Shown: piece by piece, positions 1-64,000 of the stretch
Layout: every line of letters starts with the position of its first letter
Numbering within the stretch: the stretch's first letter is position 1
IMG/VR virus record: IMGVR_UViG_3300042519_004024
Location: 149,925-213,924 of that record
Length of the DNA stretch: 64,000 nucleotides
Direction: 5' to 3' (one strand)
The notes under the pieces: generated by a model
What the model saw: only the letters and a program-made list of their open reading frames with translations
The model's database searches: none
Told to the model about the DNA's origin: nothing
Program-made: the position numbers and the translations under genes

Positions 1-630
1 GGATGTTACTCCAAGTACGTTTCTTTCAGGTAAAAAGAAATTAAAAAACGGAACAACGTCAGCAGGATTAATAACCCTTTTGAATACCTTTGTTGTACCA
101 TTAACAACCACTTCCCTTTTTGTTATAATATAATTTATAATTTTATTATTAGCATCAAAAGTAGGTACTTTTGTTCTATTTACGAAACCTTCTTGATTAT
201 ACTGTGTTGAGAAGTCGATATCGTAAACAGTCTCAAAGGATGTCCCCGCACCATTAAATTGTGATCCGGCCCTTAAAATACCTAAATATCTATAATCCTC
301 ACTATCACCTAATGGTGGTACTGTAATAGATATGTCAACAACTGCAACTGATGGGCGATAACCTGGTATTTTTAAACCATAAGTTCTTGCAATATTGTAA
401 ATTGATGATCTTTGTTGAGCATACTGTAGAACAGTTTCTTGTATACTTCTATCAATATGAAAATGTAAATTATCAGCAACCGCAGCATTCAAATCCATTA
501 GAACTGAAAACACCGATGCGTCATTAAAATTTTGTACTAATTCAGGGTAATACTGTTTAGTATAATTTATCAAGTCTTGTCTTATCCCTTGAAAGTCCCT
601 CGTTGTATAATTTATCTTTTGGTTAGCCAT
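1..630 (-). CDS. Baseplate wedge protein, T4 gp6/baseplate J-like (N-terminal part; runs off window start)
   Basis: Not in ORF track; ATG at 630, open to position 1: MANQKINYTTRDFQGIRQDLINYTKQYYPELVQNFNDASVFSVLMDLNAAVADNLHFHIDRSIQETVLQYAQQRSSIYNIARTYG..., typical gp6 N-terminus; directly follows gp25-like gene. Confidence 0.85.
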   Translation of the reverse strand, partial: MANQKINYTTRDFQGIRQDLINYTKQYYPELVQNFNDASVFSVLMDLNAAVADNLHFHIDRSIQETVLQYAQQRSSIYNIARTYGLKIPGYRPSVAVVDISITVPPLGDSEDYRYLGILRAGSQFNGAGTSFETVYDIDFSTQYNQEGFVNRTKVPTFDANNKIINYIITKREVVVNGTTKVFKRVINPADVVPFFNFFLPERNVLGVTS

Positions 631-632
631 AA

Positions 633-1097
633 TTAAATATTAATAATTACGAATTCTCTACTTCCGAATGCTTTATTTTCGTCAGTATAATCGATTTTTA
701 GTTTTGCTGTGTATTCCGCAGTATTTGCCCCCGGTATTTTATATATACTTGCTTGACCCAATAATTCATAATCTAATTGCCCAACAACTTCGTCGGTTTC
801 GGTGTAGGGTTCTATAGTAATACTATTAATTAACAAATTTGGTATATATTTTGCAACTTGTTCTTCAATGTCAGATTTTATATTTTCAAACGTTTCACCA
901 TCTAATGGTTCAAAAATAAATTCATAAATTCTAGTTCCAAAATCGGGCAAATAATATCTACTTCCCTTTCTTGTTAATATTAAATGCAATAAGTCTGTCC
1001 TAATCTCTTCATCTGATTGTTGAGTTAGTAACAAATAATCTCCTACATTACTTTGTCTAAACGGAAAACTTATTCCATATGTTCTACCATCTGCCAT
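633..1097 (-). CDS. Baseplate wedge subunit, gp25/GPW-like
   Basis: LILTRKGSRYYLPDFGTRIYEFIFEP matches the gp25 'lLlT.kGER...PdFG..l..llFEp' motif. Confidence 0.9.
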   Translation of the reverse strand: MADGRTYGISFPFRQSNVGDYLLLTQQSDEEIRTDLLHLILTRKGSRYYLPDFGTRIYEFIFEPLDGETFENIKSDIEEQVAKYIPNLLINSITIEPYTETDEVVGQLDYELLGQASIYKIPGANTAEYTAKLKIDYTDENKAFGSREFVIINI

Positions 1098-1140
1098 ATT
1101 AAATAAATATAATGTTGTGAATTTTTGAATAAATAGATAT

Positions 1141-1171
1141 AAAATAAAAAATCACCGATTTCTCAGTGATT
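1141..1171 (-). terminator. Intrinsic terminator closing the replication block
   Basis: Minus strand AATCACTGA-GAAA-TCGGTGATT (9-bp stem incl. one G:U, GNRA loop) followed by TTTTATTTT. Confidence 0.8.
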
Positions 1172-1382
1172 CTTTTAAATTTATATTTCCTTTTTCGTAA
1201 CTTGGTTCGTAAGGACAATGTAAACACCTGTTACCACAACATTTACCTCTCTTCTTATGATATTCTTCAGTCATAACCATTCTACCTTGTTTATCATAAT
1301 AAAAATCGTCTTGTTGTAATTTAGGTCCAAATTCTCTAACATATAATTGTTGTACCCAATCCTTAGATGCTCCTACATTCAT
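1152..1382 (-). CDS. Small Cys-rich protein, DUF5522-like
   Basis: DFYYDKQGRMVMTEEYHKKRGKCCGNRCLHCPY motif. Confidence 0.75.
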   Translation of the reverse strand: MNVGASKDWVQQLYVREFGPKLQQDDFYYDKQGRMVMTEEYHKKRGKCCGNRCLHCPYEPSYEKGNINLKESLRNR

Positions 1383-1383
1383 T

Positions 1384-1464
1384 TTAATTAGTTTTTCTTT
1401 GGTTATAAAACGCTAACAAAACTTGGTATGTTATCGTTATATTGTTTCCCCATTGTACTTTCAT
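1384..1464 (-). CDS. Unannotated 26-aa small ORF
   Basis: MKVQWGNNITITYQVLLAFYNQRKTN*; fills the gap between nrdJ stop (1468) and next ATG (1382) with 3-nt and 1-nt spacers. Confidence 0.55.
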   Translation of the reverse strand: MKVQWGNNITITYQVLLAFYNQRKTN

Positions 1465-1467
1465 AAC

Positions 1468-3327
1468 TTAAACGATTTCACATGCGCCACCCGCACACGC
1501 AGCTTCTCCTCGTAGATCGGTGTTATCTTGTAACTCAATTACTTTTGTAAGATTAACATCTGATAATGTTTTAACCAATCTTTCAAAATCTTCTTTTGTA
1601 CAATCTTCAAAAGGGGCTTGTGTGTAAGTTCCTCCGTTGTAAGGTAGTACTGACAAACCGTTATAGAAATCTCTATTGTTCCACATCCAATCACCAACTA
1701 AACTCCACTCGTCTTCTTTAATTGATACTGTAGCAGATACGTTGTGTGTGTTTTGTCCGTTTCTATGTCCAGGTTTAATCCATTCTTGAGATACTTTCTT
1801 AACTCTTTCCAACATTTGGAACACTGATTCATGTCTTACGATTGAACCTTCAGGTGCTCTTTGTGGGATAGTAATTACCGCAGTATCGTGAGGACGGAAA
1901 AACTCATCTTCAATCAACTCAGGATGATTAATCGCCAAGTATGAATAGATTGATTCGTTTTTACCAACACGGATTCTTCTTAGGTAATAATCATTATGCC
2001 ATGCGTGGATTCCTGATGATGTACCCAATACCAATGATGAGGTACCTGATGGTTTAACTGTTGTTGTTCTTGCGGATTTGTTGATTCCAATAAGACCAGC
2101 AACTCTTTCGTTTTCTTCTTTAACCATCTTAGCCGCTTTTTTCATATCATAACCCAACACAACACCTGAACCAATTCCTGTCATACCTACACCGATAAGT
2201 GCATCTTTTTCAGTTGTTCTTTTCCAAATATCTCTTAAATAATGGAAGTCTGTGTATCCTGCCTGTAGTGTACCAATGAACGATGCCGCCCTAACTCTTG
2301 CATCAAAGTCTTCTTGTGATTCAATATCTGAAGCGTTAACCTCACATAAGTTACAGAATTGGAATGGACGAAGTGCGATTTCACAACAAGGGTTTGTTCC
2401 CCAATCTTTATCGTTAGATAAGTAGATTCCAGGTTCACCTGCGCCTGACAACTCAATACGTTTCCACAAATCCATAAAAAATTCTTTTGTGATTTTGTGA
2501 CGAAGAAGAACCGCCGAGTTATTTGCTCTACCTCTTTGTGCGTTTTGTTCCCACCAACTTCCTGATTTACAAGAAATCATTTCTTCATCATCTGCCGAAA
2601 ATAATGAGATAAGAGCCGCACGTCTGATACCACCCGCTAGTACTGCATCCGCAATATGACATACGATATCGTGAGTTTCAATTGGTGTTAGTTTTTCTCC
2701 ATCTTTTTTGTTATCCAATACTTTTGTAATGTTATGGATACAATCTTTTAATGGTTGAGGGCCCGGAGCCTTTCCCCCTGATGTTACAAGCATCGCACCT
2801 TTTTGTCTAATATCTGAAAAGTCGAATATAGGTGTTGATGACTTATAACCTAAATATGATTCCATTAATACTTTAATGGCATCTGCCCACCCTTCAATAG
2901 AATCACCAATAAGGTATCTTCTTGTTCTTTCAGGATTTGGTTTTTTAATATCTGGTAGTTTTTCAACGTGGTGTTTTTGAACTGAGTAACCAACTCCTGT
3001 TCCACCTAAAAGTAAAAACATTGTTTCAGAAAACGAGTCAACGTGATCGATTGGCATATATGCACAATTATAAACTCTGTTTGGTGAGATTTCAATTGGC
3101 TTTCCACCAAATTGTAAAGATCTCATAGATGGTAAAACTTTCTTGTCGTACACCATTTTATATACCTCTTCAATCTCATCTTTGATGTGTGGGTACTTTC
3201 TTTGGTGCATCTCTTTGTTACGTGTTACCAACTCTTCCCAAGTCTCTCTCCGATTCTTTTCGGGTTGAAACTTAGCGTATTTCATAAAGACAGTAATGTC
3301 ACTTAATATTTTTTGCGAAATATCCAT
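1468..3327 (-). CDS. nrdJ: Class II (adenosylcobalamin-dependent) ribonucleotide reductase, monomeric RTPR-like
   Basis: LPSMRSL, YNCAY, GGTGVGYSV, NPCCEI..FCNLCEVN, TTVKPSGT, C-terminal CAGGAC redox pair; no beta-subunit gene adjacent. Confidence 0.92.
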   Translation of the reverse strand: MDISQKILSDITVFMKYAKFQPEKNRRETWEELVTRNKEMHQRKYPHIKDEIEEVYKMVYDKKVLPSMRSLQFGGKPIEISPNRVYNCAYMPIDHVDSFSETMFLLLGGTGVGYSVQKHHVEKLPDIKKPNPERTRRYLIGDSIEGWADAIKVLMESYLGYKSSTPIFDFSDIRQKGAMLVTSGGKAPGPQPLKDCIHNITKVLDNKKDGEKLTPIETHDIVCHIADAVLAGGIRRAALISLFSADDEEMISCKSGSWWEQNAQRGRANNSAVLLRHKITKEFFMDLWKRIELSGAGEPGIYLSNDKDWGTNPCCEIALRPFQFCNLCEVNASDIESQEDFDARVRAASFIGTLQAGYTDFHYLRDIWKRTTEKDALIGVGMTGIGSGVVLGYDMKKAAKMVKEENERVAGLIGINKSARTTTVKPSGTSSLVLGTSSGIHAWHNDYYLRRIRVGKNESIYSYLAINHPELIEDEFFRPHDTAVITIPQRAPEGSIVRHESVFQMLERVKKVSQEWIKPGHRNGQNTHNVSATVSIKEDEWSLVGDWMWNNRDFYNGLSVLPYNGGTYTQAPFEDCTKEDFERLVKTLSDVNLTKVIELQDNTDLRGEAACAGGACEIV

Positions 3328-3352
3328 TTTTAATTTATTTTAATAATTTATT

Positions 3353-4732
3353 TTAAGATTCTTGTTCTTTTTGTTTTTTTCTTTCCAACAGTTCTTTTAT
3401 TCTGTTCCTGTTCTTTTCTTCCTTTTGTTCTTCATGACCAAGGAAAGTAACACTTTGTTCAGTGTCTATGTCTAACATACCATTGTCAAACTTACAATTT
3501 TCAAAGATAATTCCATCTTTACCGATTCTTGATTTAGTTATTGCAATCGTTGCTAAATTCATTTCTTTTTGTTGTAACGATTTAGCCACTGTTATAATAA
3601 CGTGTCCAACTTGTGCTTTCTTGATTGAACCCCCCATTTGATCTGTGGTTACAACTTCAGATGAAATTGAATTTCTATTACCCTGCGTTGCTGTCCATCC
3701 TGCGATATCCAACTCGTGACACATTGCTTCAAATCCTCGCATTACTGATCCTTCACTCTTCCATTCATCACCTAACATTTTGTCCGGTACAACACAATCA
3801 ATATAATCTAAAATAATAATATCAACCTTTATCCCTTCGGCAATCATTTTTCTAACCTGATTTTTAATCTGATTCATTGTTACAGTATCAGATGCCAATT
3901 TTTTCATAATCAACTTATTTTTTCTTGTTGATTGAATTTCTTTGACTCTTTCAGTAACTTCTTTTCTATTTTCAGAAAGGTCGTCGGGGTGTATTCCAGT
4001 CCAAAGTGTAAAGTGTTTTCTTTGGATAATTTTTGGGTTGTCCTCAAAAAATATTTGAAGAACGTTATACCCTAAGTTAAATGCGTGGTTAGCAATCTTT
4101 GTTGTAAACGTTGATTTACCAACACCGGTTGGTGCTAAAATTACACCGATTTCACCTTTAGCAAGTCCACCTTTTAATAGGTTATCTATGCCAGGTACTC
4201 CAATTGGAATTGGGTGTCTGTAATCATCATCCAATACCTCATCAAGGTTAAAAAACACATCCGTAGTTCCCTTATCTACTTCACCAACTTGAAGTGCTCC
4301 CCTAACCATTTCTTCTAACTTATCATAACTCTCGAAATCACCTTTATCGATGATTGATTGAGCCTTTGTCATTACTTTTTGGAGTTCTTGTTGTTTACAG
4401 AATTTAAGGGATTTTTCTTGAACAAAGATTGAACCTTCGTCAGATACGTTCTTAACCTGATTTAATGTGTCTAAAATACTCTTTTGAGCCATCGGTGAAC
4501 TGATTTCTGACTTAGTCAACTGTTCAAGGGTATCAAATGTCGGTGTATGCTCATACTTAGAATAATATTCTTTAATCATCTGACAAATGATTTTAAAATA
4601 TTGATTATCAAAGTAGTGAGGATCTATAACTTCTATGATGGAATTAGAGAAATCTTTGTAAGTAATAATGTTATTTAATAATTGAATTTGAAAAGTATTT
4701 CCTAAGTATCCGAAGTTTTTTTTGTCTGACAT
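3353..4732 (-). CDS. Replicative DNA helicase, DnaB/T4 gp41-like
   Basis: Walker A APTGVGKS, IILDYID, WTATQGNR, KSRIG. Confidence 0.92.
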   Translation of the reverse strand: MSDKKNFGYLGNTFQIQLLNNIITYKDFSNSIIEVIDPHYFDNQYFKIICQMIKEYYSKYEHTPTFDTLEQLTKSEISSPMAQKSILDTLNQVKNVSDEGSIFVQEKSLKFCKQQELQKVMTKAQSIIDKGDFESYDKLEEMVRGALQVGEVDKGTTDVFFNLDEVLDDDYRHPIPIGVPGIDNLLKGGLAKGEIGVILAPTGVGKSTFTTKIANHAFNLGYNVLQIFFEDNPKIIQRKHFTLWTGIHPDDLSENRKEVTERVKEIQSTRKNKLIMKKLASDTVTMNQIKNQVRKMIAEGIKVDIIILDYIDCVVPDKMLGDEWKSEGSVMRGFEAMCHELDIAGWTATQGNRNSISSEVVTTDQMGGSIKKAQVGHVIITVAKSLQQKEMNLATIAITKSRIGKDGIIFENCKFDNGMLDIDTEQSVTFLGHEEQKEEKNRNRIKELLERKKQKEQES

Positions 4733-4769
4733 ATTGTTGAGATTTTGTTCCTTGTTTTAATAAATATTG

Positions 4770-5222
4770 TTAAACTAATGAATAATTCATCATCTCAAAA
4801 GATAAATTTTTCTCTGATAAAATGTCAGTCAACTCTCTTAAAATGTTTTTTATGTCTGGGCGTACATCCAGCGTATATCTTACTTTTGGTGGGTACAGTT
4901 TCGCATCAATAATTCTATGACAAATTGTCTCATTTCCAACCTTTAAAATAATGTTAAATATTTCAGGTCCATCTGTATTTGACGTTTCAAGGATTGATGA
5001 GTCCTCTTCGATTTGGAATCTGTTCTCAAGCATATAAACAACACATTTGTTTCGTAGTTTTGTTTGTAGTGTGTTTGAAAGTGATTTTATAAAATCATAC
5101 AATTCTACACTACCTTTAACTTTAGGGTTATACCCTTTTACGTTAAAGAATCTTTGAACTACAAAGTTGTTGTTTAGCGTGATTAAGAACTCAACCTTTG
5201 TTACATCATTCTGCTCTTTCAT
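4770..5222 (-). CDS. Hypothetical protein in replication operon
   Basis: 150-aa ORF tightly packed between exonuclease and helicase; no motif recognised. Confidence 0.7.
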   Translation of the reverse strand: MKEQNDVTKVEFLITLNNNFVVQRFFNVKGYNPKVKGSVELYDFIKSLSNTLQTKLRNKCVVYMLENRFQIEEDSSILETSNTDGPEIFNIILKVGNETICHRIIDAKLYPPKVRYTLDVRPDIKNILRELTDILSEKNLSFEMMNYSLV

Positions 5223-5226
5223 AATT

Positions 5227-6234
5227 TTACTTTTTTGTTTTAAACTTTGTTTTTTCTTTTCTTGTTAACTTTAAAAATGGTTTTAAAAAATATACCCACT
5301 GTTCGTCTCCTTTAGGTAGGTATTTAAATAATCCATCATCCATCATCATTCTAATTAGATTCTTATACCCTCTTCCGTCAGGATCCAATGACTCAGAGTA
5401 ATATGCCATTACTAATTTTTTTCCTTCTTCACTAATTAGTGGTTCCGATAAATCTACAATCTTTTTATTGATTTCAAAAAACTCGTCACCAAAAATACCT
5501 TCTTTTGTTTTACCCGTCAGTAAATTTTTTAAAACCGTATTTTCTTTTTGTTCTTTTAAGAGTTCTTCACCCTTTGTTAAAATATCGGTAAAAGAAACTT
5601 CTTTTTCAAGTAGCTCAGGAAATAATTTGATAATGGTTTTTTCACCTAAGTAATAGATACCATCAATATTATCTGATTTGTCACCAGATATTATTTTAAA
5701 TGTTTTAACGTTATAGTGTGGGATTTCAATTTCTTTTAATTTAATTTTATCTCCCTTCTTATAATACTTCTTGGTATTAGGCGAATAGATAGTCACATCA
5801 TCTGTAATAAGCTGTGTAAGGTCTCTATCTCCACTAAAAATAGTTTTATCTTCTCCTTTAGATATTTGACAATAATATGCAATTAAATCATCAGCCTCTG
5901 AGTTTGGGAACTCGACTTGTCTTACAAACATTTCTTCAAGGTACTCCTTTACTCTATGTTTTTGTTTGTTAAATGATTCCTCCTTCATTTCATTTTCAGG
6001 AGACTTTCGGTGAAGTTTATATTTTGGGTAGATTAACCTTCTCTGTGAAGAGCTTGTTTCTCCGTCCCAAAATACAACTACCTTACAGAAGTTTTCTTCG
6101 TCTATGAACCTACGTAATGTATTTAGAAAGTGCCAAAGACCTCCAATATGTTCACCTTTGTTAAAGTAATCTTTAACACCGTGAAATCCAATTTTTAATA
6201 GGTTGTTACCGTCAACCAATAACGTCTTTGTCAT
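5227..6234 (-). CDS. 5'-3' exonuclease / flap endonuclease (T4 RNase H / PolI N-terminal-like)
   Basis: LLVDGNNL, YKLHR, EADDLIA, SGDRDLTQL, GDKSDNIDGI..LGEKT. Confidence 0.92.
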   Translation of the reverse strand: MTKTLLVDGNNLLKIGFHGVKDYFNKGEHIGGLWHFLNTLRRFIDEENFCKVVVFWDGETSSSQRRLIYPKYKLHRKSPENEMKEESFNKQKHRVKEYLEEMFVRQVEFPNSEADDLIAYYCQISKGEDKTIFSGDRDLTQLITDDVTIYSPNTKKYYKKGDKIKLKEIEIPHYNVKTFKIISGDKSDNIDGIYYLGEKTIIKLFPELLEKEVSFTDILTKGEELLKEQKENTVLKNLLTGKTKEGIFGDEFFEINKKIVDLSEPLISEEGKKLVMAYYSESLDPDGRGYKNLIRMMMDDGLFKYLPKGDEQWVYFLKPFLKLTRKEKTKFKTKK

Positions 6235-6255
6235 TTCTGTATTATTACAGGGTTC

Positions 6256-7263
6256 TTACTCTACTTCTTCTTTTTCTGATTTCAAATCAAAGTCACCATC
6301 AACTCCAATTATTTCTTTCCAATACTCAGCATATTCTTTTTTGTATTGTTCAATCGAAGCCTTCTCTTCGGAAGCTTCTTTTCCAGGTAAAAACCCGTGT
6401 GGTGTTACAATAATCTTTCCGTCTTCAAACCCAAGTCCATTAATGTGGTTTTTCATAACTGACACTTTTGTTCTTGATGCAAACTTTACTGTACGTTTGT
6501 CTTTAGTTGCAGTAATCTTTGTTGTTCCTGCCCCTTTTTGATTTCCAAATAAGAATACTAATGATGAATTTAACCAAATTGCTTCACCACCCTTTGCTTT
6601 AATTTTTGGTTGTCCAAATGGATTGTCAGGTAATTCTACCCAAGGTTGGTTTACGATAATCAAAGTATTCTCAAATTTTGAATCCGCTTTACGAGAACCT
6701 GAAATTCTTTGGTTGATTCCCATTCCTATCTTGTCCGCCAAAACACTTGCATTGTGTTGTTTACCTCCTTTACCTTCATAAGTCATCTTACAAGGAACTG
6801 AACCAACAGAATCCCACATGATACATAATGAATAGTCTAAATCGCCTTTTTCTTGTGCATCTAACAATTCATTAATGTAATCGGTAATTTGTTCAATGTA
6901 ATCAAAATTATTGTTAAAGATATAAAAACCATCCCACTCTAATTCACCCGTTTCAGTATCAACCACTTCATCACATTCAAACCCCATTAGTTTTGCGTGT
7001 TCAAAACTCCATTTTTGTTCCGTAATAATGAATACAGGAAGTATACCTTTCTTTTGAGCATCAACCGCAGTTTTAACTAAGGCAGTTGTCTTACCCGTAT
7101 CACTATGACCAAGAAACATATTTATGTGTCCCATCGCAGGACCAGGTAATCCAACTGCGTCTAAAAATGGTGCCCCAAGATCAAAAAATCTCTGTGGTTT
7201 ATATTTTGCAGACGTAGAAAATTTCTTTTTTAATGACCCAAAGTCAGTCTTTTTAATTGCCAT
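6256..7263 (-). CDS. recA: RecA/UvsX-like recombinase
   Basis: GHSDTGKTT Walker A, WDSVGS Walker B, IIVNQ, KGGEAI, KNHI. Confidence 0.88.
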   Translation of the reverse strand: MAIKKTDFGSLKKKFSTSAKYKPQRFFDLGAPFLDAVGLPGPAMGHINMFLGHSDTGKTTALVKTAVDAQKKGILPVFIITEQKWSFEHAKLMGFECDEVVDTETGELEWDGFYIFNNNFDYIEQITDYINELLDAQEKGDLDYSLCIMWDSVGSVPCKMTYEGKGGKQHNASVLADKIGMGINQRISGSRKADSKFENTLIIVNQPWVELPDNPFGQPKIKAKGGEAIWLNSSLVFLFGNQKGAGTTKITATKDKRTVKFASRTKVSVMKNHINGLGFEDGKIIVTPHGFLPGKEASEEKASIEQYKKEYAEYWKEIIGVDGDFDLKSEKEEVE

Positions 7264-7287
7264 ATATTGTTTGTTTTTTTAAAAGTT

Positions 7288-7320
7288 AAAAAAAGGTAGT
7301 GACTTTATCAATCACTACCT
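7288..7320 (-). terminator. Intrinsic terminator/attenuator after SSB gene
   Basis: AGGTAGTGA..TCACTACCT 9-bp inverted repeat (7294-7302/7312-7320) followed by T-run on minus strand. Confidence 0.75.
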
Positions 7321-7339
7321 ATCTTTTATAGGATTTTTA

Positions 7340-8197
7340 TTAGAATGGTAATTCCTCAGATGGTTCATCATTTGCTTGTGGATCAACGATTGGCGTTTCT
7401 TCTTTCGTTTCGTTTCCGCCACCTAATGAAATTTCCGCTTCATCTCCGTAAACATATTTTTTAAGTTCTGAACTCCACATTGGTGTTTCACCTACAGCAA
7501 CTGCCTCTAAATATTCAACAGGTTTTTTAGAGTAAACGTCTTTCCAAGTAAGTTCATCTATCATCCAACCTTCCATAATTTCACTATCAGTGTGGATTGG
7601 TGCTGGATCATCATACATAATAGTTTGTACTACAGTATACTCTTTTCCTTGTGGTGTTTTTGCTTTTATTAGTTCAATAATCAAATCACGTCCTTTTTCA
7701 GAATCAGTTAAGTCACCTTTTGCTTTCCAAATAGGAAGGATTTTATCCAAGACACCTTCTTGTTTGTAGTTATGTTTGAATCTCCAAAACTTAACCCCAT
7801 CTTGTTCGTTATCACGATCAATAACTTTTACGATGTAGAATAAACGTGAACGGTATTGAGACGCCAATTCTTTATCTTCTTTTTTCCCTGTAGCAATAAG
7901 TTCGTTATAAACTTCTGTAAGTGGGGAACGCTCGTTGTCGTTTTTTTCAGGATCATACAACTTAACCCATTGTCCATTAACTTGGATTTCGTGATACCAA
8001 ACTTCAACAAATGGTGAAGAACCATCTTTTGTAGGTAGAATACGAATTCTTCTTTGTGCTGATTTTTCATTTTTTTGAAGAATTGCTGAAAAATATCTTT
8101 TCATTCTGTCTTCTTGTGAGATGTTTTGTCTCTGTGAACTACTTGGTGTTGAGTTCTTTTCGTACTGTGCAAGTACTGCGTCAATTGAATTTGCCAT
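7340..8197 (-). CDS. Single-stranded DNA-binding protein, T4 gp32-like
   Basis: IRILP...PFVEVWYH, YIVKVIDR, GRDLII, acidic tail ending EELPF. Confidence 0.85.
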   Translation of the reverse strand: MANSIDAVLAQYEKNSTPSSSQRQNISQEDRMKRYFSAILQKNEKSAQRRIRILPTKDGSSPFVEVWYHEIQVNGQWVKLYDPEKNDNERSPLTEVYNELIATGKKEDKELASQYRSRLFYIVKVIDRDNEQDGVKFWRFKHNYKQEGVLDKILPIWKAKGDLTDSEKGRDLIIELIKAKTPQGKEYTVVQTIMYDDPAPIHTDSEIMEGWMIDELTWKDVYSKKPVEYLEAVAVGETPMWSSELKKYVYGDEAEISLGGGNETKEETPIVDPQANDEPSEELPF

Positions 8198-8236
8198 AGA
8201 TTTTTGTTTTTAATTTATACTCTTTTATCTATAACA

Positions 8237-8264
8237 ATTATAAGTGATTTTTAATAAATGTCAA
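8237..8264 (-). promoter_or_regulatory. Sigma70-consensus promoter for replication block
   Basis: Minus strand TTGACA-N16-TATAAT, 40 nt upstream of SSB ATG and just downstream of a terminator. Confidence 0.7.
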
Positions 8265-8265
8265 A

Positions 8266-8290
8266 TAAAAAAGGGACTTTTCAGTCCCTT
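8266..8290 (-). terminator. Intrinsic terminator
   Basis: AAGGGACT/AGTCCCTT stem with T-run on the minus strand, right after stop at 8295. Confidence 0.8.
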
Positions 8291-8294
8291 CTTA

Positions 8295-8951
8295 TCAAAA
8301 CGTTTGTTCGTCGTTTTCGTTGTAATTATTGAATGTTTTTTTAACTTCGTTTGGTGAAAAATTCTCAACTTCATCTGATGTTAGAATATATTCATTTTTA
8401 CCTGTTTCTTCCATCTCATCTTTTTTGTCATCAAAAAAATCAGTTAGTTTTTGATTGTATGGATAAGAATCTAATGATCTTAACATTAATTTTTCTTCAG
8501 GTGTTTTTTCTCTATATCTATCAAATTTAGTTTCTAATGAATTTATCTTATCCATTATACTATCCATGTGTTGTAGTTTTTTTTCTAAATCATCTAATTT
8601 AGTAAAAATCCCATCCATGAATTCGTCTTGTTTTGCTTTAATGTCCTGTTGTGCGGTAACTAAATCTGTGATGTCAACTTCCTCTGTTTCAGCATCACCT
8701 TCTTTGTCGTCAGTCACTTCTTCAACATCAGGATCATTTTCAACATCTATTGGTTCAGGTATTGGTGCTCCCGCTGCAGGTGCATCTCCTCCTGCCGCAG
8801 GTGGCGGTGGTACATCTCCCCCCGCTGCCGGTGGTGGCGGTGGAGCATCTCCTCCTGCCGGTGGTGGCGGTGGAGCGTCTTGTTCATTTATATAAGAATT
8901 AATATTATTAAATCTTCTTAATTCCTCTAAAATTTTATTATCTATACTCAT
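8295..8951 (-). CDS. Acidic Pro-rich coiled-coil protein, possible prohead core/internal protein
   Basis: Leader ending YINE, (PPPPAAGGD)n repeats, acidic stretch, heptad region LDDLEKKLQHMDSIMDKINSLE. Confidence 0.55.
   Translation of the reverse strand: MSIDNKILEELRRFNNINSYINEQDAPPPPPAGGDAPPPPPAAGGDVPPPPAAGGDAPAAGAPIPEPIDVENDPDVEEVTDDKEGDAETEEVDITDLVTAQQDIKAKQDEFMDGIFTKLDDLEKKLQHMDSIMDKINSLETKFDRYREKTPEEKLMLRSLDSYPYNQKLTDFFDDKKDEMEETGKNEYILTSDEVENFSPNEVKKTFNNYNENDEQTF
8767..8880 (-). repeat. GC-rich ~30-33-bp coding tandem repeat (PPPPPAGGDA x3-4)
   Basis: Repeated CATCTCCnCCnGCnGCnGGTGGnGG units on the plus strand. Confidence 0.85.
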
Positions 8952-8964
8952 TTTTTTTAGTTTT

Positions 8965-9192
8965 TTAACCGTTTAATAATGTTTTAACACCTGCTGGTGT
9001 CTCGACTCTTAATGTTCTATTAGTTTTAACGGTGTTGTCAAATCTTTCTATTAAACCGTCTTTCATTCTTATTGTATAACAGTCACCTGTATCTAGATCA
9101 CAAACTTGTTTGTGATCGGCATCTATTTGTTTTTCAGACACTCTAGTGTCTTTTCTCAAATAATCATCTAATAAATTTTTAACGTTACTCAT
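8965..9192 (-). CDS. Hypothetical late protein
   Basis: 75-aa ORF preceded by TATTTATA motif (9207-9214). Confidence 0.7.
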   Translation of the reverse strand: MSNVKNLLDDYLRKDTRVSEKQIDADHKQVCDLDTGDCYTIRMKDGLIERFDNTVKTNRTLRVETPAGVKTLLNG

Positions 9193-9218
9193 ATTTTTAT
9201 TTTTTATATAAATATATC

Positions 9219-12200
9219 TTAATTAGGATTAAGTACAAAATATTCGTAATATTCTGTAAAAACAACAACGTAATCATTATAAGTATTGATAACACCACTA
9301 CTTACATTATTAACAACTTCATTTTTAATTTCTTCTGCAGTTAGTGGTGGCGGTCCAAAAGCCACAGGAGTGTCCCAAGTAGTTAAATACAATTGTGATA
9401 ACGCTTTACCATATTGTTTATATTCATTTGTATCGGGGTTTATAGTTTTTAGTGATTCTATAAGTGGTACCATAGATTGATAGAATGATACCATAAAACT
9501 ACTAGATGTAGTATTTTCAGTAAAACTAGCAAATACTCTGGATGTTCCAGCAACATCAACACATGTTTGTTCTTTTAGGTAAGTGTCCAAACTTCCATTG
9601 TGTTTAGTCTCTGTTGATATCTCGTAAAAATTATTATTAATACTATTCAATTCTGTTGTTACCGGATCGTAAGAATTTAATGGTCTTGTTAACGCAATAC
9701 CTAAAAGTAATGTCCTTAATCTACTATCATTTGTTACTGATTTTATTATTGGTATAATTTCCTCTAAAGAGAATGGTGTTCGTTTAACTTCAACAAATGG
9801 TAATGTTGTGTATTTAGTTATTTCTCTACACTTATCTAAACCTGTTTTTGTTACCGTTATTGTTGGGTCAGTATTAACAAGTGTTTCTTTTTTTATTTCC
9901 TCATCAGTTTTTGTTTTCTTAATTTTTTCTTTATATGATTGTAGAATTTTTTGATTTACATTAATCAACAAATTATCAACATTTGGTAAACTATATTTTG
10001 GGATTCTTGTTCCTTTAAATTTAGTGGTAAATCCGTTTTCTGAAATGTTATGATCAACTTCATAAATCCAATATGGACCATAAAATAATGGTACGTGCCT
10101 TAAAACAAAATACATTGTTGGTTGTATCATAGCATTACCCATAGACTCGACCCCACAACTATAAGACCTAGATTTATAAATACTATACATCGATACTGAT
10201 TGTTGGGCAACTTTATCTCCAGACACCGAACCACCAATATCCGCAAACACTTTAAAAGACTCTGAAGTATTTTTCATTTCAGACATATCTAAATCTAAAT
10301 TTTTAAACATGTTCTGATTTTGTATACCAAAATCAACACTAAACCCAACTACTTTGTTTGTTTTAGAGTAATCCCTATTAGGGTCAGAAATTCTTAATGG
10401 GTTGTCAGGCATTCTTAAATCAAAACTATCATCATCAAATCTAATAAAAGAGTTTTCTTTTGGTTTTGGGTATTCTGAAGGATTACCCATGTAAAGACAT
10501 AAAAACTTAGGACTTGATTTTGTATAATCCACTTCTAGATATGTTCCAAACATTGAGTTGGGTATTTCAATATCTATTGGTTGTCCGTTTTTAACTGCCG
10601 ATTGTATACCATAAAAATTTATATATGCAGGCATTGGGAAAAACATAAACTGATTATCACCTAATATGTTGCTAACTAATGTCATCAAATTCATATCAGG
10701 GTTGTTTGTTGTGTCCATTCTTTTTATAACTTTATCTATGTCAACAACGTATGTATCACCAATATCACTATTAGCCCTATCCATAAATAAAAAGTCTTCA
10801 AACAAGGTTACATATTTTAAATCAGACCCTGCAATCCATTTATCATTAAACGCCTTTAATGTATTATAAAGGGTTAATTTACCAACATCTCCAGTTACGG
10901 CATTTGTTGTATTATTATTTACAGTAATATTACTTAAGTTTTTATTTAAATTTAAAAAAGTTTGGTTTAATATTTTTTCTTGTATTGATTTTTGATCAGT
11001 TAAATACTGATTTATTAATGTTGTAAACGTTTGTTTATTTAAATTAGAATCTTCTAATTTTTTCTGCGAATATAATCTTATTAATGGGTACGTCAGTATT
11101 ATATTGTCAGATGTAAATTCAATATCATTATCAATAAAAAAATCTGCAACCGTCGATTTTGGTGTTCCCGGTAATGGTATAGTTGTTTGTGGTTGGGTTA
11201 CAGGTAATTGTTGTTGTACTGTTTGTGTTTGTTGTGGTTGTGGTTGTTGTAAACAATTTGAAGTTAATATCTCATTAGTAACACAAACAACCGCAGCATT
11301 AGGTTCACCAACATAATTATCATCATCAAAATCTAACGTATATGTTTTAATCGCATTTGCAGATTGATTTTGATTAACAGGATTAAAAGTTGAGGTATTT
11401 GCAATTTTTCTTGCACAAAACTGTACTCCGTTAGGAATATTAAATTCTTCAACTTCAAGATAGTAAACTTCTCCTTCTAAATATGTTGTACCTGTACCTA
11501 CAACGTTTGAAATAACATTATTTGGTATTACAACATTGAATATTTCATTTGAATTGCAACAACTTTGAAAAGTATAATGTGTTGATGGTGGTATAGTTAC
11601 ATTTGTAGTGGATGTAGGTGGTACCACAGTTGTTGCCAAAGGTGTAGCCGTTGGCGGTGTTGATGGGAATACGGGACTTGGTTGCCCTGGATAGTCAACT
11701 CCGGCAATCGATGAAAACCCTAAATATGTTCTTAATGTATTCCAAGCATCTTGGTTTTGAGTAACACTTTGTAGTAACGTAACATTTGTACCGTCACCAG
11801 GTAATGTTCCTTTTACGTATGGTTTAAATTCGTATTTATCAAATTCAGGGACAAACTCTTTAAGATTAGAAAACGAATTAAATAACCTTCTGTCAAAATT
11901 TCCTGGATTTCCTAATTTTAAAACACAATCAAAATTTAAAAATTCTTTTAAAGATGAGGTAAATGTTAATATCTGTTTTTGTCCTAATGTTTTACCATCA
12001 ACGTCCTCGTTAACAAAAGTAATACCTGTTTTATTAACTAAAAATAAATTAAGTATTTGACTGTATAATCTTTTTTGTGCGGAATTCGCAATTTTATTAC
12101 TTGACGTATAAGATGGATCAATTATCTCGTCTTTTAAAATTAAATTTTTAGAAAGTGGCTTATAATTACAAAACCCAATAAATTGTTCTTCAAACTTATC

Positions 12201-15200
12201 AAGGATTTCCGGTGTAAAAATTGCAAATATTTCTTCAATAGAAGAATACTCGGATTGTGCGGATTTTAAATCAAAAGGCGTTTGTTCGTCAGTATTTAAT
12301 TTTATAGCCTTTAAATACTGTGTAGGTGCCGGTTTTACTATTAATGAATTATCAAAATATCCAAAATGCGATGATGCCCATAAACTTCTTACAGAACCAT
12401 TGTAAACTGATTTATTATTAAATAATTCTTTTGTTAATATGTTATTTGGATTAACAGATTCATATATTGACTGATCTATTGGGATACCCCCCATAGATGG
12501 GAACAACATCATAAATTGTTGTGTTGTTGCACTTAATTCCGCATAACTATAGTAGTTTGTTTTTTGTAAAGATCTATTTGGGTTTGATGTATCAAATCCA
12601 AAGTTTAGATAAGTGTTTGATTGATTATTTTTACCTAACCTAAAATTATTTTGATTATATATGTTTTGAAAATTAGTTGTCGTATAACCAGTTAATAAAT
12701 CTTTACCTTCAATAAAATTATAAACCGCATTAATTACTTTAGGGTAAAATCCCGTACCTATATAGTCTTTAGATTGTAATGAAGGTAATGGGAAATTTTC
12801 AGTTTTTTGTAAAAGTACAGTTTGATTGTTACCACTATAATCAGGAATTATGTATTGTAATGTGGATGCTGAAGTTGCCGGATCATACGCACCAATATAG
12901 TCAAAATTTTTCCAAACAGAATCTAAAATATCAACCCCATCATTTACAAATTTTTTATATCTATACCAAATAGAACCATATTTTAATACCCAAGCATATG
13001 GTACTTGATGTATTGATGAATATTTTTTTAGTGTGGACGCCAAATAATCTAAATCAGTATATGAACCATTATCAATAGATTTAATTTTTTCTTTTGTTGT
13101 GATTAATGGTAATGAATTTAAATATAAGTAACCTAAAGTGGTAAATGCATTATCTGTGTTTGTTTTATTATCCTCAACACCTTTAATAAGTGCATTTACA
13201 AAATATGGTGTGTTTAATAATGAAGTTGTCTGTATTTGTGTACCAACATTACCAGAATATGAATTACCGTAATTGATATAACTTTCTGTTGGGTAAAAAT
13301 CTTTTATTTTTCTATCTTGATAGAAACTCTTAAGTATTAATTGATTGTTTATTGGTGCATTTAACGTTGATACGTAAGGTTGGTTTGCGGTTTCTAAAAT
13401 CCTAAAATCACTTAAAAGAGATAACTTTTGGTATTTTTCAGTTTCATTTATTCTTGCAATAGTTTTTTTATCATCTAAATAAATAAAGGTTTTTGTTGTA
13501 TCGTTGAATTGTTCTAAACTACTAACAGTATTACCGTTAGATGTGTTACCACTAATCCAATTTATATCAGTAAAAGGGTATGTATCTAAAAAATTCATTT
13601 TAGATGATTCGGTACTCTCTAAATATTCTTTTAGATTATTTGCCAATTCTAAATCAGAAGATATTTTAATGGATCTATTAGAAATTGTATCAATACTATA
13701 TATGTCGTTAGTAGTTTTTAATAAATTATCAATATATTCTGTCTTATATTTACTTCTAATATATGTTTGCCAACTTTCACCATTCCCGTCGTTTGATATT
13801 TTTTTAAGGTATGCGATAAAACTATTATAATCAAACTTATAATTTTTTAATATTTGGTTTAGTTCTATACTATTACCTACTGAGTTTTCAATATTTTTAC
13901 TTTCAATATTACCATAAAACTTATCTATTTGTTTTTTTGATATTTCATCATTAATAAATTTAGTATAAAATGACGATAGGTATGTTCTTTCAAATAATTC
14001 ATAAAAAAATGGTATAGCCCCTAAATCTTGATACGGAGTTGTTTTAAATGGAAATTCTATAGCATTTGCCGAAACATATTTACTATAATCGGAAGGATTA
14101 TTATAAACATTAGAACTAACCGGTTTTGACGTTTCAGTAGTACCTTTTAAGTATGCCTCAACAAATCCTATTTCAGGCCATAATCTATAATCATACCCTT
14201 TTGTTTGTTGTATTACTTTAGCATCACCAGGATATTGTATAGTATAAACTTCTCTACCGTCTTTTTGTTTTTCTTTAACAAAATATAACGGCCAAGGGTA
14301 AACCACATTATCTTTATTTAATTCACCGCTAGATGTTTGCAAAGTTCTCAAGGCATCCACTGAAAAGTTTTTTTCGGGTGGTATTACCGCAAGTAGTCTT
14401 GATGGGTCATTCCTAACGTCCCACGCCGATTCGTGAACTTCTTCCATTAACCTATAAAATGCATCTGCACCTGCAAAAATAATTGCAAAAACATTCCTTA
14501 TTGTTGGTTTAAACCCTAACCCACCTTCACTTGGATTTTTTAAAGCCCTGTCCGCCAATACTTGAGATAAAATGTTTTCTATCTCTTCTTCATTAGTTTG
14601 TAGTGATTTTTCAGCATCGTCTATATCATCCAAAAAACTATTTGGTACATAAGTTGAGTCTGCAACAATTTTATCACCAAAAACAAAATAGGTTACATTA
14701 TCTTCAACCCACTCACCTTTTTCATTTAAAACCTTTTCTTTTAGTAGTTTATTTTTATCTTCATCTAATTTGAATTTTTCAAATTCCTTTATTCCATTTT
14801 CAGTAGATAAGTCTACAGGTTTGTTAAACCTATAAAAAAAAGTATTTTTTAAATCTTCATCATTATTAATCCAAGACTCAAAATCTAATTTTTTTAACAC
14901 ATCACTTTTATCTTTTATTTTTAATGGTATTTCTCTTTTACCTCCTTTACCAAAAGTTGCGTTATCGTTTAATTTTTTAATGTAATATGTTATTCTTTCA
15001 TTAATTTTTGTTTTGTAGTCTTCTTTTGTCTGATCTTGTATATCTTTTTTAAATGGATAATAAATTAATTTTTGATTTCCACTTACATAAAAACTACTTT
15101 TATCTAAAAACTTATCTAATGAATTAGTGTACACACTTTTTCTTAACCCCGCTAATGAATCTCTATAATCTTGTATATCATTTAGTTGGGTGAAGTCCCC

Positions 15201-16181
15201 CTTTTTTTCTGCGTCTTTTTGTAGTTTAGAAGTATATCCATCTACTCTTTGTTTAAATTCGTCTATTGATAATTGTGGGAAATTTTGTGGTATTAACCCT
15301 TTTCTTTTATATATCTCATAAACCTCATCTAATTTTTGTCTGCCCTTATATGTGTTTATTGTTTGTACAGTACTGTTATTATTATTCTTATAGGTTATTT
15401 CAGTGTTATACATTTTAGGTGCCGTAACAGCATATTGTAAAGGAGTATCAAATAAAAGTGCCGTAAATTTACCGACAAGTTTTAAACTTATATCATAATT
15501 TCCTGTGTTAGCATCAAATCTAGCATTAAAAGATAATAAAGACAAACGATATCTAATCGCCTTCCCGTAATAACCTTTTAATGTTAAATAAAATAAAGGG
15601 TATGGAAAATTAAAAAATGCAGAGTATATTGAATTTTCCCCCTGTTCAAATAAAGCCCTCCCTTGAATATCAGTCATTTCAATATTAACTTCAGGTACTC
15701 CAGTTCCTTTTATATTAACTCTTATTGACTTAATACCTAACATTTGGGTATCTTCGTACTTAGCGACAGAGTTTTTAAATCTAGGTTTACCGTCTATTGT
15801 TACTATTTCTTCGGTTTTTTGATTTGCACCTTTACCTAATCTTGATTCAAACCCCGTTAGTTGATCCGACCAACTCGTATCAAATGCGGTTTTACCTTTT
15901 GGCTTTAAAAAGTTAATTTTTAAATCTTCTTCACCACCAAAAACAGTCGCTATGGTGGTATTGACAACGGGAGAGTCAAAAGTCTCACCAATAGCCAATT
16001 TTGTTCTTGGTATAATAAATGTTTCTAAATTTGCATAATAAACCAAGTCTTCGTGATCTACAAGTCTTGGTGCTCGTAAATTATTTGCGTCGTAAATCTC
16101 ATTAGGGTTTACAACGATAATGTTATCATACTCAGTTTCGACGTATATTTTTTTTGTTTGTTTTAATCTCTTATCTGCCAT
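9219..16181 (-). CDS. Giant baseplate hub-like protein (gp27/gpD/VgrG-type ends with very large insertion)
   Basis: Likely start MADKRLK at 16181 (overlapping upstream stop); N-term GIKSIRVNI..PEVNIEMTD and C-term MGNAMIQPTMYF..GPYWIYEVDHNISENGFTTKFKGTR resemble gpD/gp27 barrels; follows gp53-like gene. Confidence 0.65.
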   Translation of the reverse strand: MADKRLKQTKKIYVETEYDNIIVVNPNEIYDANNLRAPRLVDHEDLVYYANLETFIIPRTKLAIGETFDSPVVNTTIATVFGGEEDLKINFLKPKGKTAFDTSWSDQLTGFESRLGKGANQKTEEIVTIDGKPRFKNSVAKYEDTQMLGIKSIRVNIKGTGVPEVNIEMTDIQGRALFEQGENSIYSAFFNFPYPLFYLTLKGYYGKAIRYRLSLLSFNARFDANTGNYDISLKLVGKFTALLFDTPLQYAVTAPKMYNTEITYKNNNNSTVQTINTYKGRQKLDEVYEIYKRKGLIPQNFPQLSIDEFKQRVDGYTSKLQKDAEKKGDFTQLNDIQDYRDSLAGLRKSVYTNSLDKFLDKSSFYVSGNQKLIYYPFKKDIQDQTKEDYKTKINERITYYIKKLNDNATFGKGGKREIPLKIKDKSDVLKKLDFESWINNDEDLKNTFFYRFNKPVDLSTENGIKEFEKFKLDEDKNKLLKEKVLNEKGEWVEDNVTYFVFGDKIVADSTYVPNSFLDDIDDAEKSLQTNEEEIENILSQVLADRALKNPSEGGLGFKPTIRNVFAIIFAGADAFYRLMEEVHESAWDVRNDPSRLLAVIPPEKNFSVDALRTLQTSSGELNKDNVVYPWPLYFVKEKQKDGREVYTIQYPGDAKVIQQTKGYDYRLWPEIGFVEAYLKGTTETSKPVSSNVYNNPSDYSKYVSANAIEFPFKTTPYQDLGAIPFFYELFERTYLSSFYTKFINDEISKKQIDKFYGNIESKNIENSVGNSIELNQILKNYKFDYNSFIAYLKKISNDGNGESWQTYIRSKYKTEYIDNLLKTTNDIYSIDTISNRSIKISSDLELANNLKEYLESTESSKMNFLDTYPFTDINWISGNTSNGNTVSSLEQFNDTTKTFIYLDDKKTIARINETEKYQKLSLLSDFRILETANQPYVSTLNAPINNQLILKSFYQDRKIKDFYPTESYINYGNSYSGNVGTQIQTTSLLNTPYFVNALIKGVEDNKTNTDNAFTTLGYLYLNSLPLITTKEKIKSIDNGSYTDLDYLASTLKKYSSIHQVPYAWVLKYGSIWYRYKKFVNDGVDILDSVWKNFDYIGAYDPATSASTLQYIIPDYSGNNQTVLLQKTENFPLPSLQSKDYIGTGFYPKVINAVYNFIEGKDLLTGYTTTNFQNIYNQNNFRLGKNNQSNTYLNFGFDTSNPNRSLQKTNYYSYAELSATTQQFMMLFPSMGGIPIDQSIYESVNPNNILTKELFNNKSVYNGSVRSLWASSHFGYFDNSLIVKPAPTQYLKAIKLNTDEQTPFDLKSAQSEYSSIEEIFAIFTPEILDKFEEQFIGFCNYKPLSKNLILKDEIIDPSYTSSNKIANSAQKRLYSQILNLFLVNKTGITFVNEDVDGKTLGQKQILTFTSSLKEFLNFDCVLKLGNPGNFDRRLFNSFSNLKEFVPEFDKYEFKPYVKGTLPGDGTNVTLLQSVTQNQDAWNTLRTYLGFSSIAGVDYPGQPSPVFPSTPPTATPLATTVVPPTSTTNVTIPPSTHYTFQSCCNSNEIFNVVIPNNVISNVVGTGTTYLEGEVYYLEVEEFNIPNGVQFCARKIANTSTFNPVNQNQSANAIKTYTLDFDDDNYVGEPNAAVVCVTNEILTSNCLQQPQPQQTQTVQQQLPVTQPQTTIPLPGTPKSTVADFFIDNDIEFTSDNIILTYPLIRLYSQKKLEDSNLNKQTFTTLINQYLTDQKSIQEKILNQTFLNLNKNLSNITVNNNTTNAVTGDVGKLTLYNTLKAFNDKWIAGSDLKYVTLFEDFLFMDRANSDIGDTYVVDIDKVIKRMDTTNNPDMNLMTLVSNILGDNQFMFFPMPAYINFYGIQSAVKNGQPIDIEIPNSMFGTYLEVDYTKSSPKFLCLYMGNPSEYPKPKENSFIRFDDDSFDLRMPDNPLRISDPNRDYSKTNKVVGFSVDFGIQNQNMFKNLDLDMSEMKNTSESFKVFADIGGSVSGDKVAQQSVSMYSIYKSRSYSCGVESMGNAMIQPTMYFVLRHVPLFYGPYWIYEVDHNISENGFTTKFKGTRIPKYSLPNVDNLLINVNQKILQSYKEKIKKTKTDEEIKKETLVNTDPTITVTKTGLDKCREITKYTTLPFVEVKRTPFSLEEIIPIIKSVTNDSRLRTLLLGIALTRPLNSYDPVTTELNSINNNFYEISTETKHNGSLDTYLKEQTCVDVAGTSRVFASFTENTTSSSFMVSFYQSMVPLIESLKTINPDTNEYKQYGKALSQLYLTTWDTPVAFGPPPLTAEEIKNEVVNNVSSGVINTYNDYVVVFTEYYEYFVLNPN

Positions 16182-16488
16182 AATAAAAAATATGTGTATC
16201 CAATGCAGATTTGTAGTCTTGCAGTGCCGCAACTAGCGGAAAAGGTATAACTAATATTGTTCCATCAGGTATATTTGTTTCCAAACCACCATAAAGCGGA
16301 TTTGCCATCATAATTAACCAACCAAAATAAGGTGCTCCGTATTTTTCATAACTTATCTTATCCAATCTACTTTGATTTTTTCTATACACATATCTTTGAT
16401 CCGAAGACCTTAGTGGTAAGTTTAAGAATGGTACTACCGTTTGTTTACCATTTATTAAAAAGTTTTGGTATCTATCGTAATATTGCAT
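16171..16488 (-). CDS. LysM-like baseplate protein (gp53/tail X-like)
   Basis: RLDKISYEKYGAPYFGWLIMMANP...IPDGTILVIP. Confidence 0.85.
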   Translation of the reverse strand: MQYYDRYQNFLINGKQTVVPFLNLPLRSSDQRYVYRKNQSRLDKISYEKYGAPYFGWLIMMANPLYGGLETNIPDGTILVIPFPLVAALQDYKSALDTHIFYYGR

Positions 16489-16490
16489 TA

Positions 16491-19400
16491 TTAATTAAAT
16501 GTTTTTTTCAAATTAAATTTATTCCATCCTGAATTTTGATCTGACCACAGTTCTTTTAAGTTGTTATCATTTGGTGGTATGATTGGACTTTGTGTTTCAT
16601 AATTAAGTATTCTAGTTTTACTTTTATTATATGGATTATATGTGTTATATTTGTTTTTATAAAAATTGTCATTAAAACTTTTAAATCTATCATCCACAAT
16701 TTTCTTTGATTTGTTATAACTATCTACTAACCCTTCGTCTTTTACATAGAACGATTCGCCAAAATAAAATTTCCAATTTTCTTTAACTTGTGTATCTTCA
16801 TTTTTTAATGCCTCGTCAACAATGCTATTACTAAACCCTTCGGCATCAATCGCAATATCTTTACCAAATAACATGAAAAATCTATTTTCGGCGGGTGATG
16901 TAAGTGAAGGGTCACTTTCAATGTATGTATTAAACACAAATTGATCGTTATACTCATCTGTAGTTCCTGAGGCTATTATTTTATCTTGATAAAGTTTATC
17001 ATAATATTCATTTAAGTCTGAACGTACTTTAAGAAAGTCTTGTACTAATTCTGAATATGTATCCGTTACACCAACACTTGATGGGTCAACCCCAGTCCCT
17101 CCGCTTAAACTATATATAACGACATCACCATTTTTAGCGATGTAACCATCATTTTTACTTGTTACAAAATTTAACTTATCTATTGTAAAAATTAATTTAA
17201 GTTCTTCGTTTGCAATAGTTGAGTTACAATTTTCAAGTAACGCTAACATGTCGTTACCTTTTTTTTCAATTAAATCTTTAATTCGTTTTTTAATTTTTCT
17301 AATGTTTGCGTCCGTAAAATTTTGGTATTGTACTTCAGGTAATAATGGACAACTCCCGTCGTCAACATCTTTTTTCGCCTTTTCTACTAACAATTTAATT
17401 TTATCTTGTATCGTATCTGTCTTACCGTAAATGTTAGCATTATTAGATGTGTTACCGGTTAAGTAATCAAATAAACCTTCAGTATATTTTCTATCTTTAG
17501 TAGACATTAAAAGTCCCCCTAATAAGAAATTGTCGTTTATTTTTTGTAAATTACTTATAACGGTATCCGCATATGATTTTGTACCATCAGCCAATGTTTT
17601 CATTATTTCTTCATATGAAATAGTACCATAAGCCTTTTGAGTATTTAAATCATAACTATTAGTTTTTATAAGCCCTATAGTATCTCCAGCATCATTTGTT
17701 CTTTGTTTATTTGGATCGTCTTGTATACCAAGTTGGTTTTTAATGTCCGCTAAAATTTCTGCATCGTACTGTGATGTAACATCTTCAGTTACATCTGCCC
17801 TTTCATCATACATTTCAGTATTTGCATAAAAATTAAATGAAAGCGCATTTTGTAATTTAGCAACAGGTCCCGCTAATCCATGTCCACCAATAAAATTAAA
17901 TGAAATACTTACATCAGCAATCATTGGTTGAACTCCAATACCTTCAGGGTTAAGGTCAAACCTACCATCTTCGTATTTTATACTTAAAGAATCAATTACT
18001 ATTTTTGTATGGAAAAAGTCACCGATTCTTAAAACACAAACAGGTGGTGCACCAAATACACTATTTGTTACATCATTATACACTAACGTAAAGTTTTCCC
18101 CATCTTTAGAAACCGTAGGTATTGTATCGCCCGGACGCATACATTGTTGTAAAAACGTTAGTCTAGAATTTAAACCTTCAGGTGTTATAGAGTGGAAAAC
18201 AGGATGAAAATGTTTTAATTTACTTTTTAACCCGTCGTATATCATAGGGTCACTTTGTTTAACTAATTCAAAATAGTTACATTCTGTTAATAATTTTCTT
18301 GCAAGTCTTTTTGTTAAATCTGATCTCACTACTGTGGTTTTTTTAACTATAGGGTCTTGTTTTTGTCTTATTGTTGTATAACCAGCGGGATCAGCTTTAA
18401 TTGTTTCACCATTAGCTGTGGTTGTTGTTTCACTTCCTGGGTTTTCTTCAGGTTCTGTAAACGTTCTACCCTCTAATGGTTGTGATTCCTCACTACTTGG
18501 TGGCGGGGTGTCTATAGTTTCTGCAGGAGGAGCTTCGTGTTTAACGTCTAAAATTCTTACTCTTCTACAAGCCATAGCATTAACCGACACAGTTCCCTCA
18601 TTACTATTACTCTTATACTCTTTATTACAATTAATAAATTTATATTTTGGATCCAAAATACTTGTAGTTTCACCTTTAGGTTCTTGTTTTACTAATAAAT
18701 TTTTATTATATTCATTTTTTAATTTTACGCCGTCGTACTCAAAATTTAAAATATATTGTAGAGCAGCATCAATTCTTCTTTTTGAAAGGGTGACGTTATA
18801 CGCATCATCAGTAACTGCAGAAGCTGAAGATAATAGTGTGAATGATATTTTACCTCCCTGTTTTATTGCAATACAAACTTGGGTTAAAAATGTTTTTATT
18901 TCTTCAAATTCAGATTTTATATAATTAAAAAATTCAGATATTGATTCATCTCTTGTGTCAATATAAGAATCTAAATATTTTTCTTTTAGCTCATCACTAC
19001 CCGATAAAATAAAATTAGTATAGTCAACATATGTTCCGTCACCATATTTTATAATTTTATCTCTAGCACCTCCAAAGTTTCTTGTTCCGTCACTACCACC
19101 TGTTGTTAAATATTTTTCTTCTAAAGCTAAATAATCTGCCAACCATTTTTCATAAGATTTTGACGCATAAATTCTAGTCGTGTTAGGATCTGGAAAGTCA
19201 TTATGGAAAAAGAATAACGGTTCTTTAAAATTATAATCCTCAACTTCCGGTGGTTCAGTAAACACTTTTCCTCCTGTACCTGTAGGTGTTGGTGTGGGTG
19301 TTGGTGATGTCGTTGGTGGTAGTGTTACCGGTGGAATAGTATCTTCATCAATAAAATTGTCTACAACCTCGTTAGGTAAATTCTCAACAACAGTCACCAC

Positions 19401-22400
19401 ATCTTCAGGATATATTATTTCTTCCATTACTTGGAACACGTCGTTTGGTGTAAACATTGGGTATTTTTTTACCAAATCATATAAATCGTACTTGGTACAT
19501 CCAGCAAAAAACGAATCTAAAACTTTAGTTATTTGTGAGTCGGGTGTTGCGTTTTCTAACTCCCTATCTAAAATAACGTTCATTATTGACGGGTGATCAA
19601 CAACTATTTTAAAACTTACGTTACCTTTTCTACTTGTATTGTTATATGTATAAATTGGTTCAGGTCTACCTAAAAATGTATTATCTGTCCAATTGGTGTT
19701 AATGGATTCGTCAAAAGTTAAATCATATGGTGGAAACCACATTATTCTACCTCCATTAGGTCCTCTTTCACAATCAGGCAAATCTTCATAAGTATAACCA
19801 GGCCTATTAGATGTTCTCCATGATAAATTCTCTAAAGAGAACATATACTTTTTTACTTTTCCGTTTTGGATATTTGTTGATCCAGGATTTTGCCAAGGAG
19901 CAATATTCAAATTGTATGTGTTATCTAAAATTGAATTTGTGTATTTTCTAATATTACCGTCGGTTTTTTGTAATTCATCAAATGAATAATATGGTCTATC
20001 TTTTGTGAAAACCCTACAGTACTCATATCCTGTTGGTGTTGCGGTTCTTTCTCCTTCAGGTAAAGATGTTTTTGTTGTATATCTAACAACTCTTGAACCT
20101 TTTGTTAATTCAATATATCCGTCATTAAAAACTTTAGACACTTGATTAATGGCGTTACCAACATGTTGTAATTTATTATTAGAACGGTTACCGGCATCAA
20201 TTAATTTTTGAGTTACGTCTAAAATTGAATTTTCAGTAAATTCATAATTAGTCGACTTTGTTGGGTCATATGTAGAACTAAGATTTGAAAAATTAAATTC
20301 ACTGTTGTCTTGAAATATCGATGCTCCTGGACCAGCAAAATCCCCCGGTATCATCCAATTTTGTCCACCTTTACCTGCCTTAGATAACCATGTGAATCCC
20401 GCTTGTACACCATTTAAACCATCAAAATATGATCTACTATTTAGCCCTGTGTATAAATTACTAATTTTAGTTCCTTCATATTCTTCACCAATTTTACCAT
20501 AAGAAAAAACGGGACTTCTATCTGTTGCAACGCCTTTTATTTTACTTTCAGGTAATTCACCATCAGGTGAGACTATTTCTGTGATTGATGATTTTCTATT
20601 TCCAATATAATATTTACCTTGTGGTGCTAATAAATTATTACCTATCTTATAATCAGGCCTAAAGTTATTAAGCCTTAACTGATCATATAATAAATCTCTT
20701 GTTGCTATAGATGTGTACTCAACAAATAATTCAGATGCAGTTTGGTTTTTAGGTTGTAACATTCTAAATACCCCTCCAATAGCACCACCAATAGCAGACA
20801 ATGGATTATTAAATATTGCGGAACCTTTTTTATCGGGATAATCAAAATACTCACCAGGAATATATGAATATGGTGAGTATGTTCCTGCAAGTTTAGCGGC
20901 AAAATTAATTGCCTGCCCTAAAAATAAATCAGGATTTGTAATTGAATAATTTCTAGCAATGATTGGTACTTGTCCTGATAATAATCCTATCGCATTAAAT
21001 GGGTCTAAATTTGGTTCTGCAGATATTTCTCCCGTATCAGGATTAACATTAGAATTTAAAATATTAACTCTACCTAATGTTTGTTGTAGTAATTCTAAAG
21101 CAACTCTATGTTTAAATTCTTTTTGTAATTGTTTTGCTGCTAAATTAGCAAGAGAAGAATCTTGAGATAAAGTACCGTCTGAACCTGATGGGTCATTACT
21201 TAATAATATACTAACAGGACTATATGATGATGGTAAAAATATAAATGTATTGTCAGAATTAGCGTAAGGTAACCCTGTATTTGGTATTTCTAAATCGTCA
21301 ATAGTTACAAGTTCAGGGTCACCATAAGTACCACTTCCTGTAACGTACTTATTTATTACATAAGCATCGTTTTCTTTTATTTCACTAATATTTTCTAAAG
21401 GACTATTAATACTATCAGGGTACCCATACTCACCTTCATTAGAATTTGTTTGTAAATTTTGGTTAATGTTTACCGACCCGTTTACTATGTTTTGAGGACC
21501 ATATTGATTAATAGCAATTAATAATGGTCTGTCATTAACACCTTCAGTATATAAATCACTATTAACTGTGTCAGCATATGTATATTCACCTTCGTTTGAA
21601 CCTATAGTTAAAATATTATTTATATCGTATCTCGGTTCACCGTATTGTACACTATTTTCAGGTGTATATTTATTTTTTGTTATTAGTTGTATTTCTTGGG
21701 AATTACCTATTTGGTATAGGAAACTATTCAAGGTGTCTCCAATATCATATAACCCACTACCATTTGTTTGTAGTGTTTGATCGTTGTTAATATACCAAAC
21801 AGTGTTACCATAATCTAAAGGTGATCCAGGTTTGTATACGTTTCTTACTTTGTGTACAATTTCTTGATTATTACCTATTTGGAATAAATTACTATTAAGT
21901 GTATCTCCAATATCATAAATCCCACTACCGTTAGTTTGTATTGTTTGATCATTGTTAATATACCAAACAGTGTTACCATAATCTTGTGGGGATGCTGGTT
22001 TATAAATGTTTCTTACTTTATGTACAATTTCTTGACTATTACCTATTTGAAATAAAAAGCTGTTAAGGGTATCATCTATACCATAGATTCCTCCCCCCAT
22101 ACTTTGTATGTTTTGATCATTATTAATATACCAAACAGTGTTACCGTAATCTTCAGGTGTCGTTGGTTTGTATAAATTTCTTACTTTATGGTAAACTTCT
22201 TGTGTATTTCCAATCTGATATAAGTAACTATTTAAAGTGTCGGTAATGGTATATTCACCATCACCCATAGTTAAAATATTTTGATCGTTATTAATATACC
22301 AAACAGTACTACCAAAATCGCCTAACCCAAAAGGTTTATAAACGTTTCTTACTTTATGTATGACTTCTTGATCATCACCTATCGTTTCTAATTTACTACC

Positions 22401-22880
22401 AATAGTTAATGGGTAACCATAATTACCTAAATTAGCATTACTAAGTAATGTATTATTAATTGTAACCGTTTCACCATAGTTTGTTCCTAAACCAATAGGT
22501 CCATAAAGATTTTTTACATAAAGAAGAGTTTCTTGATTATCACCAATTCTTTCTAAATCACTACCTAAACTGTCAGGATATCCATATTCACCTTCATTAG
22601 TTTTTGTTCCTAAATCTAAATTAATTAATACCATGTCACCATAGTATGTTTTATTTTCGGGTGTATATTGGTTTTTTGTGTATAATGTTTTTTCTTGAAT
22701 GTCACCAACAACTTCTATTTTTGGTGAATCTATTATTGCGTAGTCCAATATTAAGAAGTCATTAACCCCAGGTACATCTCCTGTTGAAAATGCATTTTCT
22801 ACTTTATATGGTGGTAAATTTCTTAAAAGTAGTTTCTTTCTGAAATTTTCACTTGAATTGAATGATAAAGGACTCTCCAT
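16491..22880 (-). CDS. Giant baseplate/tube-initiator-like protein (gp48/gp54/gpU-type) with 56-aa repeats and OmpA-like insertion
   Basis: FPPYDLTFDES..NW....FLGRPEPIYTY.NTSRKGNVSF and FGAPPVCVLRIGDFFHTKIVIDSLSIKYE..PMIADVSISF; lies between tape measure and LysM gene. Confidence 0.65.
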   Translation of the reverse strand: MESPLSFNSSENFRKKLLLRNLPPYKVENAFSTGDVPGVNDFLILDYAIIDSPKIEVVGDIQEKTLYTKNQYTPENKTYYGDMVLINLDLGTKTNEGEYGYPDSLGSDLERIGDNQETLLYVKNLYGPIGLGTNYGETVTINNTLLSNANLGNYGYPLTIGSKLETIGDDQEVIHKVRNVYKPFGLGDFGSTVWYINNDQNILTMGDGEYTITDTLNSYLYQIGNTQEVYHKVRNLYKPTTPEDYGNTVWYINNDQNIQSMGGGIYGIDDTLNSFLFQIGNSQEIVHKVRNIYKPASPQDYGNTVWYINNDQTIQTNGSGIYDIGDTLNSNLFQIGNNQEIVHKVRNVYKPGSPLDYGNTVWYINNDQTLQTNGSGLYDIGDTLNSFLYQIGNSQEIQLITKNKYTPENSVQYGEPRYDINNILTIGSNEGEYTYADTVNSDLYTEGVNDRPLLIAINQYGPQNIVNGSVNINQNLQTNSNEGEYGYPDSINSPLENISEIKENDAYVINKYVTGSGTYGDPELVTIDDLEIPNTGLPYANSDNTFIFLPSSYSPVSILLSNDPSGSDGTLSQDSSLANLAAKQLQKEFKHRVALELLQQTLGRVNILNSNVNPDTGEISAEPNLDPFNAIGLLSGQVPIIARNYSITNPDLFLGQAINFAAKLAGTYSPYSYIPGEYFDYPDKKGSAIFNNPLSAIGGAIGGVFRMLQPKNQTASELFVEYTSIATRDLLYDQLRLNNFRPDYKIGNNLLAPQGKYYIGNRKSSITEIVSPDGELPESKIKGVATDRSPVFSYGKIGEEYEGTKISNLYTGLNSRSYFDGLNGVQAGFTWLSKAGKGGQNWMIPGDFAGPGASIFQDNSEFNFSNLSSTYDPTKSTNYEFTENSILDVTQKLIDAGNRSNNKLQHVGNAINQVSKVFNDGYIELTKGSRVVRYTTKTSLPEGERTATPTGYEYCRVFTKDRPYYSFDELQKTDGNIRKYTNSILDNTYNLNIAPWQNPGSTNIQNGKVKKYMFSLENLSWRTSNRPGYTYEDLPDCERGPNGGRIMWFPPYDLTFDESINTNWTDNTFLGRPEPIYTYNNTSRKGNVSFKIVVDHPSIMNVILDRELENATPDSQITKVLDSFFAGCTKYDLYDLVKKYPMFTPNDVFQVMEEIIYPEDVVTVVENLPNEVVDNFIDEDTIPPVTLPPTTSPTPTPTPTGTGGKVFTEPPEVEDYNFKEPLFFFHNDFPDPNTTRIYASKSYEKWLADYLALEEKYLTTGGSDGTRNFGGARDKIIKYGDGTYVDYTNFILSGSDELKEKYLDSYIDTRDESISEFFNYIKSEFEEIKTFLTQVCIAIKQGGKISFTLLSSASAVTDDAYNVTLSKRRIDAALQYILNFEYDGVKLKNEYNKNLLVKQEPKGETTSILDPKYKFINCNKEYKSNSNEGTVSVNAMACRRVRILDVKHEAPPAETIDTPPPSSEESQPLEGRTFTEPEENPGSETTTTANGETIKADPAGYTTIRQKQDPIVKKTTVVRSDLTKRLARKLLTECNYFELVKQSDPMIYDGLKSKLKHFHPVFHSITPEGLNSRLTFLQQCMRPGDTIPTVSKDGENFTLVYNDVTNSVFGAPPVCVLRIGDFFHTKIVIDSLSIKYEDGRFDLNPEGIGVQPMIADVSISFNFIGGHGLAGPVAKLQNALSFNFYANTEMYDERADVTEDVTSQYDAEILADIKNQLGIQDDPNKQRTNDAGDTIGLIKTNSYDLNTQKAYGTISYEEIMKTLADGTKSYADTVISNLQKINDNFLLGGLLMSTKDRKYTEGLFDYLTGNTSNNANIYGKTDTIQDKIKLLVEKAKKDVDDGSCPLLPEVQYQNFTDANIRKIKKRIKDLIEKKGNDMLALLENCNSTIANEELKLIFTIDKLNFVTSKNDGYIAKNGDVVIYSLSGGTGVDPSSVGVTDTYSELVQDFLKVRSDLNEYYDKLYQDKIIASGTTDEYNDQFVFNTYIESDPSLTSPAENRFFMLFGKDIAIDAEGFSNSIVDEALKNEDTQVKENWKFYFGESFYVKDEGLVDSYNKSKKIVDDRFKSFNDNFYKNKYNTYNPYNKSKTRILNYETQSPIIPPNDNNLKELWSDQNSGWNKFNLKKTFN
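21700..22400 (-). repeat. 168-bp (56-aa) coding tandem repeat, 4 well-conserved copies plus degenerate flanking copies
   Basis: TACCAAACAGT recurs at 21793, 21961, 22129, 22297; unit ~QIGNxQEIVHKVRNxYKPxxPxDYGNTVWYINNDQxIQTxGxGxYxIxDTLNSxLx. Confidence 0.92.
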
Positions 22881-22920
22881 TTAGTCTATTTTATTTATAA
22901 ATAGATAAATTTTTATTTTT

Positions 22921-24759
22921 TTATGCGATTACGCCTTGTTGTTTTTTGTAAGAATTAAGATTATATAATACGGTATCCATTATTTGTTTTTTAACTCTTG
23001 AGTCTTCAAACATTTTAGATATGTTATTTGCGGAATCTCCTCCAACAGTACCATTAATATTTATATTAATATCTAATTTTCCTGATCCACCACCAACTTG
23101 ATTTAAATAGTTTGATAAATTTGTTCCTACCGCAATTTGATCCTCAGGTAATGTTTTATACATTTCACCTCTACCTTTAATAATTGCAGCACCTGAAGAA
23201 GGGAAAAAACCATCTCCAACTTTTTTTCCTTCTTCCAATTCTTTTTTCTTCTTTTTTAACTCTTCTTTTCTATTTTCCATGTCCATTTCATCAGTAGCAC
23301 TAATAACTTCCGCAATTTTAGAAGCACCTGTTGCCGCCGCTTGATTAAGCCCTCCAAGTCCTTCTGCGGTTACTGGTGCCGCTTTGTCGGCTGCGGTTTT
23401 GAATGAATTGCCTAAACTCTCATTACTTGTTTTTATATCTTCAAGAAATTTATCTCTATCGGGTATATTTCTTATAACTGCCTCTTTAATAATATTAACA
23501 TCTTTTGCTTGATTTTCAGTTATAGTCATTTGTGCAGTAGCTAAATCTTTCTCTGACATCGCTGCTTTGTCTTGATAATCTTTTAATGCTTTTTGTGTGT
23601 CCGCATTTTGAAGTTGTGCCTTTAATTGTTCGGCACTATCCGCTTCTATTTTTTTAAACCCTGGAATATCAATAGATACCTTTCCGTCTTTACCAATTTC
23701 TGCTAACCCAGCAACTAATGATTGTGTGTCTTCAGACATTGATCCTAAATCAAATTTATCTTTTAAATAATCCATTTTTGATGCTTCTTTTCCTGCTTCA
23801 AGTAATTCATCAAAATTTTGTCCTGTTATTTGTGCTTGTTGTCTAAGTCTATATAAATCTTCTGTTGATGCCTCAAATCCTCCGGTAGCCTTATTAAAAG
23901 TAAATGCTGCTTTTGTTGAGTTTACAAGTTCTTTTTGAAGTCCTTCCATGTCACTCTGTGCCATGTGCATTAGTTGGAACGGGTCTGCTAATTTTCCAAC
24001 CGCACCTCCTAACATTTGCATATTTGCTGCAGCTTCAATTGCCTTTTCGGGATCCAATAAATTATTCGCAAACTGTTTAGCACCTATTTTATCTACGGTA
24101 GTTCTTAATAACATAGCTTGTTTAACCATATTTTTCATACCGTCAATACCGGTTTTAAACCCAAAACCACTAACTGACTTTACGTTTGATCCAATCTCTT
24201 TAAGATAACTTTTAGCACTTAATCCTGCCTGTCTAGCCTCAACCGATAATTCATGTATTTTTTTTGTTGCTTCTTCTTGAGTCCCCCCAAATCTAGTCAT
24301 TTCTGTAATTAAAGTTGAGATTTCTTTTGTAGATGCTCCTGTTCCTTTTGACAACTCTACGATATTTTCTAAAACTTGTGTGCTTGGGTTAACAATTCTA
24401 CCCATACCTTCAGCTAGTCCAGCAACAGCATCAGTTACGTCTTTAAATGATGAACCAAGTTCTAATGTTGCCTCATATGCGGTGTACATTCTTTCTCTAA
24501 AATTATTGGTTCCCATTGCAACTCCACCCATAGATCTTTGTAAAGACAATGCTTGATCATTCAAAGAAATCATTTCTTTGTTTGCATTCTCCAAAATGAT
24601 TTTCCAATTGGTACTTACTACAAAATTTGTTAGGGCAGACTTTAAATCTTCTATTTGATCAATTGTTCCTTGAACACTACTACCATATGCACTTGTAGAA
24701 CCTCCTGCGGTAGAATTTGTACTTGCATTTGGATCTGTTGTTACACCTTCTAAAAACAT
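22921..24759 (-). CDS. Tail tape measure protein
   Basis: Ala/Gly/Lys-rich helical 612-aa ORF downstream of tube and chaperone; C-terminal DGFF..MYKTLPEDQIAVGTNL; size close to T4 gp29. Confidence 0.75.
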   Translation of the reverse strand: MFLEGVTTDPNASTNSTAGGSTSAYGSSVQGTIDQIEDLKSALTNFVVSTNWKIILENANKEMISLNDQALSLQRSMGGVAMGTNNFRERMYTAYEATLELGSSFKDVTDAVAGLAEGMGRIVNPSTQVLENIVELSKGTGASTKEISTLITEMTRFGGTQEEATKKIHELSVEARQAGLSAKSYLKEIGSNVKSVSGFGFKTGIDGMKNMVKQAMLLRTTVDKIGAKQFANNLLDPEKAIEAAANMQMLGGAVGKLADPFQLMHMAQSDMEGLQKELVNSTKAAFTFNKATGGFEASTEDLYRLRQQAQITGQNFDELLEAGKEASKMDYLKDKFDLGSMSEDTQSLVAGLAEIGKDGKVSIDIPGFKKIEADSAEQLKAQLQNADTQKALKDYQDKAAMSEKDLATAQMTITENQAKDVNIIKEAVIRNIPDRDKFLEDIKTSNESLGNSFKTAADKAAPVTAEGLGGLNQAAATGASKIAEVISATDEMDMENRKEELKKKKKELEEGKKVGDGFFPSSGAAIIKGRGEMYKTLPEDQIAVGTNLSNYLNQVGGGSGKLDINININGTVGGDSANNISKMFEDSRVKKQIMDTVLYNLNSYKKQQGVIA

Positions 24760-24795
24760 ATTTTTTATTTTCTATATAAATAGACAGTTATAATG

Positions 24796-24951
24796 TTATT
24801 TATTATAGCTTTCAATCAATTTATCTATGAAGTACCTTCTTTCAAATGTTGGCATTGTCATAATATCACTATACGTAAAATGACACTTACTTACTAAATA
24901 AAAAATTTCATCTAGTAATGACTGTTTATATTGAGAAGAAAGGACGAAAAA
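24796..24951 (-). CDS. C-terminal extension of tail assembly chaperone (gp51/gpT-like), probably reached by frameshift
   Basis: QYKQSLLDEIFYLVSKCHFTYSDIMTMPTFERRYFIDKL; no convincing own start; overlaps chaperone end in +1 frame. Confidence 0.7.
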   Translation of the reverse strand, partial: FFVLSSQYKQSLLDEIFYLVSKCHFTYSDIMTMPTFERRYFIDKLIESYNK

Positions 24952-25684
24952 ACTCAACCCCAAAAGCGATGTCAACATCAACTCTTTCTCCAGACGGGGC
25001 TATAATACTTCTTTTAAGATTTATTGATGGTTCAGCTTCGTTTAAAAATTTTCTTAGATTTTTAGAGTCTGATATTGGCATTTGATTAACAAATGATGCT
25101 ATTTTCATTCTATCGGTATCACCATTTAATTCAACAATATGTTTTTCTAATCTTTTAGTCACTATTGGTGCAACCATACCTTGTGGATACGAATCTTTTA
25201 ATTTATCAATTTCATTAGTATCACCTAAAGTTAAAAGTTTACATTTAACTGTTGTTTTAGAAACCGGCAATACAAACTCAAATAATCCATTATCGTTAGG
25301 TTTATGGATTACTTCAGTAAAATTTATTTCATCTAATTTTAGATTATATTCAAATTTTCTATTTGTTTGTGGGTCTATTGCAGATATTAAATAATCTGAA
25401 CCAAAAGAAGTGTTTCTTAAAAACAATAATATTGCTTTAGCATCCGCATCTATTAATTGGTTCACGTCGAACCCCGGTTCATAGATTTTGTTTTTTAATA
25501 AAGTAGTGATTAATCCATCAATTGGTATATTTTGTGACATTAAAAGATTCTCGTCTGATGCGGTTAAATAACCAACTTTTACTGACTCTTTTCTTGGTTT
25601 ATAAAATATTCCTTTTGAAGGTAACTTGACTACGTCGTGTGGTAAGTTAAAATCTTGTTGTCCATAAATTGCTGATTGATCCAT
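24926..25684 (-). CDS. Tail assembly chaperone / baseplate hub assembly protein (T4 gp26-like)
   Basis: VKLPSKGIFY, YLTASDENLL, D.KAILLFLRNTSFGSDY, ends GVEFFRP; between tube and tape measure. Confidence 0.8.
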   Translation of the reverse strand: MDQSAIYGQQDFNLPHDVVKLPSKGIFYKPRKESVKVGYLTASDENLLMSQNIPIDGLITTLLKNKIYEPGFDVNQLIDADAKAILLFLRNTSFGSDYLISAIDPQTNRKFEYNLKLDEINFTEVIHKPNDNGLFEFVLPVSKTTVKCKLLTLGDTNEIDKLKDSYPQGMVAPIVTKRLEKHIVELNGDTDRMKIASFVNQMPISDSKNLRKFLNEAEPSINLKRSIIAPSGERVDVDIAFGVEFFRPFFSI

Positions 25685-25729
25685 AATAAATTTTTCTTAA
25701 AAAATAAAGGATAAATATTGTATGTAAAC

Positions 25730-25758
25730 AAAAAAACCCCACTTTGTTAGTGAGGTTC
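25730..25758 (-). terminator. Intrinsic terminator after tail tube
   Basis: Minus strand AACCTCACT-AACAA-AGTGGGGTT followed by T-run. Confidence 0.75.
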
Positions 25759-25781
25759 TTAAAATTATTTTTATATTTGTA

Positions 25782-26270
25782 TTAGTAAACTAAAATACAT
25801 CTATCAGGTCTAAGAGATGCTTTAACCGTGATTAATCCATCTTCACTATATCCTAATGAATCAAAGTCAACACTAGTTAAAAATACACCTTGTAGAATCC
25901 ATTTTTCAACCGCAACTCCTGTTGGGTCTAACATTTCTAAGTCAATATCTTTTTTATAACCAGCAGCATAACCCATACGTCCTGTTACTGATTCAGCATG
26001 TAAACGAACCCACTCCATAAGTGCTTGTGAAGCTGAAGGACCGATTGGATCACGAAAAGTAACATCCATAGCCTCCCAATTGAATCGTCCTGCAACATAT
26101 GTAGAAGTGTTTAAGAATGGAATCTCAACATCTTTAATTGTAACTTTAGGTCTTGTGGTTGACTCAACATACCACGAGTTAATCCCCAAAGAAGATGGGA
26201 ATGTCAATATAAACCTATTTTTTCTTTTAGGTTCGTACTGAAAGGGCATTTTCATTAATAAATCAGCCAT
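25782..26270 (-). CDS. Tail tube protein (gp19-like)
   Basis: EPKRKNRF, YVAGRFNW, GYKKDIDLEMLDPTG..VEKWILQG. Confidence 0.9.
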   Translation of the reverse strand: MADLLMKMPFQYEPKRKNRFILTFPSSLGINSWYVESTTRPKVTIKDVEIPFLNTSTYVAGRFNWEAMDVTFRDPIGPSASQALMEWVRLHAESVTGRMGYAAGYKKDIDLEMLDPTGVAVEKWILQGVFLTSVDFDSLGYSEDGLITVKASLRPDRCILVY

Positions 26271-26382
26271 GTCTTATTTTTTTAATTTGTTTTATTTATT
26301 TATAAATATCTATTGTTTTATTTTTTTTCTATTTACTTTTTTCTGGTTTAAAATTATCCTTCTACTAGACCGGACTTAATTA

Positions 26383-27258
26383 TTAAACTTCTTTTTTTTC
26401 TCCTCCTTTAGTTAAATATAATCTTATAGGTTTTTTTTCATATTCTTTTTCTACAAAATCTTTAATCTTTTCCATATTTCTAGGGTCATCATCTGAAAAA
26501 CCAATAATTGGGATTATTTCTTGGTTGATAACATCATTTTTAAAATAACTCTTCTTTCCAATTTCATTAGCCAACTCTATACAATATGAAACAAATTTTC
26601 TAATTGCAATTATTTTACCTTCTTCGGGACTCGCAGCACTACCCTTACCAAAAGTAACAGGTTCAAAACGACATAAATCAAGATACTCCATTATTATGTC
26701 TTTATCATTAAAATTTAAATTAACCGATTCATCAATTGGGTTATCTGCCCAATTTCTATATGTCTTTAAAGAATTAACGACTTCTTTACTATTAATACCA
26801 TTATGATTGGATAGTATATAATTAAGGACAGCTTCTTTTAATGTTTCAGGATTATGTCCCCTTGCTGTGATAATTGCAAATACAGAACCACCATTTATAC
26901 ACTCAACAAAATCATTCCAAGAAGGTCCTGGACTTGCCGACATTGCATCAATAATAAATCTCTTATCCCCTTTAATACCAAAATTTCTAAAAGGATCAGT
27001 TGCATAACCAACAACAGTTGTACCTTTATATGAAAAAGGTTCCTCACCTATTTGGTGTCTATGTTCCGCAAAATCTTCGGTAGACATAGGGATTTCTTCT
27101 TCATTTTCTGTCATTAAAATGATTGTAGTTGGCATAAAAACGATGTTGTCGTCCCAGTCAAAACCATAATATTTAGAATCGGGAGTACCTTCGGCGGTTA
27201 TCCCCTCATTAATATTTCTACGGTTAACATAGTTTAATACATGTTTTTTAATATCCAT
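26383..27258 (-). CDS. HAD-superfamily phosphatase with N-terminal leader
   Basis: Motifs I FDWDDNI, II IITARGH, III K (EEGK), IV FSDDD. Confidence 0.7.
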   Translation of the reverse strand: MDIKKHVLNYVNRRNINEGITAEGTPDSKYYGFDWDDNIVFMPTTIILMTENEEEIPMSTEDFAEHRHQIGEEPFSYKGTTVVGYATDPFRNFGIKGDKRFIIDAMSASPGPSWNDFVECINGGSVFAIITARGHNPETLKEAVLNYILSNHNGINSKEVVNSLKTYRNWADNPIDESVNLNFNDKDIIMEYLDLCRFEPVTFGKGSAASPEEGKIIAIRKFVSYCIELANEIGKKSYFKNDVINQEIIPIIGFSDDDPRNMEKIKDFVEKEYEKKPIRLYLTKGGEKKEV

Positions 27259-27395
27259 TATTTTTGAAGTTTTGACAAAAGTTTTTCAAGTTGTTTTTCG
27301 GTGATTATTATATTTTGTTTTTTAACCGAAAATGTTTTAGGACTTTTTTGATTGTCTCCAATAGATTCTTTAATAAGTTTTTTCTCTATTTTCAT
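27258..27395 (-). CDS. Unannotated 45-aa basic protein
   Basis: MKIEKKLIKESIGDNQKSPKTFSVKKQNIIITEKQLEKLLSKLQK*; TAATG overlap with HAD gene; TATTTATA at 27409-27416. Confidence 0.75.
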   Translation of the reverse strand: MKIEKKLIKESIGDNQKSPKTFSVKKQNIIITEKQLEKLLSKLQK

Positions 27396-27420
27396 AATTA
27401 TTTTATTTTATAAATATTAA

Positions 27421-27444
27421 GTGGGGAATATTTCTACTCCCCAC
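27421..27444 (-). terminator. Stem-loop after tail sheath
   Basis: GTGGGGAGTA-GAAA-TATTCCCCAC, 10-bp stem, weak U-tract. Confidence 0.65.
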
Positions 27445-27459
27445 ATTTTTATTTTTTAA

Positions 27460-30400
27460 TTATACATCATCAAAAGATGCTCCTGTTGGTGTAATAACGA
27501 ATTCGATATCAATGTATTCTAATGCTCTTGTAGGTTTTAAGAAAATTTTACCTGTTAAAGTATTTGAATCCAAATCTTCAGGAGTGTTTGATACTGTCAC
27601 ACGGAAATCTATCAAACCTCTATCTCTTCTGATTCCATCTAATATTGGGTTAACTGAATCCAAGAAGTCTTGTCTTACTTTGTTATCGTTTTGTTCGAAT
27701 AGTAATCTAATAGCCACTGCTGAAATCAACTTACGTGCTTGTAGTAACAATCTTCTAACGTTAATTCTATCAAGTGCAGACTCTCTAATTTGTAAAGTTT
27801 TGTTACCCCAAATCACTGTACCAACATCAGAGAAAGTTGCGATTGGGTTAATTCTACCTTTATAAAGTGTGTCTCTATCGTCTTGTGTCAATTTACGTCT
27901 TGCTCTAATTGCGTTTACCAAACCTCTTGTGTAACCTGCAGATGCGAACCAAGGGAATGCGATATTGTCTGTCAAAGCTAAGTTCTTAACAACTTCAGAA
28001 GTTGGTGGAATGTATATTTGTGTATTGTTAACCGAATCTCTTGTTAAAATCCAAGGGTAATAAGTGGCGGTATAGTTAGAGTCTATTCCTGTTGCTTCTA
28101 AGTTATCTACCGTCTGTTGAGGGAAAATTAACCCTTCCTCAATATCGTTATATGTTGGTAAAAACAAATCAAAGTCAGGTGTAGTACAGATATAAATAGA
28201 GTCCGCTCTATCAGTTTCAATCATATCAATAGCGTCCTCAACAAGATTTGAGTTATTAACATAATCAATACCAGGTGTTGCAAATACATTTATGTTTGTT
28301 GCTTCAGGGTTAGCAAAAGTACTTTGTCCCCATTTGTATGCGTAAAAGTCAGTATTTGCCCAATTTTCTTGGTTTGGTCCTGAAATCGCTTTAAATGCTC
28401 CCCAACCCGTTGCGGTAGGATAAGTTATACTTGCTTCTGCACCATATTTAAATCCTGTTTGTCCTAATGCGAATGAATCTGAATTTGTTCTATATTCTCT
28501 ATATATGTCCCATCCATCAAAACCACCATAAGCCATTACCGTAAATTTACGAGTATTAAGTCTATAATATGGACTTGAACTATCTGTAGGTTCAGAGTTA
28601 AATGACCCGGCACCTACTTCAAACGCCGACTGTCCTGATGTTACATAACCATTTGCGATTGTTACAACAGTTGCTCCGCTATCCATGTGGAAACCTTTTG
28701 TTAAATAACCCCAAGCCATACCTGTGGTATCAGTACCTAAATTTGCAGGTAACTGCTTTCCTTTGTATTCAAAGAAATCGTAATCAATTCCTGATATATT
28801 AGAAATACCTAAGTATGCCTTTCTTGGATTTTCACCACTTGAAATAACAGGGTTGTCACCTCCGTTAGATGAACCAAAAGGTGGGTTATACACAACGTCA
28901 CCAGGTTTGAAATATTTAGTTTTATATACTAAGAATGGTGGTGTTGCATTTGCGTATTCTCTTGAGATAAATCCTTCAAAACCACAAGGTAGTGCGTCTA
29001 TCGGGGCTTCATCACTCATTTCTAACATTACGTATTTAGACTTAACTTGGTATTCTCCGTTTGATGTTCCTATCTTATTTGCTACGTAATTATTTTGACT
29101 TGGGTCTAATGAACAATTAGTGAAACTTTCAATAACTCTTGGGTTTTGATCGGTATCATAAAAATCTCTAATAAATACGTCAAACGTACTACTATTAAAT
29201 GATATATTACCTATAGACATTTTTACAAGTCTATTAGCTGCGTTACCGTCAGAAATTAAAACAAACTTAAATAATTTATAAACTTTATTACCTCTAAGTT
29301 CTGAAACTAAATACGGTGTTTCAGGTGTTTGATATTGTTCTAAATAGAAACCTATTGAGTCGGTATCTAATGATCTCGCTCCTGGTAATTCGATAATATC
29401 ACAGTCTAATCCTCTAATTCTACCTAATCTATATCCACTTGTTAACAAACTAGTATACGTCTCCTCGACAAATAAAGGAACCTCATTTCTGTCTTTACCA
29501 AAATTACTTCTACCAAATACTTTAGAAATAAAGTTCTTATCAGTAGATAACATTGATGTTTGGAATTCAAAATTGTCCCCGTCATAGGTTACCCCTGAAA
29601 TAAGGAATGGTGAGTATGGGTTTTTAGTAACCGCAGAATAAGAACCTGTACAAATCATTTGTACATCAGTTGTACCCGTTACTTCATAATTCGGTCCTGC
29701 TTGTGTTGCACTGTAGTTAGATATACCTCTTGATCTTAAAGTTGCAACAACTAAATCATCATAATCTAAATAAGGCGTACCTGAATAGTTTGTGTTGTAA
29801 AAAACACAAGAACCTGAGAAATTACCTCCTGATCCCGATAGTGTGTTTACCGCGGCACCAAAACCTTGTCCGTAATAACTACTTACATCGTTTACTTGTG
29901 AGTAATTAAACAATGCGTAATACCAAGCATCGTTAGTAGATGCTGATAAGTTAGCCAAAGATAGATTAACATTATTAACCCCAAAGTTTTCAGTGTATGC
30001 AGTAATAGTACCCGTACCATTAAGTGTTGTACCCGTTACTAAGTTAAATGTTCCTGCACTAACAGTACCCCAAAAGACTGCCGATGAACCTGAAGAAGGT
30101 GAGCCAACGGCAAATAAATTTACTTGGTTTGATATATAAGTTCTTAAATCTTGATCAATAGTTGATGTACCACCATTAAATTCAGTATATGTATTATAAA
30201 AATTATTATTTACATTAATAATACCAGGGACTGACATATTATATGCAATATTTGAACTTGTTCCTGTTGTTCCTGTAAATGTTAATACTGTGGATGATAC
30301 TCCTGTTGCTGCGATTGTTGCCGGATTAACGTTACCTATTGTCGTTATTGACCAAGAAGGTCCTGCGTCATATCCTGATAAACCAAGAACTCTTGTAACA

Positions 30401-30675
30401 AATAATTGATTCGATTGTTGCAAATATGCCTTTGTAATATACGCTAATTCATATTTAGGTATTTGTGTATTAACAAATTTTTCAGGACTAGTTCCTCCAA
30501 AATATACTTGGAACTCGTCAAAATTAGTTATGAATATTGGTTCAAACGCCGGACCCTGAAGAGTTTCTCCAGCCAAACCTAAAGTTGTTACACCTACACT
30601 TTGTGCAACAAAAGTTAAATCTCTTTCTGACGTATAAACCCCAGGTGAAACGAAAACTTTGTTTGATGATGCCAT
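27460..30675 (-). CDS. Contractile tail sheath (gp18-like), enlarged to 1071 aa
   Basis: FVSPGVYTSERD; PWFASAGYTRG; LYKGRINPI; WGNKTLQ..SALDRINVRRLL; KPTRALEYIDIEF. Confidence 0.95.
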   Translation of the reverse strand: MASSNKVFVSPGVYTSERDLTFVAQSVGVTTLGLAGETLQGPAFEPIFITNFDEFQVYFGGTSPEKFVNTQIPKYELAYITKAYLQQSNQLFVTRVLGLSGYDAGPSWSITTIGNVNPATIAATGVSSTVLTFTGTTGTSSNIAYNMSVPGIINVNNNFYNTYTEFNGGTSTIDQDLRTYISNQVNLFAVGSPSSGSSAVFWGTVSAGTFNLVTGTTLNGTGTITAYTENFGVNNVNLSLANLSASTNDAWYYALFNYSQVNDVSSYYGQGFGAAVNTLSGSGGNFSGSCVFYNTNYSGTPYLDYDDLVVATLRSRGISNYSATQAGPNYEVTGTTDVQMICTGSYSAVTKNPYSPFLISGVTYDGDNFEFQTSMLSTDKNFISKVFGRSNFGKDRNEVPLFVEETYTSLLTSGYRLGRIRGLDCDIIELPGARSLDTDSIGFYLEQYQTPETPYLVSELRGNKVYKLFKFVLISDGNAANRLVKMSIGNISFNSSTFDVFIRDFYDTDQNPRVIESFTNCSLDPSQNNYVANKIGTSNGEYQVKSKYVMLEMSDEAPIDALPCGFEGFISREYANATPPFLVYKTKYFKPGDVVYNPPFGSSNGGDNPVISSGENPRKAYLGISNISGIDYDFFEYKGKQLPANLGTDTTGMAWGYLTKGFHMDSGATVVTIANGYVTSGQSAFEVGAGSFNSEPTDSSSPYYRLNTRKFTVMAYGGFDGWDIYREYRTNSDSFALGQTGFKYGAEASITYPTATGWGAFKAISGPNQENWANTDFYAYKWGQSTFANPEATNINVFATPGIDYVNNSNLVEDAIDMIETDRADSIYICTTPDFDLFLPTYNDIEEGLIFPQQTVDNLEATGIDSNYTATYYPWILTRDSVNNTQIYIPPTSEVVKNLALTDNIAFPWFASAGYTRGLVNAIRARRKLTQDDRDTLYKGRINPIATFSDVGTVIWGNKTLQIRESALDRINVRRLLLQARKLISAVAIRLLFEQNDNKVRQDFLDSVNPILDGIRRDRGLIDFRVTVSNTPEDLDSNTLTGKIFLKPTRALEYIDIEFVITPTGASFDDV

Positions 30676-30762
30676 TTTTTTCTGTATTTTTTATTTATGG
30701 TTTTATTTTTTTATATAAATACCTTGAAAAAAACCAAAAAACTTTACATTTAAATAATATTT

Positions 30763-30807
30763 ATTATGTGGTGAGAAAAAATTCTGCCTTTTTTCTACCC
30801 ACATAAT
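30763..30807. promoter_or_regulatory. Long imperfect palindrome (candidate operator) between sheath and RHH genes
   Basis: ATTATGTGG-TG-AGAAAAAA-TTCTGCC-TTTTTTCT-AC-CCACATAAT; 17 of 19 positions pair. Confidence 0.6.
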
Positions 30808-30816
30808 TTATTAAAA

Positions 30817-30972
30817 ATGAAAAAGATAAAAAACATAAAAATATCAGTAGAAACACACCAAATCCTAAAAAACTATTGTGATGACAATAATTTAAAGATG
30901 TATAAATTTTTAGAATCTTTAATTAAAAAAAATTGTGAAAAGAAAAAGGATATATATGGTGATGCTATTTAA
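30817..30972 (+). CDS. Unannotated 51-aa ribbon-helix-helix-like DNA-binding protein
   Basis: MKKIKNIKISVETHQILKNYCDDNNLKMYKFLESLIKKNC...; beta-strand (KNIKIS) plus two helices, CopG/Arc-like pattern. Confidence 0.75.
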   Translation: MKKIKNIKISVETHQILKNYCDDNNLKMYKFLESLIKKNCEKKKDIYGDAI

Positions 30973-32198
30973 ACTAAGTACGCTACCGTTTTTATTGATG
31001 ATGTTTTTGTGATATCATCTTTATACGCCTGTATTAATAATGTATCCCCATCATTAATTTGTATCACATCTAAGTCATCACCAACATAGTTACCATTGAT
31101 ATAAACTGAGTACCCCGATGCGCATGACGAACCTTGAGTTAATGTTCCTCCAGTAACGCCACTAAAATTAGGTACTGTTCCTCCTTTAACACATATTGTG
31201 TTTGAGTTTCCTGAGTTTAAAGATAATGTTATTGTATTTCCTGAACAATTGGTGTATGTTAAATTAGTATTTGTTATTGCACTATATGTTGTGTTATAAC
31301 AATTAATTAAATTTTCTTGTCCTGTAACTTTTAAATCTGCAGTGTATCTAAATACTTCACTTAACTGAGTTACACCACTTAAAAAAGTGATGTCCAAGTC
31401 AAAAAAGTTAGGTTTTGGTGGATTATTAATTACTTTTTTACCTCTTACTTTAGTGTCTACTTCAAACATAGTCACTTGTCTTGAAATTGCGGGTGATATT
31501 TGGAACTCTTCTTCATCAATTAATAATCCTTTCATTGTGAATTTATAATTCGCTATATAGTATTTTCTTTTTTCTAAGTCTTTAGCCGATTCATCCGAAA
31601 CGTCATCTAATATAATTGGTATGTAATGTCCTTTAATTTGTTGGTACGCCTGTTTCGATGTGAATGTTTGCATAACAATTTTATTAAATTGATTGATTTC
31701 TCTCATTCTATTACAGAACAATTTAACGTTATAAGTTATGTCAACGGGAATTGGTTGTGGTATTTTATAAACATCAGCCCCCTTTCTTTGTCCATCCCAA
31801 GTGGGTACGGTATAGTAAAAAAACTGTCTTCTATTTGGTATGTTAGCCGCTCCACCTTGGAATGTCCCATATTTTACTTCGGGCATTCTTACTGTAGCAA
31901 TAAACGGTAAAGAAATGTTTTTATCTAAATCTTGAAAATTCCAAGTCTCAACAAATTGACTCCAATTCTGATTGGTTATTATCTTATCAATTGTTGGAAC
32001 ATTTTTTTCACTAACAACTAGCTTTAATCTATCCTTTACAAAGTCTATCATTCCAAGATCCAAATCTTCATGTAAAACTCCTTTAGGTAAAAAAGTGCCG
32101 TCATCGGTAATATCATCAAGCATTTGTTGTCTTCTTTCCCTACCAACTTTTTCAGGAATTAAAGGTAAATGTTTTTTTATTTTTTTTGGTAACGCCAT
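30969..32198 (-). CDS. Tail completion/terminator protein (gp15-like) with C-terminal extension
   Basis: LPFIATVR, IPQPIPVDITYNVKLFC..MREINQF; adjacent to sheath and head-closure genes. Confidence 0.65.
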   Translation of the reverse strand: MALPKKIKKHLPLIPEKVGRERRQQMLDDITDDGTFLPKGVLHEDLDLGMIDFVKDRLKLVVSEKNVPTIDKIITNQNWSQFVETWNFQDLDKNISLPFIATVRMPEVKYGTFQGGAANIPNRRQFFYYTVPTWDGQRKGADVYKIPQPIPVDITYNVKLFCNRMREINQFNKIVMQTFTSKQAYQQIKGHYIPIILDDVSDESAKDLEKRKYYIANYKFTMKGLLIDEEEFQISPAISRQVTMFEVDTKVRGKKVINNPPKPNFFDLDITFLSGVTQLSEVFRYTADLKVTGQENLINCYNTTYSAITNTNLTYTNCSGNTITLSLNSGNSNTICVKGGTVPNFSGVTGGTLTQGSSCASGYSVYINGNYVGDDLDVIQINDGDTLLIQAYKDDITKTSSIKTVAYLV

Positions 32199-32200
32199 TA

Positions 32201-32716
32201 TTATATTCCTTTAAATTCGTTATCATTAACAGGAGCTCCTATTATTGAACGATAAAATGGTTTGTAACCACCATAAGTATGTTTATTATCTGATAGTACA
32301 CGACCATCATTTACTACTGAATAATATCTAACCCTCGTTTCCGTTTCGTAATACCCTATGTAATCACCATAGTTAATATCAACACCTAAATTATCCAATT
32401 CTTTTTGGTAAACACCAACCTTAACATTACCAGGCTCTGTTTGTGATAATTTTGATGATCCGTAATCCGCATTTGTAGGAGCCTCTACCTGAACATATCC
32501 TTTAAATTCTACCGGAGGTAAGAATTGTATTGCATTCTCTAACGCTTCCCCATAAACATCGTCATTATTTGTTCGTTGTCTATCAACTCTGTATAAAACT
32601 AAAGTAAAATTCATATCTCCACCAAGCCATTCCTCACCCATAGAAATGTCTAAGTCAAAATCTTCTTCAGAGAAGAATTTGTTTAATCTAGTAATTGGAA
32701 CTTTATTTTGTGTCAT
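32201..32716 (-). CDS. Head closure / neck protein (gp14-like)
   Basis: LYRVD...DDVYGEA....FLPPVEF; position next to gp15-like gene. Confidence 0.6.
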   Translation of the reverse strand: MTQNKVPITRLNKFFSEEDFDLDISMGEEWLGGDMNFTLVLYRVDRQRTNNDDVYGEALENAIQFLPPVEFKGYVQVEAPTNADYGSSKLSQTEPGNVKVGVYQKELDNLGVDINYGDYIGYYETETRVRYYSVVNDGRVLSDNKHTYGGYKPFYRSIIGAPVNDNEFKGI

Positions 32717-32775
32717 ATAATATAAATACTTTGATTGATTTTTTATTAATATTTACTATTTTTATTTATAATATA

Positions 32776-34539
32776 ATGGAAGAATTAATTTCAAAAACTC
32801 CCGAAACAAGGGCTCTTCAACTATTAGACGAATATGAAGGGTCAAATAACTATATCCTGTCGTTAAAACACAAAAAACAAAATAGTAAATCATTTACTCC
32901 CACAAGATCACAAGCAGAATACATAATCAACTTTCATGGAAGAACCCCAAAAGTGGCAAAAAAATGGGTAAAGCTGGATGCTTACTTTGGAAAAAAGATG
33001 ATGGAAGATAAAATGTACACAAAAGAACCATCAGAAATTTACGTTGAGAAGTTGTTGGTTGAAAAAGATAAATCATATCATATTTGGGGTAAAATATTTT
33101 CAGGTGATACTATACACGATTTCTGGGTTCCTAAATCTGCCCTTATTAAAGATAACGAAGTAAAAAATGTCGTTATTGAATACTCAAAGTATGATCATAG
33201 ATCACCTATGGAACACCAAAAAGAGGCTATCGAAAAACTTGTAAGAAACAAAAAGTTTATTTTGGCTGATGATATGGGACTTGGAAAAACTACATCAACA
33301 ATTATTTCTGCATTAGAGACGGGAGCAAAAAAAATATTAATTGTTTGTCCAGCATCTTTAAAAATAAATTGGCAACGTGAAATTGAAAATTATTCAGACA
33401 GAACCATTTATATTGCAGAAGGTAAAAAATTTTCAAGTGAACACGATTTTGTAATAATTAATTATGATATTTTAAAAAACTTTCACGACCCAAAAAAGAA
33501 AGACGAATCCATCATTTTAAATTCTAAATTTGATTTAGTTATTATGGATGAAGCCCATATGATATCAAACCCACAAGCACAAAGAACAAAAATAGTTAAT
33601 GACTTATGTGATAAGGTTGAAAGGGTTTGGTTACTAACAGGAACTCCGATGACATCAAGACCAATGAATTATTATAATCTTTTAAGTTTAGTTGAAAGCC
33701 CCGTTGCGGCAAATTGGATGGCTTACGCAAGAAGGTACTGTAACGGATTTCAATTTAGTGTAGGTAAAAGAAAAGTATGGAACGTAACAGGGGCATCTAA
33801 CTTAGATGAGTTGAGAGAACGAACACAATCTCACATTTTAAGAAGATTAAAAGAAGATGTTTTAGATTTACCTGATAAAATTATCACACCTGTTTATTTG
33901 AGACTAAAGTCTAAGGACTACGAAGAACTTATGGGTGAGTATTTTAATTGGTATGATAATAACTCAGAAGAGTCTTCATCTTTAACTATTCAGTTTGGTA
34001 AATTAATGAAAGTTAGAAAAGTAATTGCTGAAGAAAAAGTAAAAAATACAATTGAATTGGCTGAAAATATTATTGAACAAGGAAAAAAAGTTATCATATT
34101 TACAAATTTTACTGACACCTTAAGAACCATTTATGAACATTTTGGAAAACAGGCGGTATATTTAGACGGTAGTTGTTCAAAACCTCATAGACAAAAAGCA
34201 GTGGACGATTTTCAAGAAAACGATAAAATAAAAGTTTTTGTTGGTAATTTAAAGGCTGCGGGTGTGGGTATTACTTTAACATCTGCAGAAGCAGTAATCA
34301 TGAATGATTTATCATTTGTTCCTGCAGAACATGCACAAGCAGAGGATCGATCACACAGAATCGGACAGAAAAAATCAACGTCAGTTTATTATCCATTATT
34401 TGAAAACACAATAGAAGGTGCAATTTATGATATTTTAAATAGAAAGAAAAAAATCATATCAACAGTAATGGGAGATGATATGATGGACGACGCATCTTCA
34501 ATTGAAGAAATGTTAAATATGATTTCTAATAAGAGGTGA
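32776..34539 (+). CDS. SNF2-family helicase (SMARCAL1/HARP-like)
   Basis: LADDMGLGKT, VCPASLKINW, DEAH, LTGTP, GVGITLT, QAEDRSHRIGQ; likely ATG at 32776 rather than 32695. Confidence 0.92.
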   Translation: MEELISKTPETRALQLLDEYEGSNNYILSLKHKKQNSKSFTPTRSQAEYIINFHGRTPKVAKKWVKLDAYFGKKMMEDKMYTKEPSEIYVEKLLVEKDKSYHIWGKIFSGDTIHDFWVPKSALIKDNEVKNVVIEYSKYDHRSPMEHQKEAIEKLVRNKKFILADDMGLGKTTSTIISALETGAKKILIVCPASLKINWQREIENYSDRTIYIAEGKKFSSEHDFVIINYDILKNFHDPKKKDESIILNSKFDLVIMDEAHMISNPQAQRTKIVNDLCDKVERVWLLTGTPMTSRPMNYYNLLSLVESPVAANWMAYARRYCNGFQFSVGKRKVWNVTGASNLDELRERTQSHILRRLKEDVLDLPDKIITPVYLRLKSKDYEELMGEYFNWYDNNSEESSSLTIQFGKLMKVRKVIAEEKVKNTIELAENIIEQGKKVIIFTNFTDTLRTIYEHFGKQAVYLDGSCSKPHRQKAVDDFQENDKIKVFVGNLKAAGVGITLTSAEAVIMNDLSFVPAEHAQAEDRSHRIGQKKSTSVYYPLFENTIEGAIYDILNRKKKIISTVMGDDMMDDASSIEEMLNMISNKR

Positions 34540-34550
34540 TATTTATAGTT

Positions 34551-35270
34551 ATGATATTTAAAAACTTTAATCAAAAAATAACCCTTTTAGAAACAAAATT
34601 AAAAACACATTCGTTTTCAAATGAATTGTTAATTACTGAAATTAAAAAAATTTCAATAGAAAAATTACCTTATGAGTTTGATGATTTAGATATGTTTATT
34701 GACGGTGAAACTATGAGAACTCACTATAATAAACATTACAAAGGTTACGTTGAAAAATTAAATTCTGAATTAGAAAAAATAAAAGGTAAAGATTTAGATT
34801 TAGAAGAGATTGTAAGTAGTATCACAAAATTTAACACGAAAGTTAGAAATAACGGTGGTGGAGCATTTAACCACGCACTATTTTGGAAAATGTTAACACC
34901 TAAAAAAACAAAATTAGAAAATCCTTTATTATATAAAATAGAATCAACATTTGGTTCATTTGAAAAATTTAAACAAAAATTTGAAGAGGAAGCAAAATCA
35001 AGATTCGGTTCTGGTTGGGTTTGGTTAGTAATTACTAAAGCAAATAGATTAAAAATTATAACCACCGCAAATCAAGATAATCCATTAATGTTAAAAGGTA
35101 GTAATAAAGCGTACCCACTATTAGGATTGGATTTATGGGAACATGCATATTATTTAAAATATAAAAACGAAAGAGATAGATACATCCATAATTTTTGGAA
35201 AGTAGTTAATTGGGATTTTGTTTCCGATTTATATTCAACACAAGTAAAATTAAATAAAGTTAATCAGTAA
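34551..35270 (+). CDS. sodA: Fe/Mn superoxide dismutase (Mn-type signature) with ~30-aa N-terminal extension
   Basis: KLPY, HYNKHYKGY, NNGGGAFNH, FGSGWVWL, NQDNP, DLWEHAYY; ATG 34551 lies 3 nt after TATTTATA. Confidence 0.9.
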   Translation: MIFKNFNQKITLLETKLKTHSFSNELLITEIKKISIEKLPYEFDDLDMFIDGETMRTHYNKHYKGYVEKLNSELEKIKGKDLDLEEIVSSITKFNTKVRNNGGGAFNHALFWKMLTPKKTKLENPLLYKIESTFGSFEKFKQKFEEEAKSRFGSGWVWLVITKANRLKIITTANQDNPLMLKGSNKAYPLLGLDLWEHAYYLKYKNERDRYIHNFWKVVNWDFVSDLYSTQVKLNKVNQ

Positions 35271-35293
35271 GATATTTATATAAAAAATATCAT

Positions 35294-36415
35294 ATGTCAA
35301 CTACTGTTATTATCACAGAACCAGAAAGAAGTAAAATGTACAAAAGAATTAGAAATCTTTTGGGCGCACCTTTACGTGGTGTAGAATTGGAGGATGAAAT
35401 GATGGATTCATTATTAGAACTCTCAATAGAAGACTACGAACAAGCGGTTCAAGATTGGTTAATTGAGTCACAATGGGCTTCAGTTGCCGGATTAAATGTT
35501 GAAGAACAATCTATTGCTAGAGCACTCACAACAAGAGATATGAATTGGGAGACTCAGTATACTTACGCTTACTCAAAAATTGTTGGGTTACAAGCTGGTG
35601 GTGATTGGGTTTTAAAAAAAGATTATATCGACTTAGTACCTAATCAACAAATCTACGAAATACCAAAATGTAGAGAAATGAATGAACTACTTTGGTTTGC
35701 GAGATCAGAATTAGATGCTGCGTATTTCGATCCTTTTATGGGTGGATTTGGTGGATTTGGTGGTATTGGTTTAGGTGGTGGTGCTGGATTTTCACAAATG
35801 GGTACTACAGGTAACTATGCTATTACACCGGCGTTTGACATTCTTTTAAGAATGGCTGACATACAATTAAAAAGAAGAGTGATAACGGGTGATTTAACAT
35901 ATAGAGTTACTGCACTTCCTGATGGTAAAAAGGCGTTACACCTATACAATGTACCTGGCGGTAAGTTTGATTTTGGTAATTTAAAAAGAAATGAATCAAG
36001 AGTTTGGTATTGGTATTACGATACTTGTGATAGGGAGGATTGTTTAGCAAATAATCCAGATGTGATAAGACTACCATCTGATGTTACAGTTGAAAGACTT
36101 AGATGGGATAAGTTGAACTATCCTGCACAAACATGGGTAAGAAGATGGTTCACGGCATACTGTAAAGAAACATTAGCGAGAGTTAGAGGTAAATTTAGCG
36201 GTAATTTAAAAACCCCCGATTCTGAATTAACTTTAGAATATCAATCTTTACAAACTGAAGCTAAAGACGAAAAAACGCAACTTCAAGAAGAACTTAAAAC
36301 AAGACTTGAAAGATTAAGACCTGAAAAACTTATGGAAGCGAAAGCGATGCAGGCTGAGAATTTAAATAAATTATTAAAATTCAGAGCGTTTAATAGTCCT
36401 TATAATGTAATTTAA
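35294..36415 (+). CDS. Neck / head-tail adaptor protein (gp13-like)
   Basis: RNLLGAPLRGVELEDEMMD..LE; WVRRWFTAYCKETLARVRGKF. Confidence 0.8.
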   Translation: MSTTVIITEPERSKMYKRIRNLLGAPLRGVELEDEMMDSLLELSIEDYEQAVQDWLIESQWASVAGLNVEEQSIARALTTRDMNWETQYTYAYSKIVGLQAGGDWVLKKDYIDLVPNQQIYEIPKCREMNELLWFARSELDAAYFDPFMGGFGGFGGIGLGGGAGFSQMGTTGNYAITPAFDILLRMADIQLKRRVITGDLTYRVTALPDGKKALHLYNVPGGKFDFGNLKRNESRVWYWYYDTCDREDCLANNPDVIRLPSDVTVERLRWDKLNYPAQTWVRRWFTAYCKETLARVRGKFSGNLKTPDSELTLEYQSLQTEAKDEKTQLQEELKTRLERLRPEKLMEAKAMQAENLNKLLKFRAFNSPYNVI

Positions 36416-36419
36416 TTTT

Positions 36420-36752
36420 ATGGCAATATTTAGAAGTCAACCATCAAAAAGAATAATAAATGGAAATGAAATAATAACTTCAGACTCATCAGTTGTGACT
36501 AATCAAAAGTACACAACTGATGGTGAATATGTAATTGTTATTAAAGATGTTGAGTTTTGTGAACTAACATTAGATGAAAATAAAACCGATCACGTCGTAG
36601 TAAAATCTTTAACTCACGTTTTAGTTAAAACAGATAAACTAATCGATGATGAATACAATGAAGTAGAACTAGGTAAGGGTTCTTGTGTTGAATTTAAATT
36701 TATTGGCGGTAGATGGTATATACTATCATCTGATGGTTTAAAAAATTCTTAA
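36420..36752 (+). CDS. Hypothetical beta-rich protein, possibly structural
   Basis: Ends VELGKGSCVEFKFIGGRWYILS, resembling fibre C-terminal modules. Confidence 0.55.
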   Translation: MAIFRSQPSKRIINGNEIITSDSSVVTNQKYTTDGEYVIVIKDVEFCELTLDENKTDHVVVKSLTHVLVKTDKLIDDEYNEVELGKGSCVEFKFIGGRWYILSSDGLKNS

Positions 36753-39649
36753 TCAAACACTAAAGATATTAAATCCCCATCCACATCAAATTCGTAGAAT
36801 TCGTCTTCATCTACCTTAGATACCTTAGTTACTTTTTCCATTAATACCCTGTTATTGTTAACTCTACTGTCATCTACTAAATTGATAGTGTCATCAATAT
36901 ACATATAGTAAGGATCGATACCTACCGATTGCCAAAAATTAATTTCCATATCTGATAGGGTTAATACCTCATCTAAATTATCTTGATCCTTCTCTTTCAT
37001 TGGGTATCCTCTACCTAATTCTGTTTGTGATTTAGTAAATATTGGTTGATCGTTAGGATCCTCAATTAAAATATCTTTTCTAATGTCAGGACTATAAACA
37101 ACAAGTAATGGTTCGATTCTTTTATTAAATGCTGCTAATGCTCTTGATACATTATAATCACCTAATAAGTCAGGGTTATTTTCAATTTCCTTTTCATCAA
37201 TTAAATAACAATTTAAAATAACTTCACTTTTTGATAACATTTCAGGTGGTACCGCTCCGTGAATTTGGGTATACTCCTCGATTTGTTTTTTAGTCATTTT
37301 TGTGGTTTTTTTCTGAACATCTCCGTGAGATTTTTTTTCACCATTATTAACATAATAAATTGTATCACCTAAACCTGGAGTTTTGCCAGCATTAATCAAA
37401 AGTTCCATATGAGCTTGTCTTGACATTAAACTTCCCGATTTTGTTGTTTTTGTGACGTGAACTTTATAATCCTCTATAGATTGTTTAACACGAGCCTTGT
37501 TTGCCATCTTAGCCAACGGAATCTCTTTATTATAAATTTTACTAACATATTCGTAGTAGAAATCTAAAAACTCACCACCTTTACCGTCAAGTAACATTCT
37601 TAACCCTTTATCTAAAAACTCAGCAACATATGTTTGAAGTTTTTTAGATTTAATGGAGTTACCTGTAAGTTTAACTTTACCTTTATCTGTAAGAAGTGCA
37701 TAGTTTTTACGAGCCACATTTATTGTTGCCGGCCACACACCGTCAATATCAAGACCCATTTCATTTCTCATGAACAAATCGTTATACTCAGCAACATCAG
37801 CTTCAGCCCCTATATATTCTTTACCCTCTTTAACCAAACCATTAAGTCCTTTACCAATATACTTATAGTTTTCTCTATCTTTTGGTGTCTCAAAGTTCAC
37901 ACCATCCGTATCCATCACTAGAGGTACGTAACCTCTTTTCATGAAGTACATAATCATCTGACGAAGATATTGTCTACCCGTACAAGTAATCTGTTCACCC
38001 ATGTCGATATCACCCCAAGGGAAAACGTGAGGGGCAGATAATGAACCAAAGAATGCGTTGATAAAGATTTTAATTGGTAATTGTTTTCTATCGTAAGAAA
38101 TTGATGCTTTTAAATCTATTGATTTATATTCACTTGCTAAGTTTTTATATTTAATACGAGTATCACGGAAATACTTTAACATACTTTTCATCGCACCTGT
38201 AACATCACAAGCAGGAAACACATCATGTACCAACTGAATGGAAGGATATAGTGAAGAGTAGTCAAGTTTTAATACGTTTCTTGAATATCCAACCTGAACC
38301 AAACGAGAGAGTCCACCTGTAAATTTACGTTTTTCTTTCTTCTTAGGTAACGCCAAATTGTTTTTGTATGACCAAGCACACATAATCATTTTCCATAAAG
38401 TGGCGGTACCCATAGTTGAAAGTCTTTCATATGTTGTTGGTACAAGTTTAGAAAGTAGAAAGTTTGCTTGATTAAATTGCTCATCAACAACCATCGTTTC
38501 GTACAAGTCATCGTCAAGATAATCCTCAATAATTTTTGAACCTGATATTTGTTTATAAACATCCGTTCTTCTTGAACAAACCTCATCTATTTTTTCATTA
38601 ACACCAACCTTCTTATAGTTACCGTTTTCTATATTCATCCAATAGTCCTCATTGTCAAAATATATTTTACCAATCTTATCACCCTCAACGTAAACACGAT
38701 TTTCTTTTTCCGCTTCAATAAATTTGGTAATGTACTTCAAGGACCAACTCTTAATATCTGAGTTGATTGCTTGTGCCCTACGAACCGCATGTGCAATATC
38801 AATAATGTTATACCCCCACATCTGTGTTTGTGTGTAAGGCTCCATCTCATTTGCTAATTTTAGAATCCCTTCTTTTTGTTTTAAAGAATAATCAGGATTT
38901 AAAGTTTTTGCAATTTTTTTAATGTTTAACTTTAAAATTTCTGCACGTTTTAAAATAAATGGAAAATCAAAGAATGCTGAGTTGTACCCACCAACAAGAG
39001 ACGGTTTTAATTTATCGATTGTTTCAAAAAACTCAATAATCATTCGTCTCTCTTCGTCTTCATTTTGAGCCGATAATAATTTTATAAAACCACGATTGTC
39101 TTTCATCCCTATCAAGAATATTTTACTTGTTTTAGGATCTAAACCCGTGGTTTCAATATCGAATACAAACCTGTGGATTTCATCGTATTCGTCAAACCCT
39201 TTAAATAGTCTTTTACTTTTTTGGATGAGGTATTGTTCGACGGGGGAAAGGATGGTTATTGAGTCTGAATTATCCCTACCCCAAGGATCAAGCCCACCAC
39301 CTTTAAAAAAGTTAACAAGGTTTGAATATGATTTTGTGGTTTTAACCAAAAAGGTTAAACCGTTTTTTAATCTTTCATCTCCGTGATCTTCTAATTTTTC
39401 TATAATAATACCGTTTTCAGACATCGCTTTCTTTTGAAAGTCTTTGTTACCTTTATAAAAATTCTTATCACGCAAATCTCCAACCCAAGCAAATGGAATA
39501 AATGTGTCCATCCTCAAAAGTTTACCTTTGATTGGATCTTGAATTACTTTAAAAATTTTATCTGATTTATAATCGTATTCGAGAGCTACGATATATTTTT
39601 CGTCGTCTTCACCGTGTAAAAAACGTTCAATTTCTTCCTGTGGAACCAT
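36749..39649 (-). CDS. Family B DNA polymerase
   Basis: Exo FDIETTG, GYNSAFFDFPF; pol LDYSSLYPS, KIFINAFFG, MDTDG, KNYA. Confidence 0.95.
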   Translation of the reverse strand: MVPQEEIERFLHGEDDEKYIVALEYDYKSDKIFKVIQDPIKGKLLRMDTFIPFAWVGDLRDKNFYKGNKDFQKKAMSENGIIIEKLEDHGDERLKNGLTFLVKTTKSYSNLVNFFKGGGLDPWGRDNSDSITILSPVEQYLIQKSKRLFKGFDEYDEIHRFVFDIETTGLDPKTSKIFLIGMKDNRGFIKLLSAQNEDEERRMIIEFFETIDKLKPSLVGGYNSAFFDFPFILKRAEILKLNIKKIAKTLNPDYSLKQKEGILKLANEMEPYTQTQMWGYNIIDIAHAVRRAQAINSDIKSWSLKYITKFIEAEKENRVYVEGDKIGKIYFDNEDYWMNIENGNYKKVGVNEKIDEVCSRRTDVYKQISGSKIIEDYLDDDLYETMVVDEQFNQANFLLSKLVPTTYERLSTMGTATLWKMIMCAWSYKNNLALPKKKEKRKFTGGLSRLVQVGYSRNVLKLDYSSLYPSIQLVHDVFPACDVTGAMKSMLKYFRDTRIKYKNLASEYKSIDLKASISYDRKQLPIKIFINAFFGSLSAPHVFPWGDIDMGEQITCTGRQYLRQMIMYFMKRGYVPLVMDTDGVNFETPKDRENYKYIGKGLNGLVKEGKEYIGAEADVAEYNDLFMRNEMGLDIDGVWPATINVARKNYALLTDKGKVKLTGNSIKSKKLQTYVAEFLDKGLRMLLDGKGGEFLDFYYEYVSKIYNKEIPLAKMANKARVKQSIEDYKVHVTKTTKSGSLMSRQAHMELLINAGKTPGLGDTIYYVNNGEKKSHGDVQKKTTKMTKKQIEEYTQIHGAVPPEMLSKSEVILNCYLIDEKEIENNPDLLGDYNVSRALAAFNKRIEPLLVVYSPDIRKDILIEDPNDQPIFTKSQTELGRGYPMKEKDQDNLDEVLTLSDMEINFWQSVGIDPYYMYIDDTINLVDDSRVNNNRVLMEKVTKVSKVDEDEFYEFDVDGDLISLVFD

Positions 39650-39713
39650 AATGTTATAAATTTAAGTTTGGTCTATTAGCTGTCACATAAGGGCGACATT
39701 TACCTTCGTCTTA

Positions 39714-39742
39714 AATATAAGAGTAAAATGTACTCTTGTCAA
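39714..39742 (-). promoter_or_regulatory. Sigma70-like promoter of DNA polymerase with palindromic spacer
   Basis: TTGACA-N17-TATATT; AAGAGTA/TACTCTT inverted repeat spans the spacer. Confidence 0.65.
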
Positions 39743-40092
39743 ACAATATTAATATAAAGATTTTCTCTAATTGGAGATACCAATTCTCCATTTTCTAAAA
39801 TTATAGAAAACTGCCCTACAAACCTACCTTTTTTTGTTGTGTCTTTACTATTCCATTTATAATATATGTAATATTCTACAGGAGAATCAGGATTTCTTCT
39901 TTCCTTATTGACAATGTAAGCATTATCCATAAATATTTTTTGTATCCCATCATCTTCACAAACCATAGAAAATCTTAATGTCGCATTATCTAAGATTGAA
40001 TAAAAATCTTTCCATGATTCGGTTCTTCCGTCTCTGACAATGTCCATTTTTAATATGGGTATGGTTGCATTTTGATGAATAAAAAATTCCAT
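39739..40092 (-). CDS. BppU-N-like structural protein
   Basis: MEFFIHQNATIPILKM...YKWNSKDTTKKGRFVGQFSI pattern; downstream of fibre genes. Confidence 0.55.
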   Translation of the reverse strand: MEFFIHQNATIPILKMDIVRDGRTESWKDFYSILDNATLRFSMVCEDDGIQKIFMDNAYIVNKERRNPDSPVEYYIYYKWNSKDTTKKGRFVGQFSIILENGELVSPIRENLYINIV

Positions 40093-40150
40093 AGAATAAA
40101 ATTATTTTTTCTTATTTTCTAATAAATGTTTTATTTGTTTTATTTAAATA

Positions 40151-40738
40151 TTATACACCACGAGGAACTTTTGGTCCAACGGGACTAATTATTTCAGAAT
40201 CATTTTGTAATGTATTAAAATAATTTAAATTTCTTTTAGAGTACGTATTTTTTATCTCGTTATTTCTAAATTTTGAATTTAATAATTTTTGAACGTAAAT
40301 TTCAGCCGATATAGGAGTAACTTTATTTAAATCTTTTCCAATATATCCCTCAAGTTGTAGGTTATCTCTTATAGCATTTTCGGGATTTTTAACTTCAGTG
40401 TTTTTTAACGACATTATTATTTCTCTTGTGACAACACCACCCTCAAGACTTTCCTCATACTTTGTAAGGTCAGAGGTTTTTTTCTCAATATCGTTTCTTA
40501 ATACATCTTTTCTGTTTAAACTTGTTTCGTCTTCTTTTCCGTCTAAACCTTTTAACTCTTTTTGATCTGAATTAATAGATTTAATTTGTGAGTTATATTT
40601 TCTCACCTCTTCTTTTGCTAAATCATCGATTGTTTTTAAAACAATCAAATCAATCCCTGTTGTTGACAAACTAGGGTGTGTTCTTCTTGGTAATTCGGCG
40701 TCTGTAATGCCAGGTATCTTTGTTCTTGTAGTTGTCAT
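40151..40738 (-). CDS. Hypothetical protein (charged, coiled-coil)
   Basis: 195-aa ORF in fibre operon; no motif recognised. Confidence 0.6.
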   Translation of the reverse strand: MTTTRTKIPGITDAELPRRTHPSLSTTGIDLIVLKTIDDLAKEEVRKYNSQIKSINSDQKELKGLDGKEDETSLNRKDVLRNDIEKKTSDLTKYEESLEGGVVTREIIMSLKNTEVKNPENAIRDNLQLEGYIGKDLNKVTPISAEIYVQKLLNSKFRNNEIKNTYSKRNLNYFNTLQNDSEIISPVGPKVPRGV

Positions 40739-40757
40739 ATTATTAGTATTTTATTTT

Positions 40758-43700
40758 TTATAGATCGATTAATGAGAATGTCATAGTGTTTCCACTGTCA
40801 TAGTAATATAACCATTTATCGCCACCTAAGCCTCCACCTTCTCTTAAGAACATAGTACATGTGTATGGTTGATATACGTGTGTTGCAGGATTTAAGGTAA
40901 AATCGTATCCACTAATTACTGGTTGGGTAATATTTGATTGAAAATCATTCCCGACAGTATTCCCAATAAAATTGTTAAATATATTATTATTGTTAAAATT
41001 ATCTAAAACGTCATTGCCGTAAGTATGATTACCGAATCGATTATCGTAAACATTGTCCCCCCACGTGTTTCCTGCAACAAAGAATTGACCAAAGTAGTTA
41101 CCAATTGTGTTATGAGCAAAGTCATTACCTATAGTGTTCCCAAAGAAACTAACACCAGTTCTATTAGATTCAAATCCGGTACCTATAACATTAAACCAAG
41201 AAACTTCACCAATTCTATTATAACCAGCATTATCGTTAACTTCATTTAGATTAAAGAAGTACCCAATTTCATTACCCGCGAAATTTACCCCAAGTAAGTT
41301 TTCTTGGAATAAATCCCCGATTCTATTATAATTAAATCCGTCACCAAATGTGTTTGTATTACAACCCCAACCTATTTGATTATTATTATACCCACCACCC
41401 GAAGTATCGTATGTTACATTGTAAATAAAACTATCCCCAATTGTATTTTGAATAAAATTATTTCTAATTATATTTCCACCATCTCCAAGATTAGGAGCTT
41501 CATTATCAATACCAAAATAGTTACCTATTATATTTGAATTAAAATCATTTAAAATGTAGTTTGAAATTCCTGTATCGTTTAAACTACCAAAATAATTACC
41601 TATTTGGTTATTAGTAAAACCTGATCCTATGTTATTATTAATAAAATGATTACCTATGTGGTTATCCTCAAAAAAGGCATCACCTAACGTTACCTCAACG
41701 GAAGTAACATCGGCTAACGTATCAACCCCATTATCAATAGTATCTCCATTACTAAACCCACCAATATATAAATTAACCGTCATTGCACTAAAACCATCAT
41801 CAGTAACGACTTCTGCGGTACCACCTACACCATTATCAACAACATTCCCGACTTGAAAACTTGTAACTCCCGTTACATTAAATGTGGCATCATTTCCTCC
41901 TGTGGTTATTGTTATGGGATCAGTTACTTGATAATATGTTCCGGGATTATTAATTGTAACTCCTGTTATAACACCTAAACCGTCAGTTAATATATCTACA
42001 GTTAAAGAACTTCCAAGTCCTCCTGTTGTTGGGACATTCGTAGAGTCGGAGTACCCTGTACCCCCACTTGTTAATGTTATCCCTAAAACAGGTCCTTGTA
42101 AGTTTTCATAATAAACAGTAGTCACTATACCAATTTTATTACCTCCAGTTCCGTTAGAGTCCAAACCAAAATTATTACCAATTACGTTATTAAGAAAATA
42201 ATTACCAATTATATTTTTATTAACTTTATCAAAACTACCAAAGTAGTCCCCAATTACGTTACCTTCAAAACTATTGCCAATCACGTTGTTAGAAAAATAA
42301 TTTTTTATGTTATTATTTTCAAAATTATCACCAACAGTATTGTCGGTAAAATAATTCCCAACAACATTATTGTACATATATTTCCCAATCAAATTTCTCT
42401 CAAAAGAATCATTTATTACGTTACCCTGATTTTGTGAACCACCATAACCAAAATCATTATCAAATTTATTTTCTATGAAAAAATCACCTATTTTATTGCT
42501 TGAAAACCTAACACCGCTATTAGGTTCGGTATATACTGAATTCCATTCAGTGTCTTGTGGACTTACGGAACTATTCCACGATCCTTCTGTTGCAATATTA
42601 TAAATTGCCCCACTACTATCTCTAGCGATTTCCAAGACTCCTGGTATAATAATATCAATATCATTAACACCATTTCTTTTTGTAAATGTAACTGTAGGTC
42701 CTATGTTATTACCAAGTGAATCCATTTCAGTTCTTTCGTATTGGAAACCTCCTCCGTTACCATTTAATGTCCATTGATTAAATTTAATTTTAAAATACTG
42801 AGATGTGGATGTAACTTTCATTACGAATTCTTTACCTAAGATTGTATCATCAATAGAGCCATCTAAAGAATCATTAAAAATATCATAAGTTCTACCCGTG
42901 ATATTAGATAAATCACCCCAACCAAAAAGATCATTAATTGGTTGATTACTTTGAAAGTACTGACCTATTTTATTGTTGAAAAATTGATTAGGGATTATAT
43001 TCCCATTAAAATAATGTTTAGTTTCATTATTATAAAAACTATCATTAATTGTATTATTATTAAAACCATTACCAATAAGATTATGATTAAAATCAGACCC
43101 AATTTGATTTTGATTAAACCCATTAAGTATTGTGTTACCTTGAGATGATCCATTAATAGTATTCCCTTGGTAGTTTGTACCAATTTGATTGTTTTGGAAA
43201 TTTTGTCTTACTGTATTTCTGTTAAATCCGTTACGAATATAATTTCTATAAAATTCAAAATTATCTAAGTTACCAAAGTCACCAATTAAATTATCTTGAA
43301 AGTCATCTAATATTTCATTTTTATAAAACGCAGAATAAATAACATTACTATTAAACCCATTTCCAATAATGTTGTCTTCAAAATCAACACCATTCTCATT
43401 TAATAATTGGTTATATTTAAAATCATTACCAATATGGTTAGAGGTTAAATTTGCGTTTATTAAATTATCATAAAAGTAGTGACCAATAATATTACCATCT
43501 ATGTCGTTTACTGATACGTTTCCTGAACAATAATCACCCCAAACGTTATTTTGATTGTCAGTTCCAAATGTATTATTGTAACAGTAATCGCCAAATTTAT
43601 TACTTTCGTATTGCCCTTCTAAAAATACATTGTTTGGTAGTAAAAATGTTCCAGGAAATACATTTGTATAGTTATTTGTGTAATTACCTATATAATTATT

Positions 43701-44576
43701 TTTAGCATAATCGTTTGATATTGCGTCTCCAAATGTTGTATACTCAATAAAGTCAGAGGTTTTAACATTTGTTCTTTTGTAACTAAAGTAACCACCACCG
43801 TTTGTTTCTTCTATTGTACCATAAATTACTGCTCCAGCACCTGTGGTGTTAATAGTATCGCCCGAAACAGTCATTAGGGTATTACCCGTTATTGAAACAA
43901 CTTCAAAATAAGAAGGAGATACGTTGTTTGTATATATTACGTCACCAACAGTTAATGAACTAAAAGTTGTACTAGTACCACTTACAATTCCTCCTGATAA
44001 TATTTCTACAGTTCCGTTTAATCTTAACTTGTCTCTGTATGTAAATAATCTATATCTTTTAAATAAAATATTTCTGTGATCATAATCAGTTCTATTATTA
44101 AACTCATCAATTCTTTCATAAATTCTTCCGTAAGAAACACCACTAGTAACCTCTGTAATATTATATGTAATATCGTATTTAATAAAATCATTAGGGTATG
44201 TTGGTTGATACGCTACCGGACTAATGGTACTATTACTCGTTGATAACACAACAATAGGTTCAACAGGTCCTTGTTTGTAATTTCCTGTAGTTATTGGATT
44301 ACCGTCATAGTCAAAGTCTGGTTGATCGTAACAAGTTTGGAAGTCATCAATTGAGTAGAACGATCCTTGGGTTAGTCCACTATTACTTATTAATGTAACT
44401 AAACTTGAGTATGATGTTGGTGTTGCACTTAATATGTAAGATTGTAAATCACTAACATATGTGTGAACCGTATCTCCTGTTACAGAAGAAAAGTAAGTAA
44501 CTAAAGGTACTAAGTCTAAATTTCCTATATCTCCGTTACTTATGTATGGTAATTCCGATATTTTTTTATTTGCCAT
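40758..44576 (-). CDS. Tail fibre/spike-like protein with Asn-rich beta-helix repeats
   Basis: MANKKISELP start; dozens of ~11-aa N-x-IG-xx-F-xx-N repeats interrupted by globular inserts. Confidence 0.75.
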   Translation of the reverse strand: MANKKISELPYISNGDIGNLDLVPLVTYFSSVTGDTVHTYVSDLQSYILSATPTSYSSLVTLISNSGLTQGSFYSIDDFQTCYDQPDFDYDGNPITTGNYKQGPVEPIVVLSTSNSTISPVAYQPTYPNDFIKYDITYNITEVTSGVSYGRIYERIDEFNNRTDYDHRNILFKRYRLFTYRDKLRLNGTVEILSGGIVSGTSTTFSSLTVGDVIYTNNVSPSYFEVVSITGNTLMTVSGDTINTTGAGAVIYGTIEETNGGGYFSYKRTNVKTSDFIEYTTFGDAISNDYAKNNYIGNYTNNYTNVFPGTFLLPNNVFLEGQYESNKFGDYCYNNTFGTDNQNNVWGDYCSGNVSVNDIDGNIIGHYFYDNLINANLTSNHIGNDFKYNQLLNENGVDFEDNIIGNGFNSNVIYSAFYKNEILDDFQDNLIGDFGNLDNFEFYRNYIRNGFNRNTVRQNFQNNQIGTNYQGNTINGSSQGNTILNGFNQNQIGSDFNHNLIGNGFNNNTINDSFYNNETKHYFNGNIIPNQFFNNKIGQYFQSNQPINDLFGWGDLSNITGRTYDIFNDSLDGSIDDTILGKEFVMKVTSTSQYFKIKFNQWTLNGNGGGFQYERTEMDSLGNNIGPTVTFTKRNGVNDIDIIIPGVLEIARDSSGAIYNIATEGSWNSSVSPQDTEWNSVYTEPNSGVRFSSNKIGDFFIENKFDNDFGYGGSQNQGNVINDSFERNLIGKYMYNNVVGNYFTDNTVGDNFENNNIKNYFSNNVIGNSFEGNVIGDYFGSFDKVNKNIIGNYFLNNVIGNNFGLDSNGTGGNKIGIVTTVYYENLQGPVLGITLTSGGTGYSDSTNVPTTGGLGSSLTVDILTDGLGVITGVTINNPGTYYQVTDPITITTGGNDATFNVTGVTSFQVGNVVDNGVGGTAEVVTDDGFSAMTVNLYIGGFSNGDTIDNGVDTLADVTSVEVTLGDAFFEDNHIGNHFINNNIGSGFTNNQIGNYFGSLNDTGISNYILNDFNSNIIGNYFGIDNEAPNLGDGGNIIRNNFIQNTIGDSFIYNVTYDTSGGGYNNNQIGWGCNTNTFGDGFNYNRIGDLFQENLLGVNFAGNEIGYFFNLNEVNDNAGYNRIGEVSWFNVIGTGFESNRTGVSFFGNTIGNDFAHNTIGNYFGQFFVAGNTWGDNVYDNRFGNHTYGNDVLDNFNNNNIFNNFIGNTVGNDFQSNITQPVISGYDFTLNPATHVYQPYTCTMFLREGGGLGGDKWLYYYDSGNTMTFSLIDL

Positions 44577-44630
44577 CTTTTTATTTTATAAATAGTTTTT
44601 TATTGTAATAATTCTTTAAAAAAAATTAAT

Positions 44631-45503
44631 TTAGTTATATATCCTTATTTCTACAGGTAAATTTGAAAAATTTGGTGTTGATAACAACGTACCGTCATAA
44701 AGAAATATGTTTATTGAAATAAAATTTGATGTGGATTTTTGTCCTGTACATATGTAAAGTACCCCACCACCATTAATGTTTTCAACAGATATTAATATAT
44801 TAGAGGAGGTAAACGCACCTGTCTTAGTTGCTCTAATTATACCATTATTAGGGTTACTCCACTGAATATCATTTGGACTTACACCACTACCGTCTCCTAT
44901 AGTATTTTCTAATTGTGTTACAGTAAATATCCCACCACTTAATGAAACTAACGCTTTATAAATTGTGTAATTAACGGAAGGTGTTGTTGTAATACCAGTA
45001 ACGTTAAATGTTCCGCCTGTGGTATTTGTAAATGTTATTGTACCTGCAGAAAATGTTCCACCTGTAATATATACGTCTGTTAATCCCGTATAAAACCCTG
45101 TCACATTGAAAGTACCTCCAGTGTTATTTGTGAATATTGTTGTTCCGTTTGAATAGGTACCTCCTGTCACTCTTATGTCTGTTGGTAAATTCTGATATGT
45201 TGTTGCAGAAATTGTTCCATTTACAGTTAATCCTGTAACAGTATTAATTGTTGCACTAAAATTATTATTATAGTTGTCCGTAATTGTAAAAGTATTAAGG
45301 TTATTGTATGTAAACCCTGTAACCTTATTTATCGTAACAGATTTAGTACCTCCTGTTGGGTTGGTTATATTAATTGTTCCGTTTGAATATGAGAACCCAC
45401 TTACACCTAATTCTTGTAAGTAGTATAAATTCATATCCATATCATAAAATGATAGTTTTAAATTTTTTGCGTTTGGTCCGTATTGTCTTGTAACTAATGG
45501 CAT
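44631..45503 (-). CDS. Thr/Gly-rich fibre-like structural protein
   Basis: 34-aa repeat D..[VI]TGGT[YF]S.GT..FTN.TGGTFNVTG x2 plus degenerate copy. Confidence 0.65.
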   Translation of the reverse strand: MPLVTRQYGPNAKNLKLSFYDMDMNLYYLQELGVSGFSYSNGTINITNPTGGTKSVTINKVTGFTYNNLNTFTITDNYNNNFSATINTVTGLTVNGTISATTYQNLPTDIRVTGGTYSNGTTIFTNNTGGTFNVTGFYTGLTDVYITGGTFSAGTITFTNTTGGTFNVTGITTTPSVNYTIYKALVSLSGGIFTVTQLENTIGDGSGVSPNDIQWSNPNNGIIRATKTGAFTSSNILISVENINGGGVLYICTGQKSTSNFISINIFLYDGTLLSTPNFSNLPVEIRIYN

Positions 45504-45527
45504 TTTTTTATTTAATAAATATAAAGT

Positions 45528-47465
45528 TTATTCAAAATAATTAGGTTCAATATAATCAGCGTCCACATAACCGTTAGGTATTTCTGAATAACAGTTGGGA
45601 CACCAAAAATCAAATAAATCAAATCTATTTCGTAATATTCTAAAATTGTGTTGTATTTGAGGCGTAGTTAACGGTTCAACATACATCCTAAATTGAGATA
45701 TTCCTCCCATAAATGTTCCTCCAAATGTTTGTTCCATTAATATATTTGTGGTTAAAGAAGACAAAGATGTTGCTGACAATATATTATTTGGGAATAATTC
45801 AGGATCTTGAATATAAGGTCCGTTAGTCATAGTACTTGAGGAGAAAATTAAATGGTTGTGTAATCCTTGAGTCCCACCACCAAACGAAAAATTAAATGGA
45901 ACCCCTATTTGTTTTTCTTTTTCAGTATTTAATTCTCTTGGAATTATCTCTTCAAAATTTTCAATAACCATATATAGATATCCGTTTACATAAATTTTAA
46001 GCAATCCCATTCTATACCAAGTATCATCAAACCATTTCCTATCAAATTCAATTTTAAATATTTGACTTTCTTTTGGTGAACCTATGTGTGTTTGTGGTGG
46101 CATTATTAGATTATATGACGCCCCATCAAGTATTGATTGAAATGTTCTAATTCTTAAATCGCCCAATCCCCCTAAATGTAATAAGTCACAGTCTTCTATT
46201 GTTGTATATCTTTCGAAAACCGCACTTACCATAACCCATCTATCTTCAGTATCCGCAGAACAAGGAAGATTACAAACTTCATATATTGGTGGTCCACAAA
46301 CTTCAGTTATAGTGTACCCTGTTTGAAAAGTAACGCCAGTAACTTCACAAGTTCCTGTAGTTATACAATCTCCCGTAATTTTTAAATATTTTACACAGAT
46401 ACTTGGATTTACGGGACACCCACTAAATCTTATTGACATTGCGTTTGATAGTACGTCAAATTTAGGATCAATAGGTGGTTGCGGGACAATTTCACCACAA
46501 GCAGGTTGACCACAAGTACACCCAATATTATGTACCACTGTAGTAGCACTTTGTGGGTATACATAAACACAATTAGAATTAGTCACTCCCGTATCAGAAC
46601 ACGAACATGTTTTTAAACTTTTAGAAGTTGCCGTGACTCTTGTATATGTTGATGCCGTTGAAGGTTGCCCCTCAGCAATATGGTAATATTTATTTTCAGC
46701 TCTTGTACCAAAAAAGAAAAATGTACCAGCATTGTCAGGATATCTGTCATTAAGATACTCGTTTATATTTTTATCTATCGGGTATTGATCAACATTTCTT
46801 GGTTTTAAAATCATTTCAGCCGTCCACCCCTTATTTACTCTTTCAGGAAAAACTTCATAATTGTAACCAAATAATTTGTAAAATCCTTGATAGAAACCTC
46901 CGTACAATTGTTGATAATAACCTATGTTTGGTTCGTTTTTTGACAACACATTATATATAGTATTTTTAGGTATGCCTGAAAATCTAATATTCGGTGATTG
47001 GGTGTACCCCGTAACCAAATTCATTTTAAATCTTCTATCTCTATAGTACGGATCAAACTTATAATCGTTTCTTATACCCATAGAATAGTATAATGTTTGT
47101 CCAGACATTTTAGTATACAAACCATTATCGGTACCAACTAAACCAACATCACAAGCCCCTGTAAATGCCGAGTAACAACTTAAATCGTCATTATTTGGGT
47201 TATAATAATTTTTAGACACTAAAGTAGAACCTGAAGAATATTCATTAAAATCAATAACTAACTGTAATGAAGAATCCGAAGAACTTAAGTCCATGTAAAT
47301 TGGGAGTCTATTACCATCATTTTCAGCAATAATATCCGTAGAGAACACAACTTCTTCGTCGTAATCCCTTTCATCAGAAGCCAAAGTTAAATCAAAATAT
47401 TGTCCATAATTTAATTTAGCTCGGTATCTTGGGTAATAATAACTATTTAAATTTTGACTAGGCAT
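45528..47465 (-). CDS. Cys-rich structural protein, possible LamG/ConA-like fold
   Basis: GWTAEMILK, LKIYVNG, FMGGISQFRMY..PL..PQIQHNF; >20 Cys; late motif upstream. Confidence 0.55.
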   Translation of the reverse strand: MPSQNLNSYYYPRYRAKLNYGQYFDLTLASDERDYDEEVVFSTDIIAENDGNRLPIYMDLSSSDSSLQLVIDFNEYSSGSTLVSKNYYNPNNDDLSCYSAFTGACDVGLVGTDNGLYTKMSGQTLYYSMGIRNDYKFDPYYRDRRFKMNLVTGYTQSPNIRFSGIPKNTIYNVLSKNEPNIGYYQQLYGGFYQGFYKLFGYNYEVFPERVNKGWTAEMILKPRNVDQYPIDKNINEYLNDRYPDNAGTFFFFGTRAENKYYHIAEGQPSTASTYTRVTATSKSLKTCSCSDTGVTNSNCVYVYPQSATTVVHNIGCTCGQPACGEIVPQPPIDPKFDVLSNAMSIRFSGCPVNPSICVKYLKITGDCITTGTCEVTGVTFQTGYTITEVCGPPIYEVCNLPCSADTEDRWVMVSAVFERYTTIEDCDLLHLGGLGDLRIRTFQSILDGASYNLIMPPQTHIGSPKESQIFKIEFDRKWFDDTWYRMGLLKIYVNGYLYMVIENFEEIIPRELNTEKEKQIGVPFNFSFGGGTQGLHNHLIFSSSTMTNGPYIQDPELFPNNILSATSLSSLTTNILMEQTFGGTFMGGISQFRMYVEPLTTPQIQHNFRILRNRFDLFDFWCPNCYSEIPNGYVDADYIEPNYFE

Positions 47466-47475
47466 TCTTTTTTAA

Positions 47476-47503
47476 GATAAATACTTTGTTGCGAGTATTT
47501 ATA
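47476..47503. promoter_or_regulatory. Back-to-back late promoter motifs driving divergent operons
   Basis: AGTATTTATC on minus (47476-47485) and AGTATTTATA on plus (47494-47503). Confidence 0.65.
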
Positions 47504-47516
47504 GGTAAAAGACTCT

Positions 47517-48260
47517 ATGAAAACATATAAATACTCTACTAAAGAAAGAGCAGAAAGAGTTTCTAAAACATTAGGTTGTTCAGGATTTCACTACCACAAT
47601 GAGGATGGTAAAAGAAAATACATGCCATGCAAAACTCATGAGATATTTAAAACTAAAACTGAAAAGGGTAAAAAAACTAAAGAAGAAGAAGTAACTGAGT
47701 TGGTTGATGATGACGGTACGTGGACATCATCAAGTATCCCAATCCTTGATCCAGCATCAAGTATGCAAGGATCAACATTCACCGATAAGATAGTTCCAGC
47801 TGCAAGAAACCCAAGAGATCCATTATTAAGAGGTTGGTATGGTTACTATGGTGAATCTGAAATTAAAGAGGTAGATATGGAAGACGCTTTTGGTTTTGAT
47901 AAAACAAAATTCATGGACTACAAAGAAACCGTAAACTATTACCAAAAAAAATTAAAACTAGATAAAGAAGACGCAGTAGGAAGAGCAATCCAACAAGGAA
48001 AAAAACCAAATCTTCATAAAAGAGCACCTAAAAAAATTAAAAATAAAAAAAACTTTATAGATAGATTAATACTAAAAGAAAAAGGTATTGATGAAAATGA
48101 AGACATTATTGAAGATTTAGTATTAACAAATAAAAGTGATAATGAAAATATTGAGATAACAGATACTCTTAAAAGAAATGTTTCATCATTAAAGAATATG
48201 GCAAAAAAACAAGGGATATCTTTAAATCATTTAATTAAATTAATTAAAAATGAACAGTGA
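47517..48260 (+). CDS. Hypothetical late protein with N-terminal Cys/His metal-binding motif
   Basis: AERVSKTLGCSGFHYH...YMPCKTHE (DUF3721-like pattern). Confidence 0.6.
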   Translation: MKTYKYSTKERAERVSKTLGCSGFHYHNEDGKRKYMPCKTHEIFKTKTEKGKKTKEEEVTELVDDDGTWTSSSIPILDPASSMQGSTFTDKIVPAARNPRDPLLRGWYGYYGESEIKEVDMEDAFGFDKTKFMDYKETVNYYQKKLKLDKEDAVGRAIQQGKKPNLHKRAPKKIKNKKNFIDRLILKEKGIDENEDIIEDLVLTNKSDNENIEITDTLKRNVSSLKNMAKKQGISLNHLIKLIKNEQ

Positions 48261-48702
48261 TTTATACAATAATACAGCAGTATTGCCCGATACTTTGTTA
48301 AAACATCTAAATGATTGTTTTAACTCTGCACAAGGAGATTCAAATACTGAAGGATATAATAGAAATCAAGAATTAAGACAAACAAAGTCAGCAACATACC
48401 AACAAATAAAGAGAATAAAAAGTTGGTTTGATAGTTATAATGGTAATAAAGAAGATGCTCCTTTTATTTTAAATGGGGGTGATAGGATGAAAAATTGGTG
48501 TGATGAGGTTTTAAAGGTTTGGAGAAATAATTTAGATGGGGGTAAAAAAATAAAGAGTGATGCCGGTATGCAAAATCAATACAACGATTCACATGAAAAA
48601 AATAATTTTAATATGAATGCGTCACATTCATCTACCGCAGATAAATTATCTGTTAGTGAAGAAGTTATTAAAATAAATAAATTAATTAAAAAAATAATAT
48701 AA
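48250..48702 (+). CDS. Hypothetical, probable head-associated protein
   Basis: TYQQIKRIKSWF...LNGG..MKNW; C-terminal VSEEVIKINKLI. Confidence 0.6.
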   Translation: MNSDLYNNTAVLPDTLLKHLNDCFNSAQGDSNTEGYNRNQELRQTKSATYQQIKRIKSWFDSYNGNKEDAPFILNGGDRMKNWCDEVLKVWRNNLDGGKKIKSDAGMQNQYNDSHEKNNFNMNASHSSTADKLSVSEEVIKINKLIKKII

Positions 48703-48992
48703 TGTCAGTACAATCAGATAAGTTAGATTTTAGCCAACCTGAAAATAAGTTGTCTCAAATAGCAGAAGAACAAAGAAAAAAATTATTTGCAAGAAATGAT
48801 TTTAAAGAAGAAAACAAATACTCTTCAGTACATCCTGACGCGCTAGCAGATGGTGATAAAATTGGTAGAGGGACGGGTAATTTTGATCAGTACGATTTAA
48901 AGGCTGGAACATCCACCGATATCTTTGAAAGAAAAGATGATTTAAAGTCAAATAAATACTCGTCTAATAACCCATATTATACTGTTAAATGA
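48702..48992 (+). CDS. Hypothetical protein
   Basis: 96-aa ORF, TAATG/ATGA coupled to neighbours. Confidence 0.7.
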   Translation: MSVQSDKLDFSQPENKLSQIAEEQRKKLFARNDFKEENKYSSVHPDALADGDKIGRGTGNFDQYDLKAGTSTDIFERKDDLKSNKYSSNNPYYTVK

Positions 48993-49390
48993 AACTTTTA
49001 AATAATTTAAAAAATATTATTTCAGAGGCTGCGGCAATTTCAGATATCCAAGACTCAATTAAAAATAAAAAAGTTGTAATCATTTATTATGACGGTGATG
49101 ATAATGGAGGTAAGGGGTATAGAAAAATCGAACCCGTTTGTTTTGGGTTAAGTAAAAGGGGTAATCAAGTATTAAGAGCATGGGAAATTGAAGGTTCTTC
49201 TTGGTCTGAAAAAAATGAAGGGAATTATTTACCTGGATGGAGGTTCTTTAGAACAGATAAAATATTTACTTACAAACCGACATTCGATAACTTTACAGAT
49301 GTAAGACCTAATTACAACCCTAACGGGGATAAATCTATGGATAGGGTTTTTATAAACGCAAAATTCGATAATGAAGAAAATATAGCATAA
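48989..49390 (+). CDS. Stand-alone WYL-domain protein
   Basis: IQDSIKNKKVVIIYY...RKIEPVCFG...VLRAW...WRFFRTDKI. Confidence 0.8.
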   Translation: MKLLNNLKNIISEAAAISDIQDSIKNKKVVIIYYDGDDNGGKGYRKIEPVCFGLSKRGNQVLRAWEIEGSSWSEKNEGNYLPGWRFFRTDKIFTYKPTFDNFTDVRPNYNPNGDKSMDRVFINAKFDNEENIA

Positions 49391-49391
49391 T

Positions 49392-50021
49392 ATGGGAACA
49401 GCAGAAGATTTAATGCAAAGACTTGCAGTATCAAAAAAAATAATGGAAAGATCCGAACAAATTAAAAGTGTGGACACAAGAAAAATAAATACACCTATGG
49501 TTGAAGAATTTGAATCTGTAAACGCAACTTATAACCTACCACCTGAATTAATGTCTGAACAGACACAACAAAAACCGTTACACGATCCATCAAAACCATT
49601 AGATGAAAACAGAATATTAAGTTCAAAGTTACCTGATGAAATAAAAAGGTTAATGATTGAGCAACCAATAGTCCAACCAGGTTCGATGAATGGTTCGGTA
49701 AGTATATCAGATGAAGTAATACAAGGAGCACAAAGATTAATGAATATGGGTATAGATAAAACAACACCAAAACCAACCCAAAGAGTAAATGAGGTTATTG
49801 ATGCTACCCCCCCTTCAAAAAGTAATATTAATGTTTCAGAAATTAAAAATATGATAAGAGACGTTGTTAGAGACACGGTAAGAGATGTCATTAGAGAAGA
49901 ATTAAAAGAAGCAGGAATGCTTGTTGAATCAACAACTAATTCTAATGAGGTATTACAATTTAAAGTTGGTAATCATTTATTTGTTGGGAAAGTAACAAAA
50001 GTTAAAAAATTAGAAAAATAA
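49392..50021 (+). CDS. Hypothetical, possible prohead core protein
   Basis: IRDVVRDTVRDVIREELKE repeat; C-terminal FKVGNHLFVGKV. Confidence 0.55.
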   Translation: MGTAEDLMQRLAVSKKIMERSEQIKSVDTRKINTPMVEEFESVNATYNLPPELMSEQTQQKPLHDPSKPLDENRILSSKLPDEIKRLMIEQPIVQPGSMNGSVSISDEVIQGAQRLMNMGIDKTTPKPTQRVNEVIDATPPSKSNINVSEIKNMIRDVVRDTVRDVIREELKEAGMLVESTTNSNEVLQFKVGNHLFVGKVTKVKKLEK

Positions 50022-50041
50022 AAATTGAGTATCGTCGATTT

Positions 50042-50072
50042 AATCCACCCCAAAAAGGTGGATTTTTTGTTT
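50042..50072 (+). terminator. Intrinsic terminator
   Basis: AATCCACC-loop-GGTGGATT followed by TTTTGTTT. Confidence 0.8.
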
Positions 50073-50104
50073 TATTTATATTATAATTTAATAAAAGTTT
50101 ATAT

Positions 50105-51316
50105 ATGAGTAAAATCAAAGTATTAGTATTACCTTCAGATAAAACAGGTGTTGGTAAATTTAGAAGTGTCGATCCACATGTAATGTTACAAAATCTTTAT
50201 CCTGACGATTTTCATGTCGATATTGATTATGAACCAAAAATAAATGATGTTAATTATTGGAAACAATATCAGATAGTTCATTTTCACAGAAGTATTGGAC
50301 ATGACTATGATATGGCGGTTCAAATTATTCAGATGTTAAATAACATGGGAATAGTAACCATTATGGATTTAGATGATTATTGGTTACCAACAAAAGAGCA
50401 CCCTATTCATCAATTGATTTTACAAAATAAAATAAATCAAAAAATAATGGCGAACTTAAAAGTTGCTGGATATGTAACAACAACAACTTCTCTATTCGCT
50501 AAGGAAATTGAAAAACTTAATAAAAATGTTTTTGTTTTACCAAATGCGATTAATCCTAACGAACCACAGTTTAAGGCAAACACAGAACCGTCAGATAGAA
50601 TGAGATTTGGTTGGCTTGGTGGTTCATCACACTTACATGACTTAAAACTTTTAGACGGCACCTTTAACAGATTAAATAGTTTAAAAGATAAGTTTTCAGT
50701 TTATCTATGTGGATTTGATACAAGAGGTACGGTAACTGAAGTAAACAAACAAACGGGAGAACAAAAACAAAGACCAATTAAACCTGAAGAAACTGTTTGG
50801 GCAAGATATGAAGAAATATTCACAGATAAGTATAGATTAGTTACTAACGAACAAAAAGATGAACTAATAAAATTCAAAGAAGGTGATCTTGTTAACCCTA
50901 ACTTCCCAACATATAATCGTATTTGGACTAAACCTGTTACAAGTTACGCAGCAAATTATAGATGGTTTGACGTATCTTTAGCACCTATTAAAAATCATAT
51001 TTTTAACAGAGTAAAATCACAATTAAAAGTTATTGAAGCAGGTTTTTATAAGAAAGCGATTATTGCATCAAATGTGGGTCCTTACACAATAGATTTAAAA
51101 CACTCACTTAAAAATGGTGAATTTACTGATGGTAACGCACTTTTAGTTGATGAGGTTAGAAGTGGTGATTGGGCTAAGTATATGAAAAAATTAATAGATA
51201 ACCCTAATTGGGCACAAGACTTAGGAGAAAGACTATACGAAACGGTAAAAGATAGATACGATTTAAATATCGTAACAAAAGAAAGAGCAGAACTATATAA
51301 AACACTTATAAAATGA
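50105..51316 (+). CDS. GT-B glycosyltransferase (GT4-like)
   Basis: MDLDDYW, GWLGGSSHLHDL, DVSLAP, KSQLKVIEAG..IIASNVGPY. Confidence 0.85.
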   Translation: MSKIKVLVLPSDKTGVGKFRSVDPHVMLQNLYPDDFHVDIDYEPKINDVNYWKQYQIVHFHRSIGHDYDMAVQIIQMLNNMGIVTIMDLDDYWLPTKEHPIHQLILQNKINQKIMANLKVAGYVTTTTSLFAKEIEKLNKNVFVLPNAINPNEPQFKANTEPSDRMRFGWLGGSSHLHDLKLLDGTFNRLNSLKDKFSVYLCGFDTRGTVTEVNKQTGEQKQRPIKPEETVWARYEEIFTDKYRLVTNEQKDELIKFKEGDLVNPNFPTYNRIWTKPVTSYAANYRWFDVSLAPIKNHIFNRVKSQLKVIEAGFYKKAIIASNVGPYTIDLKHSLKNGEFTDGNALLVDEVRSGDWAKYMKKLIDNPNWAQDLGERLYETVKDRYDLNIVTKERAELYKTLIK

Positions 51317-52014
51317 TAAACATACCTATAACTAAAATTTTATTTTTGGACATCGAGACTGTTGGTGGTTGTCCTGATTACGAATCGTGCATAAGATTTA
51401 ATCCTGAACTTGCGGAACAATTTGAAAAGTATTTTGATTGGTTTCAAAAAAGGTTTCCTGAAGATAATGGTTTAGATAAAGATGAGGTGTTCGTTAAAAG
51501 ATCAGCACTTGTTCCTGAATTTGCAAAAATTATTTGTGTATCTATGGCATTTGTAATGGATAACGGGGAAGTTAAAAAACAAACATTTTCTGGTGATAAT
51601 GAAAAAGAACTTTTAACACAAGTAAGATCACTTCTTGATAGATGTCACAAATTAGACTTTTATCTTTGCGGACATAATCTAAAGAATTTTGATATTCCTA
51701 TGATGGCAAAAAGAATGATTATAAATGGAATTATGCCGTCAAAACTATTACCATCTTACGACACTAAACCTTGGGAGGTTAAAGCAATAGACACTAAAGA
51801 AATTTGGCAGTACGGTGCATACACATCTATCGGTTCCCTTGATTTAGTTTGTTCAACAATGGGGATACCAACACCTAAAGATGGTGAAGTAACTGGAGAC
51901 AAAGTACATCATTCGTATTGGGTAGAACAAAAATTAACACAAATTTCAGAATATTGTGAAAAAGATGTTGATGTTCTAATACAATTCATAAAAAAATTAA
52001 AAGACTTAAAATAA
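51313..52014 (+). CDS. Stand-alone 3'-5' exonuclease (PolB-exo-related, DEDDy)
   Basis: FLDIETV, GHNLKNFDIP, YCEKDV. Confidence 0.88.
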   Translation: MINIPITKILFLDIETVGGCPDYESCIRFNPELAEQFEKYFDWFQKRFPEDNGLDKDEVFVKRSALVPEFAKIICVSMAFVMDNGEVKKQTFSGDNEKELLTQVRSLLDRCHKLDFYLCGHNLKNFDIPMMAKRMIINGIMPSKLLPSYDTKPWEVKAIDTKEIWQYGAYTSIGSLDLVCSTMGIPTPKDGEVTGDKVHHSYWVEQKLTQISEYCEKDVDVLIQFIKKLKDLK

Positions 52015-52625
52015 TGATTGAAAAATTTAAAGATATTAAACAGCAAATGGATATTTTAAAAGGTTTGCAAGAAAATGTAAACGAACTTGATATGTCAAAC
52101 CCTGAGGCTTTATTAGAGTCAATGGGTGTAAGTATGGAAGACATGGAAAACCATTTTCTTCAAATGAATAGTCAAATTGAGTTTGAAAAAATTCCTCTAC
52201 AATATGTTAATGAAAGTGAGAATAAAAATCCTGAATACGCATATGAATCGGACTCAGGTTTTGATTTAAGATCAACTGAAGACATTTGGATTCAAGCAAA
52301 CAATAGAAAACTAATACCAACAGGTTTAAGATTTGATATTCCTGAAGGTTACGAAATACAAGTTAGAAGTAAAAGTGGATTGGCACTAAAACAAGGATTA
52401 ATGGTTTTAAATTCTCCGGGTACTGTAGATAGTGGTTACCAAGGTGAGGTTAAGGTAATCATGTTTAACACAACAAATGAAAGAATTAAAATAGAAAAAG
52501 GGCAAAAAATTGCACAGGCAGTTTTATGTCCTGTTATGTGCGGAAAATGGGTTAATTTAGTTAAAGTTGAGGAGATAGAAGAAAAGGATAGAAACGATAA
52601 AGGATTTGGGAGTACAGGATTATGA
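52014..52625 (+). CDS. dut: Trimeric dUTPase with N-terminal extension
   Basis: SGFDL, RSKSGLA, GTVDSGYQGEV, KIAQ, RNDKGFGSTG. Confidence 0.93.
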   Translation: MIEKFKDIKQQMDILKGLQENVNELDMSNPEALLESMGVSMEDMENHFLQMNSQIEFEKIPLQYVNESENKNPEYAYESDSGFDLRSTEDIWIQANNRKLIPTGLRFDIPEGYEIQVRSKSGLALKQGLMVLNSPGTVDSGYQGEVKVIMFNTTNERIKIEKGQKIAQAVLCPVMCGKWVNLVKVEEIEEKDRNDKGFGSTGL

Positions 52626-54046
52626 TAACAATAGGATTTTCAACTAGAAAACATAATCAAGAGTATATTGATTATCTACAAAAAACTTCAATGTATAAAG
52701 AAGTACAAATCATTGAGAAGGTTAATAATGGTGAAAAGTCTTTATCACAAGTTTATAATGAAATATTAAACGAATCTGAAAATGATATTGTTGTTTTATG
52801 TCACGATGATTTAGAAATAGACACCAAAAATTGGGGTGATAAGGTACTTAAACATTTTCAAAAAACACCTGAGTATGGTATTTTAGGTTTAGCAGGAACC
52901 AAATATTTGGACACAAACGCTAAATGGTGGGAAGTATTTAACACTATGTATGGTGTTGTTAATCATAAACACGAAGGTAAAAAATGGACTAGTACATACT
53001 CAAAAGACATAGGTAATAAATTAGAAGATGTTGTTTTAGTTGATGGGTTGTTTATTGTGGTAAACAAAAAAAATATTAAACATAATTTTGATGAGTCTAT
53101 TGATGGGTTTCACTTTTATGATTTAGGTTTTTGTTTACCTAACTTTTTAGACAATGTAAAAGTTGGGGTTATGTTTGACGTTAGAGTAACCCATCTTTCA
53201 ATTGGACAAACTAACCAACAATGGGAAGATAATAGGGCTAAATTTGCGGAAAGATATATGGATAGTTTACCAATAGACATTAATAAAAAAGACGAATCAG
53301 AAACTTTTATTTTTGTTCACGATCAAGATTTAATTATTGAATTTGAAAATAAAAAGAAATTTTCTAACCTATATAATTACAGATACGTTTTTTTAGGTAG
53401 TCGTCCAATTGATAAATTAGAAAATTTTAATAATGTCATTATCGCAAGAGACTATGAGGGTAATTTAGAACAATACCCATTGTTTACTTCATATACCGGA
53501 TGGTTCTGTCTTTGGAAAAATAATTTAATAAAAACAAAATATGTAAATTTATTTGAGTACGATACTCTTTTAAATAAAAATATAGATCAGTTTCACACCA
53601 AACTTTATAATAAAAATGTAGAAATGATTGGTTACGTACCTTTCCCAATATCACATTTTCAGTTTGTTCAAAATCCTGAATGGAACCAACACATTTTACC
53701 AATTATAAAAGAAGTAAACAAAATAGATTTAATTAGTTATTACTCTAAAGTACTTCAAAAAAATCCAAATGCGGTTTGGTCCTCAACTTCAAACACAACA
53801 TTCAGAACAGACATTTTCAATGAGTACATGAAATGGTTCGAACCAATAGCAGATAGGATTAAAGAAACAAAAACTTGTGGACATGCGCATGAAAGATCAA
53901 TCACATACTTTTCACATATAAAAAATAAAAAAATGTTAATTACAAATAACATTTTAAAACATCTACAATTAGATTCACACAAAACACAAGGACATAATGT
54001 AGATATGGATGTAAGTCTTAATAAACTTTATCAAAACATATTTTAA
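52622..54046 (+). CDS. Two-domain glycosyltransferase (N-terminal GT2-like plus second GT-like domain)
   Basis: VLCHDDL, GILGLAG, VDGLFI, GFHFYD; C-terminal NLFEYD and HAHERS. Confidence 0.75.
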   Translation: MITIGFSTRKHNQEYIDYLQKTSMYKEVQIIEKVNNGEKSLSQVYNEILNESENDIVVLCHDDLEIDTKNWGDKVLKHFQKTPEYGILGLAGTKYLDTNAKWWEVFNTMYGVVNHKHEGKKWTSTYSKDIGNKLEDVVLVDGLFIVVNKKNIKHNFDESIDGFHFYDLGFCLPNFLDNVKVGVMFDVRVTHLSIGQTNQQWEDNRAKFAERYMDSLPIDINKKDESETFIFVHDQDLIIEFENKKKFSNLYNYRYVFLGSRPIDKLENFNNVIIARDYEGNLEQYPLFTSYTGWFCLWKNNLIKTKYVNLFEYDTLLNKNIDQFHTKLYNKNVEMIGYVPFPISHFQFVQNPEWNQHILPIIKEVNKIDLISYYSKVLQKNPNAVWSSTSNTTFRTDIFNEYMKWFEPIADRIKETKTCGHAHERSITYFSHIKNKKMLITNNILKHLQLDSHKTQGHNVDMDVSLNKLYQNIF

Positions 54047-54705
54047 TGAATTATTTAAGTTATAGTTTATGGGGAGATAACCCACTATACAATGTCGGAT
54101 CAATTAGAAACTCAGAACAGGTAAAAGAAATTTATCCTGATTGGCAAATGATTTTATATTACGACAATAGCGTACCGTCAGAAACTATTAATTCTCTTTT
54201 GAATAACAATGTAATTTGTTTAGATATGTCTAATAGTGGTATACATGGTTCTTTTTGGAGATTTTTAGCTTCAGATATTGAAGATGCTGAATACGTTTGT
54301 TTTAGAGATTGTGACTCTAGATTATCGAACAGAGAGTTTCTGGCGGTACAAGATTGGATTGAGAGCAAAAAGACATTACACGTTATGAGAGATCACCCTG
54401 CTCATGTAATACCTTATGGTATAAGTGAACCAGGAATTCTTGCGGGTATGTGGGGAATAAAGGCTAAAACGATACCTATGACAGATTTAGTTAATAAATT
54501 TAATCTTGGCAGGACTTTAGAATATGGTCACGATCAAGTTTTTTCTAAAACCATATACCAAATATTTTTAAACGATCGTTGTACACACGATGAATTTTAT
54601 GAAAAAAAACCATTTCCTATTAAAAGAGAAAATGGTAGATTTGTTGGTGAACGAATTAGTATAAACGAAACTCCGGTAACAGAAGATTATAAAATATTAT
54701 TATGA
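54046..54705 (+). CDS. Putative GT-A glycosyltransferase
   Basis: SYSLWG..Y..G..N, WRFL, FRDCDSR, HVMRDHPAH, ILAGMWG, DQVF. Confidence 0.6.
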   Translation: MNYLSYSLWGDNPLYNVGSIRNSEQVKEIYPDWQMILYYDNSVPSETINSLLNNNVICLDMSNSGIHGSFWRFLASDIEDAEYVCFRDCDSRLSNREFLAVQDWIESKKTLHVMRDHPAHVIPYGISEPGILAGMWGIKAKTIPMTDLVNKFNLGRTLEYGHDQVFSKTIYQIFLNDRCTHDEFYEKKPFPIKRENGRFVGERISINETPVTEDYKILL

Positions 54706-55421
54706 AAATAGATTACGCAATTGTTAGTACAGATAATAACCAAATGTACTCTGAATTTTGGGAACCTGTAAAAAAACTTTGGTTTAATTTAGTCGGTATT
54801 AAACCCTTATTAGTGAAGATATCCGACAATAATGATGTTATTGAATATGATGATTGCGTTATTCACAATTTTAAAAAAATTGATGGGATTAATACGGGAT
54901 TTCAGTCACAAATAGCCAGAATGTATGTCACAAAATATTATCAAAATAGTGTATGTCTGACATCAGATATTGATATGTTACCATTATGTAAAAATTATTT
55001 TGTTAAAGATATTGAAACTATTAATAATGATAATTTAGTTATTTTTAGTTCTGACGCATACCAAGGAGTTGTTAGATACCCAATATGTTACAATGCGGCA
55101 AAAGGAAAGGTATTCAATGACATTATGAAATTTGAAGACACTTTTGAGGAGTACTGTATAAAATTAAATGATATGGGATTTGGTTGGGATACGGATGAGT
55201 TATATTTTGGAAAAATGGTTAACTTATATGAAAATCAATCAATAATTACTAAATTAAATCGTGGCTGGGAGTATGGAAGAGCAAAAAAAAGAATAGATAG
55301 AGTTTATTGGACATATGATGAAAACGAATTAAAAACTCAAAATTATGTAGATTCTCACTCTTTACGACCATATTCAAAATACAAAAATGAAATAGATAAA
55401 TTAATAAATTTTTTAATATGA
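54702..55421 (+). CDS. Putative GT-A nucleotide-sugar transferase
   Basis: SQIARMY, TSDIDMLP (DxD), YPICY, WDTDE, RIDR, DSH. Confidence 0.6.
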   Translation: MKIDYAIVSTDNNQMYSEFWEPVKKLWFNLVGIKPLLVKISDNNDVIEYDDCVIHNFKKIDGINTGFQSQIARMYVTKYYQNSVCLTSDIDMLPLCKNYFVKDIETINNDNLVIFSSDAYQGVVRYPICYNAAKGKVFNDIMKFEDTFEEYCIKLNDMGFGWDTDELYFGKMVNLYENQSIITKLNRGWEYGRAKKRIDRVYWTYDENELKTQNYVDSHSLRPYSKYKNEIDKLINFLI

Positions 55422-56065
55422 GAATATTAATTTTAGTTCTTTCATATGACGATTCAGGAATATATACTGAATTTTATAAAACACAAAAACAAACGTGGGA
55501 TAGTTTACCCGTTGAAGGTGTTGAAACATATTACTATTTTGGTAATAATAATGAAAATATAATAGTCGGTAATAATATTTTAACAGATGTCCCTGAGAGT
55601 TTAATAAATTGTGGTAATAAATCTATAGAAGCCTTTAAACTTATTTCTAATATGGATTTTGATTTTGTTTTTAGAACAAATTCAAGTTCGTATATTGATA
55701 AGAATCTATTAAAATTACATTTAGAAAATAAACCCAAAAACAATTTTTATTCTGGAATTTTAGGGAATCATTTTGGTATACCTTTTTGCTCAGGATCCGG
55801 GTTCGTTCTATCTAAAGACTTAGTGCATTTATTAATAGACAATAAAGAAAAATTAGATTTTAGTTTGATTGACGACGTTTGTTTTGGAAAATTTCTTTCT
55901 TCTAATAATATTCCTTTAATAAATTCATATAGATTTGATTTAACTTATAATACAAATGAAATTGATGAGGGATTTTTTCACTATAGACTTAAAACTAATA
56001 ATAGAATAAACGACATAAATAATATGATATTAATACACAAAAAAAAATTAAAATGGAAAAAATAA
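55418..56065 (+). CDS. GT31 (galactosyltransferase/Fringe)-like protein
   Basis: QTW, K...AFK, FDFVFRTNSSSYID, FCSGSGFVLSKDLV, IDDVCFG. Confidence 0.65.
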   Translation: MRILILVLSYDDSGIYTEFYKTQKQTWDSLPVEGVETYYYFGNNNENIIVGNNILTDVPESLINCGNKSIEAFKLISNMDFDFVFRTNSSSYIDKNLLKLHLENKPKNNFYSGILGNHFGIPFCSGSGFVLSKDLVHLLIDNKEKLDFSLIDDVCFGKFLSSNNIPLINSYRFDLTYNTNEIDEGFFHYRLKTNNRINDINNMILIHKKKLKWKK

Positions 56066-56637
56066 ATTTAATATACGAAAAACAATGTTCAACACCTTCA
56101 GATATAAATGAACATCTACCAACATTACTTAAATATGCTAATGAATGTGAACACATAACAGAAATGGGTGTTAGGTGGGTATCATCTACTTGGCCACTAC
56201 TTTTATCTAACCCAAAAAAAATGATTAGTTACGATATTGTTAGACATCCTAAAATTGAGGAGGTAATTGATTTATCTAAAAATTACAACATAGATTATCA
56301 ATTTATTCAATCGGATGTTTTAACTATAGAAATAGAAGAGACGGAATTATTATTTATAGATACATTACACACATATAATCAATTAATCTGTGAGTTGGAT
56401 ATTCATTCTGACAAATGTTCAAAATATATCATTTTACACGACACCACAACTTTTGGGGATGTCGATGAAAATGTATATAGTCACGCAAGTCCTCTAATTA
56501 TAAATGAATCAAAAAACAAACAAGGTTTATGGACAGCAGTGTTAGATTTTTTAGAATCGGAAAAAGGGAACCTTTGGAAAGTAAAAGAAAGATTTACAAA
56601 TAATAATGGATTAACTATATTAGAAAGAAAAAAGTAA
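56053..56637 (+). CDS. Class I SAM-dependent methyltransferase (Methyltransf_24-like)
   Basis: EMGVRWVSST, LLFIDTLHTY, IILHDT, NNNGLTIL. Confidence 0.8.
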   Translation: MEKINLIYEKQCSTPSDINEHLPTLLKYANECEHITEMGVRWVSSTWPLLLSNPKKMISYDIVRHPKIEEVIDLSKNYNIDYQFIQSDVLTIEIEETELLFIDTLHTYNQLICELDIHSDKCSKYIILHDTTTFGDVDENVYSHASPLIINESKNKQGLWTAVLDFLESEKGNLWKVKERFTNNNGLTILERKK

Positions 56638-57341
56638 TGTTAACAATTCATACTTTAACATATAACGAAGAATTAATGATAGAATTTTTTGTAAATCATT
56701 ATAGAAAATTATTTCCAAATTGTATTATTAAAATATATGATAATTATTCTACCGATAATACTGTAAATATTGCAAAAAATTTGGGGTGTGAAATTTTTTA
56801 TTATGACTCAAATAATAATTTGTCTGATTCTAAATATTTAGAGATAAAAAATAACTGTTGGAAAAATTCAAATACCGATTGGGTTATTGTTTGCGATTGT
56901 GATGAATTAATTCAAATAAACCAAGAAGAGTTAATTAATGAGGATAAAAACGGAACTACCCTTTTTAAATTTAAAGGTTATCATATTATGAATACAGATG
57001 ATGAATTAAATTTAAATAATTTATCATTTGGGTTTCCTGATACTATGTATGATAAAATTTTATTATTTAATAAGTCAAAAATTACTGATATAAATTATGA
57101 ACCGGGTTGTCATTCGGCATCTCCAATAGGAAGTGTAATATATTCTAAAAATATTTATAATCTTTTACATTACAAATATTTAGGAGTTAACTATACTGTT
57201 GATAGATATAAAATGTTTGCGGAAAGAATATCAGACGAAAATTTAAAATTTGGATGGGCAATTCATTATTTAAAAAAAGAAAACGAAATAGTTGAGGATT
57301 ACATAAAAAATAAAAAAAATTTAATAAAAGTTAAAAATTAA
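56637..57341 (+). CDS. GT2-like glycosyltransferase
   Basis: YNEE, YDNYSTDNT, DWVIVCDCDE, PGCH, LLHYK. Confidence 0.8.
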   Translation: MLTIHTLTYNEELMIEFFVNHYRKLFPNCIIKIYDNYSTDNTVNIAKNLGCEIFYYDSNNNLSDSKYLEIKNNCWKNSNTDWVIVCDCDELIQINQEELINEDKNGTTLFKFKGYHIMNTDDELNLNNLSFGFPDTMYDKILLFNKSKITDINYEPGCHSASPIGSVIYSKNIYNLLHYKYLGVNYTVDRYKMFAERISDENLKFGWAIHYLKKENEIVEDYIKNKKNLIKVKN

Positions 57342-57342
57342 A

Positions 57343-57906
57343 ATGAAAATAAACGAAAGAGGATATTGGGAAACCTTTGATTCTGAAGGACATATTTTTG
57401 ATTCTTCATTATCAAATAAAGTGATTGAATTTTCAATCGAAAATAATGTAAAAACATTTTGTGATTTTGGATGTGGAATGGGTGATTATGTATCAAAATT
57501 ATTAGACAATGGGTTTATATGCGAAGCTTACGATGGAAATCCGAACACAGAAAAATTAACTAATGGAATTGCTAAAACTTTAGATTTATCAATTCCATTT
57601 GAATTAAATAAAAAATTTGATTGTGTTTTAAGTTTTGAAGTTGGGGAACATATACCTTCTGAATACGAGAGCGTTTTTATTAATAACTTGTGTAATCACT
57701 CTGAAAATTTAATTATTGTGAGTTGGGCGGTAGAAGGACAACCAGGTCACGGACACGTAAATTGTAGAAATAATGATTATATTATAAAGGAGTTTGAAAA
57801 AAGAGATTTTATTTATGATGAAATCAATAGTACATCTCTACGTAATAGTCATTCAAATGCTTGGTGGTTTAAAAACACAATAATGGTATTTAAAAAAAAT
57901 AAATAA
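57343..57906 (+). CDS. Class I SAM-dependent methyltransferase
   Basis: DFGCGMG, FDCVLSFEVGEHIP, GQPGHGHVNC. Confidence 0.85.
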   Translation: MKINERGYWETFDSEGHIFDSSLSNKVIEFSIENNVKTFCDFGCGMGDYVSKLLDNGFICEAYDGNPNTEKLTNGIAKTLDLSIPFELNKKFDCVLSFEVGEHIPSEYESVFINNLCNHSENLIIVSWAVEGQPGHGHVNCRNNDYIIKEFEKRDFIYDEINSTSLRNSHSNAWWFKNTIMVFKKNK

Positions 57907-57907
57907 T

Positions 57908-58474
57908 ATGGAACATTTTTATAAAAAAATAGATGGATGGTTTAATATGGAAAACGAATATTCAGAATTATTAAACTTTTGCAATGATGGTTCTAATTTT
58001 GTTGAACTTGGAGCATGGAAAGGTAAAAGTACTTGTTATGCGGTTGTTGAACTATTAAACAATAATAAAAAAATAAATTTTTTTACTGTTGACACATTTG
58101 AAGGAGTGACTGCAGGATCAGATTTGAATGAAGTAAATGCTTACCTTAAAGAAGATAAAAATATACTCGATCAATTTATAAAAAACACTGAACCGATTAA
58201 AGAAAATTTTAAATATTTTATTTATGATAGTGCAACAGCATCTAATTTGTTTGAGGACTCGTCGGTTGATGCGATATTCATCGATGCGGGACATTCTTAT
58301 GAATCGGTTAAAAAAGATATAGAATCTTGGTTTAATAAAATGAAACCAGACAGTATTATGTCCGGTCACGACTACTGTGAATCTTGGCCTGGAGTTATTA
58401 AAGCAGTTGATGAATTTTTTGGTAAACCGGATAAGGTTATTAATAGATGTTGGTTTAAATACGTAAAAAAATAA
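57908..58474 (+). CDS. Class I SAM-dependent methyltransferase (Methyltransf_24-like)
   Basis: VELGAWKGKST, VDTF, IFIDAGHSYE, GHDY, WPGV..AVDE. Confidence 0.85.
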   Translation: MEHFYKKIDGWFNMENEYSELLNFCNDGSNFVELGAWKGKSTCYAVVELLNNNKKINFFTVDTFEGVTAGSDLNEVNAYLKEDKNILDQFIKNTEPIKENFKYFIYDSATASNLFEDSSVDAIFIDAGHSYESVKKDIESWFNKMKPDSIMSGHDYCESWPGVIKAVDEFFGKPDKVINRCWFKYVKK

Positions 58475-58478
58475 TAAC

Positions 58479-59510
58479 ATGAAAAAAATATTAATTTTAG
58501 GTGGTGGTGGATTCATAGGAGGACATTTATCTAAAAGATTATATGATGAAGGAAACTTTGTTAGGGTTGTTGATATTAAACAACATGAATATTTTAAACA
58601 AGAAGAATATTGTACAGAATTTATATTAGGTGATTTAAGAGATCAGAACTTAGTTTCAAGAGTTATGTTCGCACCGAACCAAACATCGTTAAATGATATT
58701 GAAAACTCATTTGATGAGGTATATCAGTTAGCTGCAGATATGGGTGGTGCTGGATATATTTTTACAGGGGAGAATGATGCAAATGTTATGCACAATTCAG
58801 CACTTATTAATTTAAATGTTGTTGATTATGCAACAAAATTTAATGTAAAAAAAGTATTTTATTCTTCATCCGCATGTATGTACCCTGAACATAATCAGCT
58901 TAATCCTGAAAATCCTAACTGTGAAGAATCTTCAGCATACCCAGCGAATCCCGATAGTGAATACGGTTGGGAAAAGTTATTTAGTGAAAGATTATACCTC
59001 TCATTCAAAAGAAATTACGGACTAAACGTAAGAATTGCAAGGTTCCATAATATCTTTGGGCCTTACGGAACTTGGGATGGTGGTAAGGAGAAGGTCCCTG
59101 CAGCGATGTGTAGAAAAGTTGCTGAATCAGATACAGAAATTGAAGTGTGGGGTGACGGTAAACAAACAAGATCCTTTCTTTATATAGATGAATGTATAGA
59201 AGCGGTATTAAGATTAATGGATAGTAATTTTGTTGGCCCGGTTAACATAGGTTCTGAAGAAATGGTAACAATAAATCAATTGGCTCAAATGGCTATTGAT
59301 ATTTCAGAAAAGAATATTAAAATTAAAAATATACAAGGAGACGAATTTCAACTCAAGTACGGTTTTAAATGTCCTGTTGGTGTGAGGGGTAGAAATTCAG
59401 ACAACAAGCTTTATGAAACAAAAATTGGTTGGTCAGTTTCTGAACCACTAATCGAAGGTATGAAAAAAACATACGAATGGATTAATAAACAAGTATTTTT
59501 AAATAAATGA
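58479..59510 (+). CDS. NAD-dependent epimerase, GDP-mannose 3',5'-epimerase-like
   Basis: GGGGFIG, LAADMGG, SSACMYPE, YGWEK, RFHNIFGPYGTWDGGKEK.PAAMCRK, GVRGRNSDN. Confidence 0.88.
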   Translation: MKKILILGGGGFIGGHLSKRLYDEGNFVRVVDIKQHEYFKQEEYCTEFILGDLRDQNLVSRVMFAPNQTSLNDIENSFDEVYQLAADMGGAGYIFTGENDANVMHNSALINLNVVDYATKFNVKKVFYSSSACMYPEHNQLNPENPNCEESSAYPANPDSEYGWEKLFSERLYLSFKRNYGLNVRIARFHNIFGPYGTWDGGKEKVPAAMCRKVAESDTEIEVWGDGKQTRSFLYIDECIEAVLRLMDSNFVGPVNIGSEEMVTINQLAQMAIDISEKNIKIKNIQGDEFQLKYGFKCPVGVRGRNSDNKLYETKIGWSVSEPLIEGMKKTYEWINKQVFLNK

Positions 59511-60241
59511 CAAGAAGAAAACCCCAACCTCAAAACGAAGAAAGTGAGTCTAAACCTTTTTCAAAAAAAGATTTTATAAATTCCGTCATAAAGAAAAAAG
59601 TTAAAAATAAATTTTTAACAGAAAATCAAGAACATTATTATAACCTTTTAAAAAATAATCAAATCACTATTTGTTCAGGACCCGCAGGTGTAGGTAAATC
59701 GTACATAGCAATGAAAGCTGCGGTAGACTTATTAATGGATACTAATAATTCATATGAAAAATTAGTTATTGTTCGTCCAGCAGTTGAAGCGGAAGAAAAA
59801 CTTGGATCTTTACCTGGTAATCTTGAAGAGAAATTAGATCCATATATTTTTCCATCTTATTACTTATTAAATAAAATTATAGGTAAAGATGCTCGCGAAA
59901 AATTAAAAGATGCCGAAATTATAGAAGTTTTTGCATTAGCATATATGAGAGGTATGAATATAGACAATACAATTTTAATTTTTGAAGAATCTCAAAATTC
60001 AAGTCCAAATCAAATGAAATTACTATTGACAAGAATAGGGTTCAATAGTAAATTTTTTATATCGGGAGATATCGAACAAACTGATAGGTATAAAGATAAA
60101 AAACATTCAGGACTTTACGACGCAATACAAAGATTTAAAAATATACATGATGTCGGTGTTTTTGAATTTGGTGACGGTGATGTTGTTAGAAATCCACTGA
60201 TAAGTAAGATATTAAAAAAATATGATGAGAATAGGGATTGA
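59507..60241 (+). CDS. phoH: PhoH-family ATPase
   Basis: GPAGVGKS, RPAVE, LGSLPG, YMRG, EESQN, LTRIG, GDIEQTD, VVRNPL. Confidence 0.92.
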   Translation: MTRRKPQPQNEESESKPFSKKDFINSVIKKKVKNKFLTENQEHYYNLLKNNQITICSGPAGVGKSYIAMKAAVDLLMDTNNSYEKLVIVRPAVEAEEKLGSLPGNLEEKLDPYIFPSYYLLNKIIGKDAREKLKDAEIIEVFALAYMRGMNIDNTILIFEESQNSSPNQMKLLLTRIGFNSKFFISGDIEQTDRYKDKKHSGLYDAIQRFKNIHDVGVFEFGDGDVVRNPLISKILKKYDENRD

Positions 60242-60872
60242 GATTAACGGAGTTTTAAGGGACACTATTGGGAAGTTTACTCAATTGTATGAAAAACATA
60301 TGATTGATGAAAAAGAAGACGGTAACAAAACTTACGAGCTGGATATGTCGGGTAATACAGAGGAATTAATCCCTAAAGAAGATTTTGAATACAGGATTTT
60401 AAGTGATGTAACGTCATTAAATTTAATGGATCATTTTAGATTTAATGATGAAAATGAATTATACTCTTTTATGTACGAAGATTTTGCAATGCAAATTTTT
60501 GGTCACGCAGGATCATCAGAAACTTTTTCATTTAATGACTTAAATGAATTTTATTTAAAATATAGAGATGAAAATGAATTGTTAATAGTTTCTGATGAAA
60601 TGGGTAAATCAAAACCCGCATCTTTATTCTTTCTTTCAAAGTTCGGATGTTTAGTAGAAAAAATAAAATTTTACTCAAATACCACAATTAATTCAATGTG
60701 GGATGAAATAGACATTTTACTTACGGCAAATCCTTCCTTATTATTAGAAAAACCAAATAATAAGATTGTCGTTAAATATAACACACCTTATAATAAAAAT
60801 GTCAATTGTGAATATGAGATTAGTTCATTGAAGGAGTTTGACGAAATTTTACAAAAAAACAAATTATGTTAA
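60222..60872 (+). CDS. 5'(3')-nucleotidase-like HAD fold protein with degenerate catalytic motifs
   Basis: MRIGIEINGVLRD (vs IGIDIDGVL), DILLTANP (vs lIDD), TPYN. Confidence 0.55.
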   Translation: MMRIGIEINGVLRDTIGKFTQLYEKHMIDEKEDGNKTYELDMSGNTEELIPKEDFEYRILSDVTSLNLMDHFRFNDENELYSFMYEDFAMQIFGHAGSSETFSFNDLNEFYLKYRDENELLIVSDEMGKSKPASLFFLSKFGCLVEKIKFYSNTTINSMWDEIDILLTANPSLLLEKPNNKIVVKYNTPYNKNVNCEYEISSLKEFDEILQKNKLC

Positions 60873-61150
60873 AATTTTTAGGAGAGAATTATTACCTAGA
60901 CATTAATGAGCTAGAGAAACAGGTTAGTTATGAAAAATCAGTACTACCTATAACTGGAGATACTGAGAACTCGGACCAACAAATTAGTGTTACAAGATAT
61001 GACACATTTAAAAGTCTAATTGAGGTATTACTAACTGAGAGAGAAGAGTTAGATGAAACTTTAGGTATTCATGGAGCGAAAGATTTAACAATACCATTTA
61101 AAATCGCATTCAATACTTTATTAATAAACAATATATTAAAAACACTTTAA
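60866..61150 (+). CDS. Hypothetical protein
   Basis: 94-aa ORF overlapping upstream stop. Confidence 0.7.
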   Translation: MLKFLGENYYLDINELEKQVSYEKSVLPITGDTENSDQQISVTRYDTFKSLIEVLLTEREELDETLGIHGAKDLTIPFKIAFNTLLINNILKTL

Positions 61151-61154
61151 AAAA

Positions 61155-62219
61155 ATGGAATTAGAAAAAATTCAAAAACTTGAGAAGTCATTAGAGAACC
61201 TAATTAATAAATCCGCAAGAATTTATTTTTTAGTACAGGACACAAAAGGTAACCCAAAAGCCGGAATAAAATACATTTATGACATGGCATTAACATTAAA
61301 AAATAATGGGTTTAACTCTATTATTATTCACGAAACGAAAGAATATAGTGGAGTTGCTGAGTGGTTAGGGGAGAAATACATGGAATTACCTCACCAACCA
61401 ATAGAAAATCAAAATTTGGCAATTTCACCTGAAGATTTTATTATTATACCTGAAATCTACGCACACGTAATGGAGCAATTAAAAAATTTCCCGTGTGGTA
61501 AAATTGTTTTGTGTCAAGCATACGACCAAATACTTGAAACGTTACCTCCAGGGATTACTTGGGCTCAGTATGGTTTTATTAAATGTATTACAACTTCTGA
61601 GACACAAAAAAAATACATTTCAGAAATTATGAAAAATGTAAATATCGATATGGTTGAACCATATATTTCAGAACATTTTACAAGAAAAGAAAAACCATCA
61701 AAGCCAATCATTTCTATTCACACAAGAGAACCTAGAGATACTGCCAAAATTATAAAAACTTTTTATTTGAAGTTCCCACAATATAGATGGATAACATTTA
61801 GAGATATGAGGGGTATTAAACAAGAAGATTTTTCTAAATTTTTGAAAGATTCATACGTTTCAGTTTGGGTTGATAACGAGTCGGCATTTGGAACATATCC
61901 TTTAGAGTGTATGATAACGGGGACACCGGTAATTGGTAAGGTGCCTAACTTAAAACCTGAATGGATGAACGAAGAGAATGGTGTTTGGACATACCAATTT
62001 AATGAGATTGTTGACATTATTGCTAACTATACACAAAATTGGTTAGAGGATAATATCTCTGATGAACTTTATAATAAAATGTATGAAACAGGTATGAAAT
62101 ATTCACAAAAAGACATGTTTGAAACATCAGTATTAGGTTTGTTTAATGAGTATTTTGAAAAAAGAACAAATTCGTTTTCTGAACAATTAGAAAAAATAAA
62201 AGTATCTGAAGAAAAATAA
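61155..62219 (+). CDS. GT-B glycosyltransferase (GT4-like)
   Basis: DFIIIPE, ESAFGTYPLECMITGTPVIG. Confidence 0.75.
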   Translation: MELEKIQKLEKSLENLINKSARIYFLVQDTKGNPKAGIKYIYDMALTLKNNGFNSIIIHETKEYSGVAEWLGEKYMELPHQPIENQNLAISPEDFIIIPEIYAHVMEQLKNFPCGKIVLCQAYDQILETLPPGITWAQYGFIKCITTSETQKKYISEIMKNVNIDMVEPYISEHFTRKEKPSKPIISIHTREPRDTAKIIKTFYLKFPQYRWITFRDMRGIKQEDFSKFLKDSYVSVWVDNESAFGTYPLECMITGTPVIGKVPNLKPEWMNEENGVWTYQFNEIVDIIANYTQNWLEDNISDELYNKMYETGMKYSQKDMFETSVLGLFNEYFEKRTNSFSEQLEKIKVSEEK

Positions 62220-62224
62220 AAAAA

Positions 62225-63028
62225 ATGGAAAAATTTAATGTATCAGTAATATTACCAATAAACTCATCAGCACATAGAGGTTTCGATGATTTATTTGACA
62301 GAGCAATAAAATCTTTATCAATACAAAGTTTACCAGTTAATGAACTAGTGATTGTACATTCAGGTGAAGATTCTCTAAAAAACTTTTTATCAAGTTATGA
62401 TTTTAGTGGACTAACCACAAACATAGTACAAAATGATGGTGATTTTGATTTTTGTACACAAGTTAATTTAGGTGTTGAAAACGCCAAAAGTGAATGGATT
62501 AGTGTGTTAGAATTTGATGATGAGTATTCAAGTATTTGGTTTAAAAATGTTAAAAGATTTGCCGATTCTTATCCTGAAGTAGATGCATTCCTTCCTTTGG
62601 TTGTCGATACTGACGATAAAGGTATGTTCGTAGGGTTTACAAATGAAGCCACGTTCGCAGCAAGTTTAAATACGGAAATCGGGTATCTAACTAACGATGT
62701 TTTACTTTCATACCAAAACTTCCAAACTAGTGGGATGGTTATTAAAAAATCAACATTTAAAGATAATGGAGGATTTAAAGCATCAATGAAACTTACTTTT
62801 GTTTATGAACTACTATTAAGACTTACTTATAATTCTACAAAAATAATGACTGTACCAAGAATTGGTTACAAACATATGAACCTTAGAGAAGGATCTATTT
62901 TTTGGAATTACAAAAATGGTGAAGAAAAAATTTCAGATAATGAGGTATCTTTTTGGATCGATTCAGCAAAAAAAGAACATTTCTTCACAAATGATAGAAA
63001 TATAAAATATGTAGCAGAACAACAGTAA
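62225..63028 (+). CDS. GT2-like glycosyltransferase
   Basis: VSVILP, AIKSL..Q, NLGVENAKSEWISVLEFDD, GGF. Confidence 0.8.
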   Translation: MEKFNVSVILPINSSAHRGFDDLFDRAIKSLSIQSLPVNELVIVHSGEDSLKNFLSSYDFSGLTTNIVQNDGDFDFCTQVNLGVENAKSEWISVLEFDDEYSSIWFKNVKRFADSYPEVDAFLPLVVDTDDKGMFVGFTNEATFAASLNTEIGYLTNDVLLSYQNFQTSGMVIKKSTFKDNGGFKASMKLTFVYELLLRLTYNSTKIMTVPRIGYKHMNLREGSIFWNYKNGEEKISDNEVSFWIDSAKKEHFFTNDRNIKYVAEQQ

Positions 63029-63030
63029 TA

Positions 63031-63780
63031 ATGTTTCTATCCGATGAAAGCAGTGGGAATACATATGAAACGAATAAGACGGTAAAAAAACAAAAAAGTA
63101 ATAACTATTTTGATGTCCGTGAAGAAGAGGCTGTTAGAGATTATATCTTAGCAGAAACAAAAGAAGAAAAAGAAAAAATTTATAATGAATATCTTCGTAT
63201 GCCGTTAGACAAAATGATTGAGTCTATCATACGAAGATATAAATTATATAGAAAAGACATGGAATACATTGATGTCCACCATGATACCCATTCTTTTTTA
63301 ATGACAAAAGTGGATAAGTTTAAGCCAGCAAAAAATAAAAAGGCGTATTCTTATTTTGGTACAATATGTAAAAATTATTTAATGGGTCAAATTCTAAAAG
63401 ACCAAAAAGAAACAAACAGAAAAATTTCATACGAGGATATATCGGCAACTTTAGAAAATCGTCCTGATATGGTTTATTATTTAGAGTTTGAAAAAATAGA
63501 TGCCGAAAGAATAATTGATGTTTTTTTAGTTGACTTAAGAGCTTATGTTTATGAAAACACTTTAGTTGAAAATGAATTTAAATTAGGACAAGCACTGATT
63601 GAGTTGTTTGATAATTACGGTAACATTTTTATAGGTAATGATAATAATAAGTTCAATAAAAATATCGTACTCTTATCCTTAAGGGAAATGACTAATATGA
63701 ACACAAAAGAGATTAGGACGTTTTTAAAGAAATACAAATTACTATATTTACAGACTATAAAAAAAATACATAATCAATAA
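63031..63780 (+). CDS. Late-transcription sigma factor, T4 gp55-like
   Basis: NYF...AV..Y; KFKPAKNKKAYSYFGTICKNYL resembles the gp55/sigma region-2 'kFdP.k...aFaYFt.I..n' motif. Confidence 0.7.
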   Translation: MFLSDESSGNTYETNKTVKKQKSNNYFDVREEEAVRDYILAETKEEKEKIYNEYLRMPLDKMIESIIRRYKLYRKDMEYIDVHHDTHSFLMTKVDKFKPAKNKKAYSYFGTICKNYLMGQILKDQKETNRKISYEDISATLENRPDMVYYLEFEKIDAERIIDVFLVDLRAYVYENTLVENEFKLGQALIELFDNYGNIFIGNDNNKFNKNIVLLSLREMTNMNTKEIRTFLKKYKLLYLQTIKKIHNQ

Positions 63781-63796
63781 TTAAATATTTATTGTT

Positions 63797-64000
63797 ATGA
63801 ATAGAACTAGAAAAAAAGAAATCTCACTTAATAAAGATTCGGTATTAGGTTTGATGCAGGAAATTTATAACGAGTTAGTCGAACAACGCTCCACGGCAAT
63901 TAGGATTCAAAATAAGATGTTAGCCATGCTAAAGGATCCTGAAGATATGACACTTATTGGTCCAGTAATTAAAGAACAACAAAAAATAATTAACGACTAA
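63797..64000 (+). CDS. Hypothetical coiled-coil protein (stop coincides with window end)
   Basis: 67-aa ORF preceded by TATTTATT (63786-63793). Confidence 0.6.
   Translation: MNRTRKKEISLNKDSVLGLMQEIYNELVEQRSTAIRIQNKMLAMLKDPEDMTLIGPVIKEQQKIIND

What the first reader, a model, noticed from the sequence alone, without database searches (positions are those of the whole stretch)
1102..63793. Late promoter is TATTTAT(A/T) on the sense strand, the reverse complement of T4's TATAAATA
Seen: TATTTATW lies ~3-40 nt upstream of starts on the coding strand, regardless of gene direction. Minus-strand genes: 1102, 9207, 22896, 24775, 26301, 27409, 30714, 32721, 44587, 45514 (plus TATTTATC at 47476). Plus-strand genes: 34540, 35273, 47496, 63786. 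Most are structural genes; SSB and polymerase instead have TTGACA-type promoters. Established: T4 gp55 recognises a single -10 box TATAAATA. Inference: the gp55-like sigma at 63031-63780 reads a changed -10 box (TAtttAT). Copies before the DnaB helicase (4759), SNF2 (32763) and GT operon (50073) may be real or AT-rich noise.
Basis: partly seen in the sequence, partly recalled or inferred. Interest (0 to 1): 0.6.

Follow-up and report, generated by a model that had tools for sequence, protein, structure and literature searches.

The report
Strict TATTTAT phage promoter box
A strictly conserved seven-base box, TATTTAT, sits on the coding strand just upstream of about a fifth to a quarter of the genes of this uncultured freshwater jumbo phage and its many relatives; it is most likely a one-box promoter read by a divergent phage sigma factor, and it often sits so close to the ATG that the mRNA would have no leader.

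Summary
Counted over the whole window, TATTTATW is no more frequent than chance (40 against 40.4). Within 45 nt upstream of starts on the sense strand it is strongly enriched: 17 of 55 window genes against 2.2±1.4 in shuffles, and 60 of 273 genes genome-wide against 11.3±3.2. The antisense count is near background. The heptamer is strict, and no single-base variant is enriched. It has no -35 or -33 partner. It lies either 4-6 nt from the ATG or 9-19 nt away across an A-rich spacer. It is kept in relatives: 80 of 80 loci downstream of the sigma-like gene, 41 of 47 orthologous promoters in a 292-kb relative, and the top upstream 7-mer there (99 of 344 genes).

The host is inferred to be Bacteroidota, because there is no Shine-Dalgarno signal and TTTG/TAnnTTTG promoters occupy the other genome arm. 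ORF 63031-63780 has a confident sigma region-2 fold. Its similarity to T4 gp55 specifically is marginal, and its C-terminal domain is unassigned.

"Late only" fails because the DnaB and SNF2 copies are conserved. The reverse-complement relation to T4 is true of the letters, but nothing suggests it reflects mechanism. The link between this sigma and the box is an inference, and no transcription start sites could be obtained. Verdict: a new variant of a known kind.

The parts
1102..1109 (-). TATTTATT box, 5 nt before the ATG (1097) of the gp25-like baseplate wedge gene 633-1097. Leaderless class. A second copy at 1128-1135 follows a T-run.
   Evidence: kept in relative G002
4759..4766 (-). TATTTATT box, 27 nt before the DnaB-like helicase gene 3353-4732.
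   Evidence: kept upstream of the G002 ortholog at 92% identity
9207..9214 (-). TATTTATA box, 15 nt (A-rich) before the 75-aa ORF 8965-9192.
22896..22903 (-). TATTTATA box inside the palindrome TATTTATAAATA, 16 nt before the 2129-aa ORF 16491-22880.
24775..24782 (-). TATTTATA box, 16 nt before the 612-aa ORF 22921-24759, which has a weak tape-measure match.
25711..25717 (-). TATTTAT(C) copy after a hairpin and T-run, 26 nt before ORF 24926-25684. Doubtful, because it is not kept in G002.
26301..26308 (-). TATTTATA box, 31 nt before the tail tube gene 25782-26270.
27409..27416 (-). TATTTATA box directly after the terminator hairpin of the sheath gene, 14 nt before the 45-aa ORF 27258-27395, which abuts ORF 26383-27258.
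30714..30721 (-). TATTTATA box, 39 nt before the tail sheath gene 27460-30675.
32721..32728 (-). TATTTATA box, 5 nt before the ATG of ORF 32201-32716. Leaderless class. Lies in a divergent gap.
32763..32770 (+). TATTTATA box, 6 nt before ATG 32776 of the SNF2-type helicase gene (to 34539).
   Evidence: kept in G002
34540..34547 (+). TATTTATA box, 4 nt before ATG 34551 of ORF 34551-35270. Leaderless class.
35273..35280 (+). TATTTATA box, 14 nt before ORF 35294-36415, which has a head-tail adaptor-like C-terminus.
44587..44594 (-). TATTTATA box, 11 nt (AAAATAAAAAG) before the 1272-aa ORF 40758-44576.
45514..45521 (-). TATTTATT box, 11 nt before ORF 44631-45503.
   Evidence: kept in orthologous loci with varying flanks
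47477..47483 (-). TATTTAT(C) box, 11 nt before the 645-aa ORF 45528-47465. Lies in a divergent gap.
47496..47503 (+). TATTTATA box, 14 nt before ORF 47517-48260. Lies in the same divergent gap.
50073..50080 (+). TATTTATA copy after a hairpin and T-run, 25 nt before the first gene (50105) of the glycosyltransferase/sugar operon that ends with the sigma-like gene. Doubtful, because it is not kept in G002.
63786..63793 (+). TATTTATT box, 4 nt before ATG 63797 of a 121-aa ORF. Leaderless class.
   Evidence: TATTTAT plus 4-6 nt plus ATG is invariant in 80 of 80 related loci, although the gap's length and sequence vary
63031..63780 (+). Divergent sigma factor of 249 aa. Residues about 25-131 form the sigma region-2 fold. 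Residues about 155-249 form a helical domain of unassigned fold. Candidate reader of the box.
   Evidence: at least 8000 90%-identity clusters of relatives, none given a functional name among the 120 listed

Best explanation
TATTTAT, preceded by a base that is seldom T and followed by A, T or rarely C but never G, is a strict one-box promoter on the non-template strand. It would be used by the host's RNA polymerase once that enzyme carries a phage-encoded sigma factor. The most likely sigma is the divergent 249-aa protein of ORF 63031-63780.

The box sits where the host's own -7 element sits. When it ends 4-6 nt before the ATG, transcription should start at or next to the A of the ATG and give a leaderless mRNA. 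This applies to 22 genes on the 214-kb contig and to 5 sites in the window. When it ends 9-19 nt before the ATG, the transcript gets a very short A-rich leader of the kind Bacteroidota use in place of a Shine-Dalgarno site.

The box drives the structural genes of the window. It also drives some replication genes and many small genes elsewhere, so it is better described as the phage's own (middle and late) promoter class than as late-only.

Shown: the enrichment, the strand bias, the strictness, the spacing, the lack of a second box, the conservation, and the sigma fold. Inferred: that it is a promoter, where transcription starts, which sigma reads it, and when.
For: - Enrichment on the sense strand only, against shuffles of the same upstream stretches. 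It is the top motif in an unbiased k-mer scan.
- No single-substitution variant shows sense-biased enrichment.
- No conserved position upstream of the box except the base at -1.
- Spacing to the ATG is bimodal, 4-6 and 9-19 nt. Canonical TTTG-N19-TAnnTTTG boxes in the same genome also end 4 nt from the ATG at 9 genes.
- In Flavobacterium johnsoniae the -7 box ends 4-5 nt before the start site (PMC6847099).
- 12 of 61 boxes follow a hairpin plus T-run, against 9 of 212 other genes; p = 3e-4.
- Conservation: 80 of 80 loci after the sigma gene. In 64 distinct structural loci, 89 of 261 genes carry it, against 5.5 expected. In the 292-kb relative, 99 of 344 genes carry it, against 6.5 expected. 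41 of 47 orthologous promoters are kept, against 15 of 129 genes without the box; p = 4e-21.
- No beta-prime-type or T7-type polymerase was found in this contig. No beta-prime type was found in two relatives that are 96% and 99% complete, and each of them has exactly two sigma-like genes.
- The other phage sigma is SigA-like with regions 1.2, 2 and 4, and its -35-reading helix is close to sigma70's. That fits the TTGACA-N17-TATAAT sites better than it fits this box.
- In a relative, the bS21 gene carries the box 21 nt upstream. A paper reports bS21 expressed together with structural genes late in infection (PMC9723584).
Against: - Promoter function and the leaderless starts therefore rest on position and conservation alone.
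- Both phage sigmas co-occur in every large relative examined, so their distribution cannot tell which one reads the box.
- ORF 63031-63780 lies at the end of an operon whose only visible promoter candidates are TATTTAT boxes (47496 and 50073), and the 50073 copy is not conserved. How this sigma is first expressed is unexplained.
- Its C-terminal domain has no assigned fold.
- Phages whose homologue of this sigma is 25-31% identical show no TATTTAT enrichment. That is compatible with co-evolution of sigma and box but is not evidence for it.
Confidence: 0.6

Rival explanations
1. The box is a promoter, but it is read by the other phage sigma (271 aa, SigA-like, contig 108525-109340, outside the window), or by host sigma A redirected by a phage factor. 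ORF 63031-63780 would then read something else.
For: The 271-aa sigma lies in an operon that begins with a host-type promoter, so it could be made early and switch on the TATTTAT class, including the operon that holds ORF 63031-63780. Both sigmas co-occur in all relatives examined. The box also precedes non-structural genes.
Against: The 271-aa protein keeps a sigma70-like region 4.2, yet TATTTAT sites have no -35 or -33 element. If the start is the A of the ATG, the position that primary sigmas require to be T (-7) is A or T depending on the spacer; this rests on general knowledge, not on a test here. A separate, conserved TTGACA-N17-TATAAT class exists that suits this sigma. No third motif was found that would be left for ORF 63031-63780.
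Confidence: 0.2
2. The box acts at the RNA level and is not a promoter. It could be an AU-rich translation enhancer or ribosome landing site replacing Shine-Dalgarno, or an RNA processing site.
For: It lies close to start codons, and there is no Shine-Dalgarno signal in this genome (18 of 273 genes). A-rich tracts follow many copies.
Against: The distance to the ATG ranges from 4 to about 39 nt, with two modes. The general start context (A at -3, A-rich -10 to -14) is present at genes without the box. An exact heptamer with no tolerated variant is unusual for a translation enhancer. Copies sit directly after terminators, where a new transcript has to begin. Host-type -7 boxes occupy the same place.
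Confidence: 0.08
3. The box is the binding site of a phage DNA-binding regulator (activator or repressor) that overlaps promoters of another kind.
For: Some copies form the palindrome TATTTATAAATA (22892-22903, 26297-26308). The gene immediately downstream of the sigma gene encodes a small basic protein of unknown function.
Against: Most copies are not palindromic, and the signal is strand-specific. No other promoter-like element accompanies the box.
Confidence: 0.07
4. The pattern is chance in AT-rich intergenic DNA.
For: There is no enrichment when the whole window is counted on both strands. The genome is 31% GC.
Against: z is about 15 against composition-matched shuffles of the very same upstream stretches. 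The pattern is strand-biased, the heptamer is exact, and it is conserved across relatives at 52-96% protein identity while the flanks vary.
Confidence: 0.01

Closest known systems
T4 late transcription: gp55 sigma with the single -10 box TATAAATA, helped by gp33 and the gp45 clamp
   Same: A phage-encoded, highly divergent sigma. A strict AT-only promoter of one box without a -35 element, placed just upstream of structural genes. Dozens of copies per genome. A profile of the sigma family touches gp55 at E = 0.093.
   Different: The sense strand reads TATTTAT, not TATAAATA. Sense TATAAATA without TATTTAT occurs at only 4 genes. The sigma is 249 aa, against 185 for gp55, and has an extra C-terminal domain. 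It matches SigA and sigma E region 2 better than it matches gp55. No gp45-type clamp domain was found in this incomplete contig. The box also precedes non-late-looking genes, and many copies are leaderless.
Bacteroidota housekeeping promoter: -33 TTTG and -7 TAnnTTTG, read by sigma A(Bfr) (PMC6847099)
   Same: Same place relative to the ATG as the genuine TAnnTTTG boxes of this genome, ending 4-5 nt before the presumed start. With a 5-nt spacer, TATTTATW matches TAnnTTTG at T-12, A-11, T-8 and T-6. The same no-Shine-Dalgarno, A-rich start context applies.
   Different: The near-invariant G-5 and T-7 are replaced. There is no -33 element. The TAnnTTTG class is confined to the 0-115 kb arm of the contig, while TATTTAT occurs throughout. 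In F. johnsoniae 87% of leaders exceed 10 nt, whereas here about a third of the boxes imply no leader.
Sigma cascades of large phages, such as SPO1 gp28 and gp33-34 (general knowledge; SPO1 cascade mentioned in PMC13401047)
   Same: Host sigma for early genes, then phage sigmas with their own promoter consensus. This phage clade carries two sigma genes and three promoter-like classes.
   Different: The order of use and the pairing of sigma with promoter have not been tested here. One of the classes has a single box.
Freshwater Bacteroidetes 'bS21 phages' (Chen et al. 2022, PMC9723584)
   Same: Genome size (281-292 kb in near-complete relatives), GC of 31-32%, freshwater metagenome origin, and inferred Bacteroidota host. 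The relative G002 encodes bS21.
   Different: That paper does not mention sigma factors or promoters (0 occurrences of either word). Membership of this exact contig was not tested phylogenetically, and its own bS21 region is missing because the contig is about 71% complete.

Membership tests
Sigma-70 family (ORF 63031-63780) | Region 2 (sigma-2) helical domain | tested here: met
   AF2 model, pLDDT 91. Residues 25-131 superpose on sigma E region 2 bound to -10 DNA (4lup_A: Z 9.6, 2.5 A, 91 of 91 residues), on RpoS (5h6x_A: Z 9.4) and on SigA domain 2 (4x8k_A: Z 8.8). All 50 top rows are sigma factors. 56 of 80 family members hit Pfam Sigma70_r2, best E = 5e-7, though the window protein itself is below cut-off at 14-17 bits. 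Profile against PDB SigA: E = 0.0036.
Sigma-70 family (ORF 63031-63780) | Region 4 helix-turn-helix that reads a -35 element | tested here: inconclusive
   Whole-protein alignments to sigma E and SigH span residues 28-249. The C-terminal domain folded alone (pLDDT 88.6) has no significant PDB match; the best is a SigD model at E = 2. No Sigma70_r4 hits recur in the family.
Sigma-70 family (ORF 63031-63780) | Binds core RNA polymerase and directs initiation at a specific promoter | not testable with these tools
   Needs biochemistry. The host is unknown.
T4 gp55-type late system | Specific relatedness to gp55 | tested here: inconclusive
   Profile against 7d7c_F gp55: E = 0.093, weaker than against SigA. 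gp55 is not among the 50 best structural rows. There is no PHROG or Pfam hit.
T4 gp55-type late system | Promoter TATAAATA on the non-template strand at -10 | tested here: not met
   The sense strand carries TATTTAT. Over 100 nt upstream, sense TATAAATA occurs at 18 genes against 36 antisense. Within 45 nt it occurs at 12 genes, 8 of them overlapping TATTTAT in a palindrome and only 4 without it.
T4 gp55-type late system | Single box, no -35 element | tested here: met
   Position-by-position information content shows nothing above noise from -45 to -2 of the box.
T4 gp55-type late system | gp45 sliding clamp and gp33 co-activator | tested here: inconclusive
   Pfam DNA_PPF (gp45 N-terminal domain) gave no match in the contig. 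The contig is only about 71% complete, gp33 was not searched, and the near-complete relatives were not searched for the clamp.
Bacteroidota sigma A(Bfr) -33/-7 promoter | TAnnTTTG with near-invariant T-7 and G-5 | tested here: not met
   The box is TATTTAT followed by A, T or C and never G. The only variant with sense bias, TATTTGT, belongs to true TAnnTTTG boxes.
Bacteroidota sigma A(Bfr) -33/-7 promoter | -33 TTTG about 19 nt upstream | tested here: not met
   No upstream signal is present, whereas TTTG-N17-21-TAnnTTTG is found sense-upstream at 13 genes elsewhere in the genome.
Bacteroidota sigma A(Bfr) -33/-7 promoter | Box ends 4-5 nt before the transcription start | not testable with these tools
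   No start-site data are available. Only the distance to the ATG is known. It is 4-6 nt for 22 genes, the same as for 9 genuine TAnnTTTG boxes.

The most novel reading that the evidence does not exclude
A very abundant, so far unnamed family of phage sigma factors reads a strict one-box promoter, TATTTAT. The family has at least 8000 90%-identity clusters and 1130 clusters at 50% identity. It combines a sigma region 2 with a C-terminal domain of unassigned fold. This would be the last tier of a three-tier programme in freshwater jumbo phages of Bacteroidota: host TTTG/TAnnTTTG promoters, then TTGACA/TATAAT promoters read by a SigA-like phage sigma, then TATTTAT. About a third of the roughly 100 TATTTAT units per genome would be leaderless mRNAs in a phylum where leaderless mRNAs are uncommon. 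That could be tied to the ribosomal protein bS21 that these phages encode.
Probability: 0.35. Interest if true: 0.7.

Novelty: new variant of a known kind. Interest (0 to 1): 0.55.

Why it matters
Little is known about how phages of Bacteroidota other than crAss-like phages organise transcription, and I found no paper on it. The hosts use unusual promoters and have no Shine-Dalgarno sites. This finding gives a sharply defined and easily searchable promoter box, with about 60 copies on this contig and about 100 in a complete relative. It also gives a candidate sigma factor from a very abundant protein family that none of the listed source records names.

It allows transcription units of a globally common freshwater phage clade to be predicted. 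It predicts widespread leaderless mRNAs, which can be tested directly in existing lake metatranscriptomes. It also offers orthogonal sigma-promoter pairs for genetic tools in Flavobacteriia and other Bacteroidota.

Tried and rejected
- Cultured relatives: blastn of the sheath gene and tblastn of the 645-aa protein against GenBank phages found nothing. The sigma-like protein found only two weak hits.
- Pfam and PHROGs left most genes driven by the box unnamed, so "structural or late only" could not be tested by function.
- Phage RNA polymerase: Pfam searches for the beta-prime domain (this contig and two near-complete relatives) and for the T7 type (this contig) found nothing. The T7-type control rang nowhere, so that negative is weak. 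phiKZ-like or crAss-like polymerases could escape Pfam. The 2337-aa, 2129-aa and 1272-aa ORFs stay unassigned.
- A third promoter motif for a second phage sigma: genes with neither box yielded only the small TTGACA-N16-19-TAnnnT class.
- C-terminal domain of the sigma folded alone: no significant PDB match.
- Using distant homologues to look for covariation of sigma and box: suggestive at most (CTATTTA at 34% identity, no TATTTAT at 25-31%), and the loci are too small to be conclusive.
- Reading the box as T4's TATAAATA on the template strand, by analogy with phage AR9: considered and set aside. Nothing requires it, and region-2 domains read the non-template strand.


Full report
**What the window is.** The window is the last 64 kb of a single 213,924-bp contig with 30.8% GC. 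IMG/VR holds it as a virus record estimated to be 71% complete. The window encodes a gp25-like baseplate protein, a tail tube, a sheath, a head-tail adaptor-like protein, ribonucleotide reductase, DnaB, an exonuclease, UvsX, SSB, a family-B DNA polymerase, an SNF2 helicase and a long glycosyltransferase/sugar operon.

No cultured phage in GenBank is close to it. IMG/VR, by contrast, holds hundreds of relatives. Near-complete relatives are 281-292 kb. One of them, G002, encodes ribosomal protein bS21. That matches the freshwater, Bacteroidetes-infecting "bS21 phages" of 293-331 kb and 31-34% GC described by Chen et al. 2022 (PMC9723584). That paper does not mention sigma factors or promoters.

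**Checking the observation.** Counted over the whole window on both strands, TATTTATW is at chance: 40 matches against 40.4±6.7. The signal is positional. I called genes crudely, taking the longest non-overlapping ATG ORFs, which gave 273 genes and 93% coding. I then asked in how many genes the heptamer lies within 45 nt upstream on the sense strand, and compared that with dinucleotide-preserving shuffles of those same stretches.
- Window: 17 of 55 genes against 2.2±1.4.
- Whole contig: 60 of 273 against 11.3±3.2.
- Reverse complement: 25 against 17.8±3.8.

An unbiased k-mer scan ranks TATTTAT and ATATTTAT first among upstream 7-mers and 8-mers. Intergenic DNA is about 7% of the genome but holds 91 of the 204 copies. 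None of the 21 single-base variants shows sense-biased enrichment. The one apparent exception, TATTTGT, belongs to the host-type box. The box is therefore a strict heptamer. The base before it is seldom T, and the base after it is A, T or sometimes C, but never G.

**Anatomy.** There is no second box. From -45 to -2 of the heptamer, no position carries information beyond a mild T/A richness.

The distance to the ATG has two modes.
- Twenty-two genes have 4-6 nt, typically TATTTAT-NNN-T-ATG.
- Most of the rest have 9-19 nt of A-rich sequence such as TATTTATAAAATAAAAAG-ATG.

Twelve of 61 boxes directly follow a GC-rich hairpin and T-run, against 9 of 212 other genes; p = 3e-4. A new transcript would have to begin at such places.

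**The host context explains the spacing.**
- Only 18 of 273 genes have anything resembling a Shine-Dalgarno site.
- Starts show A at -3 and A-richness at -10 to -14. This is the pattern described for Flavobacterium johnsoniae (PMC6847099).
- The 0-115 kb arm of the contig carries canonical Bacteroidota promoters, TTTG-N19-TA(T/C)(A/C)TTTG. These are absent from the structural arm.
- Nine of those boxes end exactly 4 nt before the ATG.
- In F. johnsoniae the -7 box spans -12 to -5 and ends 4-5 nt before the start site, and 87% of leaders exceed 10 nt.

TATTTAT therefore occupies the place of a -7/-10 element. The boxes with 4-6 nt spacing predict leaderless mRNAs. That is unusual for this phylum, but this phage also does it with host-type promoters.

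**Conservation.**
- Downstream of the sigma-like gene, all 80 related loci (67-100% protein identity) keep TATTTAT plus 4-6 nt plus ATG. The rest of the gap varies from 0 to about 25 nt and in sequence.
- In 64 distinct loci around homologues of ORF 44631-45503, TATTTAT is again the top upstream 7-mer: 89 of 261 genes sense, 35 antisense, 5.5 expected. True orthologues keep the box with varying flanks.
- In the 292-kb relative G002 it is the top 7-mer: 99 of 344 genes, 30 antisense, 6.5 expected, with the same two spacing modes.
- Gene by gene, 41 of 47 genes with the box here have it upstream of the G002 orthologue, against 15 of 129 genes without it; p = 4e-21.

The DnaB (4759) and SNF2 (32763) copies are conserved. 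The glycosyltransferase-operon copy (50073) and the copy at 25711 are not.

**Who reads it.** No beta-prime-type or T7-type RNA polymerase was detected in this contig. No beta-prime type was detected in two relatives that are 96% and 99% complete, and each of them has exactly two sigma-like genes.

One sigma lies outside the window (contig 108525-109340, 271 aa). It is SigA-like, with regions 1.2, 2 and 4. Its best PDB match is Clostridioides difficile SigA at E = 1.4e-43, and its region 4.2 helix is close to that of sigma70.

- It has no Pfam or PHROG hit above threshold.
- 56 of 80 diverse family members hit Sigma70_r2.
- The family profile hits SigA region 2 at E = 0.0036 and T4 gp55 at E = 0.093.
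- A confident AF2 model (pLDDT 91) superposes residues 25-131 on isolated region-2 structures at 2.5-2.8 A, Z 9.4-9.6, and all 50 top rows are sigma factors.
- Its last 95 residues, folded alone, match nothing significantly.

So it is a sigma factor. "gp55-like" holds only in the loose sense of a very divergent phage sigma.

The family is very large: at least 8000 clusters at 90% identity and 1130 clusters at 50% identity. None of the 120 best clusters listed carries a functional name.

**Assigning the box to this sigma is an inference.** A one-box promoter suits a sigma without a recognisable region 4. The SigA-like sigma suits the small class of TTGACA-N16-19-TA(T/A)A(A/T)T sites better. There are seven of these, all intergenic and sense-oriented, including the SSB and polymerase genes. 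TTGACA is invariant upstream of SSB in 49 of 50 distinct relatives. That class is itself ambiguous, because it contains TTTG-N19-TAnnTTTG-like sequence.

Both sigmas co-occur in every large relative examined, so their distribution does not separate them.

How ORF 63031-63780 is first expressed is also unexplained. It ends a 17-gene operon whose only visible promoter candidates are TATTTAT boxes, and the 50073 copy is not conserved.

**Timing.** Nearly every gap upstream of a structural gene in the window carries the box. In G002 the bS21 gene carries it 21 nt upstream, and bS21 was reported as expressed with structural genes in late-stage infections (PMC9723584). The box also precedes the DnaB and SNF2 genes and about 35 genes in the arm with host-type promoters, sometimes in tandem with a TAnnTTTG box. 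"The phage's own promoter class, including late genes" fits better than "late promoter".

**Relation to T4.** Here the T4 word on the sense strand is the rarer orientation over 100 nt upstream (18 genes against 36). Within 45 nt it occurs without TATTTAT at only 4 genes. Because the box lies on the non-template strand at the place where a region-2 domain acts, there is no need to suppose template-strand reading or descent from the T4 system. The system works like T4 late transcription but does not pass the membership tests for it.

**Limits.** No transcript ends could be obtained. Gene starts come from a crude ORF caller, although the main results were reproduced on an independent genome and in orthologous alignments. 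The host is inferred from sequence signals only. The contig is incomplete.

**Verdict.** This is a new variant of a known kind: a phage sigma with a one-box promoter.

Noticed in passing
window 8237-8264 (-) upstream of SSB 7340-8197; window 39714-39742 (-) upstream of DNA polymerase 36749-39649: TTGACA-N16-17-TATAAT/TATATT promoters. The SSB copy sits directly after a hairpin terminator. TTGACA is invariant in 49 of 50 distinct relatives, while the spacer varies and the -10 alternates between TATAAT and TATATT(TG). Five more such sites occur elsewhere on the contig. They may be read by the SigA-like phage sigma, or they may be host-type TTTG-N19-TAnnTTTG variants.
   Followed up: partly
contig 108525-109340 (-), outside the window (L001:1081-1896): A second phage sigma factor of 271 aa with regions 1.2, 2 and 4. 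Its closest solved relative is C. difficile SigA (E = 1.4e-43). It is 71-85% identical in four large relatives.
   Followed up: partly
whole contig, for example contig 37301-37879, 47468-47857 and 97766-98605 (outside the window): Host-type Bacteroidota promoters (TTTG-N19-TAnnTTTG) are confined to the 0-115 kb arm. Nine end exactly 4 nt before the ATG, which implies leaderless early mRNAs as well. No Shine-Dalgarno signal is present (18 of 273 genes).
   Followed up: partly
relative G002:156088-156282 (+) (L274): The near-complete 292-kb relative encodes ribosomal protein bS21, preceded by TATTTAT plus 21 nt. This ties the clade to the published freshwater bS21 phages. The matching region is missing from this 71%-complete contig, which may also explain why no capsid, portal or terminase gene was seen in the window.
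   Followed up: partly
window 9219-16232 (-), 16491-22880 (-), 40758-44576 (-): Three very large ORFs (2337, 2129 and 1272 aa) lie among tail genes and have essentially no family match. Their function is unknown.
   Followed up: no
window 47517-48260 (+): The first gene after the divergent promoter pair carries a DUF3721 match (E = 2e-8) at its N-terminus.
   Followed up: no
window 50105-63028 (+): A 16-gene, tightly packed operon contains glycosyltransferases (families 2 and 2_5) and an NAD-dependent epimerase/dehydratase. It ends with the sigma-like gene.
   Followed up: partly
contig about 5.8-7.0 kb (outside the window): An unusual GC-rich stretch with runs of G and C (GGGGCCCC-like) lies in an otherwise 31% GC genome, flanked by divergent small ORFs. 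It could be a terminus, an origin or a packaging site.
   Followed up: no
L176 (JGI 3300017917 contig; sigma homologue 34% identical): In a more distant phage, also with TAnnTTTG boxes and 29% GC, three genes including the one after the sigma gene are preceded by AACTATTTA(A/C) and not by TATTTAT. Phages with 25-31% identical homologues (L272, L273) show no TATTTAT enrichment.
   Followed up: partly

What the first reader, a model, noticed from the sequence alone, without database searches (positions are those of the whole stretch)
26383..49390. Enzymes carrying I-x-E leader peptides: SOD, HAD phosphatase and WYL protein look tagged for capsid packaging
Seen: short amphipathic N-terminal extensions ending in I-x-E just before the folded domain: SOD (MIFKNFNQKITLLETKLKTHSFSNELLITE|IKK..KLPY), HAD (MDIKKHVLNYVNRRNINE|GIT), WYL (MKLLNNLKNIISE|AAA), Pro-rich protein 8951 (MSIDNKILEELRRFNNINSYINE|QDA) and the 45-aa ORF (KLIKE|, IITE|). 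All are downstream of the late TATTTATA motif. Established: T4 prohead protease gp21 cleaves after [I/L]-x-E, and T4 internal proteins carry a removable N-terminal capsid-targeting sequence. Inference: a packaged payload of antioxidant, end-healing and nucleic-acid-sensing proteins, matured in the head and possibly injected.
Basis: partly seen in the sequence, partly recalled or inferred. Interest (0 to 1): 0.75.

Follow-up and report, generated by a model that had tools for sequence, protein, structure and literature searches.

The report
Cleavable capsid-targeting-like leaders on phage enzymes
A lake-water relative of phage T4 puts short N-terminal leaders ending in a hydrophobic-x-Glu junction on many unrelated proteins, which looks like an expanded version of T4's system for loading proteins into the capsid, but no cleavage or packaging has been shown.

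Summary
The quoted sequences and coordinates are correct. I-x-E alone means little: 31% of this genome's 296 ORFs have it at residues 8-45, and [IL]-x-E occurs in 51%.

The context gives partial support.
- The record is a 214-kb fragment of a lake-water T4-like jumbo phage and stops just before the head genes.
- Five near-complete relatives (sheath 65-84% identical) encode a T4 gp21-type protease (Peptidase_S77), and a gp23-type capsid protein and gp20-type portal were confirmed in one of them (G003).
- In more than 100 homologues each of SOD, the HAD-like protein and the WYL protein, [I/L/V]-x-E sits at one fixed place. That place is the junction between the leader and the fold. P2 varies freely.

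The larger finding lies upstream of the window. Forty-eight of 296 ORFs begin with one of five stereotyped leaders, for example MKxIIRLTESDLxRIVxRVIKE, on otherwise unrelated proteins. Relatives carry 23-47 such ORFs. The conservation is at the peptide level, and 81% sit in units headed by the TATTTAT motif that also heads structural genes. In the window only the 45-aa ORF belongs to these families.

Best reading (about 0.45): these are propeptides like T4's capsid-targeting sequence, removed by the prohead protease. Cleavage, packaging and injection are all untested.

The parts
34551..35270 (+). Fe/Mn superoxide dismutase with a 30-aa N-terminal leader (34551-34640) ending in L-I-T-E, followed by IKKISIEKLPY. 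An alternative GTG start at 34536 overlaps the stop of the helicase gene.
   Evidence: Pfam Sod_Fe_N 2.5e-22 and Sod_Fe_C 9e-41. PDB SODs align only from residue 33-36. I/L-x-E lies 9 aa before LPY in 113 of 114 homologues. G003 has IISE and G002 has FLTE at this place on otherwise unrelated leaders.
26383..27258 (-). 291-aa HAD-like (DDDD acid-phosphatase-like) protein between the tail tube and sheath genes. The 18-aa leader (27205-27258) ends in I-N-E, followed by G.
   Evidence: No Pfam or PHROG hit. There are 2026 metagenomic homologues, none with a telling name. [L97/I17/V4]-x-E-G is present in 118 of 119 listed homologues. Invariant residues are E18, G19, D34, D36, T131, K215 and D256-258. 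The AF2 model has pLDDT 78, with the leader helix 3-14 at pLDDT about 50. VIA-align Z is 7.9 to AphA and the top matches are mostly HAD proteins.
27258..27395 (-). 45-aa ORF whose stop overlaps the start of the HAD-like gene (TAATG). It contains LIKE|S near its N-terminus and an E-type stereotyped leader peptide (NIIITEKQLEKLL) at its C-terminal end.
   Evidence: It is the only ORF in the window that matches a leader HMM (E-type, 1.5e-6). It is conserved upstream of the HAD-like gene in G001 and G003.
48989..49390 (+). 133-aa stand-alone WYL-domain protein. The 13-aa leader (48989-49027), MKLLNNLKNIISE, is followed by AAA.
   Evidence: Pfam WYL is only 0.0097 for this copy. Many homologues carry PF13280. 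Foldseek top matches are the WYL domains of PafBC, BrxR, DriD and CapW, probability 1.0. [I/V/L]-x-E lies at residues 11-13 in 110 of 110 homologues. Leader helix 2-12 has pLDDT about 50 and is followed by a break. One non-orthologous look-alike N-terminus, MKLLFSLKNIVINE, is at G000 107784-108323.
8295..8951 (-). 218-aa Pro-rich, acidic protein. The 23-aa leader (8883-8951) ends in I-N-E, followed by Q and the Pro-rich stretch.
   Evidence: Sequence. Orthologues have INE|Q, IKE|Q, LNE|Q and ISE|Q. No Pfam family. It is the second gene of a unit headed by TATTTAT at 9208-9214.
27410..27416 (-). TATTTAT promoter-like motif after a terminator-like hairpin. It heads the unit formed by the 45-aa ORF and the HAD-like gene.
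   Evidence: The same motif precedes the sheath gene (30715-30721) and the tube gene (26302-26308).
34540..34546 (+). TATTTAT motif 4 nt upstream of the SOD ATG.
47496..47502 (+). TATTTAT motif heading the operon 47517-50021, which contains the WYL gene.
27460..30675 (-). Tail sheath gene (context). It was used as the marker that tied the window to near-complete relatives.
   Evidence: Its C-terminal part resembles T4 gp18. It is 65-84% identical to the sheath of G001-G005.

Best explanation
The N-terminal extensions of SOD, the HAD-like protein, the WYL protein and the Pro-rich protein, and the 45-aa ORF, are most likely propeptides. Each would be cut after the Glu of a conserved [I/L/V]-x-E junction by this clade's T4 gp21-type (Peptidase_S77) prohead protease. 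That would mean the proteins are built into the prohead, as T4's internal proteins and Alt are.

They would be the less stereotyped members of a much larger set. About 15% of this phage's ORFs start with one of five interchangeable 10-22-residue amphipathic leaders on unrelated cargo proteins. These leaders behave like a greatly expanded version of T4's capsid-targeting sequence.

Shown here:
- The leaders exist, are translated, and are conserved as peptides.
- The junction motif is conserved in position.
- Relatives encode the protease, and G003 also a T4-type capsid protein and portal.
- The genes share the promoter-like motif of the structural genes.

Inferred:
- That the protease prefers a hydrophobic P3 residue.
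- That it cuts these junctions.
- That the proteins are in the head.

Pure speculation: that the proteins are injected, and what they do in the host.
For: 1. Machinery.
- Peptidase_S77 is above the Pfam cut-off in 5 of 5 near-complete relatives, and in 6 of 10 further leader-bearing fragments.
- The G003 protease aligns to T4 gp21 (5JBL) at 2.6e-16 and keeps the LNHP and GVSSRG motifs.
- In G003 the capsid protein matches Gp23 at 3e-73 and the portal matches Portal_T4 at 6e-74. The gene order TerL, portal, small core-like genes, protease, scaffold-like gene, capsid protein matches T4.
- This record ends where G003 continues into the head genes.

2. Capsid protein. VIKE23, HIKE44 and LINE60 precede the part that aligns with mature gp23. 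The cultured Flavobacterium phage immuto has a parallel ...ENQAKQIVSE|ANV.

3. Junction motif.
- It is invariant, with free P2, in 113 of 114 SOD, 118 of 119 HAD-like and 110 of 110 WYL homologues.
- It survives when the leader is shortened or replaced. Examples are HAD-like MNMKLIIVE|G and the DHH-like protein MRKIISE|SGIR against MKIIITESQLKQLIKE|SGIR.

4. Cutting SOD after E30 would leave IKKISIEK-LPY, which is the usual N-terminal length of bacterial SODs.

5. Stereotyped leaders.
- 48 of 296 ORFs here, and 47, 36 and 23 in three relatives.
- They lie almost always at residues 1-12.
- None of the 47 cargo parts is paralogous to another.
- Eleven type-A proteins share only their first 22 residues.
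- Conserved residues use many synonymous codons.
- One homologous cargo carries a B leader in one genome and an E leader in another.
- Whole cellular domains (DUF2237 from residue 20, a P-loop kinase from about residue 30) sit behind the leader.
- 152 of 154 leader ORFs contain [ILV]-x-E at residues 5-30, against 42% of other ORFs.

6. Expression. 39 of 48 leader ORFs, against 104 of 248 others, lie in units headed by TATTTAT. The motif also heads the sheath, tube, tape-measure and baseplate genes here, and the protease and scaffold-like genes in G003.

7. Literature.
- T4 gp21 removes short N-terminal peptides from IPI-III and Alt.
- A capsid-targeting sequence of about 10 aa carries foreign proteins into the core (PMC9958956).
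- The T4, phiKZ, 201phi2-1 and SPN3US proteases all cut after Glu (PMC5694885).
Against: - There are no proteomic, cleavage or virion data for this phage or any close relative. The nearest cultured phages have capsid proteins only 40-41% identical.
- The protease and capsid genes are not on this record.
- The bare motif is common. A position-conserved N-terminal [ILV]-x-E occurs in 24.5% of ortholog families, including replication proteins.
- The SOD, HAD-like, WYL and Pro-rich leaders do not match the stereotyped leader HMMs.
- In about a quarter of SOD homologues the 'leader' is an internal linker behind an extra HExxH-like domain.
- S77 proteases differ at P3, which is small in phiKZ-like phages. 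The hydrophobic P3 assumed here is therefore only an assumption.
- Roughly 45 different packaged proteins per virion would be a lot. Some cargos, such as a P-loop kinase, look like ordinary cytoplasmic enzymes.
- Complex prediction of the protease with the HAD-like leader gave no answer.
Confidence: 0.45

Rival explanations
1. The extensions are ordinary, uncleaved N-terminal helices or linkers that serve the proteins themselves, for example in oligomerisation, regulation or docking. The [ILV]-x-E is just a conserved helix end. The enzymes act in the infected cell's cytoplasm as late-expressed auxiliary genes and are not packaged.
For: - The motif is frequent by chance, and is position-conserved in 24.5% of ortholog families, including DnaB and a DnaJ-like protein.
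- Four of the five leaders are unique rather than shared tags.
- In about 30 of 114 SOD homologues the segment is an inter-domain linker.
- The listed homologues are 65-96% identical overall, so N-terminal conservation is partly expected.
Against: - P3 and P1 are invariant while P2 varies freely. The motif also survives leader shortening and replacement.
- The leader helices are low-confidence elements detached from the folds.
- This rival does not explain about 48 unrelated proteins sharing stereotyped leaders.
Confidence: 0.3
2. The leaders are recognition tags for a different phage machine. Candidates are the ClpA/C-like AAA+ ATPase encoded beside the head genes in relatives, a chaperone, or an export or localisation system. 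Under this reading they direct unfolding, turnover or delivery somewhere other than the capsid.
For: - A 681-aa Clp-like ATPase lies next to the head module in G003 and G002.
- The tags are short amphipathic N-terminal peptides on diverse cargo.
- Cargo includes cell-wall hydrolase and peptidoglycan-binding domains, which act outside the cytoplasm.
Against: - All five leader families contain [ILV]-x-E. That fits a Glu-specific S77 protease better than an unfoldase tag.
- The leaders are not hydrophobic signal peptides.
- No test links them to the ATPase.
Confidence: 0.15
3. The extensions are artefacts of start-codon choice and are not translated.
For: - The ORF calls here are crude.
- SOD has an upstream GTG and an ATG close together. 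The TATTTAT motif lies only 4 nt from that ATG.
Against: - There is no ATG between the leader start and the LPY motif of SOD.
- The leaders are conserved as amino acids, with synonymous changes, across hundreds of homologues.
- The leader ORFs begin with ATG directly downstream of the promoter-like motif.
Confidence: 0.03

Closest known systems
T4 capsid-targeting sequence (CTS) on internal proteins IPI-III and Alt, removed by the prohead protease gp21
   Same: - A short N-terminal propeptide of 10-20 aa sits on proteins that share nothing else.
- It ends in hydrophobic-x-Glu.
- The clade encodes a gp21-type S77 protease, and G003 a gp23-type capsid protein, a gp20-type portal and a T4-like head gene order.
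- The tagged genes are accessory and vary between relatives.
   Different: - T4 tags a handful of proteins. Here 23-48 ORFs per genome carry a tag.
- There are at least five distinct leader families of 12-22 aa rather than one 10-aa sequence.
- Similarity of sequence to the T4 CTS was not tested.
- Cleavage and packaging are proven in T4 (PMC9958956) and untested here.
Propeptide-bearing ejection and inner-body proteins of phiKZ-like giant phages (phiKZ, 201phi2-1, SPN3US)
   Same: - A large number of head proteins (about 50).
- A related protease that cuts after Glu.
- Paralogues with identical short N-termini (SPN3US gp53 and gp54) that the authors compare with the T4 CTS (PMC5694885).
   Different: - The phiKZ-like cleavage motif is A/S/G-x-E and the propeptides are often longer than 100 aa.
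- Here P3 is I/L/V and the leaders are short and stereotyped.
- This clade's head genes are much closer to T4's.
Polymorphic toxin or effector systems with a conserved N-terminal trafficking module and variable C-terminal payloads
   Same: A shared N-terminal module on many unrelated, fast-changing cargo domains. There is at least one case of homologous cargo with a different leader type.
   Different: Those modules are folded domains that recognise secretion systems. Here the module is a helical peptide of 10-22 aa in a phage, and no secretion system is implicated. This is an analogy only.
Cleavable amphipathic presequences of mitochondrial Mn-SOD
   Same: An Fe/Mn SOD carries an N-terminal amphipathic extension that is absent from bacterial SODs. 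Removing it would give the canonical N-terminus.
   Different: The targeting system and the protease are unrelated. This is an analogy only.

Membership tests
T4-type CTS / gp21-processed head proteins | The phage encodes a gp21-type (Peptidase_S77) prohead protease | tested here: inconclusive
   It is not found on this 71%-complete record, which stops just before the head genes. It is present above the Pfam cut-off in 5 of 5 near-complete relatives with a 65-84% identical sheath and in 6 of 10 further fragments.
T4-type CTS / gp21-processed head proteins | A short N-terminal peptide shared by otherwise unrelated proteins | tested here: met
   Met for the 48 stereotyped-leader ORFs. In the window this holds only for the 45-aa ORF, and weakly for WYL. 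The SOD, HAD-like and Pro-rich leaders are unique to their own families.
T4-type CTS / gp21-processed head proteins | Hydrophobic-x-Glu at the junction of propeptide and mature protein | tested here: met
   Present at a fixed position in 113 of 114 SOD, 118 of 119 HAD-like and 110 of 110 WYL homologues, and in 152 of 154 leader ORFs. The bare motif is also common by chance.
T4-type CTS / gp21-processed head proteins | Actual cleavage after the Glu by the prohead protease | not testable with these tools
   Complex prediction of the G003 protease with HAD-like residues 1-45 gave 'no answer'. Proteomics or an in vitro assay is needed.
T4-type CTS / gp21-processed head proteins | Presence of the protein in proheads or virions | not testable with these tools
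   There is no cultured close relative; the best capsid-protein identity is 40-41%. No virion proteome was found.
T4-type CTS / gp21-processed head proteins | Sequence similarity to the T4 CTS itself | not tested
Any resemblance is from memory only.
Fe/Mn superoxide dismutase | Both Pfam domains (Sod_Fe_N and Sod_Fe_C) above the cut-off | tested here: met
   79.5 and 138.5 bits. Best PDB match 1.4e-57 over residues 36-230.
HAD superfamily phosphatase | Match to a HAD sequence profile | tested here: not met
   No Pfam or PHROG family at the thresholds used. None of the 120 listed homologues has a precomputed Pfam domain.
HAD superfamily phosphatase | Rossmann-like HAD fold with the four catalytic motifs (DxD, S/T, K, DD) | tested here: inconclusive
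   Invariant D34, D36, T131, K215 and D256-258 fit the motifs. VIA-align top matches are AphA, Ceg4, MDP-1 and Lem4, all HAD proteins, at Z 6.7-7.9, which is a middling score. Foldseek was not significant.
WYL domain | WYL profile match and Sm-like WYL fold | tested here: met
   This copy scores only 16.3 bits against a cut-off of 21.8. Many 70-80% identical homologues carry PF13280. The model matches the WYL domains of PafBC, BrxR, DriD and CapW with probability 1.0 and rmsd 2-4 A. It has no HTH domain, so it is a stand-alone WYL domain.

The most novel reading that the evidence does not exclude
A widespread clade of freshwater T4-like jumbo phages of about 290 kb uses a set of interchangeable N-terminal capsid-targeting tags, each ending in a site for the prohead protease. 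With these tags it loads dozens of unrelated and fast-changing proteins into the capsid, about 6-16% of its ORFs. The cargo includes SOD, a phosphatase-like enzyme, a WYL ligand sensor, cell-wall hydrolases and a kinase. This would be a hyper-expanded arsenal of internal or ejected proteins, far beyond T4's three internal proteins and Alt.
Probability: 0.35. Interest if true: 0.85.

Novelty: new variant of a known kind. Interest (0 to 1): 0.68.

Why it matters
If the leaders are capsid-targeting propeptides, a sequence signature would let packaged (possibly injected) proteins be read directly from metagenomic phage genomes. Virion proteomics is not possible for such uncultured phages.

It would also show that T4's small internal-protein system can grow into a modular cargo system of about 50 genes. 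That would point to a large pool of candidate host-takeover or anti-defence proteins, most of them of unknown function.

The tags could serve as tools for loading foreign proteins into capsids, as the T4 CTS already does.

If the leaders are not cleaved, an unexplained shared N-terminal tag on about 15% of a phage proteome still needs an explanation.

Tried and rejected
- Protease, capsid protein, portal and terminase on this record: none found. The record is truncated, so this is not absence.
- DNA and protein searches of GenBank phages: no close relative. The type-A leader protein gave no hit.
- Leader HMMs against the flagged proteins: only the 45-aa ORF matches. SOD, HAD-like, WYL and Pro-rich do not.
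- Conservation of the motif among 3-4 relatives as evidence: rejected as weak, because 24.5% of ortholog families show it.
- [ILV]-x-E enrichment in head proteins of G003. Only the 242-aa protein between portal and protease stands out (13 observed against 6.4 expected, z 3.1). The scaffold-like protein is weak (z 1.65).
- Foldseek for the HAD-like model: not significant.
- Protease-leader complex prediction: no answer.
- An apparent swap of a D leader for an A leader on a DUF2237 protein. It turned out to be a shared C-terminal module, not orthologous cargo.
- Literature search for the leader strings: no paper found.
- Metatranscriptome contigs cover pieces, including the junction of the 45-aa ORF and the HAD-like gene. 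They cannot show transcription, transcript starts or timing.


Full report
WHAT THE WINDOW IS

The window is the last 64 kb of a 213,924-bp IMG/VR virus record (30.8% GC, estimated 71% complete). It encodes:
- a contractile tail: sheath 27460-30675, tube 25782-26270, tape measure, a baseplate hub-like protein, and two virion proteins of more than 2,000 aa;
- fibre-like proteins;
- replication genes;
- a block of glycosyltransferase genes.

The C-terminal part of the sheath resembles T4 gp18. The nearest GenBank phages are only about 30% identical. The same DNA is present in at least 20 lake and freshwater metagenome runs.

No gp23-type capsid protein, gp20-type portal, large terminase or Peptidase_S77 was found on the record.

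CHECKING THE OBSERVATION

All five quoted N-termini are present as written.

The SOD extension is real.
- Pfam Sod_Fe_N starts at residue 41 of the GTG ORF.
- Solved bacterial SODs of about 200 aa align from their residue 2-5 to residue 33-36 of the ATG ORF.

The motif alone does not discriminate.
- I-x-E with E at residues 8-45 occurs in 31% of 296 crude ORF calls (shuffled 21%).
- [IL]-x-E occurs in 51% (shuffled 37.5%).
- 37 of 151 ortholog families (24.5%) keep an [ILV]-x-E at the same N-terminal position across relatives. These include DnaB, a DnaJ-like protein and a RuvC-like protein.

The excess of the motif at N-termini over shuffled sequences led to the main result.

A MUCH LARGER PATTERN UPSTREAM OF THE WINDOW

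Listing the N-termini of all ORFs showed dozens that start with a few stereotyped peptides:
- type A, MKxIIRLTESDLxRIVxRVIKE;
- type B, MK(N/Q/H)LI(K/R)KILKEE;
- type C, MNLQEHIRKVLREE;
- type D, MNLQEQISRIQSMMGL;
- type E, MKIIITESQ(Y/L)..L.

Profile HMMs built from these give the following counts of leader-bearing ORFs:

| Genome | Leader-bearing ORFs | All ORFs |
|---|---|---|
| G000 (this record) | 48 | 296 |
| G003 | 47 | 354 |
| G001 | 36 | 337 |
| G002 | 23 | 392 |

Properties of the leaders:
- The motif sits almost always within the first 12 residues.
- Eleven type-A proteins align only over their first 22 residues.
- Among 47 leader ORFs of this genome, no two have similar post-leader parts.
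- Conserved leader residues use many synonymous codons, for example Leu TTA/CTT/CTA, Ser TCA/TCT/TCC/TCG and Arg AGA/CGT/CGA/CGG. Selection is therefore on the peptide, not the DNA.
- Only 5 of the 48 have any Pfam or PHROG match. These are two with peptidoglycan-binding domains, a cell-wall hydrolase, a P-loop kinase and DUF2237.
- Where a known domain is present, it is complete and starts right after the leader. DUF2237 profile position 2 falls at residue 20, and the kinase profile start at about residue 30.
- Leader ORFs are accessory. 19% are conserved in all three relatives, against 47% of other ORFs.
- One homologous cargo (31% identity, 4e-14, residues 20-121) has a B leader here and an E leader in G002.
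- The type-A pattern alone hits more than 593 places in IMG/VR, many matching only residues 1-25.
- No paper in the library contains these strings.

THE HEAD MACHINERY OF THE CLADE

Five near-complete relatives (281-294 kb, 96-100% complete) carry leader-tagged genes and a sheath 65-84% identical to the window's. All five encode Peptidase_S77 above the Pfam cut-off. So do 6 of 10 further fragments that are 37-82% complete.

In G003:
- the capsid protein matches Gp23 (3e-73);
- the portal matches Portal_T4 (6e-74);
- the protease matches Peptidase_S77 (5e-25);
- the order TerL, portal, small genes, protease, scaffold-like gene, capsid protein resembles T4.

The protease aligns with T4 gp21 (5JBL, 2.6e-16) and keeps LNHP and GVSSRG. 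My inference is that these hold the catalytic His and Ser. The natural immuto protease also has LDHPES.

This record's last ORF (MNRTRKKEISL...) matches the G003 gene that lies a few genes before the head module. The protease is therefore most likely on the missing part.

The capsid protein N-terminus is nearly identical in three relatives. It has VIKE23, HIKE44 and LINE60 ahead of the region that aligns with mature T4 gp23. Phage immuto has a parallel ...ENQAKQIVSE|ANV.

From the literature:
- T4 gp21 removes short N-terminal peptides from IPI-III and Alt, and 65 residues from gp23.
- A capsid-targeting sequence of about 10 aa carries foreign proteins into the core (PMC9958956).
- The proteases of T4, phiKZ, 201phi2-1 and SPN3US all cut after Glu, but P3 differs between them (PMC5694885).

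THE FLAGGED PROTEINS ONE BY ONE

SOD
- The best 114 homologues (68-92% identical) all have an N-terminal extension.
- I (112 homologues) or L (1) sits three residues before a Glu that lies exactly 9 residues before LPY, in 113 of 114. P2 is S, N, T, K or F.
- G003 and G002 have otherwise unrelated leaders that end in IISE and FLTE at the same place.
- Cutting there would leave an N-terminus of normal SOD length.
- Caveat: about 30 homologues are 313-369 aa, with an extra HExxH-like domain in front. In those the 'leader' is an internal linker.

HAD-like protein
- It has 2026 metagenomic homologues, none with a telling name.
- [L/I/V]-x-E-G occurs at the same place in 118 of 119 listed homologues, with P2 free and leader length varying. 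Examples are MNIKRHLRRIIE|G and MIRNRKYIVE|G.
- E18 and G19 are invariant.
- The model shows the leader as a low-confidence helix (residues 3-14), followed by coil.
- The HAD assignment rests on two things. The first is the invariant D34, D36, T131, K215 and D256-258. The second is that HAD proteins dominate the VIA-align list at Z 6.7-7.9. Sequence profiles and Foldseek do not support it. 'End-healing' has no support.
- Phage immuto has sheath and tube genes adjacent. The unit formed by the 45-aa ORF and the HAD-like gene is therefore an insertion specific to this clade.

WYL protein
- [I/V/L]-x-E lies at residues 11-13 in 110 of 110 homologues, and P1' is mostly Ala.
- The fold matches the WYL domains of PafBC, BrxR, DriD and CapW.
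- The leader helix (residues 2-12) is detached from the fold.
- One unrelated ORF of this genome starts MKLLFSLKNIVINE.

Pro-rich protein
- The junction reads INE|Q, IKE|Q, LNE|Q and ISE|Q in four genomes. The function is unknown.

45-aa ORF
- It is conserved in G000, G001 and G003.
- It holds LIKE|S and a true E-type leader peptide.
- Its stop overlaps the start of the HAD-like gene.

A further clean case outside the window is a DHH-like protein. It has MKIIITESQLKQLIKE|SGIR in three genomes and only MRKIISE|SGIR in G002. The alignment is invariant from the Glu onwards.

EXPRESSION

TATTTAT lies 4-45 nt upstream of the ATG of the sheath, tube, tape-measure, baseplate and fibre genes. In G003 it precedes the protease, the scaffold-like gene and other head genes.
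- 39 of 48 leader ORFs lie in units headed by it, against 104 of 248 other ORFs.
- 3.3% of random 80-mers contain it.
- All five flagged genes lie in such units.

Metatranscriptome contigs include the junction of the 45-aa ORF and the HAD-like gene. They prove nothing about timing.

INTERPRETATION

The best-supported reading is a T4-like propeptide system.
- An N-terminal leader brings the protein into the assembling prohead core.
- The S77 protease cuts after the junction Glu.
- The stereotyped leaders are the clearest candidates for capsid-targeting tags.
- The flagged SOD, HAD-like, WYL and Pro-rich proteins have private leaders but the same junction logic.

I put this at about 0.45, because every step from 'motif' to 'cleaved and packaged' is inference. 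The rivals are:
- uncleaved functional helices or linkers (0.3);
- tags for another machine, such as the Clp-like ATPase encoded beside the head genes (0.15);
- start-codon artefacts (0.03).

Injection and the roles proposed for the proteins remain speculation.

NOVELTY

The kind of system is known from T4's CTS and gp21, and from the propeptides of phiKZ-like phages. Three things appear undescribed in what I could search:
- the scale, 23-48 tagged ORFs per genome;
- the several interchangeable leader families;
- the occurrence in an uncultured, widespread lake phage clade.

A cultured distant relative, Flavobacterium phage immuto, has its own small sets of repeated N-termini and an S77 protease. 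It offers a bench system for testing the idea.

Noticed in passing
G000 genome coordinates 900-119,200 (upstream of the window; loci L001-L006): About 47 ORFs begin with one of five stereotyped N-terminal leaders (types A-E) on otherwise unrelated proteins. This became the core of the report.
   Followed up: yes
L004:10388-19888 and L005:123-2201 (G000 70.4-82.2 kb): An array of 23 tRNA genes on the minus strand. Two have odd two-base anticodon calls.
   Followed up: partly
window 26302-26308, 27410-27416, 30715-30721, 34540-34546, 47496-47502, and many more: The TATTTAT motif sits only 4-45 nt from start codons. There is no Shine-Dalgarno sequence, and the spacers are A-rich. This suggests near-leaderless late mRNAs and a host that does not use Shine-Dalgarno sequences, possibly Bacteroidota. 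A sigma-70-like TTGACA-N17-TATAAT precedes the ORF at 7340-8197.
   Followed up: partly
L001:12797-13288:-, L113:18979-19296:-, L002:11171-11833:-: Several leader-bearing proteins also share a C-terminal module of about 35 aa...GELTE(K/R)CWxGYTQKGMKTMFGKxYPNCVKK. The cargo is therefore mosaic at both ends.
   Followed up: partly
Database homologues P0128-P0240 of the SOD at window 34551-35270: About a quarter of SOD homologues are fused to an N-terminal domain of about 120 aa with an HEWxHE(Y/H)Q (HExxH-like) motif. G002 has a related small stand-alone gene at 72310-72702, near its head genes.
   Followed up: partly
G003 165090-167135 and G002 52130-54175 (relatives, beside the head module): A 681-aa ClpA/C-like AAA+ ATPase is encoded next to the head genes. 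It is a possible alternative reader of N-terminal tags. The assignment is by eye from the N-terminal sequence and was not tested with profiles.
   Followed up: no
L147-L150 (Flavobacterium phage vB_FspM_immuto_2-6A, NC_055915): This cultured distant relative has its own repeated N-termini: MENFDLKKFLVENKLT four times, MKKQILSEQFKRMQxLAGII twice, and MKKSQLRxII twice. The second resembles the type D leader.
   Followed up: partly
G001 64957-67734 against G003 157328-159139: The portal ORF of G001 is 925 aa against 603 aa in G003. G001 also has extra ORFs of 740 aa and 247 aa nearby. This suggests an intein or a homing-endonuclease insertion.
   Followed up: no
window 9219-16232 and 16491-22880 (-): Two virion-module proteins of 2,320 and 2,129 aa lie upstream of the tape-measure gene. 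The second has repeated units of about 55 aa (...YGNTVWYINNDQ...) in its N-terminal third.
   Followed up: no
window 50105-63028 (+): A block of about 13 kb holds glycosyltransferase-, methyltransferase- and sugar-epimerase-like genes together with a dUTPase-like and a PhoH-like gene. This is read by eye from the translations and was not profiled.
   Followed up: no
window 27131-27358: Contigs from two riverine metatranscriptome runs cover the junction of the 45-aa ORF and the HAD-like gene. One has 0 differences and the other 9. DNA carry-over cannot be excluded.
   Followed up: partly

What the first reader, a model, noticed from the sequence alone, without database searches (positions are those of the whole stretch)
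27460..47465. [S/T]-[G/A]-x-[T/S] motif recurs across unrelated virion proteins: candidate glycosylation sequon
Seen (hand counts): about 11 copies in the ~260-aa sheath insertion (TGVS, TGTT, SAGT, TAYT, SAST, SAVT, SGVT...), 7 in the last ~130 aa of the gp15-like protein, about 13 in the 290-aa fibre, about 12 in the 645-aa protein (SGST, SGQT, TGYT, TGVT, SATT...), and more in the 1272-aa fibre and both giant baseplate proteins (SGNT, TGNT, SGGT, SGTT). By contrast about 1 in the 966-aa polymerase, 0 in the helicase, and about 2 each in RNR and SNF2. The motif sits in lineage-specific, probably surface-exposed insertions. Inference: it is the acceptor signal for the phage GT operon, giving a glycan-coated tail; it differs from the Bacteroidota D-[S/T]-[A/I/L/V/M/T] O-glycosylation sequon. 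Caveat: these regions are S/T/G-rich anyway.
Basis: partly seen in the sequence, partly recalled or inferred. Interest (0 to 1): 0.8.

Follow-up and report, generated by a model that had tools for sequence, protein, structure and literature searches.

The report
Conserved Ser/Thr-Gly motif on phage tail
Five unrelated tail proteins of an uncultured T4-like freshwater phage carry far more copies of a short Ser/Thr-Gly/Ala-x-Ser/Thr motif than chance allows, and the motif goes together with a conserved phage sugar-transferase operon, so it may be a sugar-attachment signal, but this is unproven.

Summary
[ST][GA]x[ST] occurs 62 times in five tail proteins: the sheath insertion, the C-terminus of a 409-aa neck-region protein, a 645-aa lectin-fold protein and two fibres. 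Only 18.6 copies are expected from 30-residue block shuffles (z=10.8). The other 44 window proteins show 28 versus 26.9. The two giant baseplate proteins are not enriched. Re-ordered versions of the motif, N-x-S/T and the Bacteroidota sequon are not enriched either.

The five regions show no profile-level homology. Across more than 100 orthologues the sites persist as a pattern, with S/T and G/A interchanging and x free. T4, Mel-JY01, a Flavobacterium phage and ESCO5 lack the enrichment.

One nested clade lost the motif in the 645-aa homologue, lacks the motif-rich sheath insertion, and shows no glycosyltransferase in 35 kb. Motif-rich clades, down to 26% identity, keep the GT pair 50105/52622 within 8 kb.

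Best reading (about 0.4): acceptor sites for phage O-glycosyltransferases. Almost as likely: a lineage-specific beta-turn motif, with the GTs serving DNA or host glycans. No direct evidence of modification exists.

The parts
27460..30675 (-). Tail sheath gene (1071 aa) with a lineage-specific insertion
   Evidence: PHROG 23 tail sheath (E 9e-53) and Pfam Phage_sheath_1/1C hits in the C-terminal third. 14 motif copies.
29416..30375 (-). Sheath insertion, residues 101-420, holding 11 of the 14 sheath motif copies
   Evidence: 11 vs 3.7 expected (p<0.0005); the rest of the protein has 3 vs 2.3. 9 of the 11 sites are kept as the pattern in at least 77% of 118 homologues. Motif S/T class conservation is 0.96 against 0.74 for other S/T (p=2e-4). 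Residues 116-333 are absent from the sheath of the motif-poor clade.
30969..32198 (-).
   Evidence: 7 copies vs 1.3 expected, all at residues 274-364. No Pfam or PHROG hit and no BLAST similarity to T4 gp15.
31107..31379 (-). Motif-rich C-terminal module of the 409-aa protein (residues 274-364)
   Evidence: This module is missing in 7 of 17 orthologues, whose counts fall to 0-2. It is also absent from the 350-352-aa orthologue of the motif-poor clade.
40758..44576 (-). 1272-aa fibre, part of a variable fibre cassette
   Evidence: 16 copies vs 5.3 expected. A homologue is present in only 4 of 58 related loci. It also carries about 30 N-x-I-G repeats.
44631..45503 (-). 290-aa fibre with the highest motif density (4.5 per 100 aa)
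   Evidence: 13 vs 3.3 expected. It contains repeat units such as NNTGGTFNVTG and the box ISATTYQNLP, which is shared with other fibres. 9 of 13 sites are kept in at least 4 of 6 homologues.
45528..47465 (-). 645-aa virion protein with a concanavalin-A/LamG-like jelly-roll fold; core gene of the lineage
   Evidence: 12 vs 2.1 expected. 8 of 12 sites are kept as the pattern in at least 41 of 57 orthologues. The AlphaFold model (mean pLDDT 63.8) places motifs just before beta-strands or in low-confidence loops. Fold matches are ConA/LamG-like virion proteins. The superfamily of 833 cluster representatives is mostly motif-rich.
50105..51316 (+). Core glycosyltransferase 1 (403 aa)
   Evidence: PHROG 7162 glycosyltransferase, E 6e-44. 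Present in 52 of 58 close loci. Present at 50-57% identity next to the 645-aa homologue in distant motif-rich clades.
51313..52625 (+). PolB-type 3'-5' exonuclease (51313-52014) and dUTPase/dCTP-deaminase-like gene (52014-52625), lying between the two core GTs
   Evidence: Pfam DNA_pol_B_exo2 and dUTPase/DCD hits. The dUTPase-like gene stays between the two GTs in distant clades.
52622..54046 (+). Core glycosyltransferase 2 (474 aa): a GT-A domain plus a C-terminal domain of about 240 aa with unknown function
   Evidence: Pfam Glyco_tranf_2_5, E 1e-25, residues 14-212. The protein atlas shows the same two-domain architecture in virus-only clusters. Present in every close relative with enough flanking sequence and in distant motif-rich clades.
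54046..59510 (+). Variable glycan-building island: GalT-like gene (55418-56065), GT2 (56637-57341), two methyltransferases (57343-57906, 57908-58474) and an SDR nucleotide-sugar epimerase/reductase (58479-59510)
   Evidence: Pfam hits. The nearest NCBIfam match for 58479 is GDP-L-fucose synthase, below the curated cut-off. Homologues occur in only 1-3 of 58 related loci.
62225..63028 (+). Further GT2-family glycosyltransferase
Evidence: Pfam Glycos_transf_2, E 3e-6.

Best explanation
The window is the last 64 kb of a 214-kb uncultured, low-GC, T4-like myovirus contig. A short motif, best written hydrophobic-[S/T]-[G/A]-x-[S/T, mostly T]-hydrophobic, marks the turn just before a beta-strand. 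It sits in accessory domains of the tail: the sheath insertion, the neck-protein C-terminal module, the lectin-fold 645-aa protein and the fibres.

I propose that these are acceptor sites for phage-encoded cytoplasmic O-glycosyltransferases. One or both core enzymes (50105, 52622) would add the first sugar to the Ser/Thr hydroxyl of newly made tail proteins. The variable island (more GTs, two methyltransferases, a deoxy-sugar epimerase/reductase) would extend and diversify the glycan. The result would be a sugar-coated tail.

Shown: the enrichment, its dependence on residue order, its conservation, its restriction to this lineage, its loss in one clade, and the GT synteny.

Inferred: that the motif is recognised by a GT, which residue is the acceptor, surface exposure of the motif domains (not measured), and any biological role such as shielding, stability or adhesion.
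For: 1. Pooled enrichment is 62 vs 18.6 (z=10.8) against block shuffles; other proteins give 28 vs 26.9.
2. Re-ordered motifs are not enriched.
3. The five regions have no BLAST or profile-profile homology, with hhalign probability at most 20%.
4. Sites persist as a pattern with S/T and G/A exchange. Position x is more variable than the protein average (identity 0.42 vs 0.63). Motif S/T are more conserved than other S/T (0.96 vs 0.74, p=2e-4; 0.87 vs 0.68, p=9e-4).
5. Positions 1 and 4 are coupled. P(S/T at +2 | S/T-G) is 0.64, against 0.13 after D/N-G.
6. Control phages show no such pattern: T4, Mel-JY01 and Flavobacterium phage immuto (one fibre enriched 2-fold only) and ESCO5.
7. The fold tolerates loss of the motif. 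A nested clade at about 30% identity has D/N-G-x-E/R or unrelated residues at the same sites. Its sheath lacks the motif-rich insertion and its 14 virion proteins total 43 vs 31. No GT gene appears on its 35.5-kb and 23-kb contigs.
8. In motif-rich clades down to 26% identity, the GT pair lies within 0-8 kb of the 645-aa homologue, and neighbouring structural proteins are also motif-rich, for example 35 vs 9.8.
9. Relatives carry mucin-like Pro/Thr/Ser repeat proteins of over 1000 aa in the fibre cassette.
10. The codons encoding the motif are diverse, so it is not a DNA-level signal.
Against: - There is no direct evidence of any modification.
- The GT-motif association amounts to 1 independent contrast on well-supported branches (2 on all branches), which cannot reach significance. 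Absence of GTs from the rest of the motif-poor genomes is unproven.
- Within the main clade every genome has both GTs, so there is no internal control.
- The core GTs are interleaved with an exonuclease and a dUTPase-like gene. They lack the TATAAATA late-promoter-like box found before several structural genes. This suits a DNA-modification or early role.
- GT-A enzymes of phages are known to glycosylate DNA (bioRxiv 10.1101/2023.12.21.572611).
- Hydrophobic flanks, a small residue at position 2 and a location at strand starts fit a structural beta-turn. Many sites are fixed in position over deep divergence, which is more typical of structure than of sequons.
- ESCO5 has distant 50105 homologues but no enrichment.
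- The sheath model was too poor to map exposure (pLDDT 38.9).
Confidence: 0.4

Rival explanations
1. Purely structural motif. Hydrophobic-[ST]-G-x-T-hydrophobic would be a favoured beta-turn or beta-bulge at the start of strands in the beta-rich accessory domains of this lineage. The Ser/Thr side chains would cap the turn, as Asp/Asn do elsewhere. The GT operon would serve something else: DNA hypermodification, host-surface glycans or another target.
For: - The motif lies directly before predicted strands (78 before E82, 99 before E102, 121 before E125, 306 before E308, 382 before E384).
- Positions -1, 3 and 5 are hydrophobic in 46-57% of copies and position 2 is Gly or Ala.
- In the motif-poor clade the same turn at site 152 keeps Gly, with D/N in place of S/T. 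This is the classic turn-forming alternative.
- Sites are positionally conserved down to 30% identity.
- In the fibres the motif is part of longer repeat units.
- The GTs sit among nucleotide-metabolism genes without a late-promoter-like box.
- Multi-GT DNA glycosylation clusters are documented (PMC13326640; bioRxiv 10.1101/2023.12.21.572611).
Against: - It gives no reason why five non-homologous regions of one genome share the motif, while beta-rich tail proteins of T4, Mel-JY01, ESCO5 and the sister clade at similar GC do not.
- It does not explain why positions 1 and 4 are so tightly coupled.
- It does not explain why the clade that lost the motif from the 645-aa homologue also lacks the motif-rich sheath insertion and C-terminal module.
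- No thymidylate-synthase-like, TET-like or C5-cytosine methyltransferase gene, the hallmarks of DNA glycosylation clusters, is present in the 64-kb window.
Confidence: 0.35
2. The motif is recognised in trans, but not by a glycosyltransferase. It could be a docking or recognition element for a shared assembly chaperone or decoration protein, a site of another modification such as phosphorylation, or a repeated low-affinity glycan-binding surface.
For: The same arguments for recognition in trans apply: non-homologous contexts, pattern conservation, and loss across proteins in one clade. Several conserved small genes of unknown function lie between the 645-aa gene and the GTs (47517-50021). They are conserved in 53 of 58 loci, and homologues of 48250 and 48989 accompany the GT operon in distant clades.
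Against: No kinase, chaperone or decoration protein was identified. The only recognisable protein-modifying candidates are the GTs. A hydroxyl-bearing pair of residues is the natural target of O-glycosylation.
Confidence: 0.12
3. Artefact: the counts reflect Ser/Thr/Gly-rich composition or internal repeats only.
For: The regions are rich in S, T and G, and the fibres contain tandem repeats that multiply the motif. One relative's fibre has a 34-residue unit repeated four times.
Against: Block shuffles down to 15 residues retain the 2-6-fold excess. Re-ordered motifs built from the same residues are not enriched. The sheath insertion and the 645-aa protein have no internal repeats detectable by BLAST. 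Truly S/T-rich control proteins are at or below expectation (T4 gp34 3 vs 7.9, Hoc 1 vs 3.6).
Confidence: 0.03

Closest known systems
Mycobacteriophage virion glycosylation (Freeman et al. 2023, Cell Host Microbe 31:1216; known to me from the citation in PMC12619734 and from general knowledge, as the paper itself was not held)
   Same: Phage-encoded glycosyltransferases would modify the phage's own virion proteins in the cytoplasm, giving a glycan coat.
   Different: In mycobacteriophages the glycans are reported at the C-termini of the capsid and tail-tube subunits, with no short defined sequon. Here the candidate sites are an internal four-residue motif in the sheath insertion, fibres and a lectin-fold protein. 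The tail tube has no copy. Modification here is not demonstrated.
General O-glycosylation of Bacteroidota, sequon D-[S/T]-[A/I/L/V/M/T]
   Same: A short Ser/Thr-centred sequon used on many unrelated proteins. Bacteroidota hosts are plausible for low-GC aquatic phages, but the host is not established here.
   Different: That system acts in the periplasm through a lipid-linked glycan. Its sequon is not enriched in these proteins (15 vs 12.9). The motif here has no Asp, needs Gly or Ala after the first Ser/Thr, and needs a second Ser/Thr at +3.
Autotransporter heptosyltransferases (AAH/TibC family) acting on AIDA-I/TibA (from general knowledge)
   Same: Cytoplasmic O-glycosyltransferases that modify many Ser/Thr at short turns between beta-strands of a repetitive beta-structure. 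They recognise a structural element rather than a long sequence.
   Different: Those enzymes use a different fold and ADP-heptose as donor. Their substrates are bacterial adhesins. No homology to 50105 or 52622 was found.
Chlorovirus PBCV-1 capsid protein glycosylation by virus-encoded enzymes (review PMC7019647)
   Same: A virus carries its own GTs, sugar-modifying enzymes and methyltransferases, and glycosylates a structural protein at non-canonical sites in the cytoplasm.
   Different: That is a eukaryotic virus with N-linked glycans on Asn of the capsid protein. Here O-linkage on tail proteins of a bacteriophage is proposed.
Phage DNA glycosylation gene clusters (bioRxiv 10.1101/2023.12.21.572611; PMC13326640)
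   Same: Arrays of several phage GTs, including GT-A folds, lying next to nucleotide-metabolism genes and variable between relatives.
   Different: Those clusters include a thymidylate-synthase-like hydroxylase/hydroxymethylase, or a TET-like dioxygenase plus a C5-methyltransferase, and often a nucleotide kinase. None of these was found in the window. They would not explain a protein motif.

Membership tests
Phage virion O-glycosylation system | The phage genome encodes glycosyltransferases and sugar-building enzymes | tested here: met
   50105 matches PHROG 7162 glycosyltransferase. 52622, 56637 and 62225 are GT2-type, 55418 is GalT-like, and there are two methyltransferases and an SDR epimerase/reductase.
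Phage virion O-glycosylation system | Glycan covalently attached to Ser/Thr of virion proteins | not testable with these tools
   Needs mass spectrometry or glycan staining of virions. The phage is uncultured.
Phage virion O-glycosylation system | Presence of the acceptor sites tracks presence of the transferase across genomes | tested here: inconclusive
   All 23 motif-rich loci with context have the GTs nearby. All motif-poor loci with context lack them within 10-20 kb. This is only 1-2 independent contrasts, and the motif-poor genomes are incomplete.
Sequon (a short acceptor signal used across unrelated proteins) | Enrichment beyond composition in non-homologous, exposed proteins, and absence from cytoplasmic proteins | tested here: met
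   62 vs 18.6 in five proteins and 28 vs 26.9 in 44 others. No homology among the regions. Surface exposure itself could not be computed.
Bacteroidota D-[S/T]-[A/I/L/V/M/T] O-glycosylation | Enrichment of that sequon in the candidate glycoproteins | tested here: not met
   15 vs 12.9 expected in the five proteins.
Phage DNA glycosylation cluster | GTs adjacent to a thymidylate-synthase-like enzyme, or a TET-like dioxygenase with a C5-cytosine methyltransferase | tested here: not met
   No such Pfam or PHROG hit among the window proteins scanned. Only the 64-kb window and 10 kb upstream were examined, not the other 140 kb or so of the contig.
Contractile tail sheath (T4 gp18 type) | Sheath C-terminal domains | tested here: met
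   PHROG 23 (E 9e-53) and Pfam PF17482/PF04984 at residues 846-1062. tblastn matches to T4-like sheaths over residues 645-1071.
Concanavalin-A/LamG-like virion proteins | Jelly-roll beta-sandwich fold | tested here: inconclusive
   The model has mean pLDDT 63.8 and pTM 0.69. Foldseek matches to ConA/LamG-like viral proteins have E 1e-4 to 1e-3 but low TM-scores. PDB matches are only at E about 0.01.
   BLASTP against T4 gp15 gives E>2. No Pfam or PHROG hit. Its position next to the sheath is the only support.

The most novel reading that the evidence does not exclude
A widespread lineage of aquatic T4-like phages uses a defined four-residue O-glycosylation sequon, [S/T]-[G/A]-x-[S/T] at beta-turns. 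A conserved pair of phage glycosyltransferases reads it, and a hypervariable sugar island elaborates the glycan. The tail sheath, neck and fibres would thus carry a strain-specific glycan coat. This would be the first sequence-defined sequon for phage virion glycosylation, and a new cytoplasmic protein O-glycosylation system.
Probability: 0.35. Interest if true: 0.85.

Novelty: new variant of a known kind. Interest (0 to 1): 0.62.

Why it matters
Virion glycosylation has been shown for very few phages, and without a recognisable sequon. If this motif is an acceptor site, it gives a rule for reading glycosylation sites directly from phage genomes.

It would also point to a compact cytoplasmic O-glycosylation enzyme pair of possible use in glycoengineering. 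It would suggest that an abundant group of freshwater phages (833 cluster representatives of the 645-aa family) carries variable glycan coats on its tails. That has consequences for adsorption, stability and recognition by grazers or host defences.

If the motif proves to be structural, it is still an unusual case. A turn type would then have been fixed across unrelated proteins of one viral lineage and lost again in a sub-lineage.

Tried and rejected
- Composition artefact: rejected by block shuffles and re-ordered motifs.
- N-x-S/T sequon: it looked frequent in the 290-aa fibre but is at expectation.
- Hidden shared domain: BLAST all-against-all and hhalign of family profiles found nothing.
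- DNA-level motif: the codons are diverse.
- Generic property of fibres or sheaths: rejected with T4, Mel-JY01, immuto and ESCO5.
- Co-variation of motif density between the 645-aa and 409-aa orthologues within the main clade: none (rho 0.11).
- A GT-minus control inside the main clade: none exists.
- Cultured relatives of the fibres, the 645-aa protein, its distant homologues or GT 52622: no tblastn match in 50,697 phage records.
- Megablast of the region: no match.
- Context of motif-poor homologues P0360 and P0384: contigs too short or DNA not available. A viral-contig scan with P0384 found nothing.
- Sheath structure: the model was too poor to use (pLDDT 38.9), and no coordinates are returned, so exposure could not be computed.
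- PDB sequence searches of the fibres and GTs: nothing informative.
- Literature: no paper describing this motif was found. Freeman et al. 2023 and the journal version of Pyle et al. 2024 were not held.
- Identity with the 'moraphage' lineage (PMC12619734): could not be established.

Full report
**What the window is.** The 64-kb window has about 30% GC. It is the last 64 kb of the 213,924-bp IMG/VR contig IMGVR_UViG_3300042519_004024.

The minus strand carries a T4-like tail module:
- a baseplate wedge gene;
- two giant proteins of 2337 and 2129 aa;
- a tape-measure-like protein, hub and tube;
- a 1071-aa sheath and a 409-aa protein next to it;
- after a replication block (SNF2 helicase, Fe/Mn superoxide dismutase, family-B polymerase), a fibre cassette and a 645-aa protein.

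A plus-strand block at 47517-63780 is transcribed divergently from the 645-aa gene. It holds:
- glycosyltransferase 50105 (PHROG 7162, E 6e-44);
- a PolB-type exonuclease and a dUTPase/dCTP-deaminase-like gene;
- glycosyltransferase 52622 (Pfam PF13712 GT-A domain plus a 240-aa C-terminal domain);
- a GalT-like gene and a GT2;
- two methyltransferases and an SDR sugar epimerase/reductase;
- PhoH and another GT2.

There is no close cultured relative. Megablast finds nothing. The sheath is at most about 31% identical to those of Microcystis phage Mel-JY01, Flavobacterium phage immuto and T4-like phages.

- Against whole-protein shuffles, only five of 49 proteins are enriched.
- The excess holds when residues are shuffled only within 60-, 30- or 15-residue blocks. 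This keeps local composition.
- Pooled, the five proteins have 62 copies against 18.6 expected (z=10.8). The other 44 proteins have 28 against 26.9.
- In the sheath the excess lies entirely in residues 101-420 (11 vs 3.7). The rest of the protein has 3 vs 2.3.
- The five other orderings of the same residue classes are at expectation. So are N-x-S/T and the Bacteroidota sequon D-[ST]-[AILVMT].
- An unbiased scan of all gapped 4-mers puts SA.T, TG.T and SG.T near the top. The only comparable hits come from an obviously structural fibre repeat, N.IG.

Two parts of the finding fail. The two giant proteins are not enriched (7 vs 4.8 and 5 vs 5.2). The 'gp15-like' label has no sequence support. Fibre counts are partly multiplied by internal repeats.

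**Anatomy of the motif.** From 61 copies the fuller pattern is hydrophobic-[S/T]-[G/A]-x-[T>S]-hydrophobic:
- position -1 is hydrophobic in 57% of copies (Val 4.2-fold over background);
- position 2 is Gly in 77%;
- position 3 is hydrophobic in 46%;
- position 4 is Thr in 75%;
- position 5 is hydrophobic in 52%;
- upstream positions alternate in the manner of a beta-strand.

Codons are diverse (Ser from both TCN and AGY), so this is not a nucleotide signal.

The AlphaFold model of the 645-aa protein (mean pLDDT 63.8) is a beta-sandwich. Five motifs sit just before strands and the others lie in low-confidence loops. Foldseek relates the fold to concanavalin-A/LamG-like virion proteins of cyanophages and uncultured phages. 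The sheath model failed (pLDDT 38.9).

**Unrelated contexts.** BLAST all-against-all and profile-profile comparison of family alignments were run on the sheath insertion, the neck-protein module, the 645-aa protein and the fibre N-terminus. Neither shows homology (hhalign probability at most 20%).

**Conservation.** The 645-aa protein has 58 related viral loci at 51-100% identity. Eight of its 12 sites remain the pattern in at least 41 of 57 orthologues. Site 121, for example, reads TGQT, SGET, TGET, SGNT or TGDT, and fits the pattern in 57 of 57. Orthologues carry 5-25 copies (all but three have at least 12) against 2-9 expected.

In 118 sheath homologues, 11 of 14 sites remain the pattern in at least 77%.

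Motif Ser/Thr are more class-conserved than other Ser/Thr of the same regions (0.96 vs 0.74, p=2e-4; 0.87 vs 0.68, p=9e-4). Position x is more variable than average.

Positions 1 and 4 are coupled. After S/T-G the +2 residue is S/T in 64% of cases, against 13% after D/N-G.

**Specificity to the lineage.** The following show no enrichment:
- T4 sheath, fibres, Hoc and baseplate proteins;
- Mel-JY01 structural proteins, including a sheath with an insertion;
- ESCO5 structural proteins.

Flavobacterium phage immuto has one fibre with a 2-fold excess. Baseplate genes upstream of the window are also not enriched.

**The natural experiment.** A profile search found 833 cluster representatives of the 645-aa family. 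Nearly all distant members (about 30% identity) are motif-rich, with ratios of 3-11. A few have none.

On a tree, five motif-poor sequences form one well-supported clade (SH-aLRT 99) nested among motif-rich groups. The loss is therefore derived. Two further motif-poor sequences sit elsewhere on long branches.

At aligned sites the poor clade either keeps only the Gly, flanked by D/N and E/R, or has unrelated residues. The fold therefore does not require the motif.

Contigs of this clade (23 kb and 35.5 kb) show the same core genes at 40-55% identity and similar GC, but:
- the sheath is 782-791 aa and lacks window residues 116-333;
- the motif is replaced at sites 347, 360 and 680 in both sheaths, and at 666 in one of them;
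- the neck protein lacks its C-terminal module;
- 14 virion proteins total 43 vs 31 expected;
- no glycosyltransferase gene is present.

Other distant clades (26-40% identity to the window protein) are motif-rich. They keep 50105 (50-57% identity), the dUTPase-like gene and 52622 (47-53%) within 0-8 kb of the 645-aa homologue. Their neighbouring structural proteins are also motif-rich, for example 35 vs 9.8 and 24 vs 8.1.

The association is perfect across 29 loci. Phylogenetically, however, it is one well-supported contrast, or two on all branches, and cannot be significant. The rest of the motif-poor genomes is unseen.

**Interpretation.** Five observations are hard to explain by protein structure alone and point to recognition in trans:
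- a short hydroxyl-bearing motif is selected as a pattern;
- it occurs in non-homologous accessory tail domains;
- it is restricted to one lineage;
- the fold can do without it;
- one sub-lineage lacks it in all the orthologous tail proteins examined.

The only recognisable candidates are the two core glycosyltransferases. The variable island of further GTs, methyltransferases and a deoxy-sugar enzyme (homologues in only 1-3 of 58 relatives) looks like a glycan-diversifying locus. Some relatives carry proteins of over 1000 aa made of Pro/Thr/Ser mucin-like repeats in the fibre cassette.

The structural alternative is almost as likely (0.35). The motif has the form and position of a beta-turn. 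Asp/Asn replace Ser/Thr where it is lost. Many sites are fixed in position. The core GTs are embedded among nucleotide-metabolism genes. They also lack the TATAAATA box seen 19-54 nt upstream of four late-type structural genes.

Phage GT arrays, including GT-A folds, are known to glycosylate DNA (bioRxiv 10.1101/2023.12.21.572611; PMC13326640). Their hallmark partners (thymidylate-synthase-like enzyme, TET-like dioxygenase, C5-methyltransferase) are absent from the window. A third possibility (0.12) is recognition by another partner or another modification.

**Comparison with the known.** Virion glycosylation by phage enzymes is established for mycobacteriophages, but at the C-termini of capsid and tube proteins and without a sequon. 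That information comes from the citation in PMC12619734 and from general knowledge. The Bacteroidota sequon is different and not enriched here. The nearest mechanistic analogy is the autotransporter heptosyltransferases, which modify Ser/Thr at turns of beta-structures (general knowledge). Chloroviruses show that a virus can carry its own complete protein-glycosylation machinery (PMC7019647). If confirmed, this would be a new variant of a known kind: a sequence-defined sequon for phage tail O-glycosylation.

Noticed in passing
L035 16046-19831; L043 17133-20486; L038 15428-18604; L058 19398-21941: Relatives carry proteins of about 850 to over 1200 aa in the fibre cassette. The two read (L035, L043) are made largely of mucin-like Pro/Thr/Ser repeats (TPTLTSTSTPTLTS...). 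All four are far below expectation for the motif, presumably because the repeats hold almost no Gly or Ala. They look like classic O-glycosylation substrates.
   Followed up: partly
window 40758-44576 (-): The 1272-aa fibre holds about 30 copies of an N-x-I-G-[N/D]-x-F unit (N.IG 32 vs 3.5 expected). The units recur about every 9-10 residues in three blocks, which suggests a solenoid-like repeat of unknown fold.
   Followed up: partly
window 44631-45503 (-), fibre residues 90-108; also L041 9305-12568 and L019 11951-14568: A conserved box, L-[ST]-[AV]-N-[TG]-[IF]-S-A-T-T-Y-x-N-L-P, recurs in otherwise different fibres of related phages, sometimes several times in one protein. It may mark a module junction in the variable fibre cassette.
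   Followed up: partly
window 34536-35270 (+): A complete Fe/Mn superoxide dismutase gene (Pfam Sod_Fe_N and Sod_Fe_C, E 1e-22 to 1e-40) lies inside the phage replication block.
   Followed up: no
window upstream of 16491-22880, 25782-26270, 32201-32716 and 45528-47465: The T4 late-promoter-like octamer TATAAATA lies 19-54 nt upstream of four structural genes. No copy precedes the glycosyltransferase operon at its larger gaps (before 48989, 50105 and 61155). There are 22 copies in the whole window on both strands.
   Followed up: partly
window 63031-63780 (+): The 249-aa protein has a weak match to the sigma-70 (ECF) superfamily (E 0.001, below the curated cut-off). It could be a phage late sigma factor.
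   Followed up: no
motif copies in the five window proteins: Thr at motif position 1 is encoded by ACG about three times as often as Thr is overall in the same genes, where ACG makes up 9.6% of Thr codons. Unexplained.
   Followed up: no
L059 38678-40441 (T4 uvsW); L061 3789-5387 and L145 9707-11782 (large terminases): P-loop enzymes show small excesses of the same pattern (5 vs 0.9, 5 vs 1.1, 6 vs 1.3), possibly from ATPase/helicase motifs (not checked). This is a reminder that the pattern can arise for catalytic or structural reasons.
   Followed up: no
L143 7402-10546 and L144 30493-33771 (Escherichia phage ESCO5): ESCO5 has four adjacent glycosyltransferase genes next to its primase and DNA polymerase. 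Its record gives two matches to 50105 at about 26% identity. It also carries dTDP-rhamnose synthesis genes. Its structural proteins show no motif enrichment (51 vs 43).
   Followed up: yes
   Followed up: yes
L147 12168-16670: The family-B DNA polymerase of the motif-poor clade is 1500 aa and has a faint intein-splicing hit. The window's polymerase is 966 aa.
   Followed up: no
L064 19974-20462 (contig upstream of the window): A gene cut off by the locus end, just beyond the baseplate genes, already has 4 motif copies in 163 aa (1.1 expected). It may be a further motif-bearing tail protein outside the window.
   Followed up: no
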